From assembly GCA_035570415.1 (NCBI GenBank), contig DATMLP010000009.1:10644-74643 (forward strand): a stretch of DNA of 64,000 nt, read 5' to 3'. Positions 1-64,000 of the stretch are shown piece by piece. The DNA is from Solirubrobacteraceae bacterium (GTDB lineage: Bacteria > Actinomycetota > Thermoleophilia > Solirubrobacterales > Solirubrobacteraceae). A program made the translations under genes and the position numbers. Position 1 is the first letter of the stretch. Every line of letters begins with the position of its first letter. A model generated the notes under the pieces. It searched no databases, was not told the origin of the DNA, and worked only from the letters and a program-made list of their open reading frames with translations.

Positions 1-3000
1 GTTCTTTGAATTGGCCGTTACCGGAGCCTTCGGAGCCGTATGCCGCGATGAACGACCCGGTGGAGGAGAACTCCTCGATTCGGTTGTTTTTGGTGTCTGC
101 GACCCATACGTTTCCGCTGGGGTCTATCTTTAGGCCGTTTGGGCAGTCCAGTTCGCCGGGTTTGGTGCCGTATTTGCCGAAGGTGCGGATGAATGCGCCT
201 TTGGATGAAAGCTCTTGAATTCGGTTGTCTTCGCAGTCGGCGATGTATACGTTGCCTGTGCTTTGGTTTACGTCGATCCCGGTGGGGTGGCCGAACTCTC
301 GGTTGCCGGTGCCGTATGAGCCGTACGCCGCGATGAATTTGCCTTGGGCGGAGAGCTCCTCGACGCGGTGGTTGTTTTCGTCATCGGCCCAGACGTTGCC
401 GTGCCCATCAAACGCGACCCCGGTGGGGTAGTAGAATTGTCCTTCGCCGCTGCCGTATGAGCCGAACTGCGTTGAATAGGCCATGTGGCCCCCGCCGGTT
501 TCGGGTGGCAGCCACTCCTGCACACGGTAGTTGGCGAAGTCAACGGCGTATAGCGCCCCGGTCGAATTGAGCGCGACGCCGCGCGGCTCGTTGAAACGGC
601 CGTTGGTGCTCCCGTAGAGGCCGAATGTCGTTAGGAACTTCCCTGCTGGGGTGAACTCCTCGATACGACTGTTGTTGCTGTCAGACACGTAGAGGTCGCC
701 CGTCGTCGTGTTCACGCCGATGCCGAACGGTTCTTTGAACTGTCCTTCGCCGCTGCCTTCGCTGCCGAACTGCCCAAGGTAGGTTCCTGAGGTCGAGAAC
801 TCCTCAACGCGGCTGTTTCCAGCATCCACAACGTAAATGTCGCCTTCGGCGATCGTAAGACTAGTGGGGCTATCCAGCTGCCCCGGCCCGGAGCCTTTGC
901 TGGCGAAGCCTTTGATATAGGTGCCGGTAGCGGAGAACTCCTCGACCCGGTCAGCGGCCAAATCGAGCACCCACACGTTCCCGTTAGCGTCGATCGTGAC
1001 GCCGCTCGGCTGTTCCAGTTTACCTTCGCCGCTGGACCCGAAAGTTCGCACAAACCCCCCGGAGGAGTTCAGCTCCTCAACCCGCGAGTTACTCAGATCG
1101 CACACATATACGTTGCCCGTGCTCTGGTTGACAGCGATTCCCGCCGGGTTTGAGAACTCTAGTTCGCCGGAGCCAGTCGACCCGTACGCCGCGATGAACG
1201 ACCCCGCGGGCGTGAACTTCTCGACTCGGTTGTTGGTCTGGTCGGTAACCCACACATCCCCGGTTGCATCGACTGCGACCCCCATCGGTTCGCTGAACTG
1301 GCCGCCGCCAGATCCTTTGCCCCCGAACGCCGTTGAGAACGCCAGCGGTGCAACGGCCTGCGATGTCCCGGCCGGTGACTTCGTCGCGATTACGTTCCCA
1401 GTCGTTTCGTTGTATTCGGTCGTGGTGGTCAGATCAAGGCCAGTCGCGTCGGTCGTCACCGAAGTTGGCTTGCGCAGTGTCCACCCGAGTTCTTTCTGCC
1501 CCGAGTAGGACGTGACGGTCGTCCGGACGTCCGCTTCTTTGCCTTCGTACTGCGCCCCATCGGTCGTCTTGGTTACGAGGGAGTATCCTTCGCCGGTTTC
1601 TGGGGCGCCTTCATTGTAGTGGTAAACCATGTGGTTGCGCGCGAGCACTTCGCTGCCGGAAGCGAGCTTGACTTTGTGTTCCGGCCCAAGCGTTTCGATG
1701 AGTTGCCCACCCGGATTGTATGTGCTTTTGGCTTCAAGCTTCGCTGCCGTTTCAGCGGATTTACAGTGTTCTTTTGATTCGCAGCTTTCTTTCAAGGCAG
1801 CCGCTCGATTATCTGCGCTCAGTGTTCGGTCGGGCTCGTTCAGTTCGTTGTATTCGGTGGTCGCTATTCCTCCGGTCGGCGCCGCGGCGTTGACTGTGCG
1901 GCCCTCAGCATCGAGGTATTGGATCGTGGCGCGTTTGTAGCTGCCGGCGGGCCAGCCCTGGGGCTCGTCCGGCGGGAAGATCGCCATCCCTTCCACAGGT
2001 AGATCTTTCGTCTGCCCCCATTTCCAGGCTTCGCCTTCCAGGTTGTACGGGGCTCGCGACCCGGATGTGGGTACGCCATACTCAACCGTCCATACCGAGC
2101 TTTCTCCGACTGTCGGAGGGCTGGGTATGGGCTCTTCAGATAGTTCTCCAGTGCCACCCACTTCGGGTCCGCCAGCAAAATTACATTTCCCGGCGAGATT
2201 CGCGGTGCATGATGCGGTGGAGCCGGCCGCGTTAGTCGCAGTGACGGTCACCAGCAGTTTTTTGCCTCGGTCACGACTGAGCGGGGTATACGTCGCATTC
2301 ACTGCTCCTTCGATCGGGGCGCATCGATATACCAGGCTTTCGCCGACCGTTTCAGACCAGCATCTCTCCCACTGATAACTATAACTCAGCGGGCTGTTGC
2401 TCCACGTTCCCTTGTTGACCGTGACGGCTTCGCCGACCTTGGGTTTCGTGGTCGACAGCGATGGTTCGGTCGTGACCTGCGGAGCTTCACCGCTGCCCAG
2501 CGTGGTTCGGGCGCTTGGGCGCGTGACGGAGATGACTCGTCCTAGACTTGGATCCCCCGCGGTCGTGCCATACGTAATGACCCAGGGCTGCTGGCCGGCG
2601 CGGGTAACGGCGGTTACGTGCCCTTCGGCGTCGTATCCGTAGATCGTCTTCAGCGCAGGCGAGATGCGGGGGTCCCACTCGGCGCGTAGCCTACCTTTGC
2701 TGTCGTAGGCATACTGGGCGACGGTAGTTTCGGTCATTTCCCCTTTGGAGGAGTTCCATGCGGTGAAGTAGACCCTCGTCAGGCGCCCCTTGTAGTCGCC
2801 CCACTGGGATTCGTTTTCCCCGGTCGCCGTCGTGCTCGTGGCGTAGTTGAAGGTCAGCGCGCGGCAGCCCTTTTCCAGTTTCGGGGCGCACGAGACTCCC
2901 GGCGGCGCCGGGGCCAGCGCCTCGGAGGGCTCAAGGACGACTTCTTCGCCGACTTCGGCGGTCTGGTATGCATAGGTTGTCCTTGCGCTGGGGATCGGGC

Positions 3001-6000
3001 CTTCGCCGATGCTCGGCAGCCACTGCGAGCGCGCCCACTCCTCGACACGGCTCCCGGCCGCGTCCGCTACGTAAATGTTCCCTGCGGTACTTACCGCGAT
3101 ACCGGCCGGACCAGAAAACTGCTCGCTGCCGGTGCCCGAGGCGCCGAACTTGGTGATGAAACTGCCGGCAGCGCTGAATTCCTCGACACGCTTATTGCCG
3201 TTATCGACAACGTACAGATTCCCGGTCGCCGGTTCGGTCGCGATCCCGTAGGGGCCTTTGAATTCGCCGTTACCGGACCCAGCTTTCCCGAACTGCGATT
3301 CGTATTTGCCAGCCATCGAAAACTTCGCGACGTGGTTGCTGGCGTAGTCGGTCACATACATGTATCCGCCCGAGAACGCTATATTCGACGGGCCCGACCC
3401 TTCCGAGCCGAACGCTTTCTGAAAGACACCCGTTTCGTTGAACTCTTCGATCCGATTGTTGCCATAGTCGGCGACCCACACGTTCCCGCTCGAGTCAACC
3501 GCAACCCCGGCAAGAATCCCGAACTGTCCAGGGCTGGTGCCTTTTTCGCCAAACGACATGATGAATTTCCCCGTCGAGGAGAACTCATCGACCCTGTAGT
3601 TCCCCTGGTCGGTGACATACACGTCCCCGTTGCTTTGGTTGACAGCGATGCCCCACGGATGCTCGAACTGGCCAGGTTCGGAGCCGTAGGAGCCGTAAGC
3701 CGCCTGCAGCAGTCCAGTGGGCGAGAACTTCTCGATGCGGCTGTTCGCGAAGTCGGTCACCCAAAGGTTTCCGCTCGAATCCAGCGCCTCACCGATCGGT
3801 TCCTTCAGTTCTCCGGCCACTTCGGCACCGAACTGGGTGCTGAAGCTCGGGCGCTCGCCCACGGGCTGCGTGTAGTGCGTGGCAGTGCCACCGGAGGAGT
3901 CTCTGACGATGTATTCGGTGATGCCTTTCCCGGGTACTTTTTCCTTGGATTCGACCTTCAGGTTGCTGTCCCCCTGCGGCGATTCATATTCGCCTTTAGT
4001 GTTGCGAGAGAAGCTCGTCAGGGTGCCACCGGCCGCCTCGAGCTCTACCTCTCCCGTGGACAGCACGGACAGACCCTCGCCAGCGCCGCTGTTGATCGTC
4101 CATTGCGGCCCGAGCGGGCCTTCCGCGCCGCCCGTGAGGTTCCGCGACTGATAGGTTCGCGACACACCACTGACTCCGCTCAGCGATACATCGGTGGCGT
4201 TCAGTGTGAACTGTCCGGTGGTCGGGTCGACCGACCCAGGGCCGAGCGCAACCGGGGCGGCGTGACGCACATCGAAGAAGACTCGCCGGGGCTGCGAATT
4301 GCCGGCGTTATCGGTCGCGGTGATCGTGATCTCGTGTTCACCTTCGCTTAGGTCTTCAGCGTGCAGCGTCCATTCGCCTTTCCCGGTACATTCTCCAGGC
4401 GCGCAGGACGCTCCCGGCACTTCGGAAGGCTGTCCACCGTCGATCGACACAGTGATCGATTTGATCCCGGAGCTCGGAGTCGGTTTGGTGCCGTCGGTCG
4501 CTTCAAAGGTCAGGATGTGCGGCGCAGCGCTGATTTCGGCGCCTTCTTCAGCCATACCTTTCACCTGAACATTATACGGCTTGGCAGCATCAACTTTGAT
4601 CGTTGCGTATTCCTCCCCCACCATTCCGGCAGCATTCTCCGCGGAAAGTTTGATTGAATCTTCCCCATTTGCCATCGATGGTAGATACGTCAGCGCCTTG
4701 TTATAGGTCTCCGAACACTGAATCCCTTGGCAAGCGCCTTCTTCGTTGCGTATGAATTTCTCGTCGGACAGGCCCGCACCCGAAACGGCGGCAAGGCTCA
4801 CGCCGATACCAGGGTCATGAGTTTTGATTTCATACGCCCCTTGCGACGGGCTCAACCAGCTCCCGCTCCCATAAAGAACGTTCGCGCGGTTTGCCGCTTC
4901 GGTGATCGTCGGGCTCGTAGTGTTATAACTCGCTTCCGGGCTCTTTTCCTGGGCGACCCACGCACGCGCGTCCCAGACATACATCCAGAACCCATAGTCA
5001 CCTTCGCTCTTCGTCGTGGTATCAATGATACGCGCAACATTTCCCTCAGGCGCTTCCGACGGTTTGCAACCCGCGCCATTTGAGCACACAAGCGCCGGTT
5101 CGTAACTGTACTCGCTCTGGTGACTCCCGTAAGCGATCGGCGCGTAATTCGTCTGACCCACTCCTTCGTGACCATCGAATTCAATTCCCGTCGACGTTTC
5201 GCTCGGTTCGTTATCCCCTTTCATCCACGCTTCGAGCTTATACACCCTAGATTCGCCCTGAGTTTCATACTGCAACCCCACGACTTCTTTGGCGACATAC
5301 GAAGCCACCGGTTCAATCGACCACGACTGTTCACACCAGTACCTTTCGGTCCCACAGCTATAGTATTTCGTGTACGTTTTGGCGCTGAACGCACCCGAAT
5401 GGAATTCTAGCCAGTTAGTACCACCCTTATAGGGTTCGACCGGGAACACAGCCCCAGTCAAGCTCCGATCTTCAGTCGTCACGAGTTCGGGGTCAACCGC
5501 GATCGGCAACCGATAGTCATCCCAACTCCCGAGAACTTCGATACCGATCACATCGCCCCGCACGGACACCGCCAGCGGCACCTGCATTCCGGACGCGTCG
5601 CGCGCGCTCGGCGGCAGCAGCAGCGCGAGCACTCTTCCACCCTTGACAACTCGCACAGGCCCACGCCGACCCCAAGCCAGCGCCGCACCCGCCGGCATCC
5701 CAACACGGTAATACAGGCGCCGCACACTCGTCGACCGCAGGATCGCCGCGAGCTCAAATCCTCCACTCGTCGGCTTTGCAATCGCATCCGTGGCCGCCTG
5801 CGTATCGGCGTAGAAGACACTTGCTCCAGCGATAGACCCCTCGGCACCCCCAACCGCAGCCCCGGCCCCGTCGACGGGCGTGAGGGATACCCCGGTCCCG
5901 GGCGCCAGTACACCAGCGCCAATCCGCGCCGGCAAACGCACCGAAGTCACCGAAGATATCGGCGCAAAGCCACCGCGCACACGCCGCAGCCCAAGATCCA

Positions 6001-6472
6001 AAGGCTTATAGCGCCCATGGGACATCAGCCTCGCCATCGGCGCCGCCGATTCCACAACAGCGTGTTTGCCGCCCCGCAAGAGAACCTTCGCCACATTCGC
6101 CCCCGCGAACCCCGCAAGCCGCGCGCCCGCTGGCAGGTGTGGCAGCCCACCACCCGAGTCATCGACCAATCCACCGAACGCGCTACGTGCCACTCCGGCA
6201 GCCTGCGCGGAGCTCAAATGCGCGAACCGCGTCAAGCTCTCTCCGCGCACGGCCACAGCCGCGGGACTCGCCCACAGCGCCCACTGCACACTCGCCGCCT
6301 GCCCACCAAAGAACAGTTCCGCCCCAGGAATCACCAACGGGCGCACCAACGGTGTCCGGCTCGCGGCAACCGAACTCCTGGGAAGAGCCGCCTGCGCGTC
6401 AGCACACCACAAGACAATGCCGAGTGACAAGCACACCAAACACCTAAACAGCGATCCCCATACAACACGCAT
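1..6472 (-). CDS. Giant secreted RHS/YD-repeat protein with two embedded NHL beta-propeller blocks (N-terminal ~2157 codons; C-terminus lies beyond the left window edge)
   Basis: Absent from the ORF track because no stop falls inside the window. My reverse-strand translation from the ATG at 6472 runs stop-free to base 1 (2157 codons + 1 nt). AAGGAG lies 8 nt upstream of the ATG. The N-terminus MRVVWGSLFRCLVCLSLGIVLWCADAQA looks like a signal peptide. It has an RHS entry motif (GQFTLNATDVSLSGVSGVSRTYQSRN), YD motifs (YAYDSKGRLRAEWDP, IYGYDAEGHVTAVT, IQYLDAEGRTV) and an Ig-like unit (GTWSNSPLSYSYQWERC). Many NHL units (GSGNGQF..P.GIA.D..GN.YV.D..NNRI.EFS) occur at ~3040-3815 and ~1-1345. Confidence 0.8.
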   Translation of the reverse strand, partial: MRVVWGSLFRCLVCLSLGIVLWCADAQAALPRSSVAASRTPLVRPLVIPGAELFFGGQAASVQWALWASPAAVAVRGESLTRFAHLSSAQAAGVARSAFGGLVDDSGGGLPHLPAGARLAGFAGANVAKVLLRGGKHAVVESAAPMARLMSHGRYKPLDLGLRRVRGGFAPISSVTSVRLPARIGAGVLAPGTGVSLTPVDGAGAAVGGAEGSIAGASVFYADTQAATDAIAKPTSGGFELAAILRSTSVRRLYYRVGMPAGAALAWGRRGPVRVVKGGRVLALLLPPSARDASGMQVPLAVSVRGDVIGIEVLGSWDDYRLPIAVDPELVTTEDRSLTGAVFPVEPYKGGTNWLEFHSGAFSAKTYTKYYSCGTERYWCEQSWSIEPVASYVAKEVVGLQYETQGESRVYKLEAWMKGDNEPSETSTGIEFDGHEGVGQTNYAPIAYGSHQSEYSYEPALVCSNGAGCKPSEAPEGNVARIIDTTTKSEGDYGFWMYVWDARAWVAQEKSPEASYNTTSPTITEAANRANVLYGSGSWLSPSQGAYEIKTHDPGIGVSLAAVSGAGLSDEKFIRNEEGACQGIQCSETYNKALTYLPSMANGEDSIKLSAENAAGMVGEEYATIKVDAAKPYNVQVKGMAEEGAEISAAPHILTFEATDGTKPTPSSGIKSITVSIDGGQPSEVPGASCAPGECTGKGEWTLHAEDLSEGEHEITITATDNAGNSQPRRVFFDVRHAAPVALGPGSVDPTTGQFTLNATDVSLSGVSGVSRTYQSRNLTGGAEGPLGPQWTINSGAGEGLSVLSTGEVELEAAGGTLTSFSRNTKGEYESPQGDSNLKVESKEKVPGKGITEYIVRDSSGGTATHYTQPVGERPSFSTQFGAEVAGELKEPIGEALDSSGNLWVTDFANSRIEKFSPTGLLQAAYGSYGSEPGQFEHPWGIAVNQSNGDVYVTDQGNYRVDEFSSTGKFIMSFGEKGTSPGQFGILAGVAVDSSGNVWVADYGNNRIEEFNETGVFQKAFGSEGSGPSNIAFSGGYMYVTDYASNHVAKFSMAGKYESQFGKAGSGNGEFKGPYGIATEPATGNLYVVDNGNKRVEEFSAAGSFITKFGASGTGSEQFSGPAGIAVSTAGNIYVADAAGSRVEEWARSQWLPSIGEGPIPSARTTYAYQTAEVGEEVVLEPSEALAPAPPGVSCAPKLEKGCRALTFNYATSTTATGENESQWGDYKGRLTRVYFTAWNSSKGEMTETTVAQYAYDSKGRLRAEWDPRISPALKTIYGYDAEGHVTAVTRAGQQPWVITYGTTAGDPSLGRVISVTRPSARTTLGSGEAPQVTTEPSLSTTKPKVGEAVTVNKGTWSNSPLSYSYQWERCWSETVGESLVYRCAPIEGAVNATYTPLSRDRGKKLLVTVTATNAAGSTASCTANLAGKCNFAGGPEVGGTGELSEEPIPSPPTVGESSVWTVEYGVPTSGSRAPYNLEGEAWKWGQTKDLPVEGMAIFPPDEPQGWPAGSYKRATIQYLDAEGRTVNAAAPTGGIATTEYNELNEPDRTLSADNRAAALKESCESKEHCKSAETAAKLEAKSTYNPGGQLIETLGPEHKVKLASGSEVLARNHMVYHYNEGAPETGEGYSLVTKTTDGAQYEGKEADVRTTVTSYSGQKELGWTLRKPTSVTTDATGLDLTTTTEYNETTGNVIATKSPAGTSQAVAPLAFSTAFGGKGSGGGQFSEPMGVAVDATGDVWVTDQTNNRVEKFTPAGSFIAAYGSTGSGELEFSNPAGIAVNQSTGNVYVCDLSNSRVEELNSSGGFVRTFGSSGEGKLEQPSGVTIDANGNVWVLDLAADRVEEFSATGTYIKGFASKGSGPGQLDSPTSLTIAEGDIYVVDAGNSRVEEFSTSGTYLGQFGSEGSGEGQFKEPFGIGVNTTTGDLYVSDSNNSRIEEFTPAGKFLTTFGLYGSTNGRFNEPRGVALNSTGALYAVDFANYRVQEWLPPETGGGHMAYSTQFGSYGSGEGQFYYPTGVAFDGHGNVWADDENNHRVEELSAQGKFIAAYGSYGTGNREFGHPTGIDVNQSTGNVYIADCEDNRIQELSSKGAFIRTFGKYGTKPGELDCPNGLKIDPSGNVWVADTKNNRIEEFSSTGSFIAAYGSEGSGNGQFKE

Positions 6473-6657
6473 CGCCCGCTCCTTTCCGTGAGCCTGTAGC
6501 GCTCCTCAATCCGCCCGCCACGTAACGCGGGATACCCCTGGTCAAGCCTTCCTAGGCTGCACTGCCATGCACGCTGACTCACGAAAGACCGGCGGCGGCA
6601 TCGTGCCGGCCGGTCACCACAAGCCCTCCCAGACATTCGGCAGATCAATCTTATTCG

Positions 6658-6686
6658 ACATTATCCGATTGACCGCAAGGTGTCAA
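6658..6686 (-). promoter_or_regulatory. Putative sigma70/HrdB-type promoter for the giant RHS/NHL gene
   Basis: On the minus strand: TTGACA (6686-6681), a 17-nt spacer, then TAATGT (6663-6658). It sits in the only AT-enriched patch of the 260-bp LuxR-to-RHS intergenic region. The -35 element overlaps an inverted repeat gcaagg-N7-ccttgc. This would give a ~175-nt leader before the ATG at 6472. Confidence 0.35.
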
Positions 6687-6732
6687 TCCTTGCAGCCAAA
6701 TTGATGGGGTGGTGACAACAAAGAACAGAAAA

Positions 6733-7029
6733 TTACTCTTTGCTCTCGTGGCTGTCACCGCGCGTAGGTGGCATCCCAGCCAGCCCAGGCCCCCGGAGAG
6801 GCCCCTCGCCGCCACTCGGTGCCACGAGCTTGCTACGGACACGACGGGCATGCCAGCGCGCCGTGTGCACACTGATACAGAGCGCCCGCGCGATCTCACC
6901 CTGCGAGTACCCGAGCTGCAAGCACTCATACACTTCCCGCTCGCGGGAAGTCAACACACTCAAATAGCAACACTCCGCAGCCACCGCTGCCCGCCCATCG
7001 CTGTTTGCGCGCTTGGGCGAGCGGTTCAT
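6733..7029 (-). CDS. LuxR/GerE-family HTH protein (DNA-binding domain only)
   Basis: 98 aa with a GerE-type HTH: LTSREREVYECLQLGYSQGEIARALCISVHTARWHARRVRSKL. No receiver or ligand domain. Its ATG overlaps the upstream IclR stop as ATGA. Confidence 0.7.
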   Translation of the reverse strand: MNRSPKRANSDGRAAVAAECCYLSVLTSREREVYECLQLGYSQGEIARALCISVHTARWHARRVRSKLVAPSGGEGPLRGPGLAGMPPTRGDSHESKE

Positions 7030-7892
7030 GCATTATCGCGCACTTCATCGGACCCCAGCCTTGGAGTGATCTGCTGAGCTGCTGCGGCTACTTCGGGGCC
7101 GAACCGGCTCGCCAGTTGCTCAAGCGTGTACTTGGAGGCGGGCGCGCTCAACTGGATCGCGGCGAGTGGCTGTCCGTCCTTGTCTACGATCGCCGCCGCC
7201 ACCGCGCGCCTGCCTGCACGGACCTCCTCATCCTCCAACGCTACCGATCGCGCGGCGTCTGCGCTGAATGCCGAGACGCCGATCCGCTCAAGTTCGGCCA
7301 GCAGGGCCGCCTTGCTGATAAGCGTCTTCGGTCCACACCGTTTCAGGCACAGATGCCTGATCGTCTGCTTCCGCTCGGCCGCCGGCAGATTCGCCAAGAG
7401 CGCCTTACCAGCGGCGGTGCAGTAGCTGGGCAGACGCGTGCCCAACCCGGTGCCGGCGTCGACCTCGTACTGTCCTTGGCCGGACCCATGCCAGTGATCG
7501 ATGCAGACCACGTCCCCTTCGGTCAGCACCCACAAACACGCGGTCCGTTCGGTCTGGTCCCTGAGTTCGCGTAGAGCCTCGCGGCTCGCCCGCCGTACGG
7601 GGATCGACTCGAGCATCGAGAGCCCGATATCCAGAACTTTGGCAGAGAGACGGTACTTGCGCCTGTCTGTCTGCTCCAAATACCCAAGCTCCCGGTGAGT
7701 GCTTGCGTACCTGTGAGCGGTTGAGCGCTCCAAACCGAGCGCCTCAGCCATCTCAGCGATTCCCCGCACCTGATGCTCCGCGGTAAAACACTGAAGCAGC
7801 GCCAAACCACAGACCAAGGAACTCGAGTAGCGGTAACGGCCCGGGTTCGCGCGATCGAGCAGCACACTTCTCACCGCGCACCTCCCGCACAC
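7026..7892 (-). CDS. IclR-family transcriptional regulator
   Basis: N-terminal IclR wHTH (LLQCFTAEHQVRGIAEMAEALGLERSTAHRYASTHRELGYLEQTDRRKYRLSAKVLDIG) plus a C-terminal effector-binding-type domain. An alternative GTG start at 7874 overlaps the upstream stop (GTGA) and may be the real start. Confidence 0.8.
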   Translation of the reverse strand: MCGRCAVRSVLLDRANPGRYRYSSSLVCGLALLQCFTAEHQVRGIAEMAEALGLERSTAHRYASTHRELGYLEQTDRRKYRLSAKVLDIGLSMLESIPVRRASREALRELRDQTERTACLWVLTEGDVVCIDHWHGSGQGQYEVDAGTGLGTRLPSYCTAAGKALLANLPAAERKQTIRHLCLKRCGPKTLISKAALLAELERIGVSAFSADAARSVALEDEEVRAGRRAVAAAIVDKDGQPLAAIQLSAPASKYTLEQLASRFGPEVAAAAQQITPRLGSDEVRDNA

Positions 7893-8761
7893 GGTAGCGA
7901 CGGCCGCTCGTCGGCACGTCGGTAGCCCAGCCTCGCAGAAAGATGGTCCGCAACACTGATCAGGTGCGGCCCAAGCCGCAGGAGATCCTTTAGCGAGATC
8001 GTCGAGATGTGAGCGTCGAAGCCGACCGCCGCAATCACCTCACATGATGAACGCACCGGCGCCGCGATCGAGTAACGCCCCTCGGCGAGCTCCTCATCTC
8101 CCACCACCAGGCTTTCGTCGCGGACGCGAATGAGCTCTTTGCGCAGCTTACCCTTGCTCATGATCGTCTTCGGCCCACGCTTCTTGAGCTTCATCTCCCG
8201 AATCAACTCCTGCTGTACCGGCTCGGGCAGCTGCGCTACCAGCAGCTTCCCCGCCGCCGTGCACCACACAGGCAGGCGCGACCCGACCTCCTGGCTAACA
8301 CCAATGCGTCGCGGGCCACGACGCCCCTGCACGCAATCCAACAGCACGATTTCGCTGCCATCAAGCGCAGCCAATATCACTGTAAACCCGCAGCGACGCA
8401 CCAGCTCCTCCACCAACGGGCGGGCATGCTCCCGCAAGGTCGTACTGCCCATCGCTGCCATACCCAACGTAGTGACCCGCACGGTGAGGCGGTACTTGCG
8501 TCTGGTGTCCTGCTTGAGGTATCCAAGCTTGGTAAGTGTCAGGACGTAGCGGTGAGTGGTACTGCGGCTCATCCCGAGCTCATCCGCTATATCGGCGATC
8601 CCCAACAACTGGCGCTCCGCGTTAAAACACGCCAGAATCGCCAGCCCTCGCTCAAGAGACTGTGAATATCGCGTTTCAGTCAGCGTTGGGACGTGAGCCG
8701 CCGGTTCACCGTACTGGTCGGTGCGCGGGGCGATCCGTTGACTCGACATTCTGGGCATCAC
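7871..8761 (-). CDS. IclR-family transcriptional regulator (tandem paralogue)
   Basis: YSQSLERGLAILACFNAERQLLGIADIADELGMSRSTTHRYVLTLTKLGYLKQDTRRKYRLTVRV is a classic IclR HTH, followed by an IclR C-terminal domain. Architecture and length match the downstream gene. Confidence 0.85.
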   Translation of the reverse strand: MMPRMSSQRIAPRTDQYGEPAAHVPTLTETRYSQSLERGLAILACFNAERQLLGIADIADELGMSRSTTHRYVLTLTKLGYLKQDTRRKYRLTVRVTTLGMAAMGSTTLREHARPLVEELVRRCGFTVILAALDGSEIVLLDCVQGRRGPRRIGVSQEVGSRLPVWCTAAGKLLVAQLPEPVQQELIREMKLKKRGPKTIMSKGKLRKELIRVRDESLVVGDEELAEGRYSIAAPVRSSCEVIAAVGFDAHISTISLKDLLRLGPHLISVADHLSARLGYRRADERPSLPCAGGAR

Positions 8762-8968
8762 ACCTGACTACCTTCCCGGCCGCTCGCCAGGCAAGCGCGG
8801 ACCGCAGCGTTCGTTGCCCCGGCTGCCCCGGCTGGCGAGATAGGCGTGGGGAATGCCCTCGCGCTGCCAGCGGGCTTGTGTTGCGCACCCTCTGCGTTCC
8901 ATGAGATGGGATCTTTATCGATGTTTGGGTGCACGAAAAGTCCCTGAGAGGATTAGTCATATATGGGA

Positions 8969-10081
8969 CTATTGGTGGGTGCGGAACCGAGCGCGTATTT
9001 GTGCGGCGGCGCGGAGTCGGAACACCAGCATCGTCGACTTCGCCAGGTCACCGGTCGCGGCAAGCACGGCGGTCTTGGCTGGCTCAGCGTGCGGTAGGCG
9101 GGCATCGGTGGCCGAGAGGTAGTTGGCGACCATGCCGGCCAGGATCAGCCTATGTTGCTGGCCACGTGGCAGAGCGCGCGCGTGATTTACCGATTCAGCG
9201 GCCAGGAGGCGCATTCGGGTGGCCGTCTCAGCGGGTGATTGGTAGTGCTGGACGAGGTTGTGTTGGCTGGTGGTGGTGTCTTCTGGGAGGTCGATAAGGC
9301 TGTCGAGGAGGGAGTGCAGGGCGCCGATCCACGGGAAGTAAGCGTGCTCGATCGTCGCTGCCTCCCTCGCCTGGGTGGTGGGTCGAGCGGCGCTGGCTAT
9401 CAGCGCGAAGATCCCCAGCGAGGAGCCGGCCGAGGCGGCGGTCTCCCACCAGCGCAGGCCGTTATCGGGTGGGGTTTGTCGGCCTGCCCAGTCGGCGAGC
9501 GCGTGGTAGCTCCCCTGGGCTTCGGTGAGGTTGAGGCTTTGAAAACAGACGATCCGCTCGGCTAGCCGGCCGGCCGAGCACGCCACAAGGGGGTAGGATG
9601 GCAGGCTGTCGAGAGCGCTGCGGCAAGCGCTTACGATCGCCGGCAGATAGCCGCCATCCTGCCGGTGGGCGAGGTGCTGGTAGTAGCTGGTGGATGGGCC
9701 GGCGTGCTTGAGCGCGACTTGTAGTGCGTGGTGGAGTTGGCGCGCGTTGTCGATGGGCTTGGGGTGTGGCTGCTCGGCGAGCGTATCAACGTAGTCGTAG
9801 ATTGCCTGGAACGCCAGCTGTGCTCGAATGACCATGCGGCGATGGGGTGCCGGCGCGAATGCGGCGAACGCGGCCGACCCGTCGATATTGCCACGCTTGG
9901 TCCGCTGCTCGCTGAGTGCGATCTGCCGGAGCTGGCGGTCGGGGATGATACGGGCGCGGCGGCGCCAGTGGCGCAGCTCGCTACGGACACAGGGGAAGAC
10001 GCCGAGCCAGTAACGCGCTGCGGCGCTCGTGAACGTGATCCCGGTTGCAAGCCGGCTTCTGGCGAATGTGTGCACACGCAT
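8969..10081 (-). CDS. DUF2600 / YtpB-like (tetraprenyl-beta-curcumene synthase family) protein
   Basis: 370 aa. The family resemblance rests on FPWIGALHSLLDSLIDLPEDTTTSQHNLVQHY and the helical N-terminal RYW..VFP..R.EL..W region. ATG start at 10081, 30 nt downstream of the FtsX permease stop. Confidence 0.55.
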   Translation of the reverse strand: MRVHTFARSRLATGITFTSAAARYWLGVFPCVRSELRHWRRRARIIPDRQLRQIALSEQRTKRGNIDGSAAFAAFAPAPHRRMVIRAQLAFQAIYDYVDTLAEQPHPKPIDNARQLHHALQVALKHAGPSTSYYQHLAHRQDGGYLPAIVSACRSALDSLPSYPLVACSAGRLAERIVCFQSLNLTEAQGSYHALADWAGRQTPPDNGLRWWETAASAGSSLGIFALIASAARPTTQAREAATIEHAYFPWIGALHSLLDSLIDLPEDTTTSQHNLVQHYQSPAETATRMRLLAAESVNHARALPRGQQHRLILAGMVANYLSATDARLPHAEPAKTAVLAATGDLAKSTMLVFRLRAAAQIRARFRTHQ

Positions 10082-10111
10082 AGCGTCGCGTGTGAGCCGT
10101 GGCGTCTTTTC

Positions 10112-12700
10112 TCATTCCTGGAAGCCGACCCGTGGATGCACGCGCGCCGCGAAACGACCGGGCAGCGCGATAACGAGCAGGGTGATCGCGCTGACCACTG
10201 CGATGGCGAGAAGCACCTGAAGGACACCGAAGGAGAAAGGAGCCGGGAAGCCTGTTGTCAGCTTCATCCAGCGGCTGGCGAGCGCGTGTCCGTAGAGGCC
10301 GAGCAGCGCGCCGTCGACGCAGCCGATGGCGACTGAGATCGCGCACTCCAGTTGAAGTGCGCGCCACAGCTGGCGGTCGTCGAAGCCGCTGATCTTCTGC
10401 GCCGCAAGCCGCGCGCGGCGCTGCCAGATCGTCGCGCTGAGCACCGCCGCGACCGCGAGCGCCGCCGTGACCAGCAGCAGCGTAGATATCTCCCCGAGCG
10501 GTTTCAGTCCTTCGTTAGCGCTGCCCTCAAAGCGTGCCTGTCGTTCCGGGAGCGTCTCAACCTCCAGCCCTGGCCGGCCGCCGAGCGCCTGTTCCACCAC
10601 GCGTCTGCCCTGTTCTGGGCTGACACCGGGCTTCAGGCTTACCTCCAGTGCTGTCGGATTACTCGTCTGCCAGTAGTGGCGGTAGTCATTCGTGTTAATC
10701 GTTACGGCGCCGGGCGACCATCCGGTGTTGGTGGTGATCGCCGCCACACGGAAGTGCGCGACACCGGATGGTGTCGGCAGGAGGAACGTCCCACCGAGAT
10801 GCACATGCTGTTCGTCGGCTAGGGCGCCTGAGATGGCGGCCCAGCCACCGCGCCGCAGCTGCGCGGTGGCGCGCGTGAGGTCGCCGTGCAAAAGCTGGGT
10901 GGCCTGGATCATCCTCGGATCGTCGGGGGGACGGGCGCGAATCCACACTCGGCGTGATCCGATGTCAAGGACACCGCCTTGGTAGGTGCGTACCGAGGCG
11001 ACTCCAGGCGCGCGAGCGATCGCCGCGCTGGTACCGGCATCCTTGAAGCTTTCGGTGGTCAGGAAGTTGTCACCTGTGGAGACCCACACCTGTGCGGTGT
11101 CGAGGTATTCGACCACCGCGTCATTGAGGCCAGTCGCGAGATCGTGTCGGGCGCCTTGGATCGCGACGCTCCCGTACACCGCGAGCGCGGTTACGCCGAT
11201 CAGGGCGACCTGGCGTGCGGCCATCGAGTTCAGTTCAAGAACGGCGAGCGGGAGCATGCTGCCTCGCGTGTGCCGGCCCAGCCGCTTCAGGTACCGCGTG
11301 AGCAGCACAAACACGACCGGGATCAACAGCACCGCCGCCAGCGCCAGCATGATCCCACCAAAGACCGTCAGGGCGGGAACCGCGAAAACGAGGCCAGTCA
11401 CCCCGGCCACGATCACGAGCCCTGCCACCGCCAGCCCTCGCACCAGACGCGCGCCGATGCGCTGGCCGGCGTCACTCGGCGCGCGCAGCGCAGCGTCGAT
11501 CGGCCGCCCCCGCCGCAGGTCAAGCAACGGCGGCAGCGAGGCCACCAGTGCCGCCAGCACGCCGCCGCCGAACGCCACGAATGCGGTCAGCGGCTGGATC
11601 GTCTCATGCAGTGTGATCGGGAAAGCGACAGCCAGGTAGACCGGCGTCTGGTGAAACAGCGTGTGCGCCAGCAGATCGCCGAGGAGGAGACCGGCCAGCG
11701 AGGCGAGTACCCCTAGCAGGAGTGCCTGGAAGGCGAGCACCACTACGATCTGCTTTGAGTCGTAGCCGAGGAGGCACATCTCGGCCAAGAAGCGCCGGCG
11801 CTCGGGGACGGTCAGCAGCATGGCGTTGATCGCGAGCAGCAGCCCCACCATGACGCTGATCGCCGCGAACAACGCGGTTGATTGGCTGAGCGGCTTGGCG
11901 GTCGCTTCCAACACCCGCAGTTCGTTCTCAGCCGGCTCGACACTCACCCTGCCGGCGGCGAGCTTGCGCAGCTCGCGGACGACCTGCTGTTCATGTCCCG
12001 GGTAGGGCTCGATCAAGACCTGCGTGACGCGCCCTGGCTCTTCGGTGAGGCGTTGCGCGACAGGCAGCAGCGCAACCGCTACCGGGCTTTCAGCGACCGA
12101 GCCGATCGCACCGCTGTTGAGCACCGCTCGCACACCGATCGAGTGTGCCGCGCCTTTGCTGAGCAACGTGACCTGTTCGCCCTGTTGCGCGCCGATCGTT
12201 TCGGCGACCCCGGACGGCAGGCCGACGCCTCCGATGAGCAGCAGAGCGCCTGCACCGAGATTTCTCGTGGCGGTGCCGCGCAATGCCACGATCCCGCCCG
12301 TCACGCCTACGAACTGGATCGATTGGCGGCCATGCGGCCCAACGATCACAGCGGGCTCGCGCAGCAAAAACGCGGCGTTGGCAACGCCGGGCAACGCACC
12401 GGCCTGGCGGGCAAGCTGTTCGCTGAAACCTTCCTGGGAGCGAGCCTGAAGCTGCAAGCTGGCACGGCCGTTCACGGCTCGGATCAGGTTGGCTGTTGAG
12501 CCGGTCAAGCTCATGTTGGCGACCAGCACCCCGAAGACGAGCGCGACGCCCACGGCAATGCCGGCGCCGGCAAGCAGCTCCGCGACCAGTTGCCGGCGCA
12601 AACGCGCGCGGTAGAGATCGCGCAGCACACTCACACGCACACCCATCACCCGTGGGTTCAGCGGATGGCGCGGCAGCTTACGAGCGCGAACCTCACTCAC
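10112..12700 (-). CDS. ABC transporter permease, FtsX/MacB-like (two FtsX domains)
   Basis: 862 aa with a GTG start. It has an N-terminal TM helix followed by a large extracytoplasmic domain. It also has two blocks of 3-4 TM helices, typical of duplicated FtsX-type permeases, and lies immediately downstream of two ABC ATPase genes. Confidence 0.8.
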   Translation of the reverse strand: MSEVRARKLPRHPLNPRVMGVRVSVLRDLYRARLRRQLVAELLAGAGIAVGVALVFGVLVANMSLTGSTANLIRAVNGRASLQLQARSQEGFSEQLARQAGALPGVANAAFLLREPAVIVGPHGRQSIQFVGVTGGIVALRGTATRNLGAGALLLIGGVGLPSGVAETIGAQQGEQVTLLSKGAAHSIGVRAVLNSGAIGSVAESPVAVALLPVAQRLTEEPGRVTQVLIEPYPGHEQQVVRELRKLAAGRVSVEPAENELRVLEATAKPLSQSTALFAAISVMVGLLLAINAMLLTVPERRRFLAEMCLLGYDSKQIVVVLAFQALLLGVLASLAGLLLGDLLAHTLFHQTPVYLAVAFPITLHETIQPLTAFVAFGGGVLAALVASLPPLLDLRRGRPIDAALRAPSDAGQRIGARLVRGLAVAGLVIVAGVTGLVFAVPALTVFGGIMLALAAVLLIPVVFVLLTRYLKRLGRHTRGSMLPLAVLELNSMAARQVALIGVTALAVYGSVAIQGARHDLATGLNDAVVEYLDTAQVWVSTGDNFLTTESFKDAGTSAAIARAPGVASVRTYQGGVLDIGSRRVWIRARPPDDPRMIQATQLLHGDLTRATAQLRRGGWAAISGALADEQHVHLGGTFLLPTPSGVAHFRVAAITTNTGWSPGAVTINTNDYRHYWQTSNPTALEVSLKPGVSPEQGRRVVEQALGGRPGLEVETLPERQARFEGSANEGLKPLGEISTLLLVTAALAVAAVLSATIWQRRARLAAQKISGFDDRQLWRALQLECAISVAIGCVDGALLGLYGHALASRWMKLTTGFPAPFSFGVLQVLLAIAVVSAITLLVIALPGRFAARVHPRVGFQE

Positions 12701-12703
12701 AGC

Positions 12704-13414
12704 TCATGCCCCGATGACGGCCGCCAGCTCAACGTCCAACCCGTCACTGAGCTGGCCATCACGAAGCGTGTACACACGATCGACAAACGCCGTGGCCTGC
12801 GGATCATGCGTCACCAGCAGCGCCGGCAGCTCCCGTTCGCGCGAGACCTCCCTGAGCAGCCCGAGGATCTCGCGGCTGCGCTTGGAGTCAAGATTGCCGG
12901 TCGGCTCATCGGTGAGCAGCAGCCGCGGCTCGTTGACCAGCGAGCGGGCGATTGCTACCCGCTGGCGCTCACCCATCGACAAAAGATCGGGGGTATGCGA
13001 GAGGCGCTCGGCCAGCCCGACCCGCTCAAGCCACGGCCGCGCCAGGCCACACGCCTCCTCCATCGTGTAGCCGTCAGCGAGGAGCTTCAGCGCCGCGTTC
13101 TCAAGCGCACTCGCGCCCGGCATCAGATGAAACGACTGGAACACGAAACCGACCTCGCGCCGGCGGTAGCGCGCGCTCTCGGCCGGGCTACGCCCGCCGA
13201 TGTCCTTGCCGTCAAAAAGGATTTCCCCAGCGTCGGGGGCCAACAGCCCGGCCACCATCAGCAGCAGCGTCGTCTTTCCCGATCCGCTCGGCCCGTACAG
13301 TGCCACGAACTCCCCCGGACAGACCGTCAACGAGACACCGTCGACCGCACGCACAATCTCCCCGTCGCCGCACCGATAGTGCTTGACGACCTCGCGCAAC
13401 TCCAGCGCGCTCAT
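12704..13414 (-). CDS. ABC transporter ATP-binding protein (canonical motifs)
   Basis: Walker A GPSGSGKTTLL, signature LSMGERQRVAIARSL, Walker B LLLTDEPTGNLD. LolD/MacB-type NBD. ATGA overlap with the upstream gene. Confidence 0.9.
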   Translation of the reverse strand: MSALELREVVKHYRCGDGEIVRAVDGVSLTVCPGEFVALYGPSGSGKTTLLLMVAGLLAPDAGEILFDGKDIGGRSPAESARYRRREVGFVFQSFHLMPGASALENAALKLLADGYTMEEACGLARPWLERVGLAERLSHTPDLLSMGERQRVAIARSLVNEPRLLLTDEPTGNLDSKRSREILGLLREVSRERELPALLVTHDPQATAFVDRVYTLRDGQLSDGLDVELAAVIGA

Positions 13415-14145
13415 GACGCCCGAGCGCTGCCGCGACCGCGCCGCTCCGGGAACGGCACAACGCGTTTGCGGGAATCGGTCGTATGCAGCTGCCCGTCGCT
13501 GAGCGACATCGCACGATCGACACCCCGCAGCGGCGTGACATCTTCGGAGGCGATCACAAGCGCCAGCTTCAACTCCCTCGCCACCTCGCGCAACAACACA
13601 TTCAGCTCCCGGCTTGCCTTCGGGTTGACGAGCACCGCCGGCTCATCCACCAGCAACAGCTGCGGCCCACGGATCAACGCCTGCGCCAGCTCGACCCGCA
13701 GACGTTCATTCATCGACAGCCGGTCGGTCGCGAGATGCGCCCACTTGAGCGCACCGACCCGCTCGAGTACCGGACCCGCCATCACTTCCGCCTCAGCGAG
13801 CGTCACCCCACCGGCCGTCAGCGGCAACGCCACGTACTCGCGCACCGCCTGATCGCTGCTCGTCGGCCGCCACTCCCCACGCACGAGCGCAACTCCGTCC
13901 CGGCGCCACAGCCGCCCCCGCGGCAGCCTCTCGATGTCCTGGCCCTCGAAGCAGACAGATCCCGAGTCGGGCGTCTCGATGCCCGCCATGACTCGCAACA
14001 GCGTGCTCTTGCCGGATCGCCGCTCGCCGTGGATACCGACCACATCGCCATGTCCGATCTCCACCGTGACGCCGTCGAGGACCACGACTTCCTTGGCCCC
14101 ATCCTGAAGACCCTTGCTGACCGTCTGCAGCTCCAGCAGCGTCAC
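13411..14145 (-). CDS. ABC transporter ATP-binding protein with degenerate motifs
   Basis: Walker A-like GERRSGKSTLL, degenerate signature LSMNERLRVELAQAL, Walker B LLLVDEP. The ORF track starts it at 14190. I prefer the GTG at 14145 because it forms a GTGA overlap with the PadR stop. Confidence 0.75.
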   Translation of the reverse strand: MTLLELQTVSKGLQDGAKEVVVLDGVTVEIGHGDVVGIHGERRSGKSTLLRVMAGIETPDSGSVCFEGQDIERLPRGRLWRRDGVALVRGEWRPTSSDQAVREYVALPLTAGGVTLAEAEVMAGPVLERVGALKWAHLATDRLSMNERLRVELAQALIRGPQLLLVDEPAVLVNPKASRELNVLLREVARELKLALVIASEDVTPLRGVDRAMSLSDGQLHTTDSRKRVVPFPERRGRGSARAS

Positions 14146-14723
14146 TGAGCGAGAAACTCCTTGACCTCGCGACGAGCGCGCGTAATCCATCTCAACTCGG
14201 CGTTCAACTCCTCAGCCGTCCCGTACCGCAGCACGTTGATTGCCCGGTCCTCCCAGCCGCGCGGCTCACTCCCCGGCTCCTCAAGGCTCTCAAGCATCTC
14301 CAGACAGCCCAGTTCGTACTCCTCCAGCTTGCGCAGCACCTCGGGCGCATCGCGCGGGCGCGCGAACGCCACCCACGTACGGATATCCGAGCGCATCTCC
14401 TCAAGCGAGGGACACTCACCGATCCACGCACTCCGCAGCTCCTCAGCCCGCGGGGTCGGCCAGTACACCCGCCGCTCACGCCCACGCTTGCCCGGCCCCT
14501 TCCTGTAATCCGACCACACCAAGCCGTCCGCTTCAAACTCTTCCAGCGTCGCATAGACACGATTTCGCGTGATCTCCCCCCACTCCGGCCGCGTCCGATT
14601 GATGCGGGAAGTCATGTCGTAGCCATACCCCTCCTCATGCTGAAGCAACGCAGCCAACACCGCCGTCCGCAACGGCGTCCGCTCACGCGACCTGGACTCC
14701 TCACTCGGCTTCCTTTGGGGCAT
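14142..14723 (-). CDS. PadR-family transcriptional regulator
   Basis: LRTAVLAALLQHEEGYGYDMTSRINR...RNRVYATLEEFEADGLVWSDYRK...GRERRVYWPT is the PadR wHTH pattern. ATG start. First gene of the ABC operon. Confidence 0.8.
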   Translation of the reverse strand: MPQRKPSEESRSRERTPLRTAVLAALLQHEEGYGYDMTSRINRTRPEWGEITRNRVYATLEEFEADGLVWSDYRKGPGKRGRERRVYWPTPRAEELRSAWIGECPSLEEMRSDIRTWVAFARPRDAPEVLRKLEEYELGCLEMLESLEEPGSEPRGWEDRAINVLRYGTAEELNAELRWITRARREVKEFLAQ

Positions 14724-14973
14724 CGTACGTAGTCGGGCTGCTTGAACCGATCCGGCCCGCGAAGCCTACACCACACCACCCTCTCTCACCCCCAGCCATT
14801 CTCGCAAACGAACCGCTCCGACGAAGCCGAACAACACGCCATCGGCCTGGACGCGCTTCGTGGCCGCGAGCCACGCGGTCGGAGACGCGACAGCACGCGC
14901 AACTTCGATGCTGTAGCGTTGTTCCACAAGTCCGACGAGCACCACAAAAAAGCGACCACCGAGCCAAACGGCC

Positions 14974-15450
14974 ATGACAAGCGATTCCTGTGCCAGGCGC
15001 TTGAGCGCCGCTACCACGCTCGCGGCGATCCTCGCGCTGGCTGCGCTCTCAGCCGCCTACGCCGCGGACCCTCAGCCCGCTGCGCGTTCAGCGGCCACGC
15101 AGAACGTCAAAGACGAAGCGCACCTGCACCTCACCCACACCAACGGCTCGCTCCTGATCGAGGAAGGACAAGCCACCGGCCAGATCCCCGGCAAAATCAA
15201 GGCCAGCTTCGAAATCGAAGCCAACGTCACATCGAGCTTCACGATCTACGCCCGTGGCGGCTCGCTCAGCGGGCGCGGCAAAGGCCGCCTACACACGACC
15301 GGTCCCAACTCAAGCTTCGGTGGCACCCTCAAAATCACCGGCGGCACCGGCCGCTACAAGCACGCCCACGGCACCGGCGGATTCTACGGCGTCATCAACC
15401 GCAAAACTTACGCCGTAACCGTCCAAACCACCGGCCGACTCGCCGACTGA
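14974..15450 (+). CDS. Secreted hypothetical protein
   Basis: 158 aa. Signal-peptide-like N-terminus (AATTLAAILALAALSAAYAADP). Beta-rich body with no family recognised. The codon third position is GC-rich, as in neighbouring genes. Confidence 0.55.
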   Translation: MTSDSCARRLSAATTLAAILALAALSAAYAADPQPAARSAATQNVKDEAHLHLTHTNGSLLIEEGQATGQIPGKIKASFEIEANVTSSFTIYARGGSLSGRGKGRLHTTGPNSSFGGTLKITGGTGRYKHAHGTGGFYGVINRKTYAVTVQTTGRLAD

Positions 15451-15451
15451 T

Positions 15452-16462
15452 ATGCACCCGGATCCGAAGGGCCGGGCCGCACCGATCTTGCTCGCCTGTC
15501 TGCTCTGCCTGCTGCCCGCCGCCGCGCACGCCGCGCCGACGGTCACGCTCCATGCCGGCCTGCACCCCGAGCACCTCGGCAAAGGAACCACGATCAAGTT
15601 CGCGTTCTCGATCGCCTACAGCGCAAAACAACCGAGCCCGCTCACGGACATGGAACTGCGCTACCCGGCTCACCTCGGGATCGCTACCAGCGGACTCGGC
15701 CTGAGCACCTGCCGCGCCGCCCTACTCGAAGCCAGCGGGCCATCCGGCTGCCCATCCAGCTCCCTCATGGGCTACGGCTCCGGGCTCGCCGAGGTGCCCT
15801 TCGGCGGCAGCCTCATACACGAGGCAGTCCACCTAACTACCTTCATGGCGCCCCTGCACGCCGGCCACCTCGGACTCCTCTTCTACGCAATCGCACCCGG
15901 CCCAATCGCAGCAGAAATCATCCTCCACGGCCTCGTACTCCCGGCACCAAAACCATTCGGCGGGGACCTCGCCACCCCCATCCCACTCGTACCCACAATG
16001 CCCGGAGCGCCCGACGCCGCGCTGGCCAAGTTCTCAACCACACTCGGCCCCGAACACATCACCTACTGGGAATACAACCAAGGCAGCTACATCCCCTACC
16101 ACCCCCGCGGCATCCGACTCCCCCGATCATGCCCCCACGGCGGCTTCCAGTTCGCCGCCACCTTCACATTCCAGAACAACACCCACGCCACCGCCCACGC
16201 CGCCGTGCCCTGCCCCCGCAGCAACGCCGCAGGGTCGGCTCGGAACCACCGCGTCAATCGCGTGGTGCCAGCCGCCCGTCGCGCGCGGCATCCATCCGGC
16301 CGTCCGGCGAATGTCCCGCAACAAGCGGCATCGAAGCCGGCCGACCCACCGACCTGTTGGCCGAATAGGGTGAGGCGCCGTGCCCCATGTGGTCGTGGAG
16401 AACTTGCGCAGCGCTGTGTATGCGAGCTACGAGGAGCTCTCAGCACAGGTGCAGGCCGATAG
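15452..16462 (+). CDS. Secreted hypothetical protein (3' end uncertain)
   Basis: Its ATG lies 1 nt after the upstream stop. Signal peptide APILLACLLCLLPAAAHAAP. The body is plausible up to about 16200. The last ~85 codons are Arg-rich, look off-frame and overlap the next ORF by 83 nt, so the true C-terminus may be earlier or there may be a frameshift. Confidence 0.5.
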   Translation: MHPDPKGRAAPILLACLLCLLPAAAHAAPTVTLHAGLHPEHLGKGTTIKFAFSIAYSAKQPSPLTDMELRYPAHLGIATSGLGLSTCRAALLEASGPSGCPSSSLMGYGSGLAEVPFGGSLIHEAVHLTTFMAPLHAGHLGLLFYAIAPGPIAAEIILHGLVLPAPKPFGGDLATPIPLVPTMPGAPDAALAKFSTTLGPEHITYWEYNQGSYIPYHPRGIRLPRSCPHGGFQFAATFTFQNNTHATAHAAVPCPRSNAAGSARNHRVNRVVPAARRARHPSGRPANVPQQAASKPADPPTCWPNRVRRRAPCGRGELAQRCVCELRGALSTGAGR

Positions 16463-16832
16463 CGCGCTCGACTCCAAGCTTCTCGGCCTGCTTGGCTTCT
16501 TCGCCGTAGCGGGAAGCCTCTTGCTGACTCTTCCCCACGGTCTGCGCGACAGTCGCGTGCTGCTGCTCGTCGGCGTAGGGCTCGGTGCGCTCGCCTGTCT
16601 CGTGGGGAGCATGGGAGGCTCAAGCCCGAACGTCGGGCCACGACCAGAGGTGTTCTATGCCGACTACGGTGCCAGCACCGAGATCGACTATCTGACCCAG
16701 CTCCTCGGCGACCTCACGGGCGCAGCGAAGCTCAACCGGGAAGGGCTCGAACGGCGCGGTAGGGCATTCGCGTTTGCCGTTCGAGTGCCGATCCTCTTCG
16801 CCGTGATCTACGGTTTGGTGTCGCTGTTCTGA
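16380..16832 (+). CDS. Hypothetical membrane protein
   Basis: 150 aa with hydrophobic helices (LLGLLGFFAVAGSLLLTL, VLLLVGVGLGALACLVGSMG, VPILFAVIYGLVSLF). GTG start. No family recognised. Confidence 0.45.
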   Translation: MPHVVVENLRSAVYASYEELSAQVQADSALDSKLLGLLGFFAVAGSLLLTLPHGLRDSRVLLLVGVGLGALACLVGSMGGSSPNVGPRPEVFYADYGASTEIDYLTQLLGDLTGAAKLNREGLERRGRAFAFAVRVPILFAVIYGLVSLF

Positions 16833-17134
16833 CAGTGGCTAGAATGATGAGCATGGAGAAGCAACCGACAGCACCCCTGCCCCCGCCCTCCGGGGTTCCC
16901 CTGGTCAAGATCCCCACCGGGCCGTCACTCGACGGGCTGTGGCGTTGGTTCCACCGCAACGGCGGATCGCGCGCCGCGTCCTCCGCATCGCCTCCGCCTC
17001 CCGCGCCGGCAACGCGAGACTGATTCGTTCCACTGCCCGGGCCGTCGCTGGTGTTCTGGCCAGTGAGGAACTGCGCTGGAAGGCGCTCTGCCCCGCGTGG
17101 GTCGTCCAACAGGCGCACCGGAGTCGATTCACCC

Positions 17135-20100
17135 TCACCCAAGCAGTTCGCGCGCGGTGCCAAGCTGGAGCTGGTAGCGACCCCGGTATTCTTCGGCGGG
17201 CCGCTCGATTTCGTCGATCCATTCACCGTAATTGGAGGGGTCGGAGCCGAAGTGGCGGTCGGCCATCTGGCTCTTGACGGCGAGCGCCTGGTCGATGAAC
17301 CACTTCAACTGCAACGCCGGGTCGTGCGGGTAGCCGGCGTATTGGCCGTTGTCCCACACGCTGGTGCGCATCTGGAAGTACCCGAGCGAGTCGCGGTCGC
17401 CGAAGGAGTCGTTGTGGAGACTCGACTCGACCAGCGATGCCATCACCGGCAGCTCGCGCGGCAGCCCGTGCTTCTGCGCAATGTCGCCCATCCACTGCGC
17501 GATGTCGGCCTTCGGCGCATTGTCGCCGGGGTAGGGGATCGTGCCCGACGCCAGGTCGCTCGCTCCGACGACGGCGTCGGCCCCTCCCCCAGTGCCAGGT
17601 GCGGCTTCGGCGGCGCCGCCTGGGCCGGGCGCTGTGTCGGCGGCGCTCCCCGTGCCGGGGGCCGCTTCGGCGGCGCTCCCGCTTCCCGGCGCGCCCGCCG
17701 CGGTGGAAGCGCCGGCGGGCTGAGTCGCGGCTTGGTCGACGGCAGCCTGAACCTGGGGCGAGGCATTCGAAGACGGCTGGACCGCCTGGAGGAATTTCAC
17801 CGTGTGCAGGGAGGCCCCCGAAACGTGCGGCGACGCGGCACTGAAAACACCCGTACCCGATTGGACGGGTGGCACTCCAGCGACCTGGGCGCCACCGGGT
17901 ACTTCGGCGCCGGAGGCCACCGCCGCGCCCGCGCCCGGCGCGGGGCTGCCGGCTGCGGCCGCGCCAGCGCCAGGAGCGCCACCGGGGATCGCGGCGGCAC
18001 CGGGCACAGACGCCGCCGATGGGACCACCGAGGGCGAGGACGCACCTCCTGGAGCACCACCAGCCGCAACCACGCCTCCCGGAGCGCCACCGGGCGCCTG
18101 GACCTGAGGGAGCACGGCAGCATACTGCGGTCGCACCGCACCGGTTACTTCGCTCGGCGAATAGGTGTGTTCGGTGACGTTGTTTTCGTAGTTGCCCGCG
18201 ATCGTGTGGATCCCTTCGCCGTCGACCTTCACGACCATCGCCACGTGCTCGCTGCCGCCGAAAGTGACGAGATCGCCAGGGCGCACGGCGCCGATCGGCA
18301 GGATGCCTTTCTCAAAAGGCCCTTCGCCGTTCTTGGCCATCTCCAGGATCGAAGCGACCGACGCGATCGAGTCGGGCACTTTCAGCCCCGCGTGCTCCAG
18401 CGCGTGGCCGACGAAAATGCCACACCAGGGAGCGCCGTGGAAGCCGAACGCCCCCTCGAAGCGATTGAGCGCGGGCCCCACGTTTTCGCCTTCGCTCTCC
18501 GGCAGCTTGTGCAGCATCGAGTGCGCCCACGAAAGGGCCACGGCGGCGCCGCTCTCGCTACGCGCCTGCGGAGCCGCAAATGCCTCCACCGCTGGGGCCG
18601 GCGTGGCGTAAACCGCCCCGTCGGGTGACGCGGAGATCGCGGGCGAGGCCGCGCCCGCGCCAGGTGACGCGGAGAACGCAGCAGCGCCGGGCGCCGCTCC
18701 GGCGGGAGGAGCCTGGTAGTCGCCGACCGAGGTGAACGCGAGATGCAGTCGATTCTCGTGCTGGGCGTCGGTGAAAAAGCCCTGCGACTGGATTGGCCAC
18801 GGCGTGCCGATCTCGCTGGGGCGCACGCCCGGTTCCAGCGCCGCGATCTCCGTGATCAGATCGCGGGCGGCCACATTGCCGGGGCCGACCGGCTGTCCGT
18901 CGACGGAGACGATGTCGATCGCCTGCGCGTGCACAGGTTCGGTGGTCGTCTCGATGTCGCCGATCACGATGTTGTGGTGGGCCACCGCACTGTCGAGCAC
19001 CGACACGATCCGGGGGTCAACGTTGCCCTGCGCGAAGATCGTCCGCACGTCCGGCGGCAGCGCCAGGTGCGGGCTGTTCAACAGCTCGGCCAGCCCGGGC
19101 GAGCCCGTTCCGGTGGTGGGAAGGGCGGGCGCCTGCCCCGCGAGGTCTGCCACCTGAGCCGCCGCTGCGCCGCCGCCGGCCGGAGTTTGCGCGGGTTCCG
19201 GCCAGACCGGCACGGCGCCGCCGGCGGCCGGCTGCGCGCCCGGCGCCGGGGGGGTTGGCGGTGGCACCGGCGTCCCGGCCCCACCGCCTGCCGGCGCGCC
19301 TCCCCCACCGACGGGCTGCGATGGAGCGGGCGTCCCGGCCGGTGCCACTTCCGGTGCGCCGTGAGCGGGTACGGGGGTTACCGGCGCTCCCACCGCGGGT
19401 GCCTCGCCCGCGTTCGCGGCGGCAGCCGCGCCGCTGGGTGGGGGTGGCCCCCACGAGGAGCCACCCGAGCCGCTCGCGATCGAGCCGCCCGAAGCTGGAG
19501 CACCCGGTGACGCCGCCGCCTCGGCACCGCCCGGCGTGGCCGTCCCCGCGACGGCGCCACCAGGGGTGGACGCTCCCGGTGCGCCACCCGGAGCGGATGC
19601 GGCGGCCGACGTCGAGGCGGCGCCCCCCGGTGCCGCGCCCGCCGGTGCAGCTGTGCCAGCCGCGCCCCCCGGCGCGGCCGTGCCCGCGGCGGCGCCACCG
19701 GGTGCGCCAGTACCTGGCGCGGCCCCCGGGGCGCCCGACCCCGAGCTCTGCCCGGCCTCGTGGGCGAGTGCCGAGGCGCGCTCGGCCGCGCCCACCGGGT
19801 TGTGCGAGGCGCCGCTCAGCGGGTTCTCGGCGCGCAGCTCGGAGTGCAGGCTGCTGGCGGGGTGAAGCGGGTTGACGCCGCGCAGCGCGCGCTCGCCGGC
19901 GGCGCCCAGGTTGCCTTTGAGCAGTCCGTGCTCAACCAGGCCGTGCAGCTCCACCACGCCGATGCCCTCGGCCGCGACGGCCATCACCACGCCGGCGAGG
20001 CTCGACTTCGACTCGCGCACTTCCAGGGTGTGCATCGATTTGCCGCCCTCGCCGAGCTCGGTGGCGAGGTCGGCGAGGCCGAGCGTGCGGCAGGCGCCGG

Positions 20101-20218
20101 CGGGGTCCTTGCGGAACTCGGCGCGGAAATGGGCGTCCGCCAGCAGCCGTTCGATCAGCTGGCCGGCCTTCTGCGCGTAATCGTCAGCGGATGACACGGT
20201 TGACCTCCGTCGTCCCAT
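17135..20218 (-). CDS. Multi-domain peptidoglycan hydrolase (LAS/M15-like + CHAP + SLT-like lytic transglycosylase), no signal peptide seen
   Basis: CHAP module: GAPWCGIFVGHALEHAG...GDLVTFGGSEHVAMVV...IHTIAGNYENNVTEH. C-terminal SLT-like module: MASLVESSLHNDSFGDRDSLGYFQM. The central module with VHAQAIDIV...DAQHENRLHLAF resembles a LAS metallopeptidase (tentative). Long Ala/Pro/Gly linkers join the modules. The track start at 20659 runs out of frame over the upstream gene. I use the ATG at 20218 (MGRRRSTVSSADDYAQKAG). Confidence 0.75.
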   Translation of the reverse strand: MGRRRSTVSSADDYAQKAGQLIERLLADAHFRAEFRKDPAGACRTLGLADLATELGEGGKSMHTLEVRESKSSLAGVVMAVAAEGIGVVELHGLVEHGLLKGNLGAAGERALRGVNPLHPASSLHSELRAENPLSGASHNPVGAAERASALAHEAGQSSGSGAPGAAPGTGAPGGAAAGTAAPGGAAGTAAPAGAAPGGAASTSAAASAPGGAPGASTPGGAVAGTATPGGAEAAASPGAPASGGSIASGSGGSSWGPPPPSGAAAAANAGEAPAVGAPVTPVPAHGAPEVAPAGTPAPSQPVGGGGAPAGGGAGTPVPPPTPPAPGAQPAAGGAVPVWPEPAQTPAGGGAAAAQVADLAGQAPALPTTGTGSPGLAELLNSPHLALPPDVRTIFAQGNVDPRIVSVLDSAVAHHNIVIGDIETTTEPVHAQAIDIVSVDGQPVGPGNVAARDLITEIAALEPGVRPSEIGTPWPIQSQGFFTDAQHENRLHLAFTSVGDYQAPPAGAAPGAAAFSASPGAGAASPAISASPDGAVYATPAPAVEAFAAPQARSESGAAVALSWAHSMLHKLPESEGENVGPALNRFEGAFGFHGAPWCGIFVGHALEHAGLKVPDSIASVASILEMAKNGEGPFEKGILPIGAVRPGDLVTFGGSEHVAMVVKVDGEGIHTIAGNYENNVTEHTYSPSEVTGAVRPQYAAVLPQVQAPGGAPGGVVAAGGAPGGASSPSVVPSAASVPGAAAIPGGAPGAGAAAAGSPAPGAGAAVASGAEVPGGAQVAGVPPVQSGTGVFSAASPHVSGASLHTVKFLQAVQPSSNASPQVQAAVDQAATQPAGASTAAGAPGSGSAAEAAPGTGSAADTAPGPGGAAEAAPGTGGGADAVVGASDLASGTIPYPGDNAPKADIAQWMGDIAQKHGLPRELPVMASLVESSLHNDSFGDRDSLGYFQMRTSVWDNGQYAGYPHDPALQLKWFIDQALAVKSQMADRHFGSDPSNYGEWIDEIERPAEEYRGRYQLQLGTARELLG

Positions 20219-22181
20219 AGCGTAGCCGCCGCCACAGCGGCAGCCCGAGCGTGAGCCCGATGGGGATGAACAGCACGACCCAGAAGAGAATGAACACCGC
20301 GACCACCGCGCCGGGTGGCGCGATATGCACGAGCCGGTCGTAGTAGCGCGTGGAGAAGACCACCACGAACGCAGCCGCCAACACGGTCCACACCAGCGCG
20401 AAGATGCCGTAGCGCAGCAGCACCGGGGAGTCCTCGGCGCTTGGAGCGGCGCCGGACAGCCGCTGGGAGAGCTGGCGGCGGGCGCGCTGGCGCAGGCCCG
20501 GCTCGCGCAGCACGTCGACGAGGATGTGGTAGCCGTCGCGGTCGAGGAACGGGTTGAGGTTGAAGAACGCGCCGACGTAGGAGCCGAACGCGAGCTGGAA
20601 GAACACGTCGCGCACCGACCCCGCCGGCCACACCGCGCAGAGGAAGGAGAACAGCGCACCGAAGGAGAGGTCGGAGATCGGCCCGGCGGCGGAGATCACG
20701 ATGCGATGCGCGCGGGGCTCGAAATACGCCTCGGAGGTGTCGACGAAGGCGTAGGGGAACAGCAGGATCAACCGCAATCCGCCGCTGGCCGGCCGCCGGC
20801 CGTAGTGGACGAGCGCCATTCCGTGGGCCAGCTCGTGCACCATCACGAGGGCGAAGCGGCCGACGATGTAGACCGCGCCGCCGAGCACCAAACGGTTGGC
20901 GACGACAAACGGCGTGCCGTAGCGCGCGCCGACGATGTAGGAGAACGCGGCGAAGCCCGCGAGTGCAAACAGCGCGAGGAAGGTGAGCGTGAGCGGCGAG
21001 AAAAACAACCGGCCCCAGCGGCGGTAGGCACGTTCACAGCGCTCGCCCACCCAGTCGTAGGTGCGCTGGCGCGGCTGCAATATCCGCGCCAGACGGCTCC
21101 CGGAGGGCGCGGCTCCCGCCCTGTCGATCCTCGCCCCCTTCCTGGCCATCCGGCCCAGCTTCGCCTCGCCCTTCCCGATCTTCTGCATCCCCTTCGCCAG
21201 CGCCACGCGCTCCACCCCGCCGACCCCTCCTCCCGCCAGCGCCGCGCGCTCCATGCCAGATGCCAGCCCCTTACCTTCCTTGGCGGCACCGCCCACCCCG
21301 CCCTTGGCCGCACCTCCAGCGCCCGGACCACCGTACGCAGTACCACCCACGCCTCCTTGCACCGCGCCGCCCGCTCCCAAACCCGCCTGCCCCGCACCTC
21401 CCGCGGTCCCTGACGCGTGGCCATCCACCCCGACCACTCCGTCGAGCAGCCCCCTGTCCCCCAGCTCGGCGAGCAGGCGTGCGAGGCGGCCCGGGCCGGT
21501 TGGTCCGAGCGCGCGTTCGGCGGTGCCGAGCAGCTCCATCACGGTGTGGCTTCCGTCGAGCATTTCGAACAACGCCGCGTCCTCGGCGTCCATCCGCAGG
21601 AAGCCGCCGTCGCGCAGGTCGCGCAGCACGAAGCGCCGCTCGCCCTCGTCGGCGCCCAGCCGCTTGAGCGCCCAGCCGGAGCGCACGCGGGGCCGCATGC
21701 GGCCGTCCGGGATCGATCGGGCTCCCCCGGGTGCGCCGGGCGGGCTGGCGCCGGTGGCGGCGGCCGGACGCAGGCCGAGTTGGGTGGCGCCGACCGGCAT
21801 CACGACGGTCTCGCCCGCACCCGCCGGCAGCTCCTGTGCAAGCGGAGGCGGTGGGCCGTCGGAGTGGATCACGAGCATGACGTCGCCCACGCGGATCTCG
21901 CTGCCCACGCGAAGTGGCCGCGGCTCGGTGACCGCCGCGCCGTCGAGCAGCGTGCCGAAACGCGAGCCGGTGTCCTCCAGCAACGGCCCGGCAGGGCCGG
22001 GGAGGATGCGGGCGTGGGCGCGTGAGACGGTCGGGGCGAGAATCCGCACGGTGGCCTGCTCGCCGCGGCCGATCGTCAGCTCGCCCGCGATCGGCACCCG
22101 CGAGCCGTCCGGCAGCACCAGCACCAGTGACTCCGACGTGGCGGTGGCACCCGGCACGGAGAGCCTGCGGGTGTCAGCCAT
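20184..22181 (-). CDS. FHA-domain / M50-like membrane metalloprotease fusion
   Basis: N-terminal FHA (LTIGRGEQATVRILAPTVSRAHARI...GSRFGTLLDG...IRVGDVMLVI). Next a cNMP-binding-like segment (RFVLRDLRDGGFLRMDAEDAALFEMLDG), then a Gly-rich spacer. The C-terminal polytopic region carries HELAHGMALVHYG and FPYAFVDTSEAY (site-2-protease/M50-like). ATG with GGAG upstream. Confidence 0.75.
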   Translation of the reverse strand: MADTRRLSVPGATATSESLVLVLPDGSRVPIAGELTIGRGEQATVRILAPTVSRAHARILPGPAGPLLEDTGSRFGTLLDGAAVTEPRPLRVGSEIRVGDVMLVIHSDGPPPPLAQELPAGAGETVVMPVGATQLGLRPAAATGASPPGAPGGARSIPDGRMRPRVRSGWALKRLGADEGERRFVLRDLRDGGFLRMDAEDAALFEMLDGSHTVMELLGTAERALGPTGPGRLARLLAELGDRGLLDGVVGVDGHASGTAGGAGQAGLGAGGAVQGGVGGTAYGGPGAGGAAKGGVGGAAKEGKGLASGMERAALAGGGVGGVERVALAKGMQKIGKGEAKLGRMARKGARIDRAGAAPSGSRLARILQPRQRTYDWVGERCERAYRRWGRLFFSPLTLTFLALFALAGFAAFSYIVGARYGTPFVVANRLVLGGAVYIVGRFALVMVHELAHGMALVHYGRRPASGGLRLILLFPYAFVDTSEAYFEPRAHRIVISAAGPISDLSFGALFSFLCAVWPAGSVRDVFFQLAFGSYVGAFFNLNPFLDRDGYHILVDVLREPGLRQRARRQLSQRLSGAAPSAEDSPVLLRYGIFALVWTVLAAAFVVVFSTRYYDRLVHIAPPGAVVAVFILFWVVLFIPIGLTLGLPLWRRLRYGTTEVNRVIR

Positions 22182-22262
22182 GGAGCAGCTCCGGGGTCAC
22201 GGTGGCACCGGGCACAGGGCGCCGGCGGTCGCCAGAGAGCCGGCGGGTGTCAGCCATGGAGC
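22143..22262 (-). repeat. Duplicated copy of the FHA-gene start region, creating a 27-codon relay uORF
   Basis: The sequence ggtggcacc.ggcac...gagagcc.gcgggtgtcagccatggagc occurs at 22143-22186 and again at 22201-22262, the second time with an 18-nt insertion. Each copy carries ATGGCTGACACCCGC. Confidence 0.8.
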
Positions 22263-24895
22263 GTCACCGGCTGCCACGCCGGGTGTGAGGCGCCGGTCGC
22301 GATCACGGTCTCGACCGACGGGTTGGCGGGCGAGATCGTCACGATGTTGCCGGTCGGGTCCTGGCAGGGAGAGTCGGCCTGCATCACCGCCAGCTCTTCG
22401 CCGTCGGAGCGCCAGCTCACCTGGCAGGCGGCGACCGGCAGCGCCTTGGCCTGGGCGAGCGTGAATTCGTCGGCGGGCGCGAGGTAGAGGTGAAAGCCGC
22501 CGCCGCCGAAGTTGGCGATCAGCGCGAGCTGCTTGCCGTTGGGCGAAAACACCCCCGCGATCACCCCTTCGTTGGTGTGCGCGTCGCTGGTGACGAGCGT
22601 CCCGTGCCCCCAGTTGGAGGCCTGGGTGGAGAACGGGACGTTGGAGACGAACTCGATCAAACCGAACGTCCCGGGGTGACCGGTTTGCACCCCGAACACG
22701 AGCAGCGACGAGCCGTCCGGCGCCCACGAGATCTGGCGGCCGAGTTCCCAGCCCGGGTGGGAGGTGCAGTCGGGAGCCAGCACGTACGGCCCGATCGTCG
22801 CGAAGCACAGCTGCGATGAGCCGCCGTGGTCTTCGACGTAGGCGAGGATGTTGGCTTTGGTGGTGGGGGCAAACGCGGGGTCGTGGGCATCGGCTTCGGT
22901 GCCGGTGAGCCCGACCGGCTGGGCGCCCGACTTGCCGGCCGCCAGCAGCTCCAGGCCGTTGCCCTGGCGGTAGACGAGGTGGGAGCCGTCGATGCTCCAC
23001 GACGCCTCCTCCTGGCTCTGCGTGGAGGTCGGAACCTTCACCACCGGCTTGCCGCTCGCGCCGTCCACGACCTGCACGGCGGTGCCGTTGTCGTAGGAGA
23101 GGTCGGGGAAGCCGGCGGACACGAGCACCGCGACCTTCGTGCCGGCCTTCACCTTCGTGCCCGCCGACGGGGAGCTGCCGATCAGCGCGCCCTTGGCGGC
23201 GGAGGCGAAGCGTTCGGAGGTGGAGGGCACCAGCCCGAGCTGGGAGAGCGCCGCGGCGGCCGCGGTGGGGGCGCCGCTGAGCTTGGGGATCGTCACCGCG
23301 CCGCCCTTCCCGGCCGCGGCGGCCCCGGCAGCGCCCGCCGCCGCTCCCGCCGCGGCCGCGCCTGCCGCCTTCGCGGCGCCACCGGCCTTGCCGGGGGGGG
23401 CGAGGAACACCGCGACCGGCGTGCCGGCCGGCACGGTTTCGTTGGCGGCCGGAATCTGGGAGGCGATCTTGCCGGTGGGGTTCACCGGCTGCGGGGAGAT
23501 CGCTCCCAGCGCCACCCCGGCGGTGCGCAGCGCCCCCGCGGCGGTGACGGGCGTCAGTCCAATCACCGAGGGCACCTTGTCCTTGCCCGTGCCCTTGGCC
23601 ACCTCGATCGTGACGAGCGAGCCCTTCTTGACGTGCTTGCCGGCGGCGGGCGACTGTTCGACGATCGTGCCCGGCCGGACTTCCGGCTTGGTCACCTCGC
23701 CGACCTGGGGGGAGAGCTTCAGGCCGGCTTCGCCCAGGAGCTTCTGCGCGGCAAACACGCTCGACGCCTTCTCCAGGTTGGGCACCGTGGTCTTCTTCGG
23801 CAGCAGCAACAGGAGCGCCACCACGGCGAGCGCGACGAGCGGGGCGACGATCGACAGCCACCACGGCAGCCACGCCCGCTGGCGGTAAACCGCGGCGCGC
23901 GGCGGCGAGGGCTGGTCTGAGCCCACGGGCGTGGCCGTCACCCCCAGGCGCCGATCGTGCGGGCGCCCAATCCAGTGCTGGCGCGGCGGGAAAACGGTGA
24001 ACGGCGCCTCGATCGCCTGCCCGGGCTCCACCGCGATCGTGGGCTCGGCGAAGCGGAAATGACATTCGTCGTCGGCGTCTTCGGCGGCCACCGCTACGTC
24101 GGTGGGGGCGTTGGCGCGGTTGTGCACGGTGAGCACGAAGCGGGCTTTCAAACGGCCGGAGGCCCGCTCTGGCCGAAGTTCGCTGGCCACGTCCTGGTAG
24201 GGACCGATCGTCACCGTCGCGGGCGCGCGCGCCACCTCGGAGCCGTACGCGCGCGAGGTGGCCGTCACCTCCAGCGGCCACGCCCCCGCGAGCGCCTCGG
24301 GCGCGCGCGGGGGATGCAGGATGATCTGGACCTCCTGCTCATAGATGCCGCCGGCGCCGTAGGGGACCAGATAGGCGGTGGGTGGTGTCACCGTCCACCA
24401 CCCGTCGGGCATCCCGGCGACGGCGATGTCGTAGTTGTCGACGATCGCTCCCTGGTTGCGGATCAGCCCGAGGATCGTGACGCGCCCGCCCGGGTCGACC
24501 CGCACCTCGACGGGACCCTCGACCGGGCCTTCGTCCTCGGGCCGGCGCAGCAGCAGCGATGCCACCCCCGGAGGCGCCTCGGCGCGGGCCGGCGCCACGT
24601 CCGCGCCGGCGGGAGGCGAGGCGAAGGCGCCAGCTCCCGGCATTTGGTTGGGAGCGGCTCCGGTCGCCGGGGTGGGCGCGGCCCGGCTCCCCGCCGCGGC
24701 GCTCGGAGCGAGCGTGAGGTTGGGATCTCCCACCTCCCCCTTTCCCCCTGCCTCCGAGCCCGGCCCCGCAGCGGCGCCCCCCGGAGGCTTGACGGCTGAG
24801 ACGAACGACGTCGGCTCCCAACGCAGGTACTCGCCACACGCGCAGAAATCCGAGTCCTCGGCGTTCTCGCGCCCGCAGCTCTGGCAGATCCTCAC
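22250..24895 (-). CDS. Zn-ribbon / Ig-like / single-TM / 3x PASTA / TolB-like beta-propeller membrane protein
   Basis: 881 aa, GTG start. N-terminal MRICQSCGRENAEDSDFCACGEYL zinc ribbon. Two CARDB/Ig-like segments. One TM helix (WWLSIVAPLVALAVVALLLLL). Three PASTA-like units (VPNLEKASSVFAAQKLLGEAGLK..., VPSVIGLTPVTAAGALRTAGV..., IPKLSGAPTAAAAALSQLGLV...). C-terminal WD40-like/TolB-like repeats (SWSIDGSHLVYRQ, ISWAPDGSSLLVF, FSPNGKQLALI, VSWRSDGEELAV). Confidence 0.75.
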   Translation of the reverse strand: MRICQSCGRENAEDSDFCACGEYLRWEPTSFVSAVKPPGGAAAGPGSEAGGKGEVGDPNLTLAPSAAAGSRAAPTPATGAAPNQMPGAGAFASPPAGADVAPARAEAPPGVASLLLRRPEDEGPVEGPVEVRVDPGGRVTILGLIRNQGAIVDNYDIAVAGMPDGWWTVTPPTAYLVPYGAGGIYEQEVQIILHPPRAPEALAGAWPLEVTATSRAYGSEVARAPATVTIGPYQDVASELRPERASGRLKARFVLTVHNRANAPTDVAVAAEDADDECHFRFAEPTIAVEPGQAIEAPFTVFPPRQHWIGRPHDRRLGVTATPVGSDQPSPPRAAVYRQRAWLPWWLSIVAPLVALAVVALLLLLPKKTTVPNLEKASSVFAAQKLLGEAGLKLSPQVGEVTKPEVRPGTIVEQSPAAGKHVKKGSLVTIEVAKGTGKDKVPSVIGLTPVTAAGALRTAGVALGAISPQPVNPTGKIASQIPAANETVPAGTPVAVFLAPPGKAGGAAKAAGAAAAGAAAGAAGAAAAGKGGAVTIPKLSGAPTAAAAALSQLGLVPSTSERFASAAKGALIGSSPSAGTKVKAGTKVAVLVSAGFPDLSYDNGTAVQVVDGASGKPVVKVPTSTQSQEEASWSIDGSHLVYRQGNGLELLAAGKSGAQPVGLTGTEADAHDPAFAPTTKANILAYVEDHGGSSQLCFATIGPYVLAPDCTSHPGWELGRQISWAPDGSSLLVFGVQTGHPGTFGLIEFVSNVPFSTQASNWGHGTLVTSDAHTNEGVIAGVFSPNGKQLALIANFGGGGFHLYLAPADEFTLAQAKALPVAACQVSWRSDGEELAVMQADSPCQDPTGNIVTISPANPSVETVIATGASHPAWQPVTLHG

Positions 24896-24959
24896 AAGCC
24901 CTCCCCCTCACGAACCAGCCGAGGTGGCGGCGCGGGCGGCAACGAGGATCGAGCGGCCC

Positions 24960-25613
24960 TCACGGACCCTCCTCCTTCGCGCGGGCCCGTGGCGCCTTCA
25001 CGCGCAGGCGAAAGCCGGTGTGGGCAGGCTTGGAGCGTTCGATCAGGCGCGCGATCGCCGCCTGCGTGTCCTCCGGCACGGGCTGCTCGCAGTACACCAC
25101 GAACGATGGGCGACCCACGGGCGGGGGCGTGTCGGGCTCGGTCGACCACGACACGCCGCCGCCATCCTCGATGCGGAACGGCACACCGGGGAACGCAAGC
25201 TCCAGCGCCAGCTCCAGCCCCGCGCGCGTGCCCCGCAGGCGCAGCAGCTCGGCGGCGCCCCGCACCAGCTCGCGGCGCTCCTCGCCGAGACGGAACTCGT
25301 CGCGTTCCTGGCCGAGCCACGCGGCCAGCAGCTCGAGCACGTCGGGGGGAGCGTGGCGGGGGTCGAAGTGGGCCGGGAGGTTGTCCAGCAGCGCCACCAC
25401 CGGGTCCAGCAGGTGCTCCAGCGCGCCGACGAAGCGCATCCCGAAGTCCCCCTCGCGGTAGACCGCCGGCAGCCCGGTTCGCAGGTAAGCGCGAGCGGAC
25501 ACCGGCGCCGGCGGGGGATCCTCGCCCACCACGCGCCGCATCTGGATCGTCCCGAAGCCGCCGCCCGCGAACGTGCGCCCGTTGCCATCGCCGTTTGGGT
25601 GCTCGCTCGCCAC
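24960..25613 (-). CDS. CIS baseplate protein, phage P2 tail protein I-like
   Basis: LPAVYREGDFGMRFVGALEHLLDPVVALLDNLPAHFDPRHAPPDVLELLAAWLGQE...RRELVRGAAELLRLRGTRAGLELAL matches the phage-tail-protein-I domain pattern. Directly downstream of baseplate J. Confidence 0.8.
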   Translation of the reverse strand: MASEHPNGDGNGRTFAGGGFGTIQMRRVVGEDPPPAPVSARAYLRTGLPAVYREGDFGMRFVGALEHLLDPVVALLDNLPAHFDPRHAPPDVLELLAAWLGQERDEFRLGEERRELVRGAAELLRLRGTRAGLELALELAFPGVPFRIEDGGGVSWSTEPDTPPPVGRPSFVVYCEQPVPEDTQAAIARLIERSKPAHTGFRLRVKAPRARAKEEGP

Positions 25614-25620
25614 CGCTCTA

Positions 25621-27615
25621 TTAAAGCTCCCGGTGCGTCGCTTTCACCACGTGGGATCCGGAGGCGATCAGCTCGTCGTCCTCCAGCGGCAGGTGGCCGC
25701 CGAGCGGCTTGGCGGCCTGCTCGCCGGTGGCGAGGTCGGTCTCGTACAGCCGCAGGATCTTGACGAACTCGACGCCCTCGATCGCGTGCACCACGCCAAA
25801 CAGCTCGCCCTGGTTGAGCGCGCGCCCGAACGGCCAGCCCTCGCCGGGGCCGTGCGGGGAGCCGCCGATCAACGGGTTGAGGTAGGTGTAGAGCGCATGC
25901 TCCACGTCCTGCTCCACGCGCTCGGGGTCGGCGAGCGGAGAGACCTGCAGGTTGACGACCACCGACACCGCTTTGAAGCGCACCGGCAGCAGGTGCACCG
26001 CGGTCCCGATCAGACGGCGCTCGTCGAGGTAGGCGGCGATCTCGCTCAGCAGCTCCTCGCCGGGCGTCAGCTCCTCGAGCGTCAGCCGCCGGTCGGCGGG
26101 ATCCACGCGGGGGAGCACGTGCACGCAGATCGGGCCCTCGCCGGAGGGCGGCACACAGATCGCGCGCGCCGCCTGGGGGGACGCGTGCACCGCGAGCAGC
26201 TCGAAGTCCTCGGCGGTCACGGCGCGATCGCGGGAGCGGATCTCAAGCGCCGCCCGCTCGCGCGCCGAGGCCAGCGACTCGGCGTCCACCCCGCCGAGCG
26301 CGGGGCGCGGGTTGGTGACCGAGGCGACGGACGGGATCGCGGTCTTGAGCACCGTGAGGGTGTCGGCGGCGACGTTGCCGGCGCGCCCGCCTCCATGGCG
26401 GTAGCGGCTGAAGCGCAGCGCCGCGCCGTTGGGAGGGATCGCACCGTACTGGCGCCAGCCGCCGTTGGGCTGGCGCACGGCGGGACCGAGCGCCACCTCC
26501 CCGTTGGCCGCGTCGAGCACCGCGTGGCGGTCGTGCGGGCCGCTGGCGGCGAAACTCTCGCGCATCTCCCACGCGCGCCACGTCTCGGCTCCGGGCTCGC
26601 GCACCTCGAGCGTCTCGCCGGCGGCGGGGCTCAGCACGGGGCGGTTGCGCAGGCGCAGGACGGCGCCCGGGGTGCCGTCGGCGACACCGAGCGACTCGTG
26701 GCGCTCGCTGGCGGCGTGCGCCGCCGGCAGCACAGCTCCCACGGGGGCCGCCGTGATCTCGTAAACCTCGGGGGCGTGCGAGTAGGTCACGCCGACCGCG
26801 CCCGAGCGGGTGCGGTCATGCAGGCGGCAGCGCAGCCAGTGCATGCGGTGCCCGGCGATCGCGTGGATCGCCGAGTGGCGGGGCAGCTCCAGCGTGATCG
26901 TGCCGGCGCCGAAGTTGAAGCCGCCGGTCAGATCCTCCAGCACCGTCGCCTCGCTCCAGGAGCCGTCGGCGCCCGACACCTCCCAGCGCAGCGGCGGATC
27001 CTCGGGGTCCACGCCGGCGCCGCGCGCGTGCGAGCCGTCGAACTCGACCTGCATCACCAGCCGCCCGATCGGGTGGGCAAAACCGAGCAACAATGCGTCG
27101 CCGACCTGTGGCGGGGAGGCGAACGGCGCGCGGTCGGCGCCGGTCGGCTTGGCGCGGCCGCGGGCCACGCCGACGTCCTTGACCGCCCCGGCGCGCTGCA
27201 CCGCGTAGGCGGCGGGCCGCTGCGGCTCGATCGCCAGACCCTCCGTGACCTGGAAGACGATCGCGGGCTCGTCGGTGGTGCGTACCGTGCCGACCTCGGT
27301 TTCCACGGCCGGGATCTCGACGGTCTCCTCGACGGGACCGGCGAGCATGAAGCGGACCTCGGTCGCGGCGGCGGCGGGCGGGGCGAGCTGCACGCCGAGC
27401 AGCTCCAGCAGCGCCACGTGCAGCTTGTCGGGAATGCGGTTGACGCGGTACAGCAGCGTGTCGGTCATCCACGCAAACAGCTCGATCAGCGTGATGCCGG
27501 GGTCGGAGACGTTGTGCTCGGTCCACTCCGGGCAAGCGAGCGCGATCCGCGTGCGGGCCTCGGAGACGAGATCCTGAAAGCCGCGGTCGTCGAGCGTGAT
27601 CTCGGGCAGGCTCAT
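25621..27615 (-). CDS. CIS baseplate protein, Baseplate J / gp6-like
   Basis: MSLPEITLDDRGFQDLVSEARTRIALACPEWTEHNVSDPGITLIELFAWMTDTLLYRVNRIPDK is the characteristic N-terminus of eCIS/phage baseplate-J assembly proteins. 664 aa. ATGA overlap with gp25-like. Confidence 0.85.
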   Translation of the reverse strand: MSLPEITLDDRGFQDLVSEARTRIALACPEWTEHNVSDPGITLIELFAWMTDTLLYRVNRIPDKLHVALLELLGVQLAPPAAAATEVRFMLAGPVEETVEIPAVETEVGTVRTTDEPAIVFQVTEGLAIEPQRPAAYAVQRAGAVKDVGVARGRAKPTGADRAPFASPPQVGDALLLGFAHPIGRLVMQVEFDGSHARGAGVDPEDPPLRWEVSGADGSWSEATVLEDLTGGFNFGAGTITLELPRHSAIHAIAGHRMHWLRCRLHDRTRSGAVGVTYSHAPEVYEITAAPVGAVLPAAHAASERHESLGVADGTPGAVLRLRNRPVLSPAAGETLEVREPGAETWRAWEMRESFAASGPHDRHAVLDAANGEVALGPAVRQPNGGWRQYGAIPPNGAALRFSRYRHGGGRAGNVAADTLTVLKTAIPSVASVTNPRPALGGVDAESLASARERAALEIRSRDRAVTAEDFELLAVHASPQAARAICVPPSGEGPICVHVLPRVDPADRRLTLEELTPGEELLSEIAAYLDERRLIGTAVHLLPVRFKAVSVVVNLQVSPLADPERVEQDVEHALYTYLNPLIGGSPHGPGEGWPFGRALNQGELFGVVHAIEGVEFVKILRLYETDLATGEQAAKPLGGHLPLEDDELIASGSHVVKATHREL

Positions 27616-28031
27616 CGCTGTGGCTCCGGGGGCGCGAGCTCCTCCGCGGGGATCACGTAGAAAGGGTAGACCAGGTTGCGCACGTCGTTGGCCGCCACCA
27701 CACGGTAGGCGATGTCGATCACCAGTTCCCCGCGGGCGGCGCGCGAGGTGTCGAAACCGACGCCGATCACCTCGATGCGCGGCTCCCAGCGCTTGAGCGC
27801 CACGCGCACCTCGTGCTCGATCCGGCCCATCGCGTAGGAGTCGACCCGCTCGAACACGTAGTCGTGCACGCCGCAGCCAAACTCCGGTCGCATCGGCCGT
27901 TCCCCCGGCGCGGTGGCGAGGATCAGCGCGATCGCCTGCTCGACGTCGGTCTCCTCGTGCGCCAGCGCGATGCCGCCGCGCCGGTCGACCTGCAGTGGAA
28001 AGGCCAGCCCGGCGCCCAGGAAGTCGCTCAT
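27612..28031 (-). CDS. CIS baseplate wedge protein, gp25/GPW-like
   Basis: 139 aa: FLGAGLAFPLQVDRRGGIALAHEETDVEQAIALILATAPGERPMRPEFGCGVHDYVF is the gp25-lysozyme-like pattern. This is only the last 139 codons of track ORF 27612..29099. The ATG at 28031 overlaps the VgrG stop (ATGA). Confidence 0.85.
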   Translation of the reverse strand: MSDFLGAGLAFPLQVDRRGGIALAHEETDVEQAIALILATAPGERPMRPEFGCGVHDYVFERVDSYAMGRIEHEVRVALKRWEPRIEVIGVGFDTSRAARGELVIDIAYRVVAANDVRNLVYPFYVIPAEELAPPEPQR

Positions 28032-29701
28032 CCCAGCATCACCTGCGCGCCTGAGATCTGCACCACGCCATCGGCTTCGATCGTGATCGCCGGCGCCTTG
28101 ATCGTGACGGCGGCCTGCGATTCGACGGTCACCGAGGCGCCGCCCTTGACCGTCACCGAACCCTGCGCTTCCAGCGAGCGTTCGCCCTGCACTTCCTCGG
28201 TCAACCCCTGCTGCGCGGTGACCTTCATGTCGGCTTCGGAGATCAGTTGGAGCGTCTTTCCGCTTTCGATTGTCACGCCCTCGGCGGCCTTGACGGACAC
28301 CGCCTTGTCGGAGCCGAGCGCGAACGAGCCGTCGGTTTGCGAGAGTTCCTTCGGCTTCGATTGGCCGTTGAACAGCGAGCCGAGCACGAACGGCCGGCGC
28401 ACGTCGCCGTGCTCGAAAGCCAGCAACACCTCGTCGCCGACGATCGGCATCATCATCACGCCGCGGCCTTCGCCGGCGGAGATCGAGACGACGCGCGCCC
28501 ACCACCCCTCCGTGTCTTCCCCGAGCGCCGGGTACTTCACGCGCACCCGCCCCAGCCCTTCGGGGTCTTCGTTCTGGGTGACCACGCCGACTACCACCGA
28601 ATCCCCCCACGAGCGCTTGGCGGCCGGGGTCATCAGGTCGACGAGGCTGCGCGGCGAGCGCCCCGTCACCGAGAAGTGCGTTTCGTAGCCCTTCGCGCCG
28701 CGAAACACGTGCGTCACCGCGGACAGCGAGTAGGTGCCCGAGAAGCGAACGCCTACCTTTTCGATCTTCACTTTGGAGCCGGCGCGGATGCGCGGGTCGC
28801 CGTGGCAGGAGCCGTCGGCCTCGACGAACGCGTTGCCGAGGTGCGCGGCGACGCTGCTGGCCAGGGCATCCGCCTCGGCCTGCGTCATCACCGGCCGGTC
28901 GGCGACCGTCATCGTGCCACCGCCCAGCGATTCCACGACACCGTCGCGTTCGATCCCCATCGTGGAGCTCGGCGAGTCGGCGGTGGCGGTGGATTCGATC
29001 ACCTGCTTGGTCGAGGGGTCCCAGCCGCGCACGAGCACTTCGTGCATCTGCTGCACTCCCGTCACGCGCGGGCGGAAGGAGACCAGCTGCGCGCCCCACG
29101 CGAGCGTCACCGGTTCAGCATCGGCCATACCGCCGGCTTCGCGGAAGTGCATTTCTTTGTCCACCACCACCACCTCGAAGTCGATCGCGCCCGCGAGCCG
29201 CCACAGGAACTCCCAGTCGGACTCGTTGCTCTGCTGGATGAAGTCGTGGGGCGCGCCGGCCGCTTCGATCGTCCCGGGCTGCAGGCCCGAGCGCGCGGCG
29301 ACCTTGCGGGCGATGTCGTCGGCGGTGGCGTTCTGGTAGGTCTGCGTGCGCTTGGTGCGGTGCATCGCGTGGGAGTTGTCGTAGCCGCGCAGCGCCACAT
29401 AGGCGCCGCCGGCGGAAAACTCCGGTTCCAGGGCCGTGACCTGGCCCTTGAAAACCGGCTGCAGGGAGCCTTCGTGTGCGGAGGCCAGCAGGATTTCGAC
29501 TTCGGCGCCGATTTCGTACACGGCGGAGTCGACCTGTTTCATGTCGGGGTCGGAGATGCGCATCAAAAAGGTGTCGGGGAGCATCAGGTTCTCCTGGATG
29601 CGCACCTCGATCAGCTTCTGCAGCACCGTCGGTGCGAGCGCTTGCCCGCCGAGACGCACTTCGATGCCGGCGACGACGCCTTTGGTCGCGGCGGGGCTCA
29701 T
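28028..29701 (-). CDS. CIS spike/hub protein, VgrG / phage late control D-like
   Basis: 557 aa from the ATG at 29701 (ATGA overlap with the LysM gene). gpD/gp27-like N-terminal region, then an OB-like segment (GVVTQNEDPEGLGRVRVKYPALGE...WARVV). A C-terminal beta-helix repeat follows (VSVKAAEGVTIESGKTLQLISEADMKVTAQQ...VTVKGGASVTVESQAAVTIKAPAITIEADG). Confidence 0.85.
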   Translation of the reverse strand: MSPAATKGVVAGIEVRLGGQALAPTVLQKLIEVRIQENLMLPDTFLMRISDPDMKQVDSAVYEIGAEVEILLASAHEGSLQPVFKGQVTALEPEFSAGGAYVALRGYDNSHAMHRTKRTQTYQNATADDIARKVAARSGLQPGTIEAAGAPHDFIQQSNESDWEFLWRLAGAIDFEVVVVDKEMHFREAGGMADAEPVTLAWGAQLVSFRPRVTGVQQMHEVLVRGWDPSTKQVIESTATADSPSSTMGIERDGVVESLGGGTMTVADRPVMTQAEADALASSVAAHLGNAFVEADGSCHGDPRIRAGSKVKIEKVGVRFSGTYSLSAVTHVFRGAKGYETHFSVTGRSPRSLVDLMTPAAKRSWGDSVVVGVVTQNEDPEGLGRVRVKYPALGEDTEGWWARVVSISAGEGRGVMMMPIVGDEVLLAFEHGDVRRPFVLGSLFNGQSKPKELSQTDGSFALGSDKAVSVKAAEGVTIESGKTLQLISEADMKVTAQQGLTEEVQGERSLEAQGSVTVKGGASVTVESQAAVTIKAPAITIEADGVVQISGAQVMLG

Positions 29702-30387
29702 CGCTGCAGGCGCGGGATCGACAAACGCGCGCCGCGGCGCAGTCGCATGGGGTCGTCGATGCCGTTGGCCTGCGCGATCGCCCGCCACGCGGTCGGGTCG
29801 CCGTAGGCGTCGTAGGCGAGCGACTGCAGCGTGTCCCCGTCGCGCACCGTGCGCGACCCCAGTTCGGCGCGGGCGCGCGTCGTGGGGTTCTGGGGGGGCG
29901 GCACTTCGACGCCCGAGCTGCTGTCGGCGGCTTCCACCTGCACGAGCGACAGCTTGACTTTCGCGCGGATCGGCGTGCCGTCGGGCGCGAAGCGCACGTA
30001 CTGCACCGAGAGGCTCTTCAGGGCCGCTTCGAAGGAGAGCGTGGCACCCCAGGAGAAGGTCAGCTTCGGCGGGCTCGCGGTGGGGTTGCCTTTCCCCGTC
30101 TGCGGCGCGGTCGCGGGGTTGGCTTCCATCGCCAGGAACAGGCGGTTGACTTCCGGTTCGACTTCGTAGGTGCCTTCGAGGTCGTCGAGCAGGATTTCAA
30201 ACGACAGTTCCCGTGGCGACCCGCCGCCGTACTGCACGGGCGGCAGGCTCACGCCCGCGGCCTGCTTGGCGTTCCAGGAGGAGCTCTTGGTGATCGTGTA
30301 TTCCTTGGGGTTGAACAGGCACACCAATGGTTCGGATTCCCCTTCGATCAGGATCTGTGCCTGCTGGAGGTTTTCGACTTCAGCCAT
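29698..30387 (-). CDS. CIS tube-initiator protein with C-terminal LysM (Afp7-like)
   Basis: N-terminal tube-like domain (LVCLFNPKEYTITKSSSW...LSFEILLD). C-terminal LysM (VRDGDTLQSLAYDAYGDPTAWRAIAQANGIDDPMRLRRGARLSIP). Located between the second tube gene and VgrG. Confidence 0.8.
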   Translation of the reverse strand: MAEVENLQQAQILIEGESEPLVCLFNPKEYTITKSSSWNAKQAAGVSLPPVQYGGGSPRELSFEILLDDLEGTYEVEPEVNRLFLAMEANPATAPQTGKGNPTASPPKLTFSWGATLSFEAALKSLSVQYVRFAPDGTPIRAKVKLSLVQVEAADSSSGVEVPPPQNPTTRARAELGSRTVRDGDTLQSLAYDAYGDPTAWRAIAQANGIDDPMRLRRGARLSIPRLQR

Positions 30388-30417
30388 CGGTGGCCATCCT
30401 GTCAGTCGGTTGGTGGG

Positions 30418-31002
30418 TCACTGCACCGCTCCGCTCATGTTGGGGTCCATGCCGGCGTGGCCGAGCTCGAGCGCCTCGGTGGCGGTCTTGTTGGAGGCGG
30501 CGTTCAACGTGGGGCCCTGCCACTTCAGCGGGAAGGCTCCGTTGAACACCCACTGCTGGATCGGCTGCAGGTTGGGCCCGAACAGGGTGATCGTCAGGTC
30601 CGGGCGTTCTTCAGGCGCCTGCGCTTCGAAAAACCATGCGATCAGCGCGTCTTCGGTGGTGATGCCGCGCTTGAGCACGATGTTCGGGTACTTGATGGCG
30701 CCGCGCAGCTTGATCGGCGAGGGCGCACCCCCGGGCAGGTATTCCATCACTTCGTGTTCGGCCTGCAGCCCGGTGCATTCGCTGAACCACCCGATTTCCA
30801 CGCCGGCGATTTCCACCAGAAAGCGCAGCTCGCCGACGGGATCGGGGCGGGTTCCGGATCCCCCGACACCGCCCGTCCCACCGCCGCTTTCTTCTTCGCC
30901 GCCGATCGAGATTTCGACGCTGGGCAGAGCGACTTCGGGCAGAGCGACTTCGAGTTCCATGGAGGGAGTCATCGTAGGTGCCGTCTCGCTTTCATCTCGC
31001 AT
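30418..31002 (-). CDS. CIS inner tube protein 2 (T4 gp19-like) with an acidic/Gly-rich N-terminal extension
   Basis: Core LRFLVEIAGVEIGWFSECTGLQAEHEVMEYLPGG...IKYPNIVLKRGITTEDALIAWF is the gp19/tube signature. A ~55-aa extension precedes it and contains a perfect in-frame 15-bp tandem duplication. Start is ambiguous (31002, 30972 or 30960). Confidence 0.8.
   Translation of the reverse strand: MRDESETAPTMTPSMELEVALPEVALPSVEISIGGEEESGGGTGGVGGSGTRPDPVGELRFLVEIAGVEIGWFSECTGLQAEHEVMEYLPGGAPSPIKLRGAIKYPNIVLKRGITTEDALIAWFFEAQAPEERPDLTITLFGPNLQPIQQWVFNGAFPLKWQGPTLNAASNKTATEALELGHAGMDPNMSGAVQ
30922..30951 (-). repeat. Perfect 15-bp tandem duplication (gggcagagcgacttc x2) inside the tube-2 N-terminal extension
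   Basis: Read directly: 30922-30936 and 30937-30951 are identical. The duplication is in frame and encodes EVALP-EVALP. Confidence 0.9.
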
Positions 31003-31030
31003 CTGGGCAATTCATCTCGCCGGCGGTCCA

Positions 31031-33424
31031 TCACGGAAGGTCTCCCAGCAGATCCCCCATCCGCTCGCGCTCGCTGAGCAAATCGCGGCGCAGGCGCTCG
31101 ATCACGTGCTCGTAGAGGTCGTCGGCCTGCGGCGAGGCGCCGGCGTGCGAGGCCGAAGCGCCGCCGCTGGAGGCGCCTCCACCTTCGCCTTCGGGGCTCC
31201 CTCCCGGCTGCGCGGCCGCGCCGGGCGCCGGGGCAGTCGCGGGGCTCGGCGCTTCGCCGGGCGCACCCGCGGGGCTCGGCCCTCCGGCGGCGGCCCGCGC
31301 GAGGACACCCTCGGAGCCGAGCGGGCCGGGAGCGGATCCGCCCGCGGAGCCGACGGGGAACTCGATCGTCTCCACGCCGCCGGTCGCATCGCGGTGCAGC
31401 GCCGCCCCGGTCGCGTCAGCCAGCCGTGCGCCGCTTGTCGAAGCGCCCGGCCGAGGCTGGGATCCCACCGGTGGAAGATCGGAGGGGCCGCCGCGCAACG
31501 CGGCGGTCGGGGAGGCGGCCTGCGCGAAGCGCGAGGAGGAGGCTCGCGCGGCACTACGTTGCAAACGCACGGACGGACGGGCGGAGGAAGCTCGCGCCAC
31601 GACGGGAGCCGCCGCGGAGACCGTAGGGGTGGGAGTCTCGGGACCGCCGAGCGCGATCGGCGCAAGCGAGCTCTGGGAGGTCCAACCACCCGGGTTGGGC
31701 GCCATGAAGTCCAATGGCGCAACGTGGGGGGCGGCGGGCACCCGCGAGGGCGCCGACCCGGCCGGCGCGCGATGGATGGTTGTGGGCGCCACCACGGCCG
31801 TCTCCGCCGAGGGACGCACGACCGGGCCCTGGCGGCCCGTGGGCTGCGATGCACCGCCCTTGGAGGGCGCCGGCTGGAGATCACGGCCGGTGCGCAGCCG
31901 TGCCAAGGCGCGCCGCAGCCCGCTCGGCTCGGCAGACGGGGTCACCTGCGCGCGGTCGCCGACCACGGGTGTTCCCGATTCGACGCCGCGCGCCGTTGAG
32001 GCGCCGGGCGGCGGGACCGCGGCGGCGCCCGGTGAGACCGCCTCGATGGAGGCGTCGTCACGACCCTCGAAAGCACTCGGGGGGTCTTCGAGGTCGGGCT
32101 GGCTCGCGCCCGGGGCGGCAGACGCCCCGGAGGACGGCGTGGGCGCAGGCGTTCCCCCGCCCTCGCCGGGCGCAGATGCCCACTCGGCGTCGTCGGGCGC
32201 GAACCTCGACGACGCCCCCTCCGGGGCCTCGGCAGGGCGGGACGAGACGCTGTCGCGGGAACTCGCCCGCGACTCGGCGCTCTCCGGAGCGCTCCTCCCT
32301 CCCACGTCACCCTCATCCGTCCCGGCGCGGGGCGGCGCGGGTGACGGCGCCGAAGCAGGCGTTCGCGCAAGGGCGCTCGCCACCGCACGCCCCGCACCGG
32401 CCGGCGGCGGTCCGAGATGGTGCTCGGAGACACGGGAATCAGGTGTGCCCTCAGCCGGTTCCCCTGACCGCTCCGCGCGCCCGGCCGATCGACGATCGCC
32501 CAGCAGGCGGTCGGCGATTCGCCCCAGCAGCGTGCGGGGGGCGCGAGCCGCGATCGGGCCTGTGGCATCGGCGGCAGCCCGCTCCGCGAGCGGTGGCCGC
32601 GCGACGCGCCGAAGGGCGACCGGAGCGCGTGCCGCAGCCGGGGCGGGCGAGGGCGCCCGCGGCACCGGCCGTACCGCGACGGGTGCAGGCACCGGGGACG
32701 GCGCCGACGCCTCGGCGGGAGACGGCGGCGGCGTCTCGACGGGCGCAGATGGCGTCGCAGCCGGCGCGGGCCGAGACTCGGAGGCCTGCGCGCCATCGGA
32801 GGCCGGCGAGGTCTGCGACGGAGAGCGGGCCACGGAGGCCGGCGCGGGCGTGGCGGTTGGGATCTCGGTGGTCGGGGGCGAAGCCGGCTCTGCGTCCGCG
32901 GCACGCGCGAGGGGCGGCGTGGACGAGAGGCGCAGCGGACGCTCCTCGTGCACACGGCCGCGGGGAGCCGGCGTCCGGCTGGCCGAGCGCGCCGCGCGCG
33001 CCGCGGCGGCGCTCCCGGCGGTGGCGCCGCGATCGGTCGGAGATCGGCCAGCGAGAAACGCCGGCGGCCCCGAAACCGCCTCGGCCGGGACCGCGGCACC
33101 GCCGGCGAAGGGGATGCCCTCGGCGGGACCGTCGCCGAACAGCCACCTGGCCGCGAATTCGCTCATCCCGTCCGGGCGCGCGCCGGGGGTCTCTTCGGCG
33201 GCGCGCGCAAGCGGAGCACGGGCGGCGCCCACGCTCGCCGCGACACGACGCTCGCCATCCCCGCGAACGGGCAGCAGGCGGGGCAATGCCGCGGCCGGAA
33301 TCGCCCGGCGGCGCTCGAGCACCGACGCGGCCAGGCGCGATCCCCCGCGACGGTCGAGCCGCTGCGCGCGCGCCAGCAAACGACCGGCGATCGACGCTCG
33401 CCGCCGGGGCGTGGACTCAGCCAT
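31031..33424 (-). CDS. Tape-measure-position protein, Ala/Pro/Ser-rich and low complexity
   Basis: ~797 aa from the ATG at 33424 (ATGGCTGA overlap with the upstream small ORF; the track start is 33442). It sits in the P2 gpT position between the chaperone pair and the distal tube/hub genes. Recurrent short motifs VALRRV, TIHRAP, VRLQRSA, ALHRDA. It ends in an ordered helix-like tail DDLYEHVIERLRRDLLSERERMGDLLGDLP. The codon third position is GC-rich in this frame. Confidence 0.6.
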   Translation of the reverse strand: MAESTPRRRASIAGRLLARAQRLDRRGGSRLAASVLERRRAIPAAALPRLLPVRGDGERRVAASVGAARAPLARAAEETPGARPDGMSEFAARWLFGDGPAEGIPFAGGAAVPAEAVSGPPAFLAGRSPTDRGATAGSAAAARAARSASRTPAPRGRVHEERPLRLSSTPPLARAADAEPASPPTTEIPTATPAPASVARSPSQTSPASDGAQASESRPAPAATPSAPVETPPPSPAEASAPSPVPAPVAVRPVPRAPSPAPAAARAPVALRRVARPPLAERAAADATGPIAARAPRTLLGRIADRLLGDRRSAGRAERSGEPAEGTPDSRVSEHHLGPPPAGAGRAVASALARTPASAPSPAPPRAGTDEGDVGGRSAPESAESRASSRDSVSSRPAEAPEGASSRFAPDDAEWASAPGEGGGTPAPTPSSGASAAPGASQPDLEDPPSAFEGRDDASIEAVSPGAAAVPPPGASTARGVESGTPVVGDRAQVTPSAEPSGLRRALARLRTGRDLQPAPSKGGASQPTGRQGPVVRPSAETAVVAPTTIHRAPAGSAPSRVPAAPHVAPLDFMAPNPGGWTSQSSLAPIALGGPETPTPTVSAAAPVVARASSARPSVRLQRSAARASSSRFAQAASPTAALRGGPSDLPPVGSQPRPGASTSGARLADATGAALHRDATGGVETIEFPVGSAGGSAPGPLGSEGVLARAAAGGPSPAGAPGEAPSPATAPAPGAAAQPGGSPEGEGGGASSGGASASHAGASPQADDLYEHVIERLRRDLLSERERMGDLLGDLP

Positions 33425-33542
33425 CAACGGTCTCCCCCACACCCAGCCGCCGTGCCTCGGCCAGGAAGCGGCGACGGTCGGCGTGCTCGAGATCCAGCAG
33501 TGCGTCGAGCGACCAGTGGAAGCGACCCGCGAGGCTGGCCAT
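33417..33542 (-). CDS. Small conserved ORF (HWSLD..LDLEH..RRRF motif). Either standalone or the -1 frameshift extension of the upstream chaperone
   Basis: MASLAGRFHWSLDALLDLEHADRRRFLAEARRLGVGETVDG (41 aa). This is the C-terminal part of track ORF 33417..34001, whose upstream part overlaps the chaperone out of frame. Its only in-frame start, the ATG at 33542, has GGAG directly abutting it, which is poor spacing. Confidence 0.5.
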   Translation of the reverse strand: MASLAGRFHWSLDALLDLEHADRRRFLAEARRLGVGETVDG

Positions 33543-33574
33543 CTCCGCGAACAGCTCGCGCGGAGATGGCCGCG

Positions 33575-33949
33575 CTATTCCCCCAGGCTTCGGTCCTCGA
33601 TCTCTGAGAGGTCGACCTCGAAGGAGTGCCCGCAATCCGGGCAGGAAAGCACTCCGACGGCCTCGCTGTCGGTGTTCAACCGCTCGTAGAGTCGCTGCAG
33701 GTGATCGAAGTCGGCCGCGAACAGGCTCTCGATCAGCGGCGCGTCGACCTCCCGCACGGTGCCGATTCGCGTCACCACGCGCGCCAGCAGCAGCACCGAG
33801 AGGTAGGCCTCGTTCTGGCGCACCGCCGGATCGCGCAGCGGCTCGATCTCGTCGCGGGCGGTGGCGAGCCGCATCGTGCCCTCGCGATGCACCGTGCCGG
33901 CACTGTCGAGGAAGCCCCGCGGGAGGGTGAACGCGACCTCCGTCCTCAT
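33575..33949 (-). CDS. Tail assembly chaperone-like protein (P2 gpE-like position) with C-terminal CxxC
   Basis: 124 aa. FTLPRGFLDSAGTVHREGTMRLATARDEIEPLRDP...LLLARVVTRIG resembles phage tail assembly chaperone families. C-terminal LSCPDCGHSF. It lies between the tube and tape-measure-position genes. Confidence 0.6.
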   Translation of the reverse strand: MRTEVAFTLPRGFLDSAGTVHREGTMRLATARDEIEPLRDPAVRQNEAYLSVLLLARVVTRIGTVREVDAPLIESLFAADFDHLQRLYERLNTDSEAVGVLSCPDCGHSFEVDLSEIEDRSLGE

Positions 33950-33978
33950 CGCTCACCGTCTCCACGCCAGCGCTGCAT

Positions 33979-34419
33979 CTACTGGCGTTCCAAACCCTCA
34001 TGGCAGATGTGCAGCTCCTCGAGGGCGATCTCGTTGCCGCTGGCGTTGAGCGAGCTGCCGGAGTACTTGATCGGCCAGCCTTCTTTGAACGCGTACGTGG
34101 CGATCGTCGACCCGTTGTAGTCCACCAGCTCGATCGTCCCGTCGACCCGCGCCGATTCGGGGCCTTCCTTGATGACCGTGTCGCGCCACTTCCACAGTTC
34201 CAGGTTCTCGTCGATGCCGCGCTTGAGGGTGATGTTCGACCACTTCGTGGCGCCCGGCACCTTGCGCACGGTGGGCAGGCCGTTGGCGTCGACCGATTTC
34301 TGCTCGATCACGTCGGTCTCCGAGTCGAGACCCGAGCACTCGCGGAACATGCCGACGTTCTCACGGCCGCCGAGGTTGAGGCGGAAGTGGGATGAGGGGC
34401 GTGGCTGCTTGTCCGGCAT
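33979..34419 (-). CDS. CIS inner tube protein 1 (T4 gp19-like)
   Basis: 146 aa: SSHFRLNLGGRENVGMFRECSGLDSETDVIEQKSVDANG...KVPGATKWSNITLKRGIDENLELWKW is a strong gp19/Afp1-type tube signature. Confidence 0.9.
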   Translation of the reverse strand: MPDKQPRPSSHFRLNLGGRENVGMFRECSGLDSETDVIEQKSVDANGLPTVRKVPGATKWSNITLKRGIDENLELWKWRDTVIKEGPESARVDGTIELVDYNGSTIATYAFKEGWPIKYSGSSLNASGNEIALEELHICHEGLERQ

Positions 34420-34514
34420 ACGATGGGTTCCTTTCTAGGAATTGCGGTCGCAAGAGATCGTGGTCGCGGTGCGCAGGCGAGCGCCCGGTTCGTGCGGCGG
34501 TCCGAGGAGGATCG

Positions 34515-34539
34515 CCCCGCCAAGCTCGGTCGGGCGGGG
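34515..34539 (-). terminator. GC stem-loop just after the sheath stop (possible attenuator or RNA-stabilising hairpin)
   Basis: ccccgcc-N11-ggcgggg gives a 7-bp perfect GC stem, 12 nt downstream of the sheath stop in the 131-nt sheath-tube gap. No U-tract follows on the minus strand, so it is not a canonical intrinsic terminator. Confidence 0.25.
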
Positions 34540-34550
34540 GTGTGTGGGCG

Positions 34551-36152
34551 TTATTCGCTCACCTCCGAGGCGTCCGCGGAGTACTGGCTGATGCGGAACA
34601 CGACGAACTCGGCCGGCTTGACCGGCGCGATCCCGATTTCGACGATCACCTGACCGGCCTCGATCACATCCGGGGGGTTGGTCTCGGAGTCGCACTTCAC
34701 GAAAAACGCCTGTTCGGGAGTCGGCCCGAACAGCGCACCTTCGCGCCAGGTGCGCGTGAGGAAGTTGGAGGCGGCGATCTTCAGCTGCATCCACAGCCGT
34801 TCGTCGTTGGGCTCGAACACCGCCCACTGCGTGCCCTCCATGATCGACTCGGAGATGTAGTTGAACAGCCGGCGCACGTTCAGGTAGCGCCACTCCGGGT
34901 CGCTGGAAAGCGTGCGCGCGCCCCACACGCGGATGCCGCGACCGGGGAACGAGCGGATGCAGTTGATGCCCACGCGGTTGAGGCCGCCCTGCTCCTCCTG
35001 GGTGATCTGAAAGCCCAGCCCGTTGACGCCCAGCACGACCTCGTTGGCGGGCGCCTTGTGCACGCCGCGGGTGGAGTCGGTGCGCGCCCACACGCCGGCC
35101 ATGTGGCCGCTCGGCGGCACCATCAGCGGCTGGTTGGTGAGCGGGTTCATCACCTCCAGCCACGGGTAGTAGAGCGTCGCGAACTTGGAGTCGTAGCCGG
35201 CCACGTTCTGGCGCCACTCCAGCACGTCCTGGGGCAGCAGGTCGGGCGGCGCGTCGAGGATCGCCATGCGGTCGCCGGCGTTCTCGCAGTGGGCGATCAT
35301 CTTGCCCTGCTGATCGCGCAGCTGCGCGTCGGCGCCGTTCGAGGCAAGCGTCATCAGATCGGGCATGCACACCATCGTCACCTCGTCGACCGCGGCCAGG
35401 CCGCCCATGCCGCGCCGGCGCGCGACGTCGCCCTCGAAGTGCGAGGACTCGATCTTGGCGGACGGGATGCTCGGCAGCGCCAGCGCGTAGCTGCCGACCT
35501 TGGGGGCGCGCTGGGCCTCGGGCAGCGAGGCGCCGGTCTCCTCGATGCGGATCAGCTTGGAGGTGGCGTTCACCTTGGTCGCCAGATAACTGCGGCCTTT
35601 CTTCAGCGACAGCCCCTCGAACACCTCCTGCTCGCCGCCCGCGCTGACCACCAACCGGTAGCTCGGAGCCTGCTCCTGTTTGGCCTCGCCGCCGTCTTTC
35701 TTGTCCTCGCCACCGTCTTTCTTGGCATCGCCGCCCGGCGCCTCCTCGCTGAGCTCGAGCTTGACGGCGCCGGCGGCGGGGTTCTCGAGCGCCACCGCCC
35801 GGAACGCCTCCACCCCCGGGTCCGCGGCGGCCGGCAGGGCCGCCTGCGCCGCGGGGGCGTCGTCGGCGTCGCCGACGCGCACCACCCAGCAGAGCCCGCC
35901 GCCGTTCTGGAAGAACCCGTACACCGAATGCGCCAGATAGGCGCCCTCCATGAACGGGCCGTTCTCCGGTTCGCGGGGATCGCCGAACAGGCGCGCGAAC
36001 TGCGTCCAGTTGGAGATTCGCATCGGGGTGTTGATCGGACCGCCCGGAGCGAGCCCGACGAACGCCGCGATCGAGGTCCCGACCCCCTCGATGGGCTTTG
36101 ACTGGGAGGGAATCTCCTCGACGTAGACCCCGGGGGTCAGATAGGTGGGCAT
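34551..36152 (-). CDS. CIS contractile sheath protein
   Basis: 533 aa. MPTYLTPGVYVEEIPSQSKPIEGVGTSIAAFVGLAPGGP is the hallmark phage/eCIS sheath N-terminus. The C-terminal sheath domain (NCIRSFPGRGIRVWGARTL) is present. GAAGGAG lies 6 nt upstream of the ATG. Confidence 0.92.
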   Translation of the reverse strand: MPTYLTPGVYVEEIPSQSKPIEGVGTSIAAFVGLAPGGPINTPMRISNWTQFARLFGDPREPENGPFMEGAYLAHSVYGFFQNGGGLCWVVRVGDADDAPAAQAALPAAADPGVEAFRAVALENPAAGAVKLELSEEAPGGDAKKDGGEDKKDGGEAKQEQAPSYRLVVSAGGEQEVFEGLSLKKGRSYLATKVNATSKLIRIEETGASLPEAQRAPKVGSYALALPSIPSAKIESSHFEGDVARRRGMGGLAAVDEVTMVCMPDLMTLASNGADAQLRDQQGKMIAHCENAGDRMAILDAPPDLLPQDVLEWRQNVAGYDSKFATLYYPWLEVMNPLTNQPLMVPPSGHMAGVWARTDSTRGVHKAPANEVVLGVNGLGFQITQEEQGGLNRVGINCIRSFPGRGIRVWGARTLSSDPEWRYLNVRRLFNYISESIMEGTQWAVFEPNDERLWMQLKIAASNFLTRTWREGALFGPTPEQAFFVKCDSETNPPDVIEAGQVIVEIGIAPVKPAEFVVFRISQYSADASEVSE

Positions 36153-36340
36153 GTGGCTCCTTCGCTCGCTGTCGTGTACATCCGGCTGGTGACTGCCGGC
36201 GCGCAGGCGGAGCTTCCAGGGTGCGTCGTGCGGCGCCCCCCAATCCGTTGACCCACTCGCGTGTCGGCACGGCTCGCGCTATGTGTGCCCGCGAAACTCA
36301 CTCGCGAGCCCAGCGAAGATACAGCACTGACTCGCTCGAT

Positions 36341-36377
36341 GAAAGCCCGTCCAGCGACCGGTGGACGGCGGGCTTTC
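36341..36377 (-). terminator. Long imperfect stem-loop between the cap gene and the sheath gene
   Basis: gaaagcccgtcca-N8-tggacg(gcg)ggctttc gives a ~13-bp stem with a 3-nt bulge. It lies ~55 nt downstream of the cap-gene stop within a 277-nt gap. No clear U-tract. Confidence 0.25.
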
Positions 36378-36429
36378 CAGCCGAGCCGAAAGCCCCGCTC
36401 ATAGGCGTGAGGAGCCTCGCGGAAATGCT

Positions 36430-37317
36430 TCAGCGGCGACGGCGAGCGGCCGCTTTGGCGGCGCCGAGCGCGATGTCGACGCCGGGACCAGGCACCACCA
36501 ACTCGCCGTCGGCCTCGCCGCCGTCGGCGGCGCGCGCCAAGCAGCGATAGGCGCCGGGGCCGACGCGTTCGAAGCGAAAGCGCCCGTCGGGCCCGCTCGC
36601 CGTCCACAGGCCCAGCTCCGGGATCGCCACCCACGCGTTGGCGAGCGGCTCGCCGCCGCCGTCGCGGACCGTCCCGCCGACGCGGTGCAGCTCGATCACG
36701 TTGGCGCGGGCGCCGTCTGCGTCGCGCACGCGCACCGTCTGGGTGCGCACCTCCGGCCCGCGCTCGAGCGAGGTGCCGGGCTCACAGGCAAGCGCGATCA
36801 CATAGTCGAGCGAGGCCTTGTATTGGCCGCCGATCGACGACCAGAAATCGGCCTTCCCCTCGCCCTTGGGCTGGCCGACTTTGGCGCGCAACGGATGCTG
36901 GGCGCTCGTGTCGCGCAGCGCGCCGGCGAGCACCTCCTCGGGCAGTTCGGGGTAGGCGTAGAGCACGGCGAGTACCTGCGAGAGCAGACGGTGCTCGTCC
37001 TCCACGGCGCGCGCCCAGGCGGTGAGCGCGAAGGATGCCTCGACGATCAGCGGCGGGCGGCGCTCGCGCGCGGCGCCACGGCTCTGTTCGAGCTCCCACT
37101 CGACCGGACGGTGGTCTTTGGACTCGCGCAGGTCGTAGAGGAAGGCGTTGACGGTGGGGGCGTTGAGCGTCGCCGACCACTCCTTGGCGGGTGCGTCGAA
37201 GGCGATCTCCACGCCGTCGAAACCGTGGCGCTGCAGCTCACGCTGGAGCAGCCCGCGCAGCGACTCGTCGAGGTCGGCGAGCATCGTGTTGAGGGGGACG
37301 ATTGTGGTCGTGGTCAT
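36430..37317 (-). CDS. CIS tail terminator/cap protein (DUF4255, Afp16/Pvc16-like) with a C-terminal carboxypeptidase-regulatory-like domain
   Basis: LADLDESLRGLLQRELQRHGFDGVEIAFDAPAKEWSATLNAPTVNAFLYDLRE matches the DUF4255 pattern. C-terminal GTVRDGGGEPLANAWVAIPELGLWTASGPDGRFRFERVGPGAYRC looks like a CarboxypepD_reg-like fold. Confidence 0.8.
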   Translation of the reverse strand: MTTTTIVPLNTMLADLDESLRGLLQRELQRHGFDGVEIAFDAPAKEWSATLNAPTVNAFLYDLRESKDHRPVEWELEQSRGAARERRPPLIVEASFALTAWARAVEDEHRLLSQVLAVLYAYPELPEEVLAGALRDTSAQHPLRAKVGQPKGEGKADFWSSIGGQYKASLDYVIALACEPGTSLERGPEVRTQTVRVRDADGARANVIELHRVGGTVRDGGGEPLANAWVAIPELGLWTASGPDGRFRFERVGPGAYRCLARAADGGEADGELVVPGPGVDIALGAAKAAARRRR

Positions 37318-37395
37318 GCTGGCAGTGGCGGCGCGACGGATATGCGATGAGCTGCACGGTGGACGTTAGCGCCGCGCGCCCGGCGAGGGCGTACG

Positions 37396-39513
37396 ATGGC
37401 GGTGATGGCCGAGCACGCGGTGATCGAGGAGCCCGCGGCTGCCGAGCCCGCGCAGCAGCGGCTCCCCGCCGCCGTCCCCCCGAGCCCCCTCGAGGCCCTT
37501 GGGGCGCTGCGGGCCGCCGGCAACAGCGCGATCGCCGGGCTGCTCCAGGGCGGCCTGCGCGCCCAGCTCACGCGGCAGGTGGAAGGCAACCCCGGTGCGC
37601 CGTCGGGCACCGCCAACGCGGACCCGTCGGTCGCCGACGCCGCCAACCACCAGGCGCCGGCCGCGCCGGGGGGACAGTCGGCCAACATGGCCGTGAAGGT
37701 GAAGGCGACGCCCGAGGCGCCGCTGGAAGGTGAATCGGTCTCCGAAGAAGACCTCTTCGAAAAGCAGGCGGCGCCGACGCAGGAATCGGGCTCCTCCTCC
37801 CCCAGCTCCTCCTCCGGTTCCCCTGCCCCCGAATCCTCCTCGTCCGGCTCTGCCGCCCCTGGCTCCTCCTCCGCCCCCGCACAGCAGTCCGAACAGCAGT
37901 CCTCGCCGTCTTCCTCGAGCGCGCCCGACGGCTTCACCACGGTCAAAGAAATCTCGGGCACCGCTGCCGCGCCGATCGTCGAGGAGTCGGCCGACAACTC
38001 GCTGTTCATCGACCCGGGGCCCAAGGCCGACGACGTCCAACAGGGCCAGATCGGGGATTGCTGGGACTTGGCCACGTTCATCGCGATCGTTAGCAGCGAC
38101 CCCGGCAAGATCCAATCGATGATGAGCCCGGACGGCTCGGGGGGAGCGTCGGTGACCTTCTACAGACGCCAGGCCGTGGCGGCGACCCCCGGGACGGGCG
38201 CGGGCGCAGGCGCGCCCCCGGCGGCACCGACCTACGACTACATCCCCACCGTGGTGGCGGTCAACAAAGAACTCCCGATGGACCTCGCCCAGCCAGACGT
38301 CACGCCCTCGGTGGCGTTGGCGATCCGCACGTTGATCGGCGACCAGCCCTACGGCCACTCCGTCCACGGCGCGCAGCTGCGTGCCGCCGACACACCGAAG
38401 GTGAGCAAGTGGTGGTGCATCGTCAACGGCGAAACGCTCGAGGTGCACCGGCTCGAGGTCTTCCAGATGGCACGCTGGTCGCCGCTGCTGGAGAAGGCGG
38501 GCGCGCGCTTCTCCGAGGAGTACGGCCAGTACGGGCATGGAGAAAAAACCGAACAAGCGAACAACCCAGAGGGGGAGCAACAGGACCCGAGCCAGGGCTA
38601 CGGCAACCTGGAGGGCGGCTGGCCGCGCTACACGACGACGCTGTTCTACGGCAAGGAGGGCGAGCAGGTGGCGGGCGGCCAGAGCGACACCTCCGAAACG
38701 GCTGCGCTGCCCCCGAACGCCACCTCCGAAGCGGTCCTGAACGCCAACCAGGCGTCCTTCGAACGGCTGCTGACGCTATCCGGCCAGGGCGAAGCCAACG
38801 AGCAGGGCGCCGTCCCGGACGAAGGCAAGGTGGGCGTAGTGACCGCCGACACCGCCTCGGACGTGTACTACACACGTCTGCAGGAAGCGCTCGTGGCCGC
38901 CGAAGGCGACCCCGACTGGGCCAACCTGAAGCCGCCCACCACGGCGAGCCTGGCGAAAGTCGCGAGCGCGCTCAAGGCGCTCGAAAAAGCCGAACCGGAC
39001 CCCGAACCGCTGCCCAAGCCACCGCCGCCCAATTGCAAGACCGCGCTCCAGGAAGCAGCCGCGGTGGCGGCCACGACCGCCGCCGAACCCGCCACCAACC
39101 CGACGCTGATCGACGAAAAACGCTCGAAGGCGATCAAGGACATGCTCGACCAGCTGCTGATCGTCGAGAACGAGGGCAAAGACCACGGGGCCGCAACCCA
39201 GAGCGTGTACCCCGAGCACGCCTACGCGGTGCTCGGTGTCGAAATCCTCGACACCTCCGGTAAGCCCTCCACGATCCGCGACGAACCGCCCGCCAAGCGC
39301 CAGGCGATGTTCGGAACGATTGACGTCGAAAAGTCGATGGTCAAGATGATGAACCCGCACCACGCCAACGTGCCCGACCCGACGGGCACCGTGCACGACA
39401 AAACGGGCGTGTTCCCCCTCACGCTGGACCGCTTCTTCCGGCTGTTCGCGAACGTCACCTCCTCGCAGGTGACCCCGACGAACCCGCAGTCCATACCCGA
39501 GAGCGGCGGATGA
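37396..39513 (+). CDS. Calpain-like (peptidase C2-type) cysteine protease with N-terminal GNxA motif; candidate CIS cargo
   Basis: 705 aa. Cys motif QQGQIGDCWDLATFIAI. Calpain helix motif RWSPLLEKAGARFSEEYGQYG...GYGNLEGGW. His motif VYPEHAYAVLGV. Asn motif VKMMNPHHAN. The N-terminal segment LEALGALRAAGNSAIAGLLQG is followed by a ~150-aa Ser/Pro-rich linker. Confidence 0.65.
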   Translation: MAVMAEHAVIEEPAAAEPAQQRLPAAVPPSPLEALGALRAAGNSAIAGLLQGGLRAQLTRQVEGNPGAPSGTANADPSVADAANHQAPAAPGGQSANMAVKVKATPEAPLEGESVSEEDLFEKQAAPTQESGSSSPSSSSGSPAPESSSSGSAAPGSSSAPAQQSEQQSSPSSSSAPDGFTTVKEISGTAAAPIVEESADNSLFIDPGPKADDVQQGQIGDCWDLATFIAIVSSDPGKIQSMMSPDGSGGASVTFYRRQAVAATPGTGAGAGAPPAAPTYDYIPTVVAVNKELPMDLAQPDVTPSVALAIRTLIGDQPYGHSVHGAQLRAADTPKVSKWWCIVNGETLEVHRLEVFQMARWSPLLEKAGARFSEEYGQYGHGEKTEQANNPEGEQQDPSQGYGNLEGGWPRYTTTLFYGKEGEQVAGGQSDTSETAALPPNATSEAVLNANQASFERLLTLSGQGEANEQGAVPDEGKVGVVTADTASDVYYTRLQEALVAAEGDPDWANLKPPTTASLAKVASALKALEKAEPDPEPLPKPPPPNCKTALQEAAAVAATTAAEPATNPTLIDEKRSKAIKDMLDQLLIVENEGKDHGAATQSVYPEHAYAVLGVEILDTSGKPSTIRDEPPAKRQAMFGTIDVEKSMVKMMNPHHANVPDPTGTVHDKTGVFPLTLDRFFRLFANVTSSQVTPTNPQSIPESGG

Positions 39514-40454
39514 GCGACGCGGGCACGGCTGTCACGGTGGACACCGCGCAGCGGCTGGCGGAGGTCCGCCAGCGGTACCTCGAGGCGCTGGAACGGGGGG
39601 AGGAGTCGCTGATCGTCGAGCTCGCCCCGGGCTGCCTGGGGCTCGACCGGCCCCGCGCGCTCGGCAGCTGGGAGCTCGCCCCGGTGAACGCGACCGCCCC
39701 ACCGCCGATCGACGTGACGGTGCGCTGCTCGGAGGGGCTCTGCGTGCTGGCGCAGATCCCGGTGCGGATCGCCGCGCGGCGCGTGACGCTCGAACGCGTG
39801 GCGCTCGCCGGCGCCCGCGGCACCGCGCTCGGCGTGAGCGCCGAGCGGGAGCTCACGCTGCGCGATGTCACCGTGATGGGCAGCGTCGCGAGCCCACGCG
39901 ACCGCGCGGCGCTCGCCCTCTCCGCGGCAGGGAGCGCCGGCACCCGAGCGCACCTGGAGCGCGTCGTGGTGGGGCGCAACCAGGCGCGAGACGCGGCGCT
40001 CGGGTTGTACGCCGCAGCGGGGGCCTGGCTGGAGGACCTGCGCCTGGTGGATCTCGCCGTCGCGGGCGGCCGCGCCGACGCGCTGATCGCGATCGACGCG
40101 GTCCGCCGGCTGCGCGCGCAAGGCTGCACGTTCGGAACCGGTGCGGCCCGCGTGCTGCTGCGCCTGCTGCTGGCGGCCACCGACGCGGAGTTGAGCGGCT
40201 GCGCGCTGTCGGCGGGCGCCGGCGCGCTGCTCGAGATCTCAGAGCGTCAGCCGGCGGCCGGCGCGCCGCTGCGCCTGACCGGCCACTGCGCCGTGACCGC
40301 CCCGCTCGGCGAGCTGCCCGCGGGGGTCGTGGCGGACGACACGGTCAGCGTGGTCGACCCCACGGCCGTCGAGGGCCCGCTGGAGGCGGCGCTCGACCAG
40401 GCCGCCGAGCGCCTGATCGGCGTGGATGGGCGTCTGGAGCGGCTGCTGGGGTGA
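39510..40454 (+). CDS. Hypothetical protein translationally coupled to the calpain-like gene (Ala/Leu-rich, beta-helix-like periodicity)
   Basis: 314 aa. Its ATG overlaps the calpain-like stop (ATGA). Repeated segments such as RVTLERVALAGARGTALGVSAE / RELTLRDVTVMGSVAS / AHLERVVVGRNQAR / LEDLRLVDLAVAGGRA. No family recognised. Confidence 0.5.
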   Translation: MSDAGTAVTVDTAQRLAEVRQRYLEALERGEESLIVELAPGCLGLDRPRALGSWELAPVNATAPPPIDVTVRCSEGLCVLAQIPVRIAARRVTLERVALAGARGTALGVSAERELTLRDVTVMGSVASPRDRAALALSAAGSAGTRAHLERVVVGRNQARDAALGLYAAAGAWLEDLRLVDLAVAGGRADALIAIDAVRRLRAQGCTFGTGAARVLLRLLLAATDAELSGCALSAGAGALLEISERQPAAGAPLRLTGHCAVTAPLGELPAGVVADDTVSVVDPTAVEGPLEAALDQAAERLIGVDGRLERLLG

Positions 40455-40497
40455 GTCAGTCGGGCGCTGGCATGAGCCATCCGGGCGCTGGGGTGAG

Positions 40498-41682
40498 TCA
40501 GTCGACAAGGAGCATGATGCGCTGCCACTTCGGGGGGAGTTGCGCGACTTCGGCCTCGATGATCGACATCCAGTCCATCATCGAGGCGCCGACCGTCTGC
40601 TGCTTCTTTTCGTCTTCGTGTTCGGGGATGAACTTGGGTTCGCGGAAGGAGATCAGCGAGCCGTCGGTTTCGGCCACGCCGAGGCGCCCGCCGGGCTGGC
40701 CGGGGGGCCCCCACAGACCGATGTCGACCATGTGTTTGCACAGCACCTCCTCGGTGCCGATGGCGTTCCGTGCGGAGAAGTGGGCGATCCAGATGTCCTG
40801 CTCGGTCTCGCGCCAGCTCGGCACGGTCACCTTGCGCCGCTCGCGCAGCTGGCGCAGCTCGGTGAGCAGGTCTTCGGCGCCGGCGAGGATCTCGTTGCCG
40901 GCGGCTTCCGCGGCGTCCAGCGCGGCCTGTTCGTCGGCGTCGAGCGCGCCGGAGTTGGGGGCGTTGGAGCCGATCGAGGTCGCGACGTCGACGGCCTTGT
41001 CGAGCACCATGTCACCCTGGTTGTGCACGTCGGCGACCTTGAACAGCAGCTCGTTGACGTGCTCGAGACTGTAGATCCGCAGCTCGTTGGGGTCCGCCAT
41101 CGCGGCCTCGCCGAGCTCTGTGTGCTCCTCGCCGCCCTCAAACGCTTTGAGGATCTTGCCGCTCTTCTCGATCTTCTCGCGCGCCTCGTCGAGCTCGTGG
41201 GCTTTCTCAACGATCTTCGCGAGCACGCTCACGGCCTCCTCCTCGGGGGCGGCGAACGCAAGCGCGAGGCTCGCGGCGGCGATCAGCGCCTCGGCGATCT
41301 CCTCGTTGTGGACGTCCTCCTCGTGCGCCTGGCCGACGACCACCTGGTGGATCTTGAAGCACTCGGCGTAGATCCCGTTGACGTAGTTGTAGTGGTCCTG
41401 AGTGCCCTTCATGATCTCGTTGGCCTCGCGCATGCGTTCGTGGAAGGTGGCCTGCATGCCCTTCACGCGCGCGGGGACCGCGGATGCGGCGCTCGGCGTG
41501 GGCAGACGCGGACCGCCCTCTTCGCGCTGGAGCATGCGCGTGACGGCGTCGTTGCCGGCGGTGCGCTGCAGCGTACCGAGGTCGATCGACCCCGACGCGG
41601 TCGACCCTCCGGAGCCGCGGGAGCCGCGCGTGACGGCGGGGGTGCGCGCGGCCCGGCGGGTGCTCAACAGTCTCCCCTTCAT
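40498..41682 (-). CDS. Hypothetical helical protein with N-terminal GNxA motif; candidate CIS cargo
   Basis: 394 aa. N-terminal LGTLQRTAGNDAVTRMLQREEG. The rest is Glu/Lys/His/Ile-rich and predicted helical. It appears less GC-rich by eye than its neighbours. No family recognised. Confidence 0.55.
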   Translation of the reverse strand: MKGRLLSTRRAARTPAVTRGSRGSGGSTASGSIDLGTLQRTAGNDAVTRMLQREEGGPRLPTPSAASAVPARVKGMQATFHERMREANEIMKGTQDHYNYVNGIYAECFKIHQVVVGQAHEEDVHNEEIAEALIAAASLALAFAAPEEEAVSVLAKIVEKAHELDEAREKIEKSGKILKAFEGGEEHTELGEAAMADPNELRIYSLEHVNELLFKVADVHNQGDMVLDKAVDVATSIGSNAPNSGALDADEQAALDAAEAAGNEILAGAEDLLTELRQLRERRKVTVPSWRETEQDIWIAHFSARNAIGTEEVLCKHMVDIGLWGPPGQPGGRLGVAETDGSLISFREPKFIPEHEDEKKQQTVGASMMDWMSIIEAEVAQLPPKWQRIMLLVD

Positions 41683-41728
41683 GGCGCCGGGCGAGCATAC
41701 ACGCCTGTGTGGGCGCCGATCGCAGACC

Positions 41729-43357
41729 TCACTGCTGTCCCCCTCCCGAGCCGGACCCGGCGCCGGCGGCGGCCTGGCGGATCACCGGTTCCCACCAGGG
41801 GTCGTCGGCGGGGTTGCAGATGAATTTGTCGACCAGGCTGGTGACCGCTTCCTGCTGGGGCGTGCCCTGCCCGCCCGGGCCGGCGGCGGGCTGTTCGGAT
41901 TGCGGCGCCTGTCCTTCGGCCGGCGTGGCCGGCGCCGCGGGAGCGGCTTCTTTGGATTCCTTGGGCATGGTTGACCACACTTCTTTGATCTTCGTACCGA
42001 TTTCCTTGTCGGCGAACACGGCGAGCGCACGGGAGACGGCGAACAGCGGGTTGTCGGGGGAGTCCTTGGCGATTTCGGAGTGGGTCGGCCCGGAGAGTTC
42101 TTTGCTCTGCGCCTGGGTCCCCGATTGGGTGGTGGCGGCGTCGGTGATGGGGCCGGTGAGGCTCGCGAGCGAGGGGACGGTGAAGCCGAACGCCTTCATC
42201 ACGACGTCCTCGCCGAACAGACTGCAGGCAAGGTCGACAAGCTGCATGAGATCGTTCACCGCGGCGGTGGCGAGCTTGGCGGCAAAGCCGGCGCCGGAGA
42301 GCGCTTCTTTGGCCTTCGCCAGCGTGGTGCCGTTGGCGCGCAGCGAACCCTTGATGAAGGTGCGGCGCAGTTCGCCGCTCGTCAGCTCGGTCTCCAGCGC
42401 CTCCACCATGCTCACGAAGTTGTTGGCGCCGGGCGCGTAGGTGCCGGTCTGGATCTGCATCCGCCCGCCGGGGGCCGGTTCGCTGGTTTCGACGCCCGGC
42501 GGGGGCCCGCTCCCGTCCTGCGTCGGCGTGAGCGACCCAGGGGTGTGGCCGAGCGTGGTCTTTTGCAGCTGGTCCAGCAGCGGCTTGATCGAGGGGTCGT
42601 CTTTGAGCGTGACGATGCAGACCTCGGTGAAGTTGGAGTGGGAGAAGTAGTCCTCGACCGCGTGCAGGCCGTTGCCGAGCGCCTGCATCCCTTCCGGCGT
42701 TTCGCCCTTTTCGACAGCCTGCCCGAGCATTTCCCGGGCGTGCATCTTGCCCTGCTCGATGTAGGGGGGCAGGCCGCTCTTGGCCGACGCCGCGAGAATT
42801 TCCAGGCCGGCGGCGCGCTGGCGTTCATAGGCCGCCTGCTGCTCGGGCGAGAGCTTGGCGAGCGCTTCTTCGGTTCCCCCGATGGCGCCCGGCGCGGGAT
42901 CGAGCTTCGGATCCTCGGCGGTGCCGCCGCCTTCGGGGTTGTCGAGGTGCTCGGAGGGCGCGTAGCCGCCGAGATCGGCGTCGGTGAGTTCGCGCCCGAA
43001 CTCACCGAGGGCGAGAATGTTCAGCAGCAGCATCAGCGCGGGTGGGCGCTTCCCAGCTTCCCCCATCTGCGAGAAGTCCCGCAGCCAGTTGCCGAAGTAG
43101 GTCGATTTCACCTGTTCGGGGGTGAACCCGGCTTCGCCGAGCCCCTGCTGCTCGATCCCGCCGTGCCCCGCCTCGCCCTGCTGGTAGCGGGCGAGCGCGG
43201 AGCGCCGGGGAGGCGCGGCATGCGAGCGCAGATGGCGAGCGAACGCCCGGTTTCCCACATGGCTGGGCAGTCCGATCGCGGGCATCTTGGTCACCGCCGG
43301 CGCGGGGGCGACCTCGCGGGCGGGGCTCTCGGTCTCGATCGTCTGGCTCTCTCTCAC
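41729..43357 (-). CDS. HET-C-like domain protein (phospholipase C / P1 nuclease-fold, tentative) with N-terminal GNxA motif; candidate CIS effector
   Basis: 542 aa. GTG start overlaps the ATPase stop (GTGA). N-terminal LPSHVGNRAFARHLRS. Motifs STYFGNWLRDFSQ and GNGLHAVEDYFSHSNFTE match my memory of the Het-C domain. Confidence 0.55.
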   Translation of the reverse strand: MRESQTIETESPAREVAPAPAVTKMPAIGLPSHVGNRAFARHLRSHAAPPRRSALARYQQGEAGHGGIEQQGLGEAGFTPEQVKSTYFGNWLRDFSQMGEAGKRPPALMLLLNILALGEFGRELTDADLGGYAPSEHLDNPEGGGTAEDPKLDPAPGAIGGTEEALAKLSPEQQAAYERQRAAGLEILAASAKSGLPPYIEQGKMHAREMLGQAVEKGETPEGMQALGNGLHAVEDYFSHSNFTEVCIVTLKDDPSIKPLLDQLQKTTLGHTPGSLTPTQDGSGPPPGVETSEPAPGGRMQIQTGTYAPGANNFVSMVEALETELTSGELRRTFIKGSLRANGTTLAKAKEALSGAGFAAKLATAAVNDLMQLVDLACSLFGEDVVMKAFGFTVPSLASLTGPITDAATTQSGTQAQSKELSGPTHSEIAKDSPDNPLFAVSRALAVFADKEIGTKIKEVWSTMPKESKEAAPAAPATPAEGQAPQSEQPAAGPGGQGTPQQEAVTSLVDKFICNPADDPWWEPVIRQAAAGAGSGSGGGQQ

Positions 43358-45333
43358 GACACACCCTCGCGCACCTGGATGGCGGCATGGAAGCGCTCGA
43401 AGTCGCTCTCCAGCGTGAGCCGCCCGAGCTTGCCGTACTCGACCGCGACGGCGCGCACGAGGTGCTCCATCGTGATCGTGCCGCCATCGTCGGCGGCGAG
43501 GAAAGCGGCGGCGAGCGAGCAGTTGCGGATGCCCCCGCCGGAGAGCTTGAACTGGTTGGCGAGGAACTCGAGGTCGAGATCCTCCGCGAGCGGTGCGGTG
43601 GCGGGCAGCAAGAGGCGCCAGATGCGCACGCGGTCCTCGGGCTCGGGGAACGGGAAGTCGATCACGAAGTCCAGGCGACGCAGAAAGGCGTCGTCGATGT
43701 TGCGGCGGAAGTTGGTGGCTAGCACCACGGCGCCGGGGTAGGACTCCATCTTCTGCAGCAGGTAGGCGACCTCGATGTTGGCGTAACGGTCATGCGCGTC
43801 GGAGACCTCCGAGCGCTTGCCGAACAGCGCGTCGGCCTCGTCGAAGAAGAGGATCGCGTTGGAGCCCTCGGCGGCGGTGAAGATGCGGTCGAGGTTCTTC
43901 TCGGTCTCACCGATGTACTTGGATACGACGGTGGCCAGATCGAGGCGGAACAGCTCCAGGCCGAGCCCGTGCGCGAGCACCTGCGCGGCCATCGTCTTGC
44001 CGGTGCCCGACTCCCCGGCGAACAGCACCTTCAGCCCCTGTGTGCGCGCCACGGCGCGCTCGTAGCCCCACTCGGAGAGCACCAGGTCGCGGTGGCGCAG
44101 GTAGGCGGAGATCGAGCGCAGCAGCTCCAGCTGCCGTGGCGGCAGCACGAGGTCATCCCAGGTGAAGCCGGGCGGCAGCCGCGTGGCCAGTTCGCCGAGG
44201 CGGGTGCTGGAGGCCTGGCGGGCGCCGGCGTGCAGGTCCTCGCTCTCGATTCGCGCGGCCGCGCGGGCGGTGGCGTTCAGCCGCGCGACCTCGCAGGCGG
44301 TGGCGATCTGAGCCGCGCTGAGGCGGAACTTGGCGGCAACCTCATGCACCTCGTGCGCACTTCCGAAGGCCCGCCAGAGCGCGATGCGCTCGGCGAAGCC
44401 GGGCATCGCCGTCTCCACCACCATCACCGTCTGCTCGTCGAGGTGCAGCGCCGCATCGCGCGTGGGAGCGCAGATCAGGGGACGCTCGCCCCACGCATCC
44501 AGCGCACGGGCGACGCGCGCGCAGTCGGCTGGGCCGAGCTGCTCCAGGCGATCCAAGCACAGCCGCCGCCCCTCCAGGCGGGCGGCAAGCGTGGCGTCGG
44601 CGATCGCCTCCGGGGCGGCGAGCGCCTCGACGTCGAGCAACAGCAGCCCCCGCTCCAGCGCGGCGGCCAAGAGCAGCGGCGCGTCGGGCCCGGCGACCAG
44701 CAACGCCAGGCGGCTGTCGGCGGCGAGCAGGCTGCGCAGCTCCTCGATCGCGACGGCGTGGGAGCCGGCGGCGACCGCCGCCGCGACTGCCCCATCGAGG
44801 TCGACGCGCCGCACGCGCCCATCGCTGGCTGGCATGTCCAGACGCGCCCCGAGCAGCTGCGCGGCGAGCCGGTCGGGCACCTTCACCAGGCGGTCGGCCA
44901 GCGGCCCCGGGGCATCCCCGTCGAGCAGCCGGATCGCGCCGGCGCGACGCAGCGGAGCGTCGTGGGCGAAGCACGCGAGGATCTCATCGCGGGGCCGGCG
45001 CTCGTCGGCCAGCAGCCGCGCCACCAGTCGCGGGGAGGCGAGCTTGCGGGTGACGTCGTCGTGCAGGTAGGCAAGCAGCCGCCCATAGCGCGGGCTGAGC
45101 TCGGGGGCGGCGCATAGCGCGAGCACCTCGCGGTCGAGCTCGCCGAGCGCGAGCGCCTGCGCGGCGGTCCCGATGCGCGCGTCGAGGTCCTCGATCGGCG
45201 TGGCGTGGGCGAGCGAGCGAGCGAGATCGTCGGAGATGTAGAGGCCGCGGAACGGGTCGGCGGGGTTGGGGTCGGTAGCGGCGATCGCGTCGACCGCCGT
45301 GCGGATGCGGGCGTCGATCTCATCGAAGCGCAT
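43354..45333 (-). CDS. CIS-associated AAA+ ATPase (Afp15-like)
   Basis: 659 aa. Walker A GESGTGKTMAA, Walker B ILFFDEADALFGKR, and YIGETEKNL typical of classic AAA. A long N-terminal non-ATPase region, as in eCIS ATPases. Confidence 0.85.
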   Translation of the reverse strand: MRFDEIDARIRTAVDAIAATDPNPADPFRGLYISDDLARSLAHATPIEDLDARIGTAAQALALGELDREVLALCAAPELSPRYGRLLAYLHDDVTRKLASPRLVARLLADERRPRDEILACFAHDAPLRRAGAIRLLDGDAPGPLADRLVKVPDRLAAQLLGARLDMPASDGRVRRVDLDGAVAAAVAAGSHAVAIEELRSLLAADSRLALLVAGPDAPLLLAAALERGLLLLDVEALAAPEAIADATLAARLEGRRLCLDRLEQLGPADCARVARALDAWGERPLICAPTRDAALHLDEQTVMVVETAMPGFAERIALWRAFGSAHEVHEVAAKFRLSAAQIATACEVARLNATARAAARIESEDLHAGARQASSTRLGELATRLPPGFTWDDLVLPPRQLELLRSISAYLRHRDLVLSEWGYERAVARTQGLKVLFAGESGTGKTMAAQVLAHGLGLELFRLDLATVVSKYIGETEKNLDRIFTAAEGSNAILFFDEADALFGKRSEVSDAHDRYANIEVAYLLQKMESYPGAVVLATNFRRNIDDAFLRRLDFVIDFPFPEPEDRVRIWRLLLPATAPLAEDLDLEFLANQFKLSGGGIRNCSLAAAFLAADDGGTITMEHLVRAVAVEYGKLGRLTLESDFERFHAAIQVREGVS

Positions 45334-45345
45334 CTGCGCCCCTCG

Positions 45346-45915
45346 TCAGCCCGTCAGCTCGTCGGCGACGGTCTCGGCCTCGGTCTCCTGCGCGTCGCCA
45401 GGCTCGGAGACGGTGAGCGGCCCGCTGGTGGGGGCGCCGCGCTGCTGCACCACGTGGGTGAGCTCGTGCGCGAGCAGCCGGTCGCCCTCGCCGCTGCCGG
45501 GGCGGTACTCGCCAGTGGCGAAGAACACGTCGCTGCCAGTGGTGAAGGCGCGCGCGGAGACCGAGCGGGCGAGCGCGTCGGCGCCAGCGTCGGTGTGCAC
45601 CCGCACGTCGGCCAGCGGATCGCCGAGCTGCCCGGCGAAGCGCTCGCGCGAGCGCCCGTCGAGCGCACCGCCGCCGCCGCGCCTGCGGGCGATCGTGGCC
45701 TGCACCTCCGGGTGGACGGTGCCGTCAGTCAGGATGCCCGTGCCCTCACGGGAGATCAGCCCGCCGAACGCCCGGTTGCCGACCTCGGAGGCCAGGCGCT
45801 CGCGAGGATCGGGCTCGGGAGCCTCGCGCTGAGACTCCGGCGCGGCCGGCGCGAAGATGCTCTCGGCTTCGCCTTCGCGCTCGACATCCCCCTGGCGATG
45901 GTCGCTCACCGCCAA
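45346..45915 (-). CDS. DUF4157 (zincin HExxH) domain protein, eCIS-associated type
   Basis: 189 aa. LDGRSRERFAGQLGDPLADVRVHTDAGADALARSVSARAFTTGSDVFFATGEY...LLAHELTHVVQQ is the DUF4157 pattern. N-terminal RLASEVGNRAFGGLIS motif. Confidence 0.85.
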   Translation of the reverse strand: MAVSDHRQGDVEREGEAESIFAPAAPESQREAPEPDPRERLASEVGNRAFGGLISREGTGILTDGTVHPEVQATIARRRGGGGALDGRSRERFAGQLGDPLADVRVHTDAGADALARSVSARAFTTGSDVFFATGEYRPGSGEGDRLLAHELTHVVQQRGAPTSGPLTVSEPGDAQETEAETVADELTG

Positions 45916-45966
45916 AGCATAGGCTAGCGGCGCTCAGCGGTCACGAGCGGACTTCTGGAGGACGGC

Positions 45967-47907
45967 TCAGCAGCCCTTCCCCGGGTGGGTCGAGCCCGGC
46001 GCCAGGCAGGCGATGGTGACGCTCGGCGAGCGGCCCGAGCGCGTGGTGAACTCGAACGAGCGCCCGACCCAGCCCTTCTTCAGCACCTCCACCGTGATCC
46101 GGGCGCCGACCTGCAGGTGGCGACCCTTGAAGAGACCGGCGAGACCGAAGTTCGGCCCCTGGGGCGGCGAGTGGTGCGGCTTGGTGGAGCACTTCTTGTG
46201 CCTGCGGCAATGCTTGCTGGCGTGAGAGTGTTTGACGCTCCCCACGGTCGGCGAGCGGTTGTGGGCGAACGGGCAGCCCTTCCCCTTGCAGGCGACTTCG
46301 ACATACCCTCCCTTGGGCACGCCGTGCACGGTCAGCGACTCGACCAGCGTGTACTTGCGCGTCCAGCCGAACGTCCACGTCATCGTCGCTTCCACCCCCG
46401 GGCGGGAGGGTGCGGGCGCCGGCGAAGGGACGGAGGGCGGCGGGGTGCTGCTCGCCGCCGGCGCCGCGCTGACGGCCACGCCGGTGCTGGTGGCCGACAC
46501 GGTGACGTTCAGCAGCGGGTAGGTGGCTGTCACACTGCAACTCAACTGGTGGCCGATCTCTTCGGCGGTGGGCACGTAGGCCTGGCTGGTGGCGCCGGCG
46601 ATCGCGCGGCCGTCGAGCAGCCACCGGTAGCCGTCGAAACCGAACATGCTCGTTGAGGGCGGCAACGACGCCCACGATGACCAGCTCGCTCCCGCGCACT
46701 GCAGCTGGCTCCCTACCTGCCCTGCACCCGTGACCGCGGGCGCCGTCTGCGAGGCGGGCGCCACGTCCAGGCCGATCCGGCCGACCGCCGGCGTGGTGCC
46801 GGAGTCGGTGAACCACATGTTGCCGTCTGGGCCCGGCGCGATCGCCTCGGGGCTGCTGCTCGCATGCAGTCCGGCGCTGTATTCCTTGATCGTGACCACT
46901 CCGTTGGGGTCGACCATGCCGACAACCGGGGGAAGACTCGGTTCGGCGCCAATACCAGTGAACCAGAGGTTGCCGTCAGGTCCCGCAGCGATGTCGTTCG
47001 GCGTGCTGCTTGGCGTGATGAAGGTCGTGAACGTGCCGCCCGGCGTGAGCCTCACCACCTCGTTGATGAATTCCTCGCCTTCGTTCTCGCCCGTGCCGGT
47101 AAACCAGAGGTTGCCTTCCGGGCCCCTCGTGATGTCTTCCGGGCGCAGATACACCTGGGGAATCCCGAGCTCCTTGATTTCGCCGCTCGGCGTAACCCGT
47201 CCGATCGCGTTGACTTCACCAGCGTCGGTGAACCACATATCGCCTTCGGGGCCTTCGGCGATCGCCTTCGGCACGCTGCCGGAGTTGAAGCCGGCGGTGA
47301 ACAGTGTGATTTCGCCGCCGGGCGTGATCCTGCCGATCGCGGGTGTTTTGCCCTCCTCGGTGAACCAGAGGTCGCCGTGGGGGCCGAGCGCCAGGCCGGC
47401 GGGGGCGCCGGAGCCGATCCCGGAGCGAAATTCGGTGATTTCGCCGTTCTGGGTAATGCGCCCGATCGCCGGGCTTGGGCCGCCGCTGATGAACCACATG
47501 TCGCCTTCCGCGCCCGCCACGATGTTGATCGGCTGATTGGTTGTGCCCGTGGCGTATTCGCTGAGCACCTGCCCGCCCGGGGAGAGCTTCACGATCTCGC
47601 CGCTGGAGCCCGTCTCGGTGAACCAGAGGTTGCCGTCGGGGCCCGCAGCGATGTCTTCCACGAACACTCCCGGCGAGCGGTCGATCTCTTCGATCTTGCC
47701 GAGCGGCGTTGCGAGCGCGGGCACAGCGCACAGCGCCAGCGCCGCGGCGACCCCGGCGAGGGTCGATGCGAACGCTCCACACCGGGTGAGCGATCCAGGC
47801 CGGACCAACGCTCCATGCCGGGCGAGCACTCCACGCCCAGGCGGGCCGGCGGCGCGGCGGCTCATCGCTCTTGCGGGTGGAAGACCACGCGCGGATGCTA
47901 GCGCCAC
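45967..47907 (-). CDS. Secreted beta-propeller protein with streptogramin-lyase (Vgb)-like repeats, an Ig-like unit and a Cys/His-rich C-terminal module
   Basis: About ten GP(D/E)GN(L/M)WFT(E/D) repeats. An Ig-like unit (VTGAGQVGSQLQCAGASW...YRWLLDGRAIAGATSQAY). C-terminal TMTWTFGWTRKYT...CKGKGCPFAH...CRRHKKC...CLAPGSTHPGKGC. The N-terminal signal-like region is preceded by an Arg-rich stretch, so the start may be internal. Confidence 0.75.
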   Translation of the reverse strand: MALASARGLPPARAMSRRAAGPPGRGVLARHGALVRPGSLTRCGAFASTLAGVAAALALCAVPALATPLGKIEEIDRSPGVFVEDIAAGPDGNLWFTETGSSGEIVKLSPGGQVLSEYATGTTNQPINIVAGAEGDMWFISGGPSPAIGRITQNGEITEFRSGIGSGAPAGLALGPHGDLWFTEEGKTPAIGRITPGGEITLFTAGFNSGSVPKAIAEGPEGDMWFTDAGEVNAIGRVTPSGEIKELGIPQVYLRPEDITRGPEGNLWFTGTGENEGEEFINEVVRLTPGGTFTTFITPSSTPNDIAAGPDGNLWFTGIGAEPSLPPVVGMVDPNGVVTIKEYSAGLHASSSPEAIAPGPDGNMWFTDSGTTPAVGRIGLDVAPASQTAPAVTGAGQVGSQLQCAGASWSSWASLPPSTSMFGFDGYRWLLDGRAIAGATSQAYVPTAEEIGHQLSCSVTATYPLLNVTVSATSTGVAVSAAPAASSTPPPSVPSPAPAPSRPGVEATMTWTFGWTRKYTLVESLTVHGVPKGGYVEVACKGKGCPFAHNRSPTVGSVKHSHASKHCRRHKKCSTKPHHSPPQGPNFGLAGLFKGRHLQVGARITVEVLKKGWVGRSFEFTTRSGRSPSVTIACLAPGSTHPGKGC

Positions 47908-47910
47908 CGC

Positions 47911-48408
47911 CTACGCGCCGCCGCTGCCGCTGTGGACCTGTTCGGTTTCGTGTTTGGGTTGGCTTCCCGAGCTTTTTTCGACGGGCGGCGGCGCTTTTTC
48001 CACGGGATGCGCCTGTTCGACGGGAGCTTTTTCCACCGGCGGCGCCTGGCTCGTGGCGGTGCTCGTGACCGGCGGCACAGACGTCGAGCTGGTTGTTTCG
48101 CTCGAGGACGGGTGGCCGGCGGCGTGGCCTGCCAGGGCGTGCGCCGGCTTCGGCGAGGAGGTGCGCAGCGCCGGAAGGACCGCGGCCGCATACGCTGGCA
48201 CCGAGGCGACGTGCGCATGTGCGACGGTGATCGCCGGCGCGAGCGTCGAGGAGACGCTGTGTGAGTTGCTCTTCGTCGCGGACCCGAGCGCGAAGCCGAC
48301 ACCCACGCCGACCAGCACGGCCACCGCAAGCCCGATCACAAGCGCCCGTCCGCCGGCGGCGTCGCCTCCGGCGCGCTGCGGTCGATCGATATGGGCGCTC
48401 GCGCTCAT
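47911..48408 (-). CDS. Membrane-anchored Pro/Ser/Thr-rich hypothetical protein
   Basis: 165 aa. One TM helix (ALVIGLAVAVLVGVGVGFALG), then a low-complexity tail with PPVEKAPVEQAHPVEKAPPPVEK repeats. Good GC3 codon pattern. It fits between the two propeller genes with gaps of 3 and 6 nt. Confidence 0.5.
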   Translation of the reverse strand: MSASAHIDRPQRAGGDAAGGRALVIGLAVAVLVGVGVGFALGSATKSNSHSVSSTLAPAITVAHAHVASVPAYAAAVLPALRTSSPKPAHALAGHAAGHPSSSETTSSTSVPPVTSTATSQAPPVEKAPVEQAHPVEKAPPPVEKSSGSQPKHETEQVHSGSGGA

Positions 48409-48414
48409 TCCTCC

Positions 48415-50247
48415 TCAGCAACCCTTCCCTGGCTGATGGGAGCCGGGGGCTAGACATGATACCCGCACGCTCGGGGTCTTATCGGAGCGCGTGGTGAACA
48501 CGAACGACTTCCCCACCCAGCCCGTTTTGACGATGCTGACGGAGATCGTGTCCCCCGTGCGCAGATGGCTGTGCTTGAAGAGCGGCGTGAGGTTGACTTC
48601 GGGCCCCTGAGGTCGGGGCTTGGCAGCCTTGCACTTCTTGTGGGGGCGGCACGTCTTGTGAGACCGGTGGCGAGCCACCGTCGCGGAGCGGTAATGCCCA
48701 AGCGGGCACCCGTGCCCCTCACAGACGACTTCCACACGCCCCCCCTTGGGCACTGCGTGCACGATCAGCGACTGCACGACCGTGTACTTGCGCGTCCAGC
48801 CGAACGTCCAGGTCATCGACGCTTCGACACGCGACAGCGGCGGGGGTGGCGGGGGCGGGGTCGCCACGACCGCCGACGGGTTGGAGACTTCCGAGGCGAA
48901 GCCGGCAACGTTCGTGGCGGTGACGACGACGCGCAGCGTGTGGCCCACGTCGCCCGCTCCCAGAGGGTGGGCGACGCCCGTTTCGCCGCTGAGATTGGAG
49001 CAGCTGCCGCCCGCGGCGTCGCAGGATTGCCACTGGTAGGCGAAAGTCCCGGGGCTGTTCGTCCACGAGCCCGGCGAGGCGGTCAGCACCTGGCCCTCGG
49101 TCGGCGTGCCGGAGATTGTCGGGGGTGCGATAACCGCCGGAAGATAGGGAGTCGTGAGCCGCCCGATGTGGTAGAAGGGCCCCGGGGTCGGGCTCACTTC
49201 CGTGGCACGGCCATCCATGAACCAGATGTTGCCATCCGAGCCCCGGGCGATCGCCGTCGGTTCGCTCTCGGGGGTCGATATCGGGAACGACTTCACTTCT
49301 TTCCCAGACGGGCCGATGCGGCCAATCGCATCGATTGTCGCCTGGCCGAACCACATGTTGCCATCCGGACCTTCGACGATCCCGTCGGGGGAGTAGTTGG
49401 TGCTCGTCGCCGGGAACTCTTTGATTTCGCCATTTGAGGCGATCTCTCCGATCTGGCTGGCGCCAGACTCGACAAACCACATGTTGCCGTTCGGCCCCGG
49501 GGCGATTGCGGTGGGGTAGCTGTTCTTGGTTGGGATCAAAAAGTGTTCGTATTTTTCCGTCGAGGCGTTGATCCGACCGATGTAGGCTTCGTTTTCGTCT
49601 CGTTCGGTAAACCACATGTAGCCGCCGGGCCCCTGGGCGATCCCACCGATATCGGGGAAGAACCCATGCGCGCCGAGAGCGGCGACGAGATGGAGTTCGC
49701 CATTTGGCTTGATCCGCCAGATCTTGTCTTCACTACCGAACTGGGCGGTGGCGAACCACATGTTGCCTTCAGGGCCCGCCGCGATCGCGCCAAGCTGATT
49801 TTCTTTGGCGCCGTCGGGAAACTCCTTGATCTGCGGTTCGCCTTTCCCCAAGGTGACCTGCCCGATGAGTTGTTCCTCGTTGCTGTTGTCACCGAGGTCG
49901 GTGAACCACAGCGTGTCGTTAGGACCAGGGGCCATCTGATAGGGGTCGCTGTGTTCGGGATGTTCTGTGCTGCCGGGCGCCGTCGGGACGGCGTATTCGT
50001 GGATCTGGCCATCCAGGTTGACCAGGCCGACCTTGCCGACCTCCGTTCCGCCGGAGTCGGTGTCAACCGTGAACCAGATGTTGCCGTCGGGACCCTCCAC
50101 AAACCCGGAGTTGGGGAACTCTTCCGTGCTGGGGAACGGGAATTCTTCGACCCCTCCGGGTGGCGCGAGCGCCGCCGAGGGCGCGGCGAACACGAAGCCG
50201 CCGACCAGCATCAGGGCGCCGATCAGTGCCGTCAGGCTTTGTTTCAT
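48415..50247 (-). CDS. Secreted Vgb-like beta-propeller protein, tandem paralogue of 45967..47907
   Basis: Same repeat type (GPDGNIWFT, GPEGNMWFA, GPGGYMWFTE, GPNGNMWFVE, GPDGNMWFGQ, GSDGNIWFMD). Ig-like unit (GSWTNSPGTFAYQWQSCDAAGGSC). Same C-terminal module ending CLAPGSHQPGKGC. I use the ATG at 50247 (MKQSLTALIGALMLVGGFVFAAPSAALA signal peptide) rather than the track start at 50364. Confidence 0.8.
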   Translation of the reverse strand: MKQSLTALIGALMLVGGFVFAAPSAALAPPGGVEEFPFPSTEEFPNSGFVEGPDGNIWFTVDTDSGGTEVGKVGLVNLDGQIHEYAVPTAPGSTEHPEHSDPYQMAPGPNDTLWFTDLGDNSNEEQLIGQVTLGKGEPQIKEFPDGAKENQLGAIAAGPEGNMWFATAQFGSEDKIWRIKPNGELHLVAALGAHGFFPDIGGIAQGPGGYMWFTERDENEAYIGRINASTEKYEHFLIPTKNSYPTAIAPGPNGNMWFVESGASQIGEIASNGEIKEFPATSTNYSPDGIVEGPDGNMWFGQATIDAIGRIGPSGKEVKSFPISTPESEPTAIARGSDGNIWFMDGRATEVSPTPGPFYHIGRLTTPYLPAVIAPPTISGTPTEGQVLTASPGSWTNSPGTFAYQWQSCDAAGGSCSNLSGETGVAHPLGAGDVGHTLRVVVTATNVAGFASEVSNPSAVVATPPPPPPPLSRVEASMTWTFGWTRKYTVVQSLIVHAVPKGGRVEVVCEGHGCPLGHYRSATVARHRSHKTCRPHKKCKAAKPRPQGPEVNLTPLFKHSHLRTGDTISVSIVKTGWVGKSFVFTTRSDKTPSVRVSCLAPGSHQPGKGC

Positions 50248-50417
50248 CGGGTGGGCCAACTGGTCGTCTCCCGGGTAGGATGGCTGTCGGGCGGCCCCAA
50301 AGATACCATTGAGCGAGACTTCCGATCGCTCGCCGGCGACCTGCACCAGGGGAACCGGCGGCATCGCCTGCCCGCCTGGCGCTCAACCCCGCGTCCGACC
50401 CGCCGATCACCAGGCCG

Positions 50418-51155
50418 ATGTCGGTGGAATCCGTCCTCGCGCGCGTGGTCGCGATCGAACAGGCCATCGCCAACCCCGCCGCGCTGATCGGGGCAAACGC
50501 GACGGGCACCGGTGGGACCGCGGCGCCTGTGGCCTCCGAACCGACGCAGGCCGCCGGCGGCGCCTCCTTCGCACAGGCGTTGCAGAGCGCAAGCGCAAGC
50601 CAAGCGAGCACGCCGAGCGCGAGCGCGAGCCAGGCGAGCACGGCGACGCCGATCGCTTCCACCGGTGCGATGGCGTCCACCGGCGAAGTCACGCCGAGCA
50701 TCGCTCCCACCGGCTCGCCGGGCCAGCAGATCGTGAAAATCGCCGAAAGTCAGCTCGGCCAGGCCGAGGAACCGCTTGGCTCCAACGAATCGCCGGCGAT
50801 CGCGATGTACCGCACGGCGACCGCCGGCGCGATCCCGGGGGCGCCGTGGTGCGCATACTTCGCCTCGTGGGCGGCACGCCAGGCGGGCGAGCCGCTGGGC
50901 GCCCACGGGGAAGGGCTGGGCGCCGTGTCGCAGATCTGGGAATGGGCGCAGAGCACCGGCCGCGCGATCCCCAACGGGCCGGGCGTCACGCCGCAGCCGG
51001 GCGATTTGATCGTGTTCGGCGACCAACACGTGGGGATTGTCAGGGACGTGCTCCCCAACGGCGACATCCAGACGATCGAGGGCAACTACGAAAACAAGGT
51101 GTCAGCCAACGTGCGTACGCCGACGGAAGCCACGGGTTATGTGAACATGAACTGA
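50418..51155 (+). CDS. CHAP-domain peptidoglycan hydrolase
   Basis: 245 aa. GAPWCAYFASWAARQAG...GDLIVFGDQHVGIVRDV...IQTIEGNYENKVSAN is a Cys-His CHAP signature and resembles the CHAP module of 17135..20218. The N-terminal half is low complexity. Confidence 0.8.
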   Translation: MSVESVLARVVAIEQAIANPAALIGANATGTGGTAAPVASEPTQAAGGASFAQALQSASASQASTPSASASQASTATPIASTGAMASTGEVTPSIAPTGSPGQQIVKIAESQLGQAEEPLGSNESPAIAMYRTATAGAIPGAPWCAYFASWAARQAGEPLGAHGEGLGAVSQIWEWAQSTGRAIPNGPGVTPQPGDLIVFGDQHVGIVRDVLPNGDIQTIEGNYENKVSANVRTPTEATGYVNMN

Positions 51156-51193
51156 CGCCGCCGCCGCTGCCCGCTCTGATAACACCTAAGGCG

Positions 51194-52291
51194 ATGGGCG
51201 AGACCGTCTCGCAACCCCGTCCCCGCCGACGCCCACGCTGGCGCCCGCGCCGCCGTGTCGTGCTGCCGGTGGTGCTGGCGCTGCTCGTCGGGATCGTCGC
51301 GTTGGCGCTGTCGCAGCTGGGACTGCACCGGGTGGGCAATGCGCTGACCTCCGCGCAACCGGGCTGGATCGCGCTGGCGCTGGTGCTGATGGCGCTGTCG
51401 CTGCTGTTGCGCGCCGGCTCCTGGCACGAGGTGTTGCGGGCAGCGCTGCCCGACACTCAGGTCGCGTGGCCGCCGGTGATCCGGGCGACGATGATCGGCG
51501 TGATGGGCTCGGCGGTGTTCCCCGGCCGGATTGGCGAGCCGGCGAAGATGCTGGTGCTCATCCGCCGCCTGCCCGGCTCCTCGCGCCGCCAGCTGCCGGT
51601 GGTGGCGGGCACGGTGTTTTCGCAGACGCTCATCAATCTGCTGGCGTTGGCGATCCTCGCCACCGTCACGTTCACCAGCCTCGGCATCCTGCGCCAGCAC
51701 GTCTCGGGCCTCGCGATCGCGCTGGCCGTGCCGCTGGCGATCTGTGTGCTGGTGCTGCTGGGCCCGCGGCTGCTGGCGGTGGCGCAGCGCTCGCGCTCGC
51801 TGCGCATCGCGCTGGCGGCTGCCACGCTGGCTCGCCTGCTGCGCCTCGGCCGCCAGGGTTTGGCGGTGTTCGCCAACCATCGGCACGGGCCGCCGGCGGT
51901 GTTGCTGCAGCTGCTGGCATGGACGCTGCAGTGGCTGGCCTGCTACGCGGTGCTGCTGGCGCTCGGGTTGCAGTCCGACGACGGTCTCACCGCCGCGGCG
52001 GCGGTGCTGCTGGCGGTGAACGTCTCGGCGGTGCTGCCCGCCACCCCCTCCAACGTCGGCGTCTTTCAGGCCGCCTGCCTGGTGGTGCTGGCCGCCTACG
52101 GCGTCAATGCCGGCCCGGCGCTCGCCTACGGCATCATCCTCCAGGCCGTCGAGGTGCTCACCGCCCTCGGCCTCGGCATCCCCGCTCTACTCGGCGAGGG
52201 CATGACCTGGCGCGACATCCGCGGCGCGGCCACGCTGGAGCGCGAGGAGACGGCCGAATCGATCCCCGCCGAGCGGGCGCCGCTCAGCTGA
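51194..52291 (+). CDS. UPF0104 / lysylphosphatidylglycerol-synthase-TM-like membrane protein (HpnL-like by context)
   Basis: 365 aa from the ATG at 51194 (the track ORF starts far upstream, out of the real gene). Arg-rich N-terminus, then ~8 TM helices. WHEVLRAAL...IRATMIGVMGSAVFPGRIGEPAKM resembles the flippase-like UPF0104 family. It converges on hpnH. Confidence 0.55.
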   Translation: MGETVSQPRPRRRPRWRPRRRVVLPVVLALLVGIVALALSQLGLHRVGNALTSAQPGWIALALVLMALSLLLRAGSWHEVLRAALPDTQVAWPPVIRATMIGVMGSAVFPGRIGEPAKMLVLIRRLPGSSRRQLPVVAGTVFSQTLINLLALAILATVTFTSLGILRQHVSGLAIALAVPLAICVLVLLGPRLLAVAQRSRSLRIALAAATLARLLRLGRQGLAVFANHRHGPPAVLLQLLAWTLQWLACYAVLLALGLQSDDGLTAAAAVLLAVNVSAVLPATPSNVGVFQAACLVVLAAYGVNAGPALAYGIILQAVEVLTALGLGIPALLGEGMTWRDIRGAATLEREETAESIPAERAPLS

Positions 52292-53285
52292 CCAGCGCCC
52301 GCAGCGACTGGCGCAGCGAGCCGGTGGTCTTCAGGACGGCGGTGGGCTCGTAGCCACAGTGGGCCATACAGTTTTCGCAGCGCGGGTCGCGGCCGCGGCC
52401 GTACTTGCTCCAGTCGGTCGTCTCCAGCAGCTCTTTGTAGGTGGCGGCGTAGCCGTCGCTCATCAGGTAGCAGGGGCGTTGCCAGCCGAACAGCGAGTAG
52501 CTGGGGATCCCCCAGGCGGTGCAGTCGAACTCGGCCTTGCCTTCCAGGAAATCGAGGAACAGTGGGCTGTGGTTGAGGCGCCAGCGCCGGCGGCGGCCGT
52601 CGGCAAACGCCTCACGGAACAGCTCACGCGTTTGGCGCACTCCCAGGAAGTGCTCCTGGTCGGGCGCTTTCTCGTAGGCGTACGCCGGCGAGATCATCAT
52701 CTCGTCGACGTGCAGCTCGTCGTTGAGGAAGTCCAGCACCTCGCGCACCGTCTTCGGCGAGTCGTGCGTGAAGAAGGTGGTGTTGGTGGTCACGCGAAAG
52801 CCGCGCGCCTGCGCCGCCTTGATCGCCGCCACCGCCCTGTCGAACGTGCCCTCCCGTTCTACCGACGCGTCGTGACGCTCGCGCAACCCGTCCATGTGGA
52901 CCGCCCAGGCGAAGTAAGGGGAGGGTTTGAAGTTCTCCAGCTTGCGCTCCAGCAGGATCGCGTTGGTGCACAGGTAGACAAACCGCTTGCGTTTCACCAG
53001 CTCGTCGGCGATCGTGTGGATCTCGGGGTGGATCAGCGGCTCGCCGCCCGCGATCGACACCATCGGCGCGCCGCTCTCCTCGATTGCCCCCACCGCCTGC
53101 TCCACCGACATCCGCCGGCGCAGCACATGGTCGGGATGCTGGATCTTGCCGCACCCGGCGCACTCCAAATTGCACTGGAACAGCGGCTCCAGCTCCACGA
53201 TCAGCGGGAACTTCTCGCGTTTGGCGAGGCGCTGGCGCAGCAGGTAGACCCCCATGCGCGTGCTCTGTCTCATCCGCGCCGCCAT
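52284..53285 (-). CDS. hpnH: Adenosyl-hopene transferase (radical SAM)
   Basis: YLLRQRLAKREKFPLIVELEPLFQCNLECAGCGKIQHP carries the CxxxCxxC radical-SAM motif in an HpnH-type N-terminus. 333 aa. Located in a hopanoid cluster. Confidence 0.85.
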   Translation of the reverse strand: MAARMRQSTRMGVYLLRQRLAKREKFPLIVELEPLFQCNLECAGCGKIQHPDHVLRRRMSVEQAVGAIEESGAPMVSIAGGEPLIHPEIHTIADELVKRKRFVYLCTNAILLERKLENFKPSPYFAWAVHMDGLRERHDASVEREGTFDRAVAAIKAAQARGFRVTTNTTFFTHDSPKTVREVLDFLNDELHVDEMMISPAYAYEKAPDQEHFLGVRQTRELFREAFADGRRRRWRLNHSPLFLDFLEGKAEFDCTAWGIPSYSLFGWQRPCYLMSDGYAATYKELLETTDWSKYGRGRDPRCENCMAHCGYEPTAVLKTTGSLRQSLRALVS

Positions 53286-53291
53286 CCGTCA

Positions 53292-53900
53292 CTACCTTAG
53301 CCCCTCAAGCCGCCACTCGTGCAGCGCCCCTGCCGTGCGGCGCAGGCCATCCATCGCGCGGGCGATGCCGGCGAGCGTCAACAGCGGGTTGGTGAGCTCG
53401 CGGGCGGGGGTGTCGGAGATCACGCGCACCACCGCAAACGGGCGCTCGCCGGCGCCCGCCGCCAGCCACGCCGACTCCATGTCCACAGCAATCGCCCCGG
53501 TTTCGCGCAGGCGCGTGCGCGTGTCGCCAGTCGCCAGGCGCTCCACGGAGGCGACCGTGCCGCGGCGCACGCGCAGGCCGCGGCACGCGAGCGCGTCCGC
53601 CAGCTGCTCTGCCCCGGCGCATGCGATCGCTGCTCCCTCGGGGTGCAGCACGGCGTCGGCCACCACCACATCGCCCACGTCGCCGTGCTCGTCCAGCCCG
53701 CCGCCAAAGCCCATCACCACCAGCGCGCTCCCCGGCCGCACGCGTAGCGCCGGCGCGATCGCCTGCGCGCGGCGCGGTCCCATCCCCGTGCGGTGCACGC
53801 GCGGGGCGGGGATGCCGTCGCCAGCCCCCCGCGAGCGGATCCCCGCGGTGATCGCCCACGCCTCCAAACGCAGCGGGGCGGCGATCAGCAGGTCGGTCAT
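53292..53900 (-). CDS. hpnG: Hopanoid-associated nucleosidase/phosphorylase
   Basis: 202 aa PNP_UDP-type fold (MTDLLIAAPLRLEAWAI..., GAIAVDMESAW). Immediately upstream of hpnH. Confidence 0.7.
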   Translation of the reverse strand: MTDLLIAAPLRLEAWAITAGIRSRGAGDGIPAPRVHRTGMGPRRAQAIAPALRVRPGSALVVMGFGGGLDEHGDVGDVVVADAVLHPEGAAIACAGAEQLADALACRGLRVRRGTVASVERLATGDTRTRLRETGAIAVDMESAWLAAGAGERPFAVVRVISDTPARELTNPLLTLAGIARAMDGLRRTAGALHEWRLEGLR

Positions 53901-53931
53901 CTTGCCGGCTATACCAAATCCACGCCGCCCA

Positions 53932-54642
53932 TTAGGCTTCCTCGACCCGCTCCGGCAGCGCGGCTATCTCGCGCAGACGCGGGAGCACCACCGCCTCCAG
54001 ACGGGCCTGGCTGGCAGGATCGGGGCGCAGCATGCTCGCAACCAGAATCACAAAATCCGGCAGCCTCTGAAGATCGGCGAGCTGACGTGCCAGATATGCA
54101 CCCACGTCCGCCGGAGCAGAGTGAGCTTCCGCGGGGAGCTCCTCGCGGTTGTCAAGCAGGGTGACGATGTCTTCGAGGTCGCGGCTGGCAATCGGATCGT
54201 CACGCCCGCGATCGCCGAACGCCTCGAGCTTGGTGGCGAGCAGGTAGGGCGGGCTCGCGGCTCTGATGACGGCGCCGGAGGGCAGCACACAGCGGAGGGC
54301 GTGGTCCGCCGCGTCCGCCTGCCAACGGCTTTGCAGGCCGAGGATCTCGGGGTTGACCGGCATTGCGTCGAGCAGCAGACCGCTGTCGAGATGGCGCCAA
54401 CGGCAGATCACCGGGCTCGCAGCGTCCTCCGAGAATCCCCGGGCGCGCATCCTCTCCGAGAAGTGGATGTAGCCCAGCCGGCTGGCAACCTCGACCACGA
54501 CATCGACATCCTTGGTGGGGCGCGGGTGGGGGGCGCCCGGGTCGGTGATCCATAGCCCGATACAGGCCCCACCAAGGAAGACCACCTCCTGGCAGACGTC
54601 GCCCAGCGCGACCGCAGCCCGCTCGAGCAACTCGACGTTCAC
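53932..54642 (-). CDS. Nucleotidyltransferase, AbiEii/AbiGii toxin-like
   Basis: VVFLGGACIGLWITDPGAPHPRPTKDVDVVVEV fits the GG...R.T.D.D NTase motif. C-terminal LLATKLEAFGDRGRDDPIASRDLEDIVTLL. I use the GTG at 54642, which overlaps the upstream stop (GTGA). The track start at 54846 runs over the upstream gene. Confidence 0.65.
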   Translation of the reverse strand: MNVELLERAAVALGDVCQEVVFLGGACIGLWITDPGAPHPRPTKDVDVVVEVASRLGYIHFSERMRARGFSEDAASPVICRWRHLDSGLLLDAMPVNPEILGLQSRWQADAADHALRCVLPSGAVIRAASPPYLLATKLEAFGDRGRDDPIASRDLEDIVTLLDNREELPAEAHSAPADVGAYLARQLADLQRLPDFVILVASMLRPDPASQARLEAVVLPRLREIAALPERVEEA

Positions 54643-55229
54643 GCCGCTCGTGCCGCCGGCGAGGTGTGGACGCGAGCTCGCAACAGCTCCACGGCCAATC
54701 CTCGTGTGCGTGTGTCGCCGATCCGCAGTGCGTCGATCAGGGTGAGCAACTCGTACATCTGCCGGTCGGCGCGAGCAAGCGAGATGACGGCCGGGTGGAG
54801 CGGCTTGACCTCGAGACCGCGAAGATCGCCGTGCGGATCGGGCCACACCGGAGGCAACTCATCGCTCTGGGCAAGATGCTCGGAGAGCGGCGGCGCGGCC
54901 CATGCCGTCCTCAAGCCACGTGTTTCGCCACCCACAGCAACCGGCGCTACGTAGCGCAGAGCGTGATCGAACAACTCGTCGCACGACATCAAGCTGACAC
55001 GACGTCGGCGCGCGTCGTACACGGGAGTGGCCGCCAGCCGATCCAGCGACCGCTGCACGCTGGCGGAGGGCAGCGCCAGCCCCTGAGCCAAAGAGCGCAC
55101 CGTCCAGCCACCTGTTGAATGACGCAACAGTCCGAGCAGCACCACGATGTCCACTTCCCGCAGCACCCGCCCACTGTACCATGTCTCGATACATAGGACT
55201 ACGCTGTTCGCCGGCCGTCCGCCAGCCAC
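54639..55229 (-). CDS. wHTH protein, putative cognate antitoxin/regulator of the nucleotidyltransferase
   Basis: VVLLGLLRHSTGGWTVRSLAQGLALPSASVQRSLDRLAATPVY is MarR/wHTH-like. Translationally coupled to the NTase. Start uncertain: the GTG at 55229 overlaps the hpnE end, and a GTG at 55166 is an alternative. Confidence 0.5.
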   Translation of the reverse strand: MAGGRPANSVVLCIETWYSGRVLREVDIVVLLGLLRHSTGGWTVRSLAQGLALPSASVQRSLDRLAATPVYDARRRRVSLMSCDELFDHALRYVAPVAVGGETRGLRTAWAAPPLSEHLAQSDELPPVWPDPHGDLRGLEVKPLHPAVISLARADRQMYELLTLIDALRIGDTRTRGLAVELLRARVHTSPAARAA

Positions 55230-56650
55230 TCACCGCACCGCCCCAGTGCCTCACGCGCCGCCGCGTGTCCGCTCAGCACCGCGCTCTCCAGCGTCGCCGG
55301 CCAGCCGGTGTCGGTCCAGGCACCGGCGAGGAGGAGGCCGGGGATCGCAGTGCGCGGCCCCGGGCGCAGGGCGCCGACGCCCGGCTCGGCGCGCAGCGTG
55401 GCGGCGTGCTCGCGCGTGGCGAAGAAGCGCTCCACGCGGGCCTCGCGGGTGCGGGGGAAGAGGTTGGCGAGCGCGGGCAGGTAGCGCTCGCGTAGCGCGT
55501 CGACATTCATGCCCATCTCCTCGTCGGCGCCCGACTGCGAGAGCGCCAGGTACTGCCGCCCCTCCCCCACACCCGCCGAGTCGCTGCGATCGAACACGTA
55601 TTGAACCGGCGATTCCAGGCCGCCGACGAACCGTTGCTCACACACCTTGCGGTCATACACCACGTGGATGTTGACGATCGGCGTGTCGCGCAGAGACTTC
55701 GCGCGGGCGGCGGTATCCGGGTCGAGGGGCTCGATCAGGTCAGCGGCACGCGCTCGCGGTAGGGCGACGATCACCGCGTCGGCGTCCACGCGCTCGCCCC
55801 CACCGCGCCGGGCGCCCGCTCGCCGATCGGCGGCATGGGGATGGGCGGCGCATCCCCCCTCCTCCTCCCCCTCTCCACCTCGCCGCCACACCCCGAATCC
55901 ACCCTCGCCCGCAGCCACCAGCTCCACGCCCCACCCCAGCCGCACCTCCACCCCCGCATCGCGCAGCGCGCGCAGCGCCGGCTCGCCGACGATCTCGCTC
56001 TGCGGACAGCGGTGAAAGCCGATGTCGCCGGCGTCGGCGCGCTCCAACAGGCCGCGCTTGAAGACGAATGCGGCGAGCGCCAGCGAAGCCTGGTCGGCGG
56101 GCAGGTTGAGCGACGGGAGCGCGATCAAATCCCACAGCGCCGAGATCACATGCGGGCTCTGGCCGTGGGCGGCCAACCAGGAGCCGAGCGTCTGCCGGTC
56201 GAGGGCGGGGTCGCGGGGGTCGAGGCGACCGAGCGCGAGCGCCACCCGCGCCGCGGCCAATCGCTGGCGGACGGTGAGCACGCGGTAGCGCAGCAGCGTG
56301 CCTGCCAGGTGCAGCGGCGCCGGCAAGCCGGAGCGGCGCAGCGCCGTCAGCTCGCCGCCCGGGCGCGCCAGGGGGATCTCCAAGCGCGGCTGCAGCCATA
56401 CCTTGGAGTCGCTGCCCAGCCGCGCCAGCAGCGCGCGATAGGCGGTGAAGCAGCGCAGGAACACGTGCTGGCCGTTGTCGATCCGCAGGCCGTCGCGCTC
56501 GAACGAGTACACCGCGCCGCCGAGGCGAGGGCGCACCTCCAGCAGCGTCACGCGGGCGCCGCCGGCGGCGCAATCGAGCGCGGCGGCGATCCCCGCCAGG
56601 CCCCCGCCGATCACCGCCACGCGGCGGCCGGTGGCGGCGGGCCGGGTCAT
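55199..56650 (-). CDS. hpnE: Hydroxysqualene dehydroxylase (FAD-dependent)
   Basis: RVAVIGGGLAGIAAALDCAAGGARVTLLEVRPRLGGAVYSF...IDNGQHVFLRCFTAY is the HpnE-type dinucleotide-binding N-terminus. The ATG at 56650 overlaps the hpnD stop (ATGA). It contains a Gly/Glu-rich insertion (WRRGGEGEEEGG). Confidence 0.8.
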   Translation of the reverse strand: MTRPAATGRRVAVIGGGLAGIAAALDCAAGGARVTLLEVRPRLGGAVYSFERDGLRIDNGQHVFLRCFTAYRALLARLGSDSKVWLQPRLEIPLARPGGELTALRRSGLPAPLHLAGTLLRYRVLTVRQRLAAARVALALGRLDPRDPALDRQTLGSWLAAHGQSPHVISALWDLIALPSLNLPADQASLALAAFVFKRGLLERADAGDIGFHRCPQSEIVGEPALRALRDAGVEVRLGWGVELVAAGEGGFGVWRRGGEGEEEGGCAAHPHAADRRAGARRGGGERVDADAVIVALPRARAADLIEPLDPDTAARAKSLRDTPIVNIHVVYDRKVCEQRFVGGLESPVQYVFDRSDSAGVGEGRQYLALSQSGADEEMGMNVDALRERYLPALANLFPRTREARVERFFATREHAATLRAEPGVGALRPGPRTAIPGLLLAGAWTDTGWPATLESAVLSGHAAAREALGRCGEWLADGRRTA

Positions 56651-57678
56651 TCGTCGTCGTCGTGCAGACGTTCGGCCGGGTGGCGCTCGGGGATGCCCTT
56701 GCCGAGTAGCGCGCGCGCCGCCACCCACGCCTTCTCGCGTTTGCTCAGGCGCGTGCGCCGCGCCAGCGCGCGGTCGGGGCGCTCCTCGATGCGGTGCAAC
56801 AGACGCCAGTAGATGCCAGCCATCGCCAGCACGCAGGCGGCGCTGCGACGGTCCAAACGCCCCACCAGCTCCATGCCACGGTGGAAGAAGTCGCGCGAGT
56901 GCAGGCAGTAGAAGCGCATCAACGCATACAGCTGGCCGACGTCGCTGCCCTCGAAGCCTTCCACCGTCGCCCGTTCGGCGTAGCTGGCCTCGCGCATCAG
57001 CGCCTGCAGGGCGGCTGCGTCCAGCGGGACATCGTCGTGCAGGTGGTAGCGCACGAGGTCTTTCGCCGGCAGATACGCGCGGCCGTGTTCGGCGTCCTCG
57101 CGCAGGTCGCGCACGATGTTGGCCAGTTGCAGCGCCACGCCGAGGTCGTCAGCCAGCTCGCTGGCCGGCCGGCCGGTTTTGTCGGGCGCCCAGCCGACCG
57201 GCTCGGGGGCCGTCGCGGCGGGCGGCGAGTCGTCGCGCGCGCCGAAGATCGCGAGGCACAGCCGCCCGATCGAGCCGGCCACGCGCCGGCAGTAAACCTC
57301 GAGCTCCTTGAAGTCAGCGTAGGAGGCGCCGCGCACGTCCATCCGCACGCCTTCGATCAGATCGGTCATCGCGTCGGCGGGTAGCGCGAAGCACGCGGTC
57401 GCATCGGCGAGCGCCGCCAGCACCGGGTCGGGATCGTCGGAGCGCAGGTCGCGCAGCGCCTGCTCGGCCTCCTCCAAACGGCGCAGCTTCTCCTCGGTCG
57501 CAAGGGTGCCATCGCCGATGTCGTCGATGCGCCGCGCCCACGCATACACGGCGCACATCGCCCTGCGCTTGGGGGCCGGCAGCAGGCGGATGCCGTAGTA
57601 GAAGTTGCCCGCCGCCGCGCGCGTGATCGACTCACACTGGCGGTAGGCCAGCTCGGTGTGCGAATCGGCGCCGCTCAC
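56647..57678 (-). CDS. hpnD: Presqualene diphosphate synthase (squalene/phytoene synthase family)
   Basis: YRQCESITRAAAGNFYYGIRLLPAPKRRAMCAVYAWARRIDDIGDG carries the Asp-rich motif, and YCRRVAGSIG is present. 343 aa. Confidence 0.85.
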   Translation of the reverse strand: MSGADSHTELAYRQCESITRAAAGNFYYGIRLLPAPKRRAMCAVYAWARRIDDIGDGTLATEEKLRRLEEAEQALRDLRSDDPDPVLAALADATACFALPADAMTDLIEGVRMDVRGASYADFKELEVYCRRVAGSIGRLCLAIFGARDDSPPAATAPEPVGWAPDKTGRPASELADDLGVALQLANIVRDLREDAEHGRAYLPAKDLVRYHLHDDVPLDAAALQALMREASYAERATVEGFEGSDVGQLYALMRFYCLHSRDFFHRGMELVGRLDRRSAACVLAMAGIYWRLLHRIEERPDRALARRTRLSKREKAWVAARALLGKGIPERHPAERLHDDDE

Positions 57679-58547
57679 CGGTGACGCTCCGTCAATGTCT
57701 TGAGGAGCACGAGTGCCCGGCGTGCGCGCGAGGCCCGCGGCGGGCCGGCGAGCACGTCATAGCCGGCGCGTTCGATCGCCTCCAGCGCAGCCTCGCCGCC
57801 AGCGGCGAACCCTGCCACCGCCAGCCGCTCGCGGCCGTGCAGCCTGGCGATCAGCGGCAGTCCCTCGCGCAGCAGCGCGCGTGTGCGGGCGACCTCGAAG
57901 GCGATCAGGCCCTTCATGTGCCAACCGGCGTGGGGCTCGGCGAGATCCTCCTCAGCGCAGCCGAACCGCTCGCGATCCTCCGCCGGCAGGTAGATCCGCC
58001 CGGCGCGCAGGTCCTCGGCGACGTCCTGGAGGTGCTCCACCAGTTGCAGCGCCGTGCAGATCCGGTCGGAGAGAGCGACGCGCTCGGGGGTGGCGTGTCC
58101 GAACACGCCCAGCACCAGCTCGCCCACCGGGTCGGCCGAGAGATGGCAGTAGCCGAGGAGCTGCTCCCAGGTGTCATAACTTCTCACCCGCTGGTCCGCC
58201 CGGTTGGCCTCGATCAGCCGCGTGAACGGCTCCCGGGGCAGCGCACACTCGCGCACCGTCGCCTGCAGTTGCACCAACAGGGGGTGGCGCGCCTGGTTGG
58301 CGTATGCGCGTTGCAATTCGCTCTCCAACCAGTCCAGCGCCACGAGGCGGTCATCAGTCCCCCCCACCCCGGTATCCCCCAGCTCGTCTACGAGCCGCGC
58401 GAAGCCGTATAGCGCCAGCAGGTGCTCGCGGGTGGCGCGCGGCAGCAGGCGGCTGGCGACGGGGAAGTTCTCCCCGCCAGCCCGTGCCATCACCGCCGCC
58501 GGGGTGGGCAGGTCCGGCGCGTGCCCACCCATCGCGGCGACGCTCAC
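57675..58547 (-). CDS. hpnC: Hydroxysqualene synthase (squalene/phytoene synthase family)
   Basis: GENFPVASRLLPRATREHLLALYGFARLVDELGD and YCHLSADPVGELVL. 290 aa. ATGA-type overlap with hpnD. Confidence 0.85.
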   Translation of the reverse strand: MSVAAMGGHAPDLPTPAAVMARAGGENFPVASRLLPRATREHLLALYGFARLVDELGDTGVGGTDDRLVALDWLESELQRAYANQARHPLLVQLQATVRECALPREPFTRLIEANRADQRVRSYDTWEQLLGYCHLSADPVGELVLGVFGHATPERVALSDRICTALQLVEHLQDVAEDLRAGRIYLPAEDRERFGCAEEDLAEPHAGWHMKGLIAFEVARTRALLREGLPLIARLHGRERLAVAGFAAGGEAALEAIERAGYDVLAGPPRASRARRALVLLKTLTERHR

Positions 58548-58575
58548 GTGCCGTGGCTCATCCTGCGATGGGCCA

Positions 58576-60699
58576 CTAGTCCCCGCCTCCCGCGCAGCGG
58601 CCGAGCGCCATGATCGGGAAGGTGAGGCGGTAGAGGTGGTAGTTGATGTAGTAGTCGGAGGGGAAGCCGGTGCCGGTGTACTGCGGCTCGTCCCAGGTGC
58701 CGTCGGGGCGCTGCGTTGCGATGAGCCACTCCACGCCGCGCGCGATCGCCGGGCTCGACTGGATCCGCTCGCCGGCGGCGTGCAGCGCCAGCAGCGCCCA
58801 CGCGGTTTGCGAGGCGGTGGAGTCGCCGCGGCCGATCCACGCAGGGTCGTCGTAGGAGCGTGGGTCCTCGCCCCAGCCGCCGTCGGGGTTTTGGTGCTCC
58901 TGGAGCCACTTCACCGCGCGGCGCATCGGCTCCTCCTCGCCCGACACGCCCATCGCGGCCAGCGCCGGCAGCGCGGCGCCGGTGCCGTACACGTGATTGA
59001 CGCCCCAGCGGCCATACCAGGAGCCGTCGGGCTCCTGCTGCTCCAGCAGCCACGCCAAACCGGCGCGCGCCGCTTCGCCGTCGGCGCGATCCACCGCGGC
59101 GAGCATCTCCAGCGTGTGCGCGGTGACGTCGGCACTCGGCTCGTCGATCACCTCGCCGAAGTCGAGGAACGGCAGTGCCCTCACCAGCGCGCGGGTGTTG
59201 TCGGCGTCGAACGCGCCCCAGCCGCCGCCGTCGCTCTGCATCCCCTCCACCCACTCCACCGCACGGTCGATCGCGTCCTGCACGCGCTCGCGCACCGCCT
59301 GCGCGCCGGTCGCCGGCGGCAGGTCTTCCAGGCGGCGACGGTGGCGGTTGGCGCGGCGGATCTGCTCCGGTTCGAGCTCGATCGTGCGCAGCAACGCCAG
59401 CACAACCTCGGCGGTGTCGTCGACGTCGGGGTAGTTGTCGTTCTCGAACTCAAACGCCCATCCACCGGGTTTCAGCTCCGCGCGCGCCGCCGCCCAGTCG
59501 CCGCGCACCCGCACCTCCTCCTCCAGTAGCCACGCCGCGGCGCGCGCCAGCGCGGGGTGGTCGACCGGCAGCCCGGTGTCGCCGAGCGCCACCATCGTCA
59601 GCGCCGTGTCCCACACCGGCGACTGGCATGCTTCCAGGCGCCGGCTGGGGCCCCGCGGAGCGCCCGGCGGACGCGGAGGACGCGGGTGCGCAGGGGCGGA
59701 GCCGTTGGTGTCGCCGCGGTCCTCCACCATGAAGCGATCGATGCCTTCGATGCCGCGACGCATCACCGGGTGCTCGAGCGGGTAGCCGCCGAGGTGGAGC
59801 GCCATCAGCGAGTACACCCACGGCGGCTGGATGCCGCCCCACGAGCCGTCGGCCTCCTGGCGACGCACGATCCACGCCTCGGCACGCGCGATCGCCTGCC
59901 GGCGCAGGGGCGAAAGCGGGTGGCGCTCGTATGCGCGCAGCGCGCTGTCGAGGCGTCCCAGCCAGCGTCCGGCGCGTGCGGCGGCCTGCGGCGAGGAGAC
60001 CTCCAGCAATCCACGCAGACCCTGCGCCGACGGGGCCGCGGCGCACGCGGGACGGGTGCCGGGCACCGGCGCCGGCCCCGAGCGGACCGCGATCCACGGC
60101 TGGGCGCCGTGCAGCTCGCGCAGGTCGAACGGGAGCGGCTTTTTCGGGCGGCGCGCCATCACCAGCGAGAGCGCCACGATCGTCTGACGCGCCCAGCAGC
60201 CGAAGTCGTAGATGTTGAGTGGCGCCCACTTCGGCAGCATCACGAACTCCGGCGGCAGCGCGGGGATCCGCTCCCACGGCCACAGCCCGAACAGCGCCAG
60301 CCACACGTGCGTGAACACCCGCGCGCGCTCCACTCCCCCCTGCTCGCGCACCCACTCGGCGGCGGTCCGCATGTGGGACGCATCGGCGGGGTCACCCGCC
60401 AGGCGCAGAGCCCAATAAGCCTCCACCGTGCTCGAGAGATCGCCGGGGCCGCCGTGGAAGTTGGCCCAGGTGCCGTCGGGGCGCTGCTGGGAGCGGATCC
60501 ACGCCGCCGAGCGCTCGGTGTCGGCGGCGATGCGGATGCCGAGGAACTCGCGCAGCAGCATGTCCTCGGCATCCATCGTCACATTGGTCTGCAGCTCGCC
60601 GCGCCACCAGCCGGCCTCGTCCTGCAGAGCCAACAGGTGCTCGCGGGCGCGCCCCAGCGCCGTCAATGCCTCGCTGCGGGTATCTACGGCGCTCGGCAT
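58576..60699 (-). CDS. shc: Squalene-hopene cyclase
   Basis: HLLALQDEAGWWRGELQTNVTMDAEDMLL, the catalytic DVDDTAEV motif, and multiple QW-type repeats (QRPDGTWANF, QEADGSWGG, QSDGGGWGAF, QEPDGSWYGRWG, QNPDGGWGE, QRPDGTWDE). The track start at 60729 is a TTG overlapping the upstream gene. I prefer the ATG at 60699. Confidence 0.92.
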   Translation of the reverse strand: MPSAVDTRSEALTALGRAREHLLALQDEAGWWRGELQTNVTMDAEDMLLREFLGIRIAADTERSAAWIRSQQRPDGTWANFHGGPGDLSSTVEAYWALRLAGDPADASHMRTAAEWVREQGGVERARVFTHVWLALFGLWPWERIPALPPEFVMLPKWAPLNIYDFGCWARQTIVALSLVMARRPKKPLPFDLRELHGAQPWIAVRSGPAPVPGTRPACAAAPSAQGLRGLLEVSSPQAAARAGRWLGRLDSALRAYERHPLSPLRRQAIARAEAWIVRRQEADGSWGGIQPPWVYSLMALHLGGYPLEHPVMRRGIEGIDRFMVEDRGDTNGSAPAHPRPPRPPGAPRGPSRRLEACQSPVWDTALTMVALGDTGLPVDHPALARAAAWLLEEEVRVRGDWAAARAELKPGGWAFEFENDNYPDVDDTAEVVLALLRTIELEPEQIRRANRHRRRLEDLPPATGAQAVRERVQDAIDRAVEWVEGMQSDGGGWGAFDADNTRALVRALPFLDFGEVIDEPSADVTAHTLEMLAAVDRADGEAARAGLAWLLEQQEPDGSWYGRWGVNHVYGTGAALPALAAMGVSGEEEPMRRAVKWLQEHQNPDGGWGEDPRSYDDPAWIGRGDSTASQTAWALLALHAAGERIQSSPAIARGVEWLIATQRPDGTWDEPQYTGTGFPSDYYINYHLYRLTFPIMALGRCAGGGD

Positions 60700-60709
60700 G
60701 GCCGACAAA

Positions 60710-62146
60710 CTATTCCTTTTCACCGCCAACCAGAACCTCTGGGCGTCCTTCTGCGATCACGTGGGCGCGCAGCCCGTCCTGCGAAACAGTACGGGGGGTT
60801 GGCGCTAGGAATCTGTAGAGCAGCATCCCGTTGATGTTCCGGCGCTGAACCAAACGGAAGCCCGGCGCCGGTGGCTGGCCCGCGCCCGGCAGCAGCGGCG
60901 CGTAGCCGGTCTCGTCGATTTCACTCACCTCTACCACCGCGCCGCGGCGCAGGTTACGCAGCGGCGGCAAGTAGTACTCCAGCGGCGCCGAGCCCAGCTC
61001 GACGGTGGTGACCGCGCGCGGGCGTCCGCTGCGGCCGATCGTGGCCGCCAGCCCCCGCCAGTCGCCGCGCTGCAGACGCGGGCTGAGGTCGACGTCCACG
61101 CTGAGCGCGGCGAACGTCACCGCGATCAAGCCGACCAGCGCGAGGCCCGTGCGGCCCGTGCGCCGGGCAGCCGCGATCACGGCGATGCCGGCGGTGAGCG
61201 GGATCATCGCCGCCACCACGTTGCGCGGCGCCAGGTAGTCGGCGCCCAGCACCGCCATTGCCAGCGGGATCAGCACGCCGCAGGCCGCGATGCCCAGCGA
61301 CAACAGCGCCGCTTCGCTCTCGCGCGGGGTCAACACCCGCCACAGGCCGTAGCCGATCGCCGCGAGGATCTCCAGCGCCACCAGCAGCTCGATGCCATGC
61401 CCCAGCGGGGCGGCCGAGTAGCCCGTGAGGAAGTACTGAGGGATCGCTTCCAGGCGGCTGGCGAGCGCCCACGCACCGATCCACTGCGTTCCGTGGCCGC
61501 CCTGGGCGAGCGCCAAGGGGACCAGCGCGAGGCCGACGGCGCCGATCGCCGCCACCGCTGGCAGCGCCACGCTCAAACGCGTACGGCGGCGCAACAGCCA
61601 CAGGCACATCGGCGCCAGCAAGAACACTGCGAAATAGTGGGTCGCCAGCGCCGCCGCACCGCTCACCGCGAACGCCGTCAGCCGGCGAGGCGTCGGCTGG
61701 GCGTCGGCGCGCAGCCAGCACCACATCGCCAGCGCGATCAGCGCCACGAACAGACCGTAAGCGCGGGCCTCCTGCGAGTACCACACGAACAAAGGGTTGA
61801 ACGCGACCAGGACCGCGGTGGCGATTGCTGCGCGCCTGCCGGCCAGCTCGCTGCCGATCCCCCACGCGAACGCCACCGTGGCGATCCCCGCCAGTGCCGA
61901 GGGCAGCCGCAGCGCCACCTCGCCCGTGCCGAACAGGCGCGACCAGGCCCAGATCAGCACGTACCACAGCGGCGGCGTGTTTTCGCGGTGAACGACCGAG
62001 CGCAGCGTGGCCGTCAGCGACGGGTGCAGCGTGTGCACCGGGACGTACGCCTCGTCGTACCAGAAGCTCTGCAGATGCAGCGTGCTCAGGCGAAGCGCCG
62101 CGGCGAGGATCAGCAGGGCCGCAAGCGGCCACCACCGTCTAGCCAT
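60710..62146 (-). CDS. GT-C membrane glycosyltransferase, family 39 (ArnT/PMT-like)
   Basis: From the ATG at 62146: MARRWWPLAALLILAAALRLSTLHLQSFWYDEAYV...NTPPLWYVLIWAWSRLFGTGEVALRLPSALAGI is a typical GT39/PMT_2 N-terminus. About 11 TM helices plus a soluble C-terminal domain. Confidence 0.7.
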   Translation of the reverse strand: MARRWWPLAALLILAAALRLSTLHLQSFWYDEAYVPVHTLHPSLTATLRSVVHRENTPPLWYVLIWAWSRLFGTGEVALRLPSALAGIATVAFAWGIGSELAGRRAAIATAVLVAFNPLFVWYSQEARAYGLFVALIALAMWCWLRADAQPTPRRLTAFAVSGAAALATHYFAVFLLAPMCLWLLRRRTRLSVALPAVAAIGAVGLALVPLALAQGGHGTQWIGAWALASRLEAIPQYFLTGYSAAPLGHGIELLVALEILAAIGYGLWRVLTPRESEAALLSLGIAACGVLIPLAMAVLGADYLAPRNVVAAMIPLTAGIAVIAAARRTGRTGLALVGLIAVTFAALSVDVDLSPRLQRGDWRGLAATIGRSGRPRAVTTVELGSAPLEYYLPPLRNLRRGAVVEVSEIDETGYAPLLPGAGQPPAPGFRLVQRRNINGMLLYRFLAPTPRTVSQDGLRAHVIAEGRPEVLVGGEKE

Positions 62147-62666
62147 TCGTGAGCGGCTCGTCGGGGGCGCCCGGCGGCGTGGATAGGCCGCAGAGGTTTT
62201 CACCGACCGCCGTGCCCCAGCAGGCGTAGCGGTTGGTGCGCTTGTCCTGGAAGTAGGGAGGCAGGTAGAAGCCGCCCTTGGCGGCGCGCATCCCACGCGC
62301 GGTGGGGCCGGTGATGATCAGGCACACCTGCGGCTGCGTGCCGGGTGGGCCGGCGCCGAGGTTGCCGCACAGCACGTCGCGCGTGGTGTAGTGGGCGAGG
62401 TCCTGTTCGATCGAGATGTTCTTCAGGTCGTTGCCGGTGATCGCGCGCCACGTGTGCAGGTCGACACTGAGCCGTTCGTTGACGTGCACCTGGCGCACCA
62501 CGTCGTACACGGTGGCGGCCGCCAGCAGCAGGAACGCCAGCACCAGCAATGTGCTCTCCACGCGGCGCAGATCGCCACGACCGCGGCGCTCGGTGTCGCG
62601 CGGGCGCAGCCACTCGGGCAGGCGCCGCCAGCGATCGGGCGGTGCGGTGGGGGCACTCGCGCTCAT
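62139..62666 (-). CDS. Small single-TM hypothetical protein
   Basis: 175 aa: the last third of track ORF 62139..63935. The ATG at 62666 overlaps the upstream stop (ATGA). One TM helix (LLVLAFLLLAAATVY). Extracytoplasmic part with 4 Cys. No family recognised. Confidence 0.5.
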   Translation of the reverse strand: MSASAPTAPPDRWRRLPEWLRPRDTERRGRGDLRRVESTLLVLAFLLLAAATVYDVVRQVHVNERLSVDLHTWRAITGNDLKNISIEQDLAHYTTRDVLCGNLGAGPPGTQPQVCLIITGPTARGMRAAKGGFYLPPYFQDKRTNRYACWGTAVGENLCGLSTPPGAPDEPLTNG

Positions 62667-64000
62667 GTCACCGGCGAGAACAGCGGCGCGGTTTGGTGGA
62701 TGACGAACAGGCCCTGCACGGCGAGCGTGGCGATCAACAGGCGCCGGTCGCGCGCGACCACCGCCAACGGCAGCGTCCACAGCGTGTACCACGCCAGCAG
62801 CCACGTGCTGGTGACGGCGATCGCCAGCAGCGCCCAGCCCGAGGCGGCCACCCAGTCGTAGCCGCGCCACGTGCGCCACATGAGGTGCAGCACGACGATC
62901 GCCAGCGCCGCCTTCAGCAGCGTGTGGTCGGCCGGGAACACGCCCGGCTTGCCCAGCATGTGGGCGATCTCGTTGGGGAAGCTGTCGGTGGACACCAGCG
63001 CCGCGTCGCGGTTGAGCGCGGAGATCACGTCGAGGCCGTGCAAACCGAACACCGGGTAGGACACGACCGCCACCGCGACCAGCGCTGCCAGCGCGCCCCA
63101 CACGATCGACATCCGCCGCCGCGCCAGCAGCATGAACGGCAGCATCGCCGCCACCGTCGCCTTCACCAATGCGCCGGCGACCACCGAGGCGGCCGCGGGG
63201 CCGTCGCGGTCGACGAACGCCAGCGCCACCGCGGCCATCATGAAGAAGGTCATGATCAGATCGTTGTGCGCACCGCCCAGCCCGTATAGGACGTACAAAG
63301 GGTTGGCGCCCACCACCAGCAGCGCCGTGGGCGGGTCGTAGCCGCGCGACCGCGCGCAGCGCCACGTCAGCGCCAGCGTTCCGGCGCTCGCCGCCAGCGC
63401 CATCGCCTTCGCTCCCCATACAGCGCCCTTCAACCCCAGCAGACCCAGCGGGTAGGAGAGCAGCGTGTACAGCGGACCGTACGCAGTCGGGACTTTGCGC
63501 CAGTCGTCGCCCACATACTTGTAGATGCCGTCGCCGTTGGCCGCCACGGGGCCGTGCAGGTAGGGGTCGAGGCCGTGCAGCACGCCCAGGCGCGCGTAGT
63601 CGATGTAGCTGAACACGTCCGTGGAGAAGAGGATCGGGCCGGCCACCATCAGCGCGTTGAGCGCCGCCACCAGCACGATCGCCCACTTGGCGGCGCGGCG
63701 GTCGGCCGCGAGACGGCCGCGAAGCACCAGCGCCAGCAGCCCGCCGTACGCCGCCGCGAAGCACAGCAGCGCGATCAAGTACATACGGAAGCCGAGGCGC
63801 TCGTAAAAGCCGACAAAGCGGTCGATCGCCTGCAGCCAGCCGGTGAGGCCGGGCGAGCCGGGGATCAGCGGCGAGTGACCGACCGCGCCCGACAGCACCA
63901 CCTCGAGCGTGGCCACCACCAGCACCAGCGCGCACGCGCCGGCCAGCGCCAGCGTCGCGCGACCGGGGGCGGCGCGCTCGGCGCCCCGGGCTGCCTCCAT
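62663..64000 (-). CDS. GT-C membrane glycosyltransferase, DUF2029/GT87 (MptB-like mannosyltransferase family); may extend beyond the window
   Basis: Polytopic. FSTDVFSYIDYARLGVLHGLDPY and YGPLYTLLSYPL resemble the MptB/DUF2029 first-loop motif. The first ATG is exactly at the window edge (64000), so the true start is unknown. Confidence 0.6.
   Translation of the reverse strand: MEAARGAERAAPGRATLALAGACALVLVVATLEVVLSGAVGHSPLIPGSPGLTGWLQAIDRFVGFYERLGFRMYLIALLCFAAAYGGLLALVLRGRLAADRRAAKWAIVLVAALNALMVAGPILFSTDVFSYIDYARLGVLHGLDPYLHGPVAANGDGIYKYVGDDWRKVPTAYGPLYTLLSYPLGLLGLKGAVWGAKAMALAASAGTLALTWRCARSRGYDPPTALLVVGANPLYVLYGLGGAHNDLIMTFFMMAAVALAFVDRDGPAAASVVAGALVKATVAAMLPFMLLARRRMSIVWGALAALVAVAVVSYPVFGLHGLDVISALNRDAALVSTDSFPNEIAHMLGKPGVFPADHTLLKAALAIVVLHLMWRTWRGYDWVAASGWALLAIAVTSTWLLAWYTLWTLPLAVVARDRRLLIATLAVQGLFVIHQTAPLFSPVT

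What the first reader, a model, noticed from the sequence alone, without database searches (positions are those of the whole stretch)
17135..45915. Phage-tail-like contractile injection system locus with P2-like gene order, no capsid genes, no tail fibre and no PAAR
Read directly: cap (DUF4255), sheath, tube, chaperone with a small -1-frame ORF, tape-measure-position protein, second tube, LysM tube initiator, VgrG-like spike, gp25-like, baseplate J and tail protein I. These lie on one strand, mostly with ATGA/GTGA overlaps. An AAA+ ATPase and a DUF4157 zincin lie upstream. From established knowledge, this component set defines eCIS/CIS particles (Afp/PVC class), and DUF4157 and the AAA+ ATPase are eCIS hallmarks. 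Three things are unusual here. (a) The sheath-tube-chaperone-TMP-hub order mirrors P2 rather than the afp1-16 order. (b) No PAAR, Afp13-type fibre or receptor-binding protein is visible. (c) The baseplate genes run straight into an envelope-sensor, protease and hydrolase trio. Lack of fibres is reminiscent of cytoplasmic CIS reported in Streptomyces, from my recollection. The mode of action (extracellular or intracellular/lytic) is open.
Basis: partly seen in the sequence, partly recalled or inferred. Interest (0 to 1): 0.8.

Follow-up and report, generated by a model that had tools for sequence, protein, structure and literature searches.

The report
Streptomyces-type injection system with cell-wall module
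This is a phage-tail-like contractile injection system of the fibreless kind already studied in Streptomyces, here in a soil Solirubrobacterales bacterium, and its one new feature is a conserved trio of genes after the baseplate (a cell-wall-binding membrane protein, a membrane protease and a wall-hydrolase-like protein) that may link firing to the state of the cell wall.

Summary
Every structural call passes at HMM level: cap, sheath, tube, chaperone, second tube, LysM tube initiator, VgrG, gp25, Baseplate_J, Tail_P2_I, AAA+ and DUF4157. The 64 kb window has no capsid, portal, terminase, integrase, PAAR/DUF4280 or fibre gene.

The locus is not a new CIS class. Sheath, Cis11 and Cis12 best match the solved Streptomyces coelicolor CIS (class IId), and the core gene order equals a Streptomyces locus. 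The "P2-like" order and the lack of fibre and PAAR are therefore published hallmarks of that class. The host is a Solirubrobacterales bacterium (Thermoleophilia).

The new part is the trio after cis12:
- An 881 aa bitopic protein. Its cytoplasmic tandem Ig module plus TM helix is homologous to Sco4256-4258 (E 3e-49). Its outer part is 3 PASTA repeats plus a TolB-like propeller.
- An FHA-domain intramembrane metalloprotease (M50/daptide-protease-like).
- A translationally coupled protein with an NHLP-like leader and a CHAP/NlpC-P60-like domain.

Of 47 related loci, 45 keep the first gene and 32 keep all three. The trio stays with cis11-cis12 when the cluster is split. I found no paper describing it.

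Verdict: new variant of a known kind, of moderate interest. The proposed mechanism, a cell-wall-gated cytoplasmic CIS, is inferred and not shown.

The parts
45346..45909 (-). Small DUF4157/eCIS_core protein, the Sle2-type cargo adaptor. It has an N-terminal GNRAF motif at residue 46.
   Evidence: Pfam eCIS_core E 3e-29. 26% identity to the Streptomyces eCIS_core protein in L082. Motif.
43354..45333 (-). AAA+ ATPase (Cis15/Afp15 type) with an N-terminal winged-helix domain.
   Evidence: Pfam AAA E 5e-25 and WHD E 6e-20. 49% identity to the L082 AAA+ protein.
41729..43357 (-). Het-C-like protein, a candidate cargo/effector. GNRAF motif at residue 35.
   Evidence: Pfam Het-C E 2e-21. Motif. Not conserved in other loci.
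40498..41682 (-). 394 aa protein of unknown family, a candidate cargo. N-terminal LQRTAGNDAV motif, like that of Sle1/Sle2.
   Evidence: No family hits. Motif.
37396..39513 (+). Calpain-like cysteine protease, a candidate cargo. It is divergent from the cap gene. GNSAI motif at residue 42.
   Evidence: Pfam Peptidase_C2 E 3e-8 over the active-site Cys region. Conserved next to the cap gene in L002. Motif.
39510..40454 (+). 314 aa unknown protein whose start overlaps the calpain-like gene's stop. It may be a partner or immunity protein; this is inference only.
   Evidence: No family hits. The 4 nt overlap is read from the coordinates.
36430..37317 (-). Cap / tail terminator (Cis16) with a C-terminal CarboxypepD_reg domain.
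   Evidence: Pfam Pvc16_N E 1e-32 and CarboxypepD_reg E 5e-8.
34551..36152 (-). Sheath (Cis2).
   Evidence: PDB 8bky_A/9gtp E 1e-167 over the full length. 50% identity to the L082 sheath.
33979..34419 (-). Inner tube (Cis1a).
   Evidence: Pfam Phage_T4_gp19 E 6e-34.
33575..33949 (-). Tail-assembly-chaperone-like protein with a C-terminal zinc ribbon.
   Evidence: PHROG 508 E 6e-10. 50% identity to L082 p170. 53-86% identity across the loci.
33417..33581 (-). Small DUF6760 ORF in the -1 frame, overlapping the chaperone stop codon. In the window the junction ATG reads ATA, so the first ATG gives a 41 aa product (33417-33542).
   Evidence: Pfam DUF6760 E 1e-5. The peptide is conserved in the same frame in 47 loci. 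The same gene is present in Streptomyces L082.
31031..33424 (-). Tape-measure-position protein, 797 aa. Its middle is P/A/S-rich and low in complexity. Only a short N-terminal stretch and the C-terminal ~38 aa are conserved.
   Evidence: No family hit. tblastn hits only residues 92-130 and 766-803. The gene at this position varies from about 0.95 to 3.7 kb among loci.
30418..30972 (-). Second tube / tube initiator (Cis1b, Afp5-like).
   Evidence: Pfam Phage_T4_gp19 E 9e-30.
29698..30387 (-). Tube initiator Cis7 (CIS_tube + LysM).
   Evidence: Pfam CIS_tube E 3e-25 and LysM E 1e-5.
28028..29701 (-). VgrG-like spike (Cis8).
   Evidence: Pfam Phage_base_V E 8e-26 and Phage_GPD E 1e-9.
27612..28031 (-). 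gp25-like baseplate protein (Cis9).
   Evidence: Pfam GPW_gp25 E 5e-24.
25621..27615 (-). Baseplate wedge J (Cis11).
   Evidence: PDB 9gtp_1K E 1.5e-138 over the full length. Pfam Baseplate_J E 7e-18.
24960..25613 (-). Baseplate wedge Tail_P2_I (Cis12).
   Evidence: PDB 9gtp_E E 4e-23. Pfam Tail_P2_I E 5e-10.
22250..24895 (-). 881 aa bitopic membrane protein at the fibre/CisA position. Domains in order: zinc ribbon (1-26), disordered linker, tandem PapD/ASH-like Ig domains (112-339), TM helix (347-365), 3 PASTA repeats, TolB-like propeller.
   Evidence: Profile of the N-terminal module against the three L082 homologues of Sco4256-58: E 3e-49. blastp 29% identity, E 5e-24. AF2 model pLDDT 85.5. 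Foldseek finds ASH/PapD-type Ig folds. PASTA E 1e-25. Present in 45 of 47 related loci.
20184..22181 (-). N-terminal FHA domain followed by a 4-TM intramembrane metalloprotease (HELAH and NPFLDRDG motifs).
   Evidence: FHA E 5e-11. Peptidase_M50 E 1e-5, which is below the Pfam cutoff. NCBIfam daptide intramembrane metalloprotease E 2e-32 and YydH/LiaK E 5e-9, both below their cutoffs. Motifs read from the sequence. Present in 35 of 47 loci. 3 of 3 sampled homologues are CIS-linked.
17135..20221 (-). 1028 aa multi-domain protein. Its start overlaps the protease gene's end. Domains in order: NHLP-like leader ending in ELGEGG, a hydrophobic segment, a conserved unknown domain (residues 520-650 of the long ORF), a CHAP/NlpC-P60-like domain, and a conserved all-alpha C-terminal domain. 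There is no Sec/Tat signal peptide.
   Evidence: TIGR04509 NHLP leader E 2e-7. TIGR02594 E 5e-9. CHAP E 4e-4. phrog_1259 tail lysozyme E 1e-4. The L084 orthologue carries NLPC_P60. Domain conservation.

Best explanation
The locus encodes a class IId contractile injection system, orthologous to the cytoplasmic CIS of Streptomyces coelicolor, in a Solirubrobacterales (Thermoleophilia) bacterium.

Shown by homology. The structural operon (cap to Cis12) builds a fibreless, PAAR-less sheath-tube-baseplate particle. A separate operon supplies the AAA+ ATPase and a small DUF4157 adaptor.

Inferred steps.
1. The Het-C-like, calpain-like and 394 aa proteins are cargo. They share an N-terminal '...GNxA(V/F/I)...' motif with the DUF4157 protein and with the Streptomyces Sle1/Sle2 homologues.
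2. The particle does not leave the cell by means of fibres. It works at the producer's own cytoplasmic membrane. The docking partner would be the 881 aa protein encoded right after cis12. Its cytoplasmic tandem Ig module is the module of Sco4256-4258, which CIS-Sc needs for function. Its ectodomain (3 PASTA repeats plus a TolB-like propeller) would bind peptidoglycan or lipid II.
3. The FHA-domain intramembrane metalloprotease is controlled by Ser/Thr phosphorylation. It processes a membrane-embedded substrate. The most likely substrate is the translationally coupled protein with an NHLP-like leader and a CHAP/NlpC-P60-like domain, cut at or near its ELGxGG/hydrophobic segment. The anchor protein itself is a less likely substrate.
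4. Cell-wall damage is thereby coupled to firing and to local wall hydrolysis, which leads to regulated death or lysis of the producer.
For: Class membership.
- Sheath E 1e-167, Cis11 E 1.5e-138 and Cis12 E 4e-23 against the CIS-Sc structures 8bky/9gtp.
- The core gene order is the same as in Streptomyces locus L082, including the chaperone-like gene and DUF6760.
- No fibre, PAAR or phage head genes.

Anchor protein.
- The N-terminal module is homologous to the three L082 proteins matching Sco4256-58 (E 3e-49).
- Deleting sco4256-58 abolishes stress-induced death (PMC10066040).
- CisA sits at the same gene position, is a bitopic membrane protein needed for firing, and is predicted to bind Cis11 (PMC12237407).

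Linkage of the trio.
- 45/47, 35/47 and 32/47 related loci keep gene 1, gene 2 and all three.
- The order is fixed.
- In relatives the genes overlap by 4, 8 and 14 nt.
- In split clusters, cis11-cis12 and the trio stay together as one unit.
- All 3 sampled FHA-M50 homologues are CIS-linked.
- Ser/Thr kinase genes lie next to the module in L084 and L086.

Protease-substrate idea.
- The protease domain is most like RiPP leader peptidases (daptide, YydH/LiaK).
- The next gene starts with an NHLP-type leader.

Cargo motif. It occurs 4 times in 20,429 residues, always at residues 35-46 of the four accessory proteins. It is also present in the Streptomyces Sle1 and Sle2 homologues.
Against: - No experiment or localisation data exist for this lineage. 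A cytoplasmic mode of action is transferred from Streptomyces at only ~50% sheath identity.
- Solirubrobacterales are, from my knowledge, unicellular rods. The developmental cell-death rationale used for filamentous Streptomyces may not apply.
- Casu et al. read Sco4256-58 as luminal effectors and not as anchors.
- Homology to CisA itself could not be tested.
- The M50, NHLP and CHAP hits are all below their curated cutoffs.
- Two conserved domains of the third protein have no assignable function. My SLT and LAS readings of them failed every test.
- FHA-M50 is missing from about a quarter of related loci, so it is not essential to the particle.
- No kinase gene lies in this window.
Confidence: 0.45

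Rival explanations
1. Extracellular CIS or tailocin with a lysis cassette. Particles are released by lysis of the producer. The trio is the release module: the signal-less hydrolase acts like an endolysin, and the two membrane proteins control its access to the wall.
For: [quoted passage not shown]
- Relatives carry NLPC_P60 or Phage_lysozyme2 genes at the same place.
- The RBD catalogue (PMC12923769) argues that many Actinomycetota CIS are extracellular after all.
Against: - No fibre or receptor-binding protein is present, so a released particle has nothing to bind a target with.
- The closest solved relative is not released from cells (PMC10066040).
- No holin-like gene was recognised.
- The first trio gene belongs to a family needed for CIS-Sc function itself, not for release.
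- The trio stays with cis11-cis12, not with the operon end, in split clusters.
Confidence: 0.2
2. A T6SS-like outward-firing machine of a monoderm. The 881 aa protein anchors the baseplate at the inner face of the membrane. The system fires through the producer's own wall into neighbouring cells. The hydrolase opens the peptidoglycan locally, like a virion-associated lysin.
For: - A membrane anchor is encoded at the fibre position, with a peptidoglycan-binding ectodomain.
- The third protein has weak similarity to phage tail lysozyme and tape-measure lytic segments (phrog_1259 E 1e-4, phrog_10030 E 4e-4).
- The candidate effectors (Het-C-like, calpain-like) look like anti-cell toxins. One of them has a possible immunity partner (314 aa, overlapping start).
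Against: - No ClpV-type recycling ATPase and no trans-envelope complex were found.
- CIS-Sc, the orthologue, kills the producer and not its neighbours (PMC10066040).
- The PHROG hits are weak.
Confidence: 0.15
3. The trio is an independent cell-envelope stress or RiPP-like processing system. It merely neighbours the CIS cluster and has no functional link to it.
For: - The tandem Ig + TM module is a very large family (7329 cluster representatives). It also occurs fused to kinases and FHA domains outside any visible CIS context.
- FHA-M50 is absent from about 25% of related loci.
- The protease and the leader resemble RiPP machinery.
Against: - The gene order is fixed, and starts and stops overlap from cis12 through the third gene, across loci whose Cis11 is only 51-81% identical.
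- The trio stays linked to cis11-cis12 in split clusters.
- All sampled FHA-M50 homologues are CIS-linked.
- The Sco4256 family is CIS-specific in Streptomyces.
Confidence: 0.12
4. Defective prophage tail module (P2-like myovirus remnant).
For: The gene order resembles a myovirus tail module. The chaperone-like protein matches a phage family.
Against: - No head, portal, terminase, integrase or att-like features occur in 64 kb.
- The eCIS hallmarks DUF4157, AAA+ and Pvc16_N are present.
- The same cluster was found in all 80 loci kept out of 446 relatives across Thermoleophilia and other phyla.
- The flanks are housekeeping genes, including hopanoid synthesis.
Confidence: 0.02

Closest known systems
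Streptomyces coelicolor CIS-Sc / S. lividans SLP (dbeCIS class IId; Casu 2023, Vladimirov 2023, Casu 2025, Nagakubo 2026)
   Same: - Orthologous sheath (50% identity), Cis11, Cis12, gp25, AAA+, chaperone-like protein and DUF6760.
- The same core gene order.
- No Afp13 fibre and no recognisable Afp14. No PAAR, as in S. coelicolor.
- A small DUF4157 adaptor.
- A Sco4256-family membrane protein.
- A bitopic membrane protein directly after cis12.
   Different: - The host is a Thermoleophilia bacterium, presumably a unicellular rod, and not a filamentous actinomycete.
- The gene after cis12 is not a recognisable CisA. It is a Sco4256-family protein with an added N-terminal zinc ribbon and a PASTA x3 + propeller ectodomain in place of Ricin/ChW.
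- It is followed by an FHA-M50 protease and a leader-bearing CHAP-like protein. Neither is mentioned for Streptomyces.
- The cap gene sits directly before the sheath gene, not before the AAA+ gene.
- The cargo set differs (Het-C-like, calpain-like).
CisA (SCO4242), membrane adaptor of CIS-Sc
   Same: The same gene position (after cis12). The same topology: cytoplasmic N-terminus with a disordered stretch and a Cys/Zn element, a single TM helix, and a carbohydrate- or substrate-binding ectodomain.
   Different: Sequence homology was not tested, because no CisA sequence was reachable. The folded cytoplasmic domain here is the Sco4256-type tandem Ig. The zinc ribbon is at the extreme N-terminus rather than next to the TM helix. 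The ectodomain is PASTA plus propeller.
Afp / PVC / AlgoCIS extracellular CIS (class I)
   Same: The same set of core Pfam families, together with the AAA+ and DUF4157 hallmarks.
   Different: - Gene order.
- No fibre (Afp13), no PAAR (Afp10) and a single sheath gene.
- Tail_P2_I wedge partner.
- Sheath similarity is much lower (E 1e-48 to 1e-53, against 1e-167 for CIS-Sc).
Anabaena thylakoid-anchored tCIS (7b5h)
   Same: It is assembled in the cytoplasm, attached to an internal membrane through membrane-bound baseplate appendages, and linked to stress-induced lysis.
   Different: It belongs to a different CIS clade (sheath E 1e-56). Its anchor is the 'crown'/eBAP4-type protein, not an Ig-TM-PASTA protein.
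Site-2 / RiPP-type intramembrane metalloproteases (M50; daptide MpaP-type, YydH/LiaK) and PknB-type PASTA sensors
   Same: HExxH inside a TM helix plus the NxxPxxxxDG motif. A leader-bearing gene lies immediately downstream. The TM + PASTA region is most like that of Stk1/PknB kinases (E 1e-25).
   Different: An N-terminal FHA domain is fused to the protease. The 'precursor' is a 1028 aa multi-domain protein and not a short peptide. The PASTA protein has no kinase domain.

Membership tests
Class IId CIS (Streptomyces CIS-Sc type) | The sheath is orthologous to Cis2 rather than to the Afp/PVC sheaths. | tested here: met
   8bky_A/9gtp E 1e-167 over the full length, against Afp/PVC at 1e-48 to 1e-53. 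50% identity.
Class IId CIS (Streptomyces CIS-Sc type) | Baseplate wedge built from Cis11 (Baseplate_J) and Cis12 (Tail_P2_I). | tested here: met
   9gtp_1K E 1.5e-138 and 9gtp_E E 4e-23. These are effectively the only PDB relatives: the sole other Cis11 hit is a weak 8kea_b match (E 6e-5), and Cis12 has none.
Class IId CIS (Streptomyces CIS-Sc type) | Core gene order: sheath, tube, chaperone-like, DUF6760, P/A-rich protein, Cis1b, Cis7, Cis8, Cis9, Cis11, Cis12. | tested here: met
   Compared gene by gene with Streptomyces locus L082. L082 ends inside cis11, so cis12 and cisA were taken from the papers.
Class IId CIS (Streptomyces CIS-Sc type) | No Afp13-type fibre and no typical Afp14 tape measure. 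PAAR is optional. | tested here: met
   No such Pfam, PHROG or NCBIfam hits. No free coding space. No DUF4280.
Class IId CIS (Streptomyces CIS-Sc type) | A Sco4256-family membrane protein is present in the cluster. | tested here: met
   Profile E 3e-49 and blastp E 5e-24 against the three L082 homologues.
Class IId CIS (Streptomyces CIS-Sc type) | A CisA homologue lies downstream of cis12. | tested here: inconclusive
   The position is occupied by a bitopic protein of like topology. No CisA sequence was available for comparison. CisA is absent from 45 of 120 class IId genomes anyway.
Class IId CIS (Streptomyces CIS-Sc type) | Particles stay in the cytoplasm and mediate death of the producer. 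| not testable with these tools
   This needs cryo-ET and physiology.
Afp/PVC-type extracellular CIS | A tail fibre (Afp13) with a baseplate-anchor domain is encoded after the wedge genes. | tested here: not met
   The gene after Tail_P2_I has a TM helix and Ig/PASTA domains. There is no DUF6519 (eBAP5) hit. The eBAP3 profile is not in the libraries, so that one is untested.
Afp/PVC-type extracellular CIS | PAAR tip (Afp10) and the afp1-16 gene order with several sheath paralogues. | tested here: not met
   One sheath gene, no PAAR or DUF4280, and a different order.
Prophage / P2-like tail module | Linked head, portal, terminase, integrase or lysis genes. | tested here: not met
   None in the 64 kb window.
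Type VI secretion system | TssB/C sheath, TssJLM membrane complex and ClpV. | tested here: not met
   No such domains in any called gene.
Site-2 protease / M50 intramembrane metalloprotease | HExxH within a TM helix plus the NxxPxxxxDG motif. A family HMM score above the curated cutoff. | tested here: inconclusive
   Both motifs are present (HELAH, NPFLDRDG). Pfam M50 scores 25.4 bits against a cutoff of 27.2. NCBIfam daptide protease scores 113 bits against a cutoff of 300. It is related to the family but not a curated member.
NlpC/P60-CHAP peptidoglycan hydrolases | A papain-like Cys-His core. A family HMM score above the curated cutoff. | tested here: inconclusive
   CHAP 21.2 bits against 26. 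TIGR02594 36 bits against 70.6. The Cys (PWCG) and His (SEHVAMV) are present. The L084 orthologue has an NLPC_P60 hit on record.
PknB-type PASTA sensor kinase | Cytoplasmic Ser/Thr kinase domain, TM helix and PASTA repeats. | tested here: not met
   The TM helix and 3 PASTA repeats match (E 1e-25). No kinase domain is present; the tandem Ig module takes its place.

The most novel reading that the evidence does not exclude
The trio is an integrated trigger for a contractile machine.
- The PASTA/propeller ectodomain of a baseplate-docking membrane protein reads peptidoglycan or lipid II damage.
- A phospho-regulated FHA-S2P protease then performs intramembrane proteolysis, either of the anchor or of leader-bearing wall hydrolases.
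- This both licenses firing of the cytoplasmic CIS and opens the wall.

This would explain why lipid II-binding nisin triggers CIS-Sc. It would also recast the Streptomyces Sco4256-58 'effectors' as membrane docking receptors.
Probability: 0.2. Interest if true: 0.8.

Novelty: new variant of a known kind. Interest (0 to 1): 0.55.

Why it matters
How a cytoplasmic CIS finds the membrane, and what signal makes it fire, are open questions in the Streptomyces work. CisA is required for firing, but its mechanism and its trigger are unknown.

This Thermoleophilia variant places three things in one conserved, translationally coupled block right after the wedge genes:
- a member of the functionally required Sco4256 family, carrying a peptidoglycan-binding PASTA ectodomain;
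- a phospho-peptide-binding intramembrane protease;
- a wall-hydrolase-like protein.

That gives a concrete, testable hypothesis: cell-wall status acts through regulated proteolysis to cause firing or lysis. It also gives an alternative reading of Sco4256-58 as membrane receptors. A cultured carrier is available for testing (Solirubrobacter phytolaccae KCTC 29190).

The locus also extends class IId CIS to abundant, mostly uncultured soil Thermoleophilia, which are presumably unicellular. That questions the link between this class and multicellular development. If the trio turns out to be only a lysis cassette or a neighbouring system, the locus is an ordinary new member of class IId.

Tried and rejected
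1. Lytic transglycosylase reading of the conserved C-terminal domain of the third protein, made by eye from an 'ES...GYFQM' motif. It is not supported and I dropped it.
   - No Pfam hit for it or for 8 homologues.
   - No hit in a PDB profile search.
   - hhalign against the E. coli Slt70 catalytic domain gave probability 0.1.
   - The single-sequence AF2 model had pLDDT 47, too poor for a fold search.

2. LAS/M15 metallopeptidase reading of the domain at residues 520-650. Distant homologues have SxHxxGxxxD...HxDHxH, and the window copy has lost it. There is no Pfam or PDB support, so it remains an eye-level hint only.

3. Programmed -1 frameshift from the chaperone gene. I consider it less likely than a separate coupled gene. 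Most loci have an ATG or GTG at the junction overlapping the stop codon. The family (DUF6760) is called as its own gene in Streptomyces. In this window the junction ATG reads ATA, so a frameshift or an internal start remains possible here.

4. A metagenome scan for FHA-M50 contexts returned only one 3.3 kb contig. I used the protein search plus three context look-ups instead.

5. The Foldseek search of the N-terminal module gave only generic Ig/ASH/PapD folds. There was no TssK-like or phage-RBP 'shoulder' match, so I did not file the module under eBAP3.

6. The promoter and terminator scan was uninformative.

7. Prophage and T6SS readings were rejected for lack of their defining genes.

8. 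Literature.
   - No paper in the library combines 'contractile injection' with 'PASTA domain'.
   - No listed paper combines it with Solirubrobacter, Thermoleophilia or Conexibacter.
   - There is no mention of these taxa, PASTA or FHA in the Vladimirov supplements.
   - There is no mention of FHA, PASTA or metalloprotease in the CisA paper.

Full report
**Gene map.** The window is about 70% G+C, so raw ORF lists are swamped by spurious frames. I called genes by third-position GC bias and checked them against the depositor's gene calls for the same contig. That contig is a 95 kb ENA metagenome contig.

The locus has three transcription units.
- Unit 1, minus strand: DUF4157 (45909-45346), AAA+ (45333-43354), Het-C-like (43357-41729), 394 aa unknown (41682-40498).
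- Unit 2, plus strand, convergent on unit 1 and divergent from unit 3: calpain-like protease (37396-39513), 314 aa unknown (39510-40454).
- Unit 3, minus strand, from 37317 to 17135: cap, sheath, tube, 124 aa protein, small ORF, 797 aa low-complexity protein, second tube, CIS_tube+LysM, VgrG, gp25, Baseplate_J, Tail_P2_I, and then the three extra genes.

**Check of the observation.** The 124 aa 'chaperone' matches PHROG 508, tail assembly chaperone (E 6e-10). No gene in the 64 kb window has a capsid, portal, terminase or integrase domain. The flanks encode hopanoid synthesis, an MprF-like protein, glycosyltransferases, an ABC exporter, regulators and a giant NHL/RHS protein. No PAAR or DUF4280 domain is present, and the operon has no unassigned coding space that could hide one. 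AAA+/DUF4157 are separated from the cap by four genes, two of them on the other strand. Only some junctions are overlaps. The first 146 codons of the '1174 aa' ORF are an out-of-frame overlap with the preceding gene.

**Which CIS it is.** The sheath matches PDB 8bky/9gtp and 8bl4/9gts over its full length (E 1e-167 and 6e-165). Afp, PVC, AlgoCIS and tCIS score between 1e-48 and 1e-57. 9gtp is the S. coelicolor CIS-Sc particle. Its Baseplate_J chain and its Cis12 chain are the only strong PDB relatives of the window's Cis11 (E 1.5e-138; one other weak hit, 8kea_b, E 6e-5) and Cis12 (E 4e-23, the sole hit).

I rebuilt the S. coelicolor sheath sequence from the printed alignment. I used it to find a Streptomyces sheath 95% identical to it and fetched its locus, L082. 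L082 has the same core order: sheath, tube, a 170 aa protein 50% identical to the window's 124 aa protein, DUF6760, a P/A-rich protein, second tube, Cis7, VgrG, gp25, J.

The papers state that these clusters lack an Afp13 fibre and a typical Afp14 tape measure, that PAAR occurs only in S. venezuelae, and that no fibre density is seen in the structure (PMC10066040; PMC12237407). So points (a) and (b) of the finding are known properties of dbeCIS class IId.

**Host.** A scan of one genome per species with Cis11 gave 446 relatives. The best 80 are almost all Solirubrobacterales or other Thermoleophilia MAGs. The closest is 81% identical, and the cultured Solirubrobacter phytolaccae is 64% identical. 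More distant relatives (39-44%) come from Chloroflexota, Acidimicrobiia, Dormibacterota and others. I found no paper linking CIS with these taxa.

**The small ORF.** The -1-frame ORF after the chaperone-like gene is real. Its peptide (RPSPxxLxxExAxLAxHxHWxLDxILDLEHxDRRRFL) is conserved in the same relative frame in 47 loci, including other phyla. It belongs to DUF6760. In most loci an ATG or GTG overlaps the chaperone's stop codon, which indicates a separate coupled gene. In the window this codon reads ATA, and the next ATG gives 41 aa.

**The tape-measure-position protein.** The 797 aa protein that follows has no family. Only a short N-terminal stretch and its last ~38 residues are conserved. 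The gene at this position varies from about 0.95 to 3.7 kb among loci. It is therefore not a recognisable tape measure.

**Trio, gene 1 (22250-24895, 881 aa).** An alignment-based AF2 model of residues 1-366 (pLDDT 85.5) shows these parts:
- a zinc ribbon (1-26);
- a disordered linker;
- two beta-sandwich domains (112-339);
- a TM helix (347-364).

Foldseek finds ASH/PapD-type Ig folds. The rest of the protein is 3 PASTA repeats and a TolB-like propeller.

A profile of the Ig-Ig-TM module hits the three paralogous L082 membrane proteins, which carry Ricin or ChW C-termini and correspond to Sco4256-4258. The hits are at E 3e-49 over the whole module, and blastp gives 29% identity at E 5e-24. 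Vladimirov et al. described that family as a pilus-chaperone-like domain, a TM helix and a variable lectin or toxin domain. Casu et al. showed that the triple deletion empties the tube lumen and abolishes nisin-induced death.

In Streptomyces the gene after cis12 is CisA. It is also a bitopic membrane protein. It is needed for contraction and is predicted to bind Cis11. Here the Sco4256-type protein takes that position. I could not obtain a CisA sequence, so homology to CisA is untested.

The module family is very large: 7329 cluster representatives at E <= 1e-3. It also occurs fused to Ser/Thr kinases and FHA domains.

**Trio, gene 2 (20184-22181, 665 aa).** It has an N-terminal FHA domain, a low-complexity linker and four hydrophobic helices. 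These carry HELAH and NPFLDRDG, the two site-2-protease motifs. Its best named relatives are RiPP leader peptidases: the daptide intramembrane metalloprotease (E 2e-32) and YydH/LiaK (E 5e-9). Both are well below the equivalog cutoffs.

**Trio, gene 3 (17135-20221, 1028 aa).** Its start overlaps the end of gene 2. It opens with an NHLP-type leader-like helix domain (TIGR04509, E 2e-7). A conserved ELGxGG and a hydrophobic stretch follow. Three conserved domains then follow, separated by P/A/G-rich linkers. The middle one is CHAP/NlpC-P60-like: CHAP E 4e-4, TIGR02594 E 5e-9, phage tail lysozyme PHROG E 1e-4. The other two remain unassigned. My transglycosylase and LAS readings of them failed every test. 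The protein has no Sec/Tat signal peptide.

**Is the trio part of the system?** I counted 47 loci with Cis11 at least 50% identical and at least 8 kb of downstream sequence.
- 45 have the Ig-TM-PASTA gene.
- 35 have FHA-M50.
- 32 have all three.

The order is always the same. In relatives the genes overlap: cis12 to gene 1 by 4 nt, gene 1 to gene 2 by 8 nt, gene 2 to gene 3 by 14 nt.

In nine loci the cluster is split. There, cis11-cis12-trio forms one unit, divergent from DUF4157-AAA+...cap-sheath, and a DUF4280 (PAAR-like) gene appears. All three FHA-M50 homologues whose contexts I sampled sit behind cis11-cis12 and the PASTA gene. Two of them have Ser/Thr kinase genes nearby, and NLPC_P60 or Phage_lysozyme2 genes follow.

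Ten loci replace genes 2 and 3 with a DUF4157 gene. Distant phyla keep at most the Ig-TM module. Gene 1 is therefore near-universal in this lineage, and genes 2 and 3 are a frequent add-on.

**Cargo.** The pattern GN.A[LIVFM] occurs four times in the 20,429 residues encoded by the window. All four are at residues 35-46 of the DUF4157, Het-C-like, 394 aa and calpain-like proteins. The L082 proteins matching Sle2 (LQNQAGNAAV) and Sle1 (MASLQAQAGNRAV) carry it too. Nagakubo et al. showed that Sle2 binds the N-terminal region of Sle1 and the tube initiator. By inference, the three window proteins are cargo recruited in the same way. The intervening genes differ in other loci, as expected for variable effectors.

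**Mechanism.** Shown by homology: the particle and its class. Inferred: the working site is the producer's own membrane, gene 1 is the docking partner, the PASTA/propeller ectodomain reads the cell wall, FHA-M50 is a phospho-regulated processing step acting on the leader-bearing gene 3 product or on the anchor, and wall hydrolysis accompanies firing. Nisin, which triggers CIS-Sc, targets lipid II, and PASTA domains bind lipid II or muropeptides. Both statements come from my own knowledge, and they make the link attractive but unproven. The rivals are a lysis cassette for an extracellular particle, a T6SS-like outward-firing system, or an unrelated neighbouring system. They are weighed in the report sections.

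**Verdict.** This is a genuine class IId CIS. Two of its three 'unusual' traits are already known. The third is a conserved accessory module that I did not find described in the literature. The novelty grade is new variant of a known kind, and the interest is moderate (0.55).

Noticed in passing
window 45346-45909, 41729-43357, 40498-41682 (all -), 37396-39513 (+); L082 6884-7528 and 7641-9680: The N-terminal motif '...GNxA(V/F/I)...' (fuller form LQxxAGNxAVxxLLQR) occurs only 4 times in the window's 20,429 encoded residues. All four are at residues 35-46 of the DUF4157 protein and three neighbouring accessory proteins. The Streptomyces Sle1 and Sle2 homologues carry it too. It may be a class IId cargo or adaptor recognition signal. 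I did not find it described in the papers read.
   Followed up: partly
window 33575-33581 (junction of the chaperone-like gene and DUF6760): In most related loci the DUF6760 gene starts with an ATG or GTG overlapping the chaperone stop codon. In this window that codon reads ATA, so the product is either N-terminally shortened (41 aa), made by a -1 shift on GGGGGAA, or initiated at a non-standard codon.
   Followed up: partly
L025, L029, L044, L046, L047, L048, L050, L054, L085 (e.g. L085 4342-4677): A sub-lineage has a split cluster. cis11-cis12-trio forms its own unit, divergent from DUF4157-AAA+...cap-sheath. Only these loci carry a 111 aa DUF4280 (PAAR-like) gene between the two units. Where their VgrG and gp25 genes lie was not determined.
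   Followed up: partly
window 45967-47907, 47911-48408, 48415-50364 (-): Two paralogous (38% identity) Vgb-lyase/SGL-type beta-propeller proteins carry Sec-type signal peptides and a shared Cys-rich C-terminal domain (TWTFGWTRKYT...GKGC). A small TM protein lies between them. The group abuts the DUF4157 gene. Related propeller genes recur inside or beside CIS loci (L022, L029, L048, L050, L054). L086 likewise has SGL/lactonase-type propeller genes between cis12 and the PASTA gene, though their relation to the window's pair was not tested. Their role is unknown.
   Followed up: partly
window 50742-51143 (+), inside the 50309-52291 LPG_synthase_TM gene: The N-terminal part of the MprF-like (LPG_synthase_TM) protein contains a CHAP-like domain 37% identical to the one in the third trio protein. 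This is an unusual fusion of a wall-hydrolase-like domain to a lipid-modifying membrane domain.
   Followed up: no
window 1-17000: The left flank has a lower G+C (60-67%, against 70-76% in the CIS locus). It holds a truncated giant NHL/RHS-repeat protein of more than 2168 aa (2-6505), two IclR regulators, a DUF2600 protein and an FtsX/ABC exporter with a PadR regulator.
   Followed up: no
window 52284-60756: A hopanoid biosynthesis block lies close to the CIS locus: an HpnH-type radical SAM enzyme with DUF3463, two squalene/phytoene synthase genes and a squalene-hopene cyclase.
   Followed up: no
P0122 (1201 aa), P0178 (1661 aa): The Sco4256-type tandem Ig module also occurs in several copies fused to a Ser/Thr kinase plus FHA domain, or to three FHA domains. 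This hints that the module belongs to a wider phospho-signalling network at the membrane.
   Followed up: partly
window 18695-19114 (residues 520-650 of the long ORF); alignment A3: This domain is conserved and often duplicated in related loci. Distant homologues show a LAS-metallopeptidase-like pattern (SxHxxGxxxD ... HxDHxH), which the window copy has lost. No profile or PDB search supports any assignment.
   Followed up: partly
window 31031-33424 and the equivalent gene in L004, L013, L024, L066, L082: The gene at the tape-measure position varies from about 0.95 to 3.7 kb between loci, although the sheath and tube proteins are well conserved. Only its last ~35-38 residues are conserved, and by eye they resemble the C-terminus of the Streptomyces 246 aa protein. 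If it sets particle length, lengths would differ several-fold between species.
   Followed up: no

Follow-up and report, generated by a model that had tools for sequence, protein, structure and literature searches.

Within the window, the whole stretch of 64,000 nucleotides of a Solirubrobacteraceae genome that was analysed, a gene for an 881-residue protein lies directly behind two baseplate genes of a contractile injection system (CIS) and ahead of genes for a fused FHA-metalloprotease and a leader-bearing protein. All five genes are encoded on the minus strand, and their predicted features are listed here in the direction of transcription.

25621..27615, minus strand: Baseplate_J protein, Cis11-like, preceding the Tail_P2_I gene (Pfam)
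24960..25613, minus strand: Tail_P2_I (tail protein I), Cis12-like baseplate wedge protein, directly upstream of the 881-residue protein (Pfam, synteny)
22250..24895, minus strand: whole gene of the 881-residue, predicted bitopic membrane protein (ORF, domain searches, AlphaFold2 model)
24806..24895, minus strand: N-terminal zinc ribbon, residues 1-30, predicted cytoplasmic, resembling the N-terminal ribbon of CisA (motif, HMM and profile comparisons)
24563..24805, minus strand: disordered Ala/Pro/Gly-rich linker, residues 31-111, predicted cytoplasmic (alignment, AlphaFold2 model)
23870..24562, minus strand: two PapD/ASH-like Ig domains, residues 112-342, predicted cytoplasmic (AlphaFold2 model, Foldseek, homology)
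23801..23869, minus strand: single transmembrane (TM) helix, residues 343-365 (hydrophobicity, AlphaFold2 model, alignment to a Streptomyces protein)
23111..23794, minus strand: three PASTA units, residues 368-435, 437-499 and 533-595, predicted extracytoplasmic (Pfam, AlphaFold2, Foldseek)
22262..23107, minus strand: TolB-like beta-propeller, residues 597-878, predicted extracytoplasmic, with four invariant Cys (AlphaFold2, Foldseek)
20184..22181, minus strand: fusion of an FHA domain and an M50-type intramembrane metalloprotease (domain searches, synteny)
17135..20197, minus strand: 1020-residue protein carrying a GG-terminated NHLP-type leader and an Ala/Gly/Pro-rich body with a CHAP/TIGR02594-like domain (domain searches)

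The gene for the 881-residue protein starts with GTG and has a third-position GC content of 0.91. Its start is backed by a GGGGGAGGG Shine-Dalgarno-like run just upstream and also by the conserved N-termini of homologues, and fragments of the gene are present at an identity of at least 99% in a soil metatranscriptome. At first sight, the left end of the window seemed to be non-coding, yet it is covered by one giant ORF running past the window edge; searches there for rRNA, tRNA, tandem repeats and Rfam families found none.

The protein opens with a zinc ribbon and a disordered linker; a pair of Ig-like domains leads to the only TM helix, beyond which come three PASTA units and, at the C-terminal end, a TolB-like propeller. 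The ribbon carries the motif C4xxC7...C18xC20 GEYLRWEPT, in which C20 GEYLRWE is invariant among homologues, and the linker holds a conserved DPNxTLAP motif with an invariant T61. In the AlphaFold2 model, which was built from a 54-sequence alignment and reaches a mean pLDDT of 79, the small ribbon is followed by disorder at residues 27-104, and the two Ig domains appear as beta-sandwiches at residues 112-340 with a pLDDT of about 90. The model then places one helix at 346-364, PASTA units at 368-434, 437-498 and 533-593, and the propeller at 598-874. Pfam recognizes PASTA in three stretches (E=1.3e-25), units 2 and 3 being separated by an Ala/Gly linker, while the NCBIfam PknB_PASTA_kin profile matches the TM and PASTA part exclusively (protein residues 337-498, profile 328-494) and its kinase part finds no counterpart. 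The best Foldseek matches are the TolB propellers 7mx5 and 2ojh and the PASTA ectodomains of Staphylococcus aureus PrkC/Stk1 and Mycobacterium tuberculosis PknB. Four Cys lie in the N-terminal ribbon and four invariant ones (697, 710, 824 and 844) in the C-terminal domain, C278 being the sole Cys in residues 21-696. There is exactly one hydrophobic segment and no signal peptide. Together with the N-terminal ribbon, the position of PASTA after the TM helix and the invariant C-terminal Cys, this fits a bitopic protein with an N-in/C-out topology, as predicted in silico.

In the original prediction, the zinc ribbon and both Ig-like domains lie in the cytoplasm, and a single TM helix separates them from an outer part of three PASTA units and a propeller. 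Pfam, AlphaFold2 and Foldseek uphold this architecture, and the predicted topology has the proposed orientation and is not inverted. PASTA domains had further been claimed to occur here without a kinase or penicillin-binding protein (PBP), and indeed no kinase or transpeptidase (PBP) family was matched by the protein in Pfam searches; the coordinates likewise confirm the proposed gap of 64 nt between the end of the tail protein I gene and the start of this gene, on the same strand.

Family and gene neighbourhood

At least 394 full-length homologues were found at E<=1e-5, all from metagenome-assembled genomes (MAGs) of Solirubrobacterales type and from metagenomes. The hosts are uncultured Solirubrobacterales and Gaiellales, actinobacteria of soil, and all 59 genome hits come from MAGs. 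Of the 57 genome loci whose upstream sequence was long enough for scoring, 48 have the tail protein I gene no more than 500 bp upstream, and another 6 have it at a distance of 3-6 kb. An inverse search, in which 80 metagenome loci were seeded with baseplate J, recovered the PASTA/propeller gene after tail protein I in 33 of the 38 CIS loci that are of the same clade and extend at least 400 bp beyond that gene; one same-clade CIS locus (L120) is without it. The synteny with the baseplate genes is therefore near-obligate in both directions, and the synteny with CIS loci on which the original prediction depended is borne out. Furthermore, the gene order is collinear with that of two CIS loci on Streptomyces plasmids (L060 and L144). 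One relative, L059, had appeared to share nothing but the ribbon, which would have pointed to ectodomain swapping; this was due to a fragmented BLAST report, and the full ORF has the whole architecture.

Linkage to the downstream FHA-M50 gene is even tighter than to tail protein I. The FHA-M50 gene follows in 50 of the 51 loci with enough downstream sequence, the 51st being a BLAST-fragment artefact, and an NHLP-like leader gene comes after it in 52 loci. In the window, the start of the leader-protein gene overlaps the stop of the protease gene. The HExxH and NxxPxxxxDG motifs are invariant in the protease family, whose best NCBIfam match is to the daptide/YydH proteases of RiPP maturation; a profile search of the family against the PDB returned FHA structures only and no S2P structure, and the fold search was dominated by FHA. 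By eye, the C-terminus of the leader protein had been taken for a lytic transglycosylase, for which a phmmer search of the PDB gave no support. It is probable that the FHA-metalloprotease, the leader-bearing, wall-hydrolase-like protein and the 881-residue protein form one functional unit. The module of protease and leader protein is co-conserved and is not known to have been described together with CIS.

Relationship to CisA and Sco4256-type proteins

[quoted passage not shown] The statement in the original prediction that cytoplasmic CIS of Streptomyces are reported to need a bitopic membrane protein is thus correct, and CisA occupies the same slot. CisA also has a Cys-rich, putatively Zn-binding segment just before its TM helix (Vladimirov et al. 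2023, PMC10020575), and the searched text of the CisA paper (PMC12237407) never uses the term 'zinc'. At their extreme N-terminus, CisA homologues carry a ribbon of the form CxxC...FCxxCGx[FY]L[RK]W. The pattern C..C...C.{1,2}CG..[LM].W occurs at this position in 116 of 120 CisA homologues and in 110 of 121 members of the PASTA/propeller family. In reciprocal HMM searches with the ribbons against a six-frame background of 2.3 M residues, the two families retrieve each other first (best E=2.8e-6), and a full-length profile-profile comparison aligns the ribbon and nothing else (probability 93%, E=2.9e-7). With hhalign, the N-terminal ribbon of CisA matches the family ribbon at a probability of 97.9% (score 48); by itself this value looked decisive for homology, but it was downgraded to moderate evidence, as the second ribbon of CisA, used as a control, reaches 96.6% (score 37). 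Since zinc ribbons in general would give a large share of the signal and the second ribbon aligns too, a relationship between the family ribbon and the N-terminal ribbon of CisA is proposed with moderate confidence.

The second relationship concerns the core of the protein. Residues 128-364 align by BLASTP with a Streptomyces RICIN-domain protein (L145; E=2e-24, 30% identity over 237 residues), and the alignment passes through the TM helix, where the mid-helix proline P352 is absent from the Streptomyces homologue. By these comparisons, the Ig-Ig and TM core is clearly homologous to this protein, whose gene lies between DUF4157 and the CIS ATPase. In tblastn searches with the Ig-Ig core, only CIS-bearing plasmids of Streptomyces, Kitasatospora and Streptantibioticus were matched, and Pfam identifies PapD_N, ASH or MSP domains in the relatives. 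What follows the TM helix in these Ig-Ig-TM-X proteins is variable and includes RICIN, Big_7 arrays and unknown domains. Their genes come after tail protein I or after a CisA-type gene in five CIS loci (L131, L132, L139, L142 and L146), and in related CIS loci CisA-type and Ig-Ig-TM-X genes stand side by side. A search with Ig HMMs inside the Streptomyces plasmid CIS loci L060 and L144 found no Sco4256-like gene, homologues being located just outside these stretches. A ribbon-Ig-Ig-4TM variant (L062) is encoded directly upstream of a CIS cap gene, and two of the three 4-TM variants are not adjacent to CIS genes. The 881-residue protein is the sole Ig-Ig protein in the window, and the same holds, with a single one per locus, for 59 related loci.

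Sco4256-4258, published as CIS cargo or effectors, share an N-domain and one TM helix and end, in Sco4257 and Sco4258, in a RICIN domain (Casu et al. 2023, PMC10066040). The Streptomyces RICIN homologue fits this type by the published description rather than by the sequences of Sco4256-4258. As judged from sequence, the 881-residue protein is a composite of a CisA-like ribbon and a Sco4256-type Ig-Ig and TM core.

Predicted role and alternative readings

We predict that the gene encodes a membrane docking or trigger adaptor of a Streptomyces-like, fibre-less CIS in Thermoleophilia, and assign this role a probability of roughly 0.55. The adaptor would span the cytoplasmic membrane, its N-terminus facing the cell interior. 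Its cytoplasmic face, made up of the CisA-like ribbon on a flexible linker and the two Sco4256-type Ig domains, would engage the CIS, most likely at the exposed baseplate wedge (Cis11/Cis12), and its outer face of three PASTA units and a propeller may bind peptidoglycan or ligands of the muropeptide or lipid II type. Once a ligand is bound, the adaptor would be held at the wall, and its clustering might shift upon wall damage or remodelling; this would determine where or when particles come to the membrane and fire. PASTA domains of kinases bind muropeptides and lipid II. The joining of CIS-associated inner modules to an outer part predicted to bind cell wall suggests that the state of the wall may decide where or when firing takes place. 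As neither a kinase nor a transpeptidase domain is present, any signal must reach the non-enzymatic cytoplasmic domains via clustering or conformation. It counts against an adaptor that the Streptomyces Ig-Ig relatives were published as cargo or effectors, not as adaptors (PMC10066040). The largely generic nature of the ribbon similarity, the lack of the C-terminal glycan-binding domain and second ribbon of CisA, the tighter linkage to the FHA-protease gene and its pairing with this gene away from CIS genes in L052, the same-clade CIS locus L120 without the gene, and the two 4-TM variants not adjacent to CIS genes likewise speak against it.

By tying the protein to this family, the Ig-Ig homology raises the alternative of a CIS effector or cargo-associated protein, in which the Ig-Ig part serves particle loading and the C-terminal part is a payload or targeting domain. 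Besides the strong match of residues 128-364 to a protein with the published make-up of Sco4256-4258, this would agree with the mostly empty tube lumens of the Sco4256-4258 triple mutant, which phenocopies CIS loss, and with the toxicity of these proteins in Escherichia coli (PMC10066040). However, both PASTA and the TolB-like propeller serve in binding and are not toxins, and a membrane protein of 881 residues, whose folded propeller probably bears disulfides, is an improbable passenger of the tube lumen. The gene, moreover, occupies the CisA or fibre slot and its product carries a CisA-like ribbon, and the assignment of the Streptomyces homologue goes back to a description. We consider this alternative unlikely.

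The tight downstream linkage could instead point to a cell-wall sensor that works with the FHA-protease and the hydrolase-like protein, either in a regulatory capacity or as a target of regulated proteolysis, and whose coupling to the CIS is genomic and not physical. M50-family site-2 proteases cleave single-pass proteins with the N-terminus inside, which is the predicted topology of the PASTA protein. In addition to the near-invariable order of the three genes, the overlapping start of the leader gene and the invariant protease motifs, such a sensor would account for T61, which is invariant in a disordered linker next to a gene encoding an FHA domain, and for one locus (L052) where the PASTA/propeller and FHA-protease genes form a pair with no CIS genes within 8 kb. 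Yet the protease is nearest to enzymes that cleave RiPP leaders, and the next gene codes for a leader-bearing protein, so that the protease has a more obvious substrate than the PASTA protein. P352, moreover, is lacking in the Streptomyces homologue; the PASTA protein as a site-2-protease substrate therefore survives solely within this alternative. The DPNxT motif was rejected as a general FHA target, as it is missing from a divergent clade (L043-L059), and a search of the window for kinase or phosphatase genes that might partner the FHA domain found none. Ribbon and Ig-Ig modules are, furthermore, associated with CIS in other lineages that are devoid of the FHA-protease. A sensor of this kind thus appears distinctly improbable.

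A tail-fibre-like receptor-binding protein on released extracellular particles, whose PASTA and propeller part would bind the wall of target cells, matches the usual fibre position of the gene, the first proposal of SCO4242 as a fibre and its presence in purified particles (PMC10020575), and the best viral structure match, an uncharacterised PASTA-domain protein of a phage, but is very unlikely given the conserved, strongly hydrophobic TM helix in mid-protein, the invariant propeller Cys pairs, which suggest export across the producer's own membrane, the absence of any match of the 881-residue protein to a phage-fibre or PHROG family, and the absence of a fibre among its PDB and viral fold matches.

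The predicted membrane adaptor bears on how fibre-less cytoplasmic CIS find the membrane and which signal fires them. With an ectodomain of known ligand class, firing triggered by wall status becomes directly testable. From the natural fusion, and from CisA-type and Ig-Ig-TM-X genes standing side by side, CisA and Sco4256-type proteins are predicted to cooperate; and as the homologous TM region fixes the topology, the 'effector' family is predicted to hold its Ig domains on the inner and its lectin on the outer side of the membrane. A Rosetta-stone reading goes further and combines four propositions: the fusion would show that one CIS interface is served by both the CisA ribbon and the Sco4256-type Ig module; the whole Sco4256 family would be bitopic, with Ig inside and a wall- or glycan-binding ectodomain, and not luminal cargo; the firing trigger in this lineage would be a peptidoglycan-derived ligand read by PASTA; and the PASTA signal would feed into an FHA-gated intramembrane protease whose product is a mature, formerly leader-bearing wall hydrolase. 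As a joint claim this is improbable in our estimate; if true, it would amount to a complete circuit from wall damage via firing to autolysis. A full-text literature search found no paper tying PASTA domains or CIS accessory genes of Solirubrobacterales to contractile injection systems.

Comparison with known systems

The outer part resembles two well-known proteins. As in the kinases PknB, PrkC and Stk1, tandem PASTA units stand outside the membrane directly after a single TM helix, and by sequence and structure they are closest to 3py9, 3m9g, 5e12 and 2kui; unlike these kinases, the protein has neither a kinase nor a transpeptidase domain. The propeller is like the C-terminal propeller of TolB, its fold being best matched by 7mx5 (E=3.4e-11) and 2ojh, with a weak likeness in sequence (PD40, E=8.5e-4; TIGR02800, 18 bits against a cut-off of 343). 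Unlike TolB, it is found without the N-terminal TolB domain, in a Gram-positive-type organism and without a Tol-Pal context. A looser parallel is the membrane-anchored thylakoid CIS of Anabaena, which, in the account cited in PMC10020575, is tethered via the TM helix of a protein encoded with or attached to the baseplate; the likeness is one of description, and the anchoring proteins and the membrane differ.

With the Sco4256-4258 proteins (PMC10066040; PMC10020575), the protein shares a PapD/ASH-like Ig N-module, one TM helix directly after it, a variable outer domain and a gene in the CIS cluster. It differs in an extra N-terminal ribbon and linker, in the CisA slot of its gene, in its single copy per locus and in an outer part of three PASTA units and a propeller, which is neither RICIN nor toxin-like.

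[quoted passage not shown] The two are not reciprocal-BLAST orthologues. CisA homologues match NADase_discoid/F5_F8_type_C through a conserved NADase-type/discoidin glycan-binding domain of about 150 residues at the C-terminus, for which domain searches of the 881-residue protein gave no match, and the second, Cys-rich ribbon just before the TM helix is absent here as well; two Ig domains, three PASTA units and a propeller take the place of these parts. A single chain would thus unite two modules of the inner face that in Streptomyces belong to different proteins, CisA and the Sco4256 type.

The PASTA protein and its CIS cluster

The gene at 22250..24895 (minus strand) encodes an 881-aa product, the PASTA protein, and its third-position GC of 0.91 is usual for real genes in this 72%-GC window. 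Translation starts at a GTG codon with a GGGGGAGGG run just before it, a choice backed by the conserved N-termini of homologues. The Tail-I gene (Tail_P2_I, Cis12-like) ends 64 nt upstream and is itself preceded by the gene for Baseplate J (Cis11-like), and no terminator-like sites were found between the three genes. These baseplate genes belong to a complete eCIS-type cluster of a contractile injection system (CIS), encoded on the same strand as the PASTA gene:

45346-45915, minus strand: eCIS_core
43354-45333, minus strand: AAA ATPase
36430-37317, minus strand: Pvc16 cap
34551-36152, minus strand: sheath
33979-34419 and 30418-31002, minus strand: tube
29698-30387, minus strand: CIS_tube with LysM
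28028-29788, minus strand: VgrG-like spike
27612-28100, minus strand: gp25
25621-27615, minus strand: Baseplate J
24960-25613, minus strand: Tail-I

The gene order equals that of CIS clusters on Streptomyces and Kitasatospora plasmids, whose Baseplate J proteins are 41-44% identical to that of the window. At the tape-measure position, flanked by the two tube genes, lies an 803-aa ORF (31031-33442, minus strand) which matches nothing in Pfam, NCBIfam or PHROG, falls outside the set passing the third-position GC filter and is patchily conserved in relatives. Inside or beside the cluster (41729-43357, 45967-47907, 48415-50364, 50418-51155) are encoded a Het-C-domain protein, which adjoins the AAA ATPase, two Vgb_lyase/NHL-like propellers and a CHAP-domain protein, all possible cargo or toxin candidates. 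The locus is flanked by a hopanoid/squalene gene cluster (52284-60729) comprising radical SAM/DUF3463, a phosphorylase-family protein, an amine oxidase, two squalene/phytoene synthases and a squalene-hopene cyclase. A non-coding left end of the window is ruled out, as a giant NHL-repeat ORF (1 to ~5400, minus strand, >1,600 aa, no in-frame stop) covers this region of ~60% GC (vs ~72% elsewhere) and extends past the edge.

An AlphaFold2 model of the PASTA protein, built from an alignment of 54 homologues (mean pLDDT 79), resolves the following parts:

N-terminus: short ribbon
Residues 27-104: disordered linker
Residues 112-340: two beta-sandwich domains (Ig-Ig)
Residues 346-364: one helix
After the helix, before the propeller: three PASTA units
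Residues 598-874: beta-propeller

Pfam detects the three PASTA stretches (E=1.3e-25), gives weak matches to PD40, zinc-ribbon and FixG_C Ig-like models, and finds no kinase or transpeptidase domain. Foldseek places it closest to PDB structures of TolB propellers and of PrkC/Stk1 and PknB PASTA ectodomains, and a PDB sequence search concurs. There is a single hydrophobic segment, no signal peptide was found, and four cysteines lie in the ribbon and four invariant ones in the propeller. The original prediction, a cytoplasmic zinc ribbon and Ig-like pair followed by one transmembrane (TM) helix, three PASTA units and an outer TolB-like propeller, is borne out in each element by ORF, Pfam, AlphaFold2, Foldseek and hydrophobicity analyses.

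Synteny and occurrence

Homologues number 394 at E<=1e-5, mostly full length and ~50% identical, and carry only the database names 'PASTA domain-containing' or 'beta-lactam-binding protein with PASTA domain'; the closest come from MAGs labelled Solirubrobacterales or Solirubrobacteraceae. A genome scan yielded 59 loci (L001-L059), all from MAGs (Solirubrobacterales, Conexibacteraceae, Gaiellales and unclassified Actinomycetota) and none from a cultured isolate. Many of them stem from a single long-read soil survey, and several (L046, L055, L058) show frameshifts typical of long-read assemblies. The exact sequence occurs in a soil metagenome, and short soil metatranscriptome contigs (>=99% identity) cover parts of the PASTA gene, the spike/gp25 genes and the third gene downstream, which is weak evidence for transcription of the region because such libraries may hold DNA.

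Among the 57 loci with sufficient upstream DNA, Tail-I lies <=500 bp from the PASTA gene in 48 and, with inserted genes that include one for a Big_3_5 Ig-like protein, 3-6 kb away in a further six (L005, L008, L018, L032, L037, L042). The remaining three are without Tail-I: in one the flank spans just 2.9 kb, another is rearranged, and around the third (L052) no CIS lies within 8 kb. Even a divergent clade, at ~34% identity, retains both architecture and locus position. The inverse test was a metagenome scan seeded with Baseplate J, counting loci of the same clade (>=50% identity) in which Tail-I is present and followed by >=400 bp; here the PASTA gene follows Tail-I in 33 of 38 loci (within 600 bp in 32), and is clearly absent from one locus with ample room (L120). 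The proposed link to the CIS, which absence of synteny in relatives would have contradicted, therefore stands on this count.

Relatives of the ribbon and of the Ig-Ig core

The original prediction also drew on a reported need of Streptomyces cytoplasmic CIS for a bitopic membrane protein, and the literature on CisA (SCO4242) confirms this (PMC12237407). CisA is needed for contraction in situ, the purified particle is without it, its cytoplasmic part is predicted by AlphaFold-Multimer to contact Cis11, and reciprocal CisA matches were limited to 75 of the 120 type IId genomes (PMC12237407). Starting from the protein in the CisA slot of an S. clavuligerus plasmid CIS locus, 120 family members were recovered, which have in common a ribbon at the extreme N-terminus (consensus RPCPDCGTPARATGQSFCDSCGAFLRWDTP) resembling that of the PASTA family (RICPSCGRENPDDADFCVCGEYLRWEPT). 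One common pattern fits 116/120 CisA and 110/121 PASTA family members. The top non-self matches of each ribbon HMM are the N-termini of the other family (best E=2.8e-6, 2.3 M residues of six-frame background), and the PASTA-family HMM scores a median of 16.8 bits on the CisA N-terminal ribbon vs 6.7 bits on the internal second ribbon. Full-length profile-profile comparison aligned the ribbon region alone (probability 93%, E=2.9e-7). In an hhalign control the second CisA ribbon aligned to the window ribbon too (score 37 vs 48), so the similarity is mostly generic to zinc ribbons, and its specific part appears to be the [FY]LRW[DE] tail together with the N-terminal position. Overall, moderate evidence suggests that the two N-terminal ribbons are related. 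A strand-like motif, [AS]LL[LV]x[LV]P, is conserved after the disordered linkers of both families (residues 112-119, SLLLRRPE, vs 124-131, SLLVPVPE, in S. venezuelae CisA, P0155); it was aligned by BLASTP and not reported as significant by profile comparison.

The Ig-Ig and TM core falls into another family associated with CIS. An exhaustive search with the cytoplasmic half (residues 1-345) returned 3,476 clusters, of which 185 reach E<=1e-30 and most have the same architecture, and a second clade in which ribbon and Ig-Ig precede four TM segments. These proteins (P0477, P0438, P0450, P0458, P0506; ~420-480 aa) keep the CxxC spacing and YLRW[DE], have a short Cys-containing loop and are without PASTA; one (P0477; L062, 8001-9341) is encoded next to a CIS cap gene, on its upstream side, two others lie away from any CIS, and the P0506 contig bears a hopanoid/squalene gene set similar to that of the window. 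CIS loci that are more remote (Baseplate J at 40-43% identity) show one of three gene types behind Tail-I: CisA-type (L134, L137, L140), Ig-Ig-TM-X without ribbon (L132, L139, L142), or both in tandem (L131, 6971-9790; Kitasatospora plasmid L146, 3386-6856), where the Ig-Ig-TM-X gene comes right after one of CisA type (encoding two ribbons, a TM and an NADase-type discoidin domain). A tblastn search of plasmids with the Ig-Ig region found matches solely on replicons of Streptomyces, Kitasatospora and Streptantibioticus that bear a CIS, in proteins annotated as RICIN-domain, hydrolase or hydrolytic; one, encoded between DUF4157 and CIS ATPase genes, aligns to residues 128-364, across the TM helix (E=2e-24). 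The outer domains of these relatives differ (RICIN, Big_7 Ig arrays, unknown domains), and their N-modules match PapD_N, ASH and MSP models.

These features fit Sco4256-4258, a Streptomyces CIS-associated family published as effectors, by its published description rather than its sequences: all share an N-domain like that of PapD chaperones and a single TM, ahead of a C-domain that is RICIN or toxin-like (PMC10066040). Their triple deletion emptied the tube lumen and phenocopied CIS loss (PMC10066040). Given the ribbon, the Ig-Ig and TM homology and the PASTA gene as sole Ig-Ig carrier in the window and 59 related loci, the PASTA protein is read from its sequence as a composite of CisA-like ribbon, Sco4256-type Ig-Ig and TM core, and new PASTA/propeller ectodomain, to which the tandem gene pairs could offer a simple route. 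A Sco4256-type cargo or effector, as the core might suggest, is an unlikely identity for a protein that also bears this ribbon and ectodomain.

Downstream genes and possible roles

The next gene (20184-22181, minus strand), found there in essentially all 51 loci with sufficient downstream sequence, encodes an FHA domain fused to a polytopic M50-type metalloprotease. The FHA domain, structurally closest to M. tuberculosis FhaA, has SRFG in place of the usual SxNG; HExxH and NxxPxxxxDG of the protease are invariant among 42 homologues, and its top NCBIfam matches are to RiPP-maturation intramembrane proteases of daptide and YydH/LiaK type, each under its equivalog cut-off. The otherwise disordered cytoplasmic linker of the PASTA protein carries a DPNxTLAP motif (residues 57-64; 24704-24727, minus strand) whose invariant Thr (T61) is a candidate phospho-site for this FHA domain; the motif is missing from the divergent clade L043-L059. 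The GTG start of a third gene (17135-20197, minus strand, 1020 aa) overlaps the protease stop by 14 nt. The first ~50 residues of its product resemble an NHLP/Nif11-type RiPP leader ending in Gly-Gly and are conserved across 52 related loci, and the Ala/Gly/Pro-rich body, with a CHAP/TIGR02594-like domain, is variable. This leader gives the protease an obvious putative substrate besides the PASTA protein. No paper linking this module to CIS was found. A wall sensor tied functionally to the FHA-protease module and not to the particle would suit the constant gene pair and is ranked as improbable. A fibre on released particles is highly improbable.

Ranked most likely, at a probability of roughly 0.55, is that the PASTA protein acts as an adaptor or trigger, as originally proposed. 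The cytoplasmic ribbon and Ig-Ig domains would dock onto the baseplate of the CIS particle, PASTA units and propeller would bind peptidoglycan-derived ligands outside, and the state of the cell wall would then decide the site or time of firing. Of this picture, the analysis establishes the architecture, the predicted topology, the synteny and the Ig-Ig homology; docking to the baseplate, the ligand and dependence on a signal are put forward as inference. Full-text literature searches returned no paper in which PASTA domains are connected with contractile injection systems, nor any on the accessory genes of CIS in Solirubrobacterales. CisA already represents this kind of protein, a bitopic accessory to a CIS encoded at the fibre position. 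Neither the second ribbon of CisA nor its C-terminal domain is present in the PASTA protein, which is therefore no CisA orthologue; what is new in its family, compared with CisA, is the different ectodomain and the fused Sco4256-type core.
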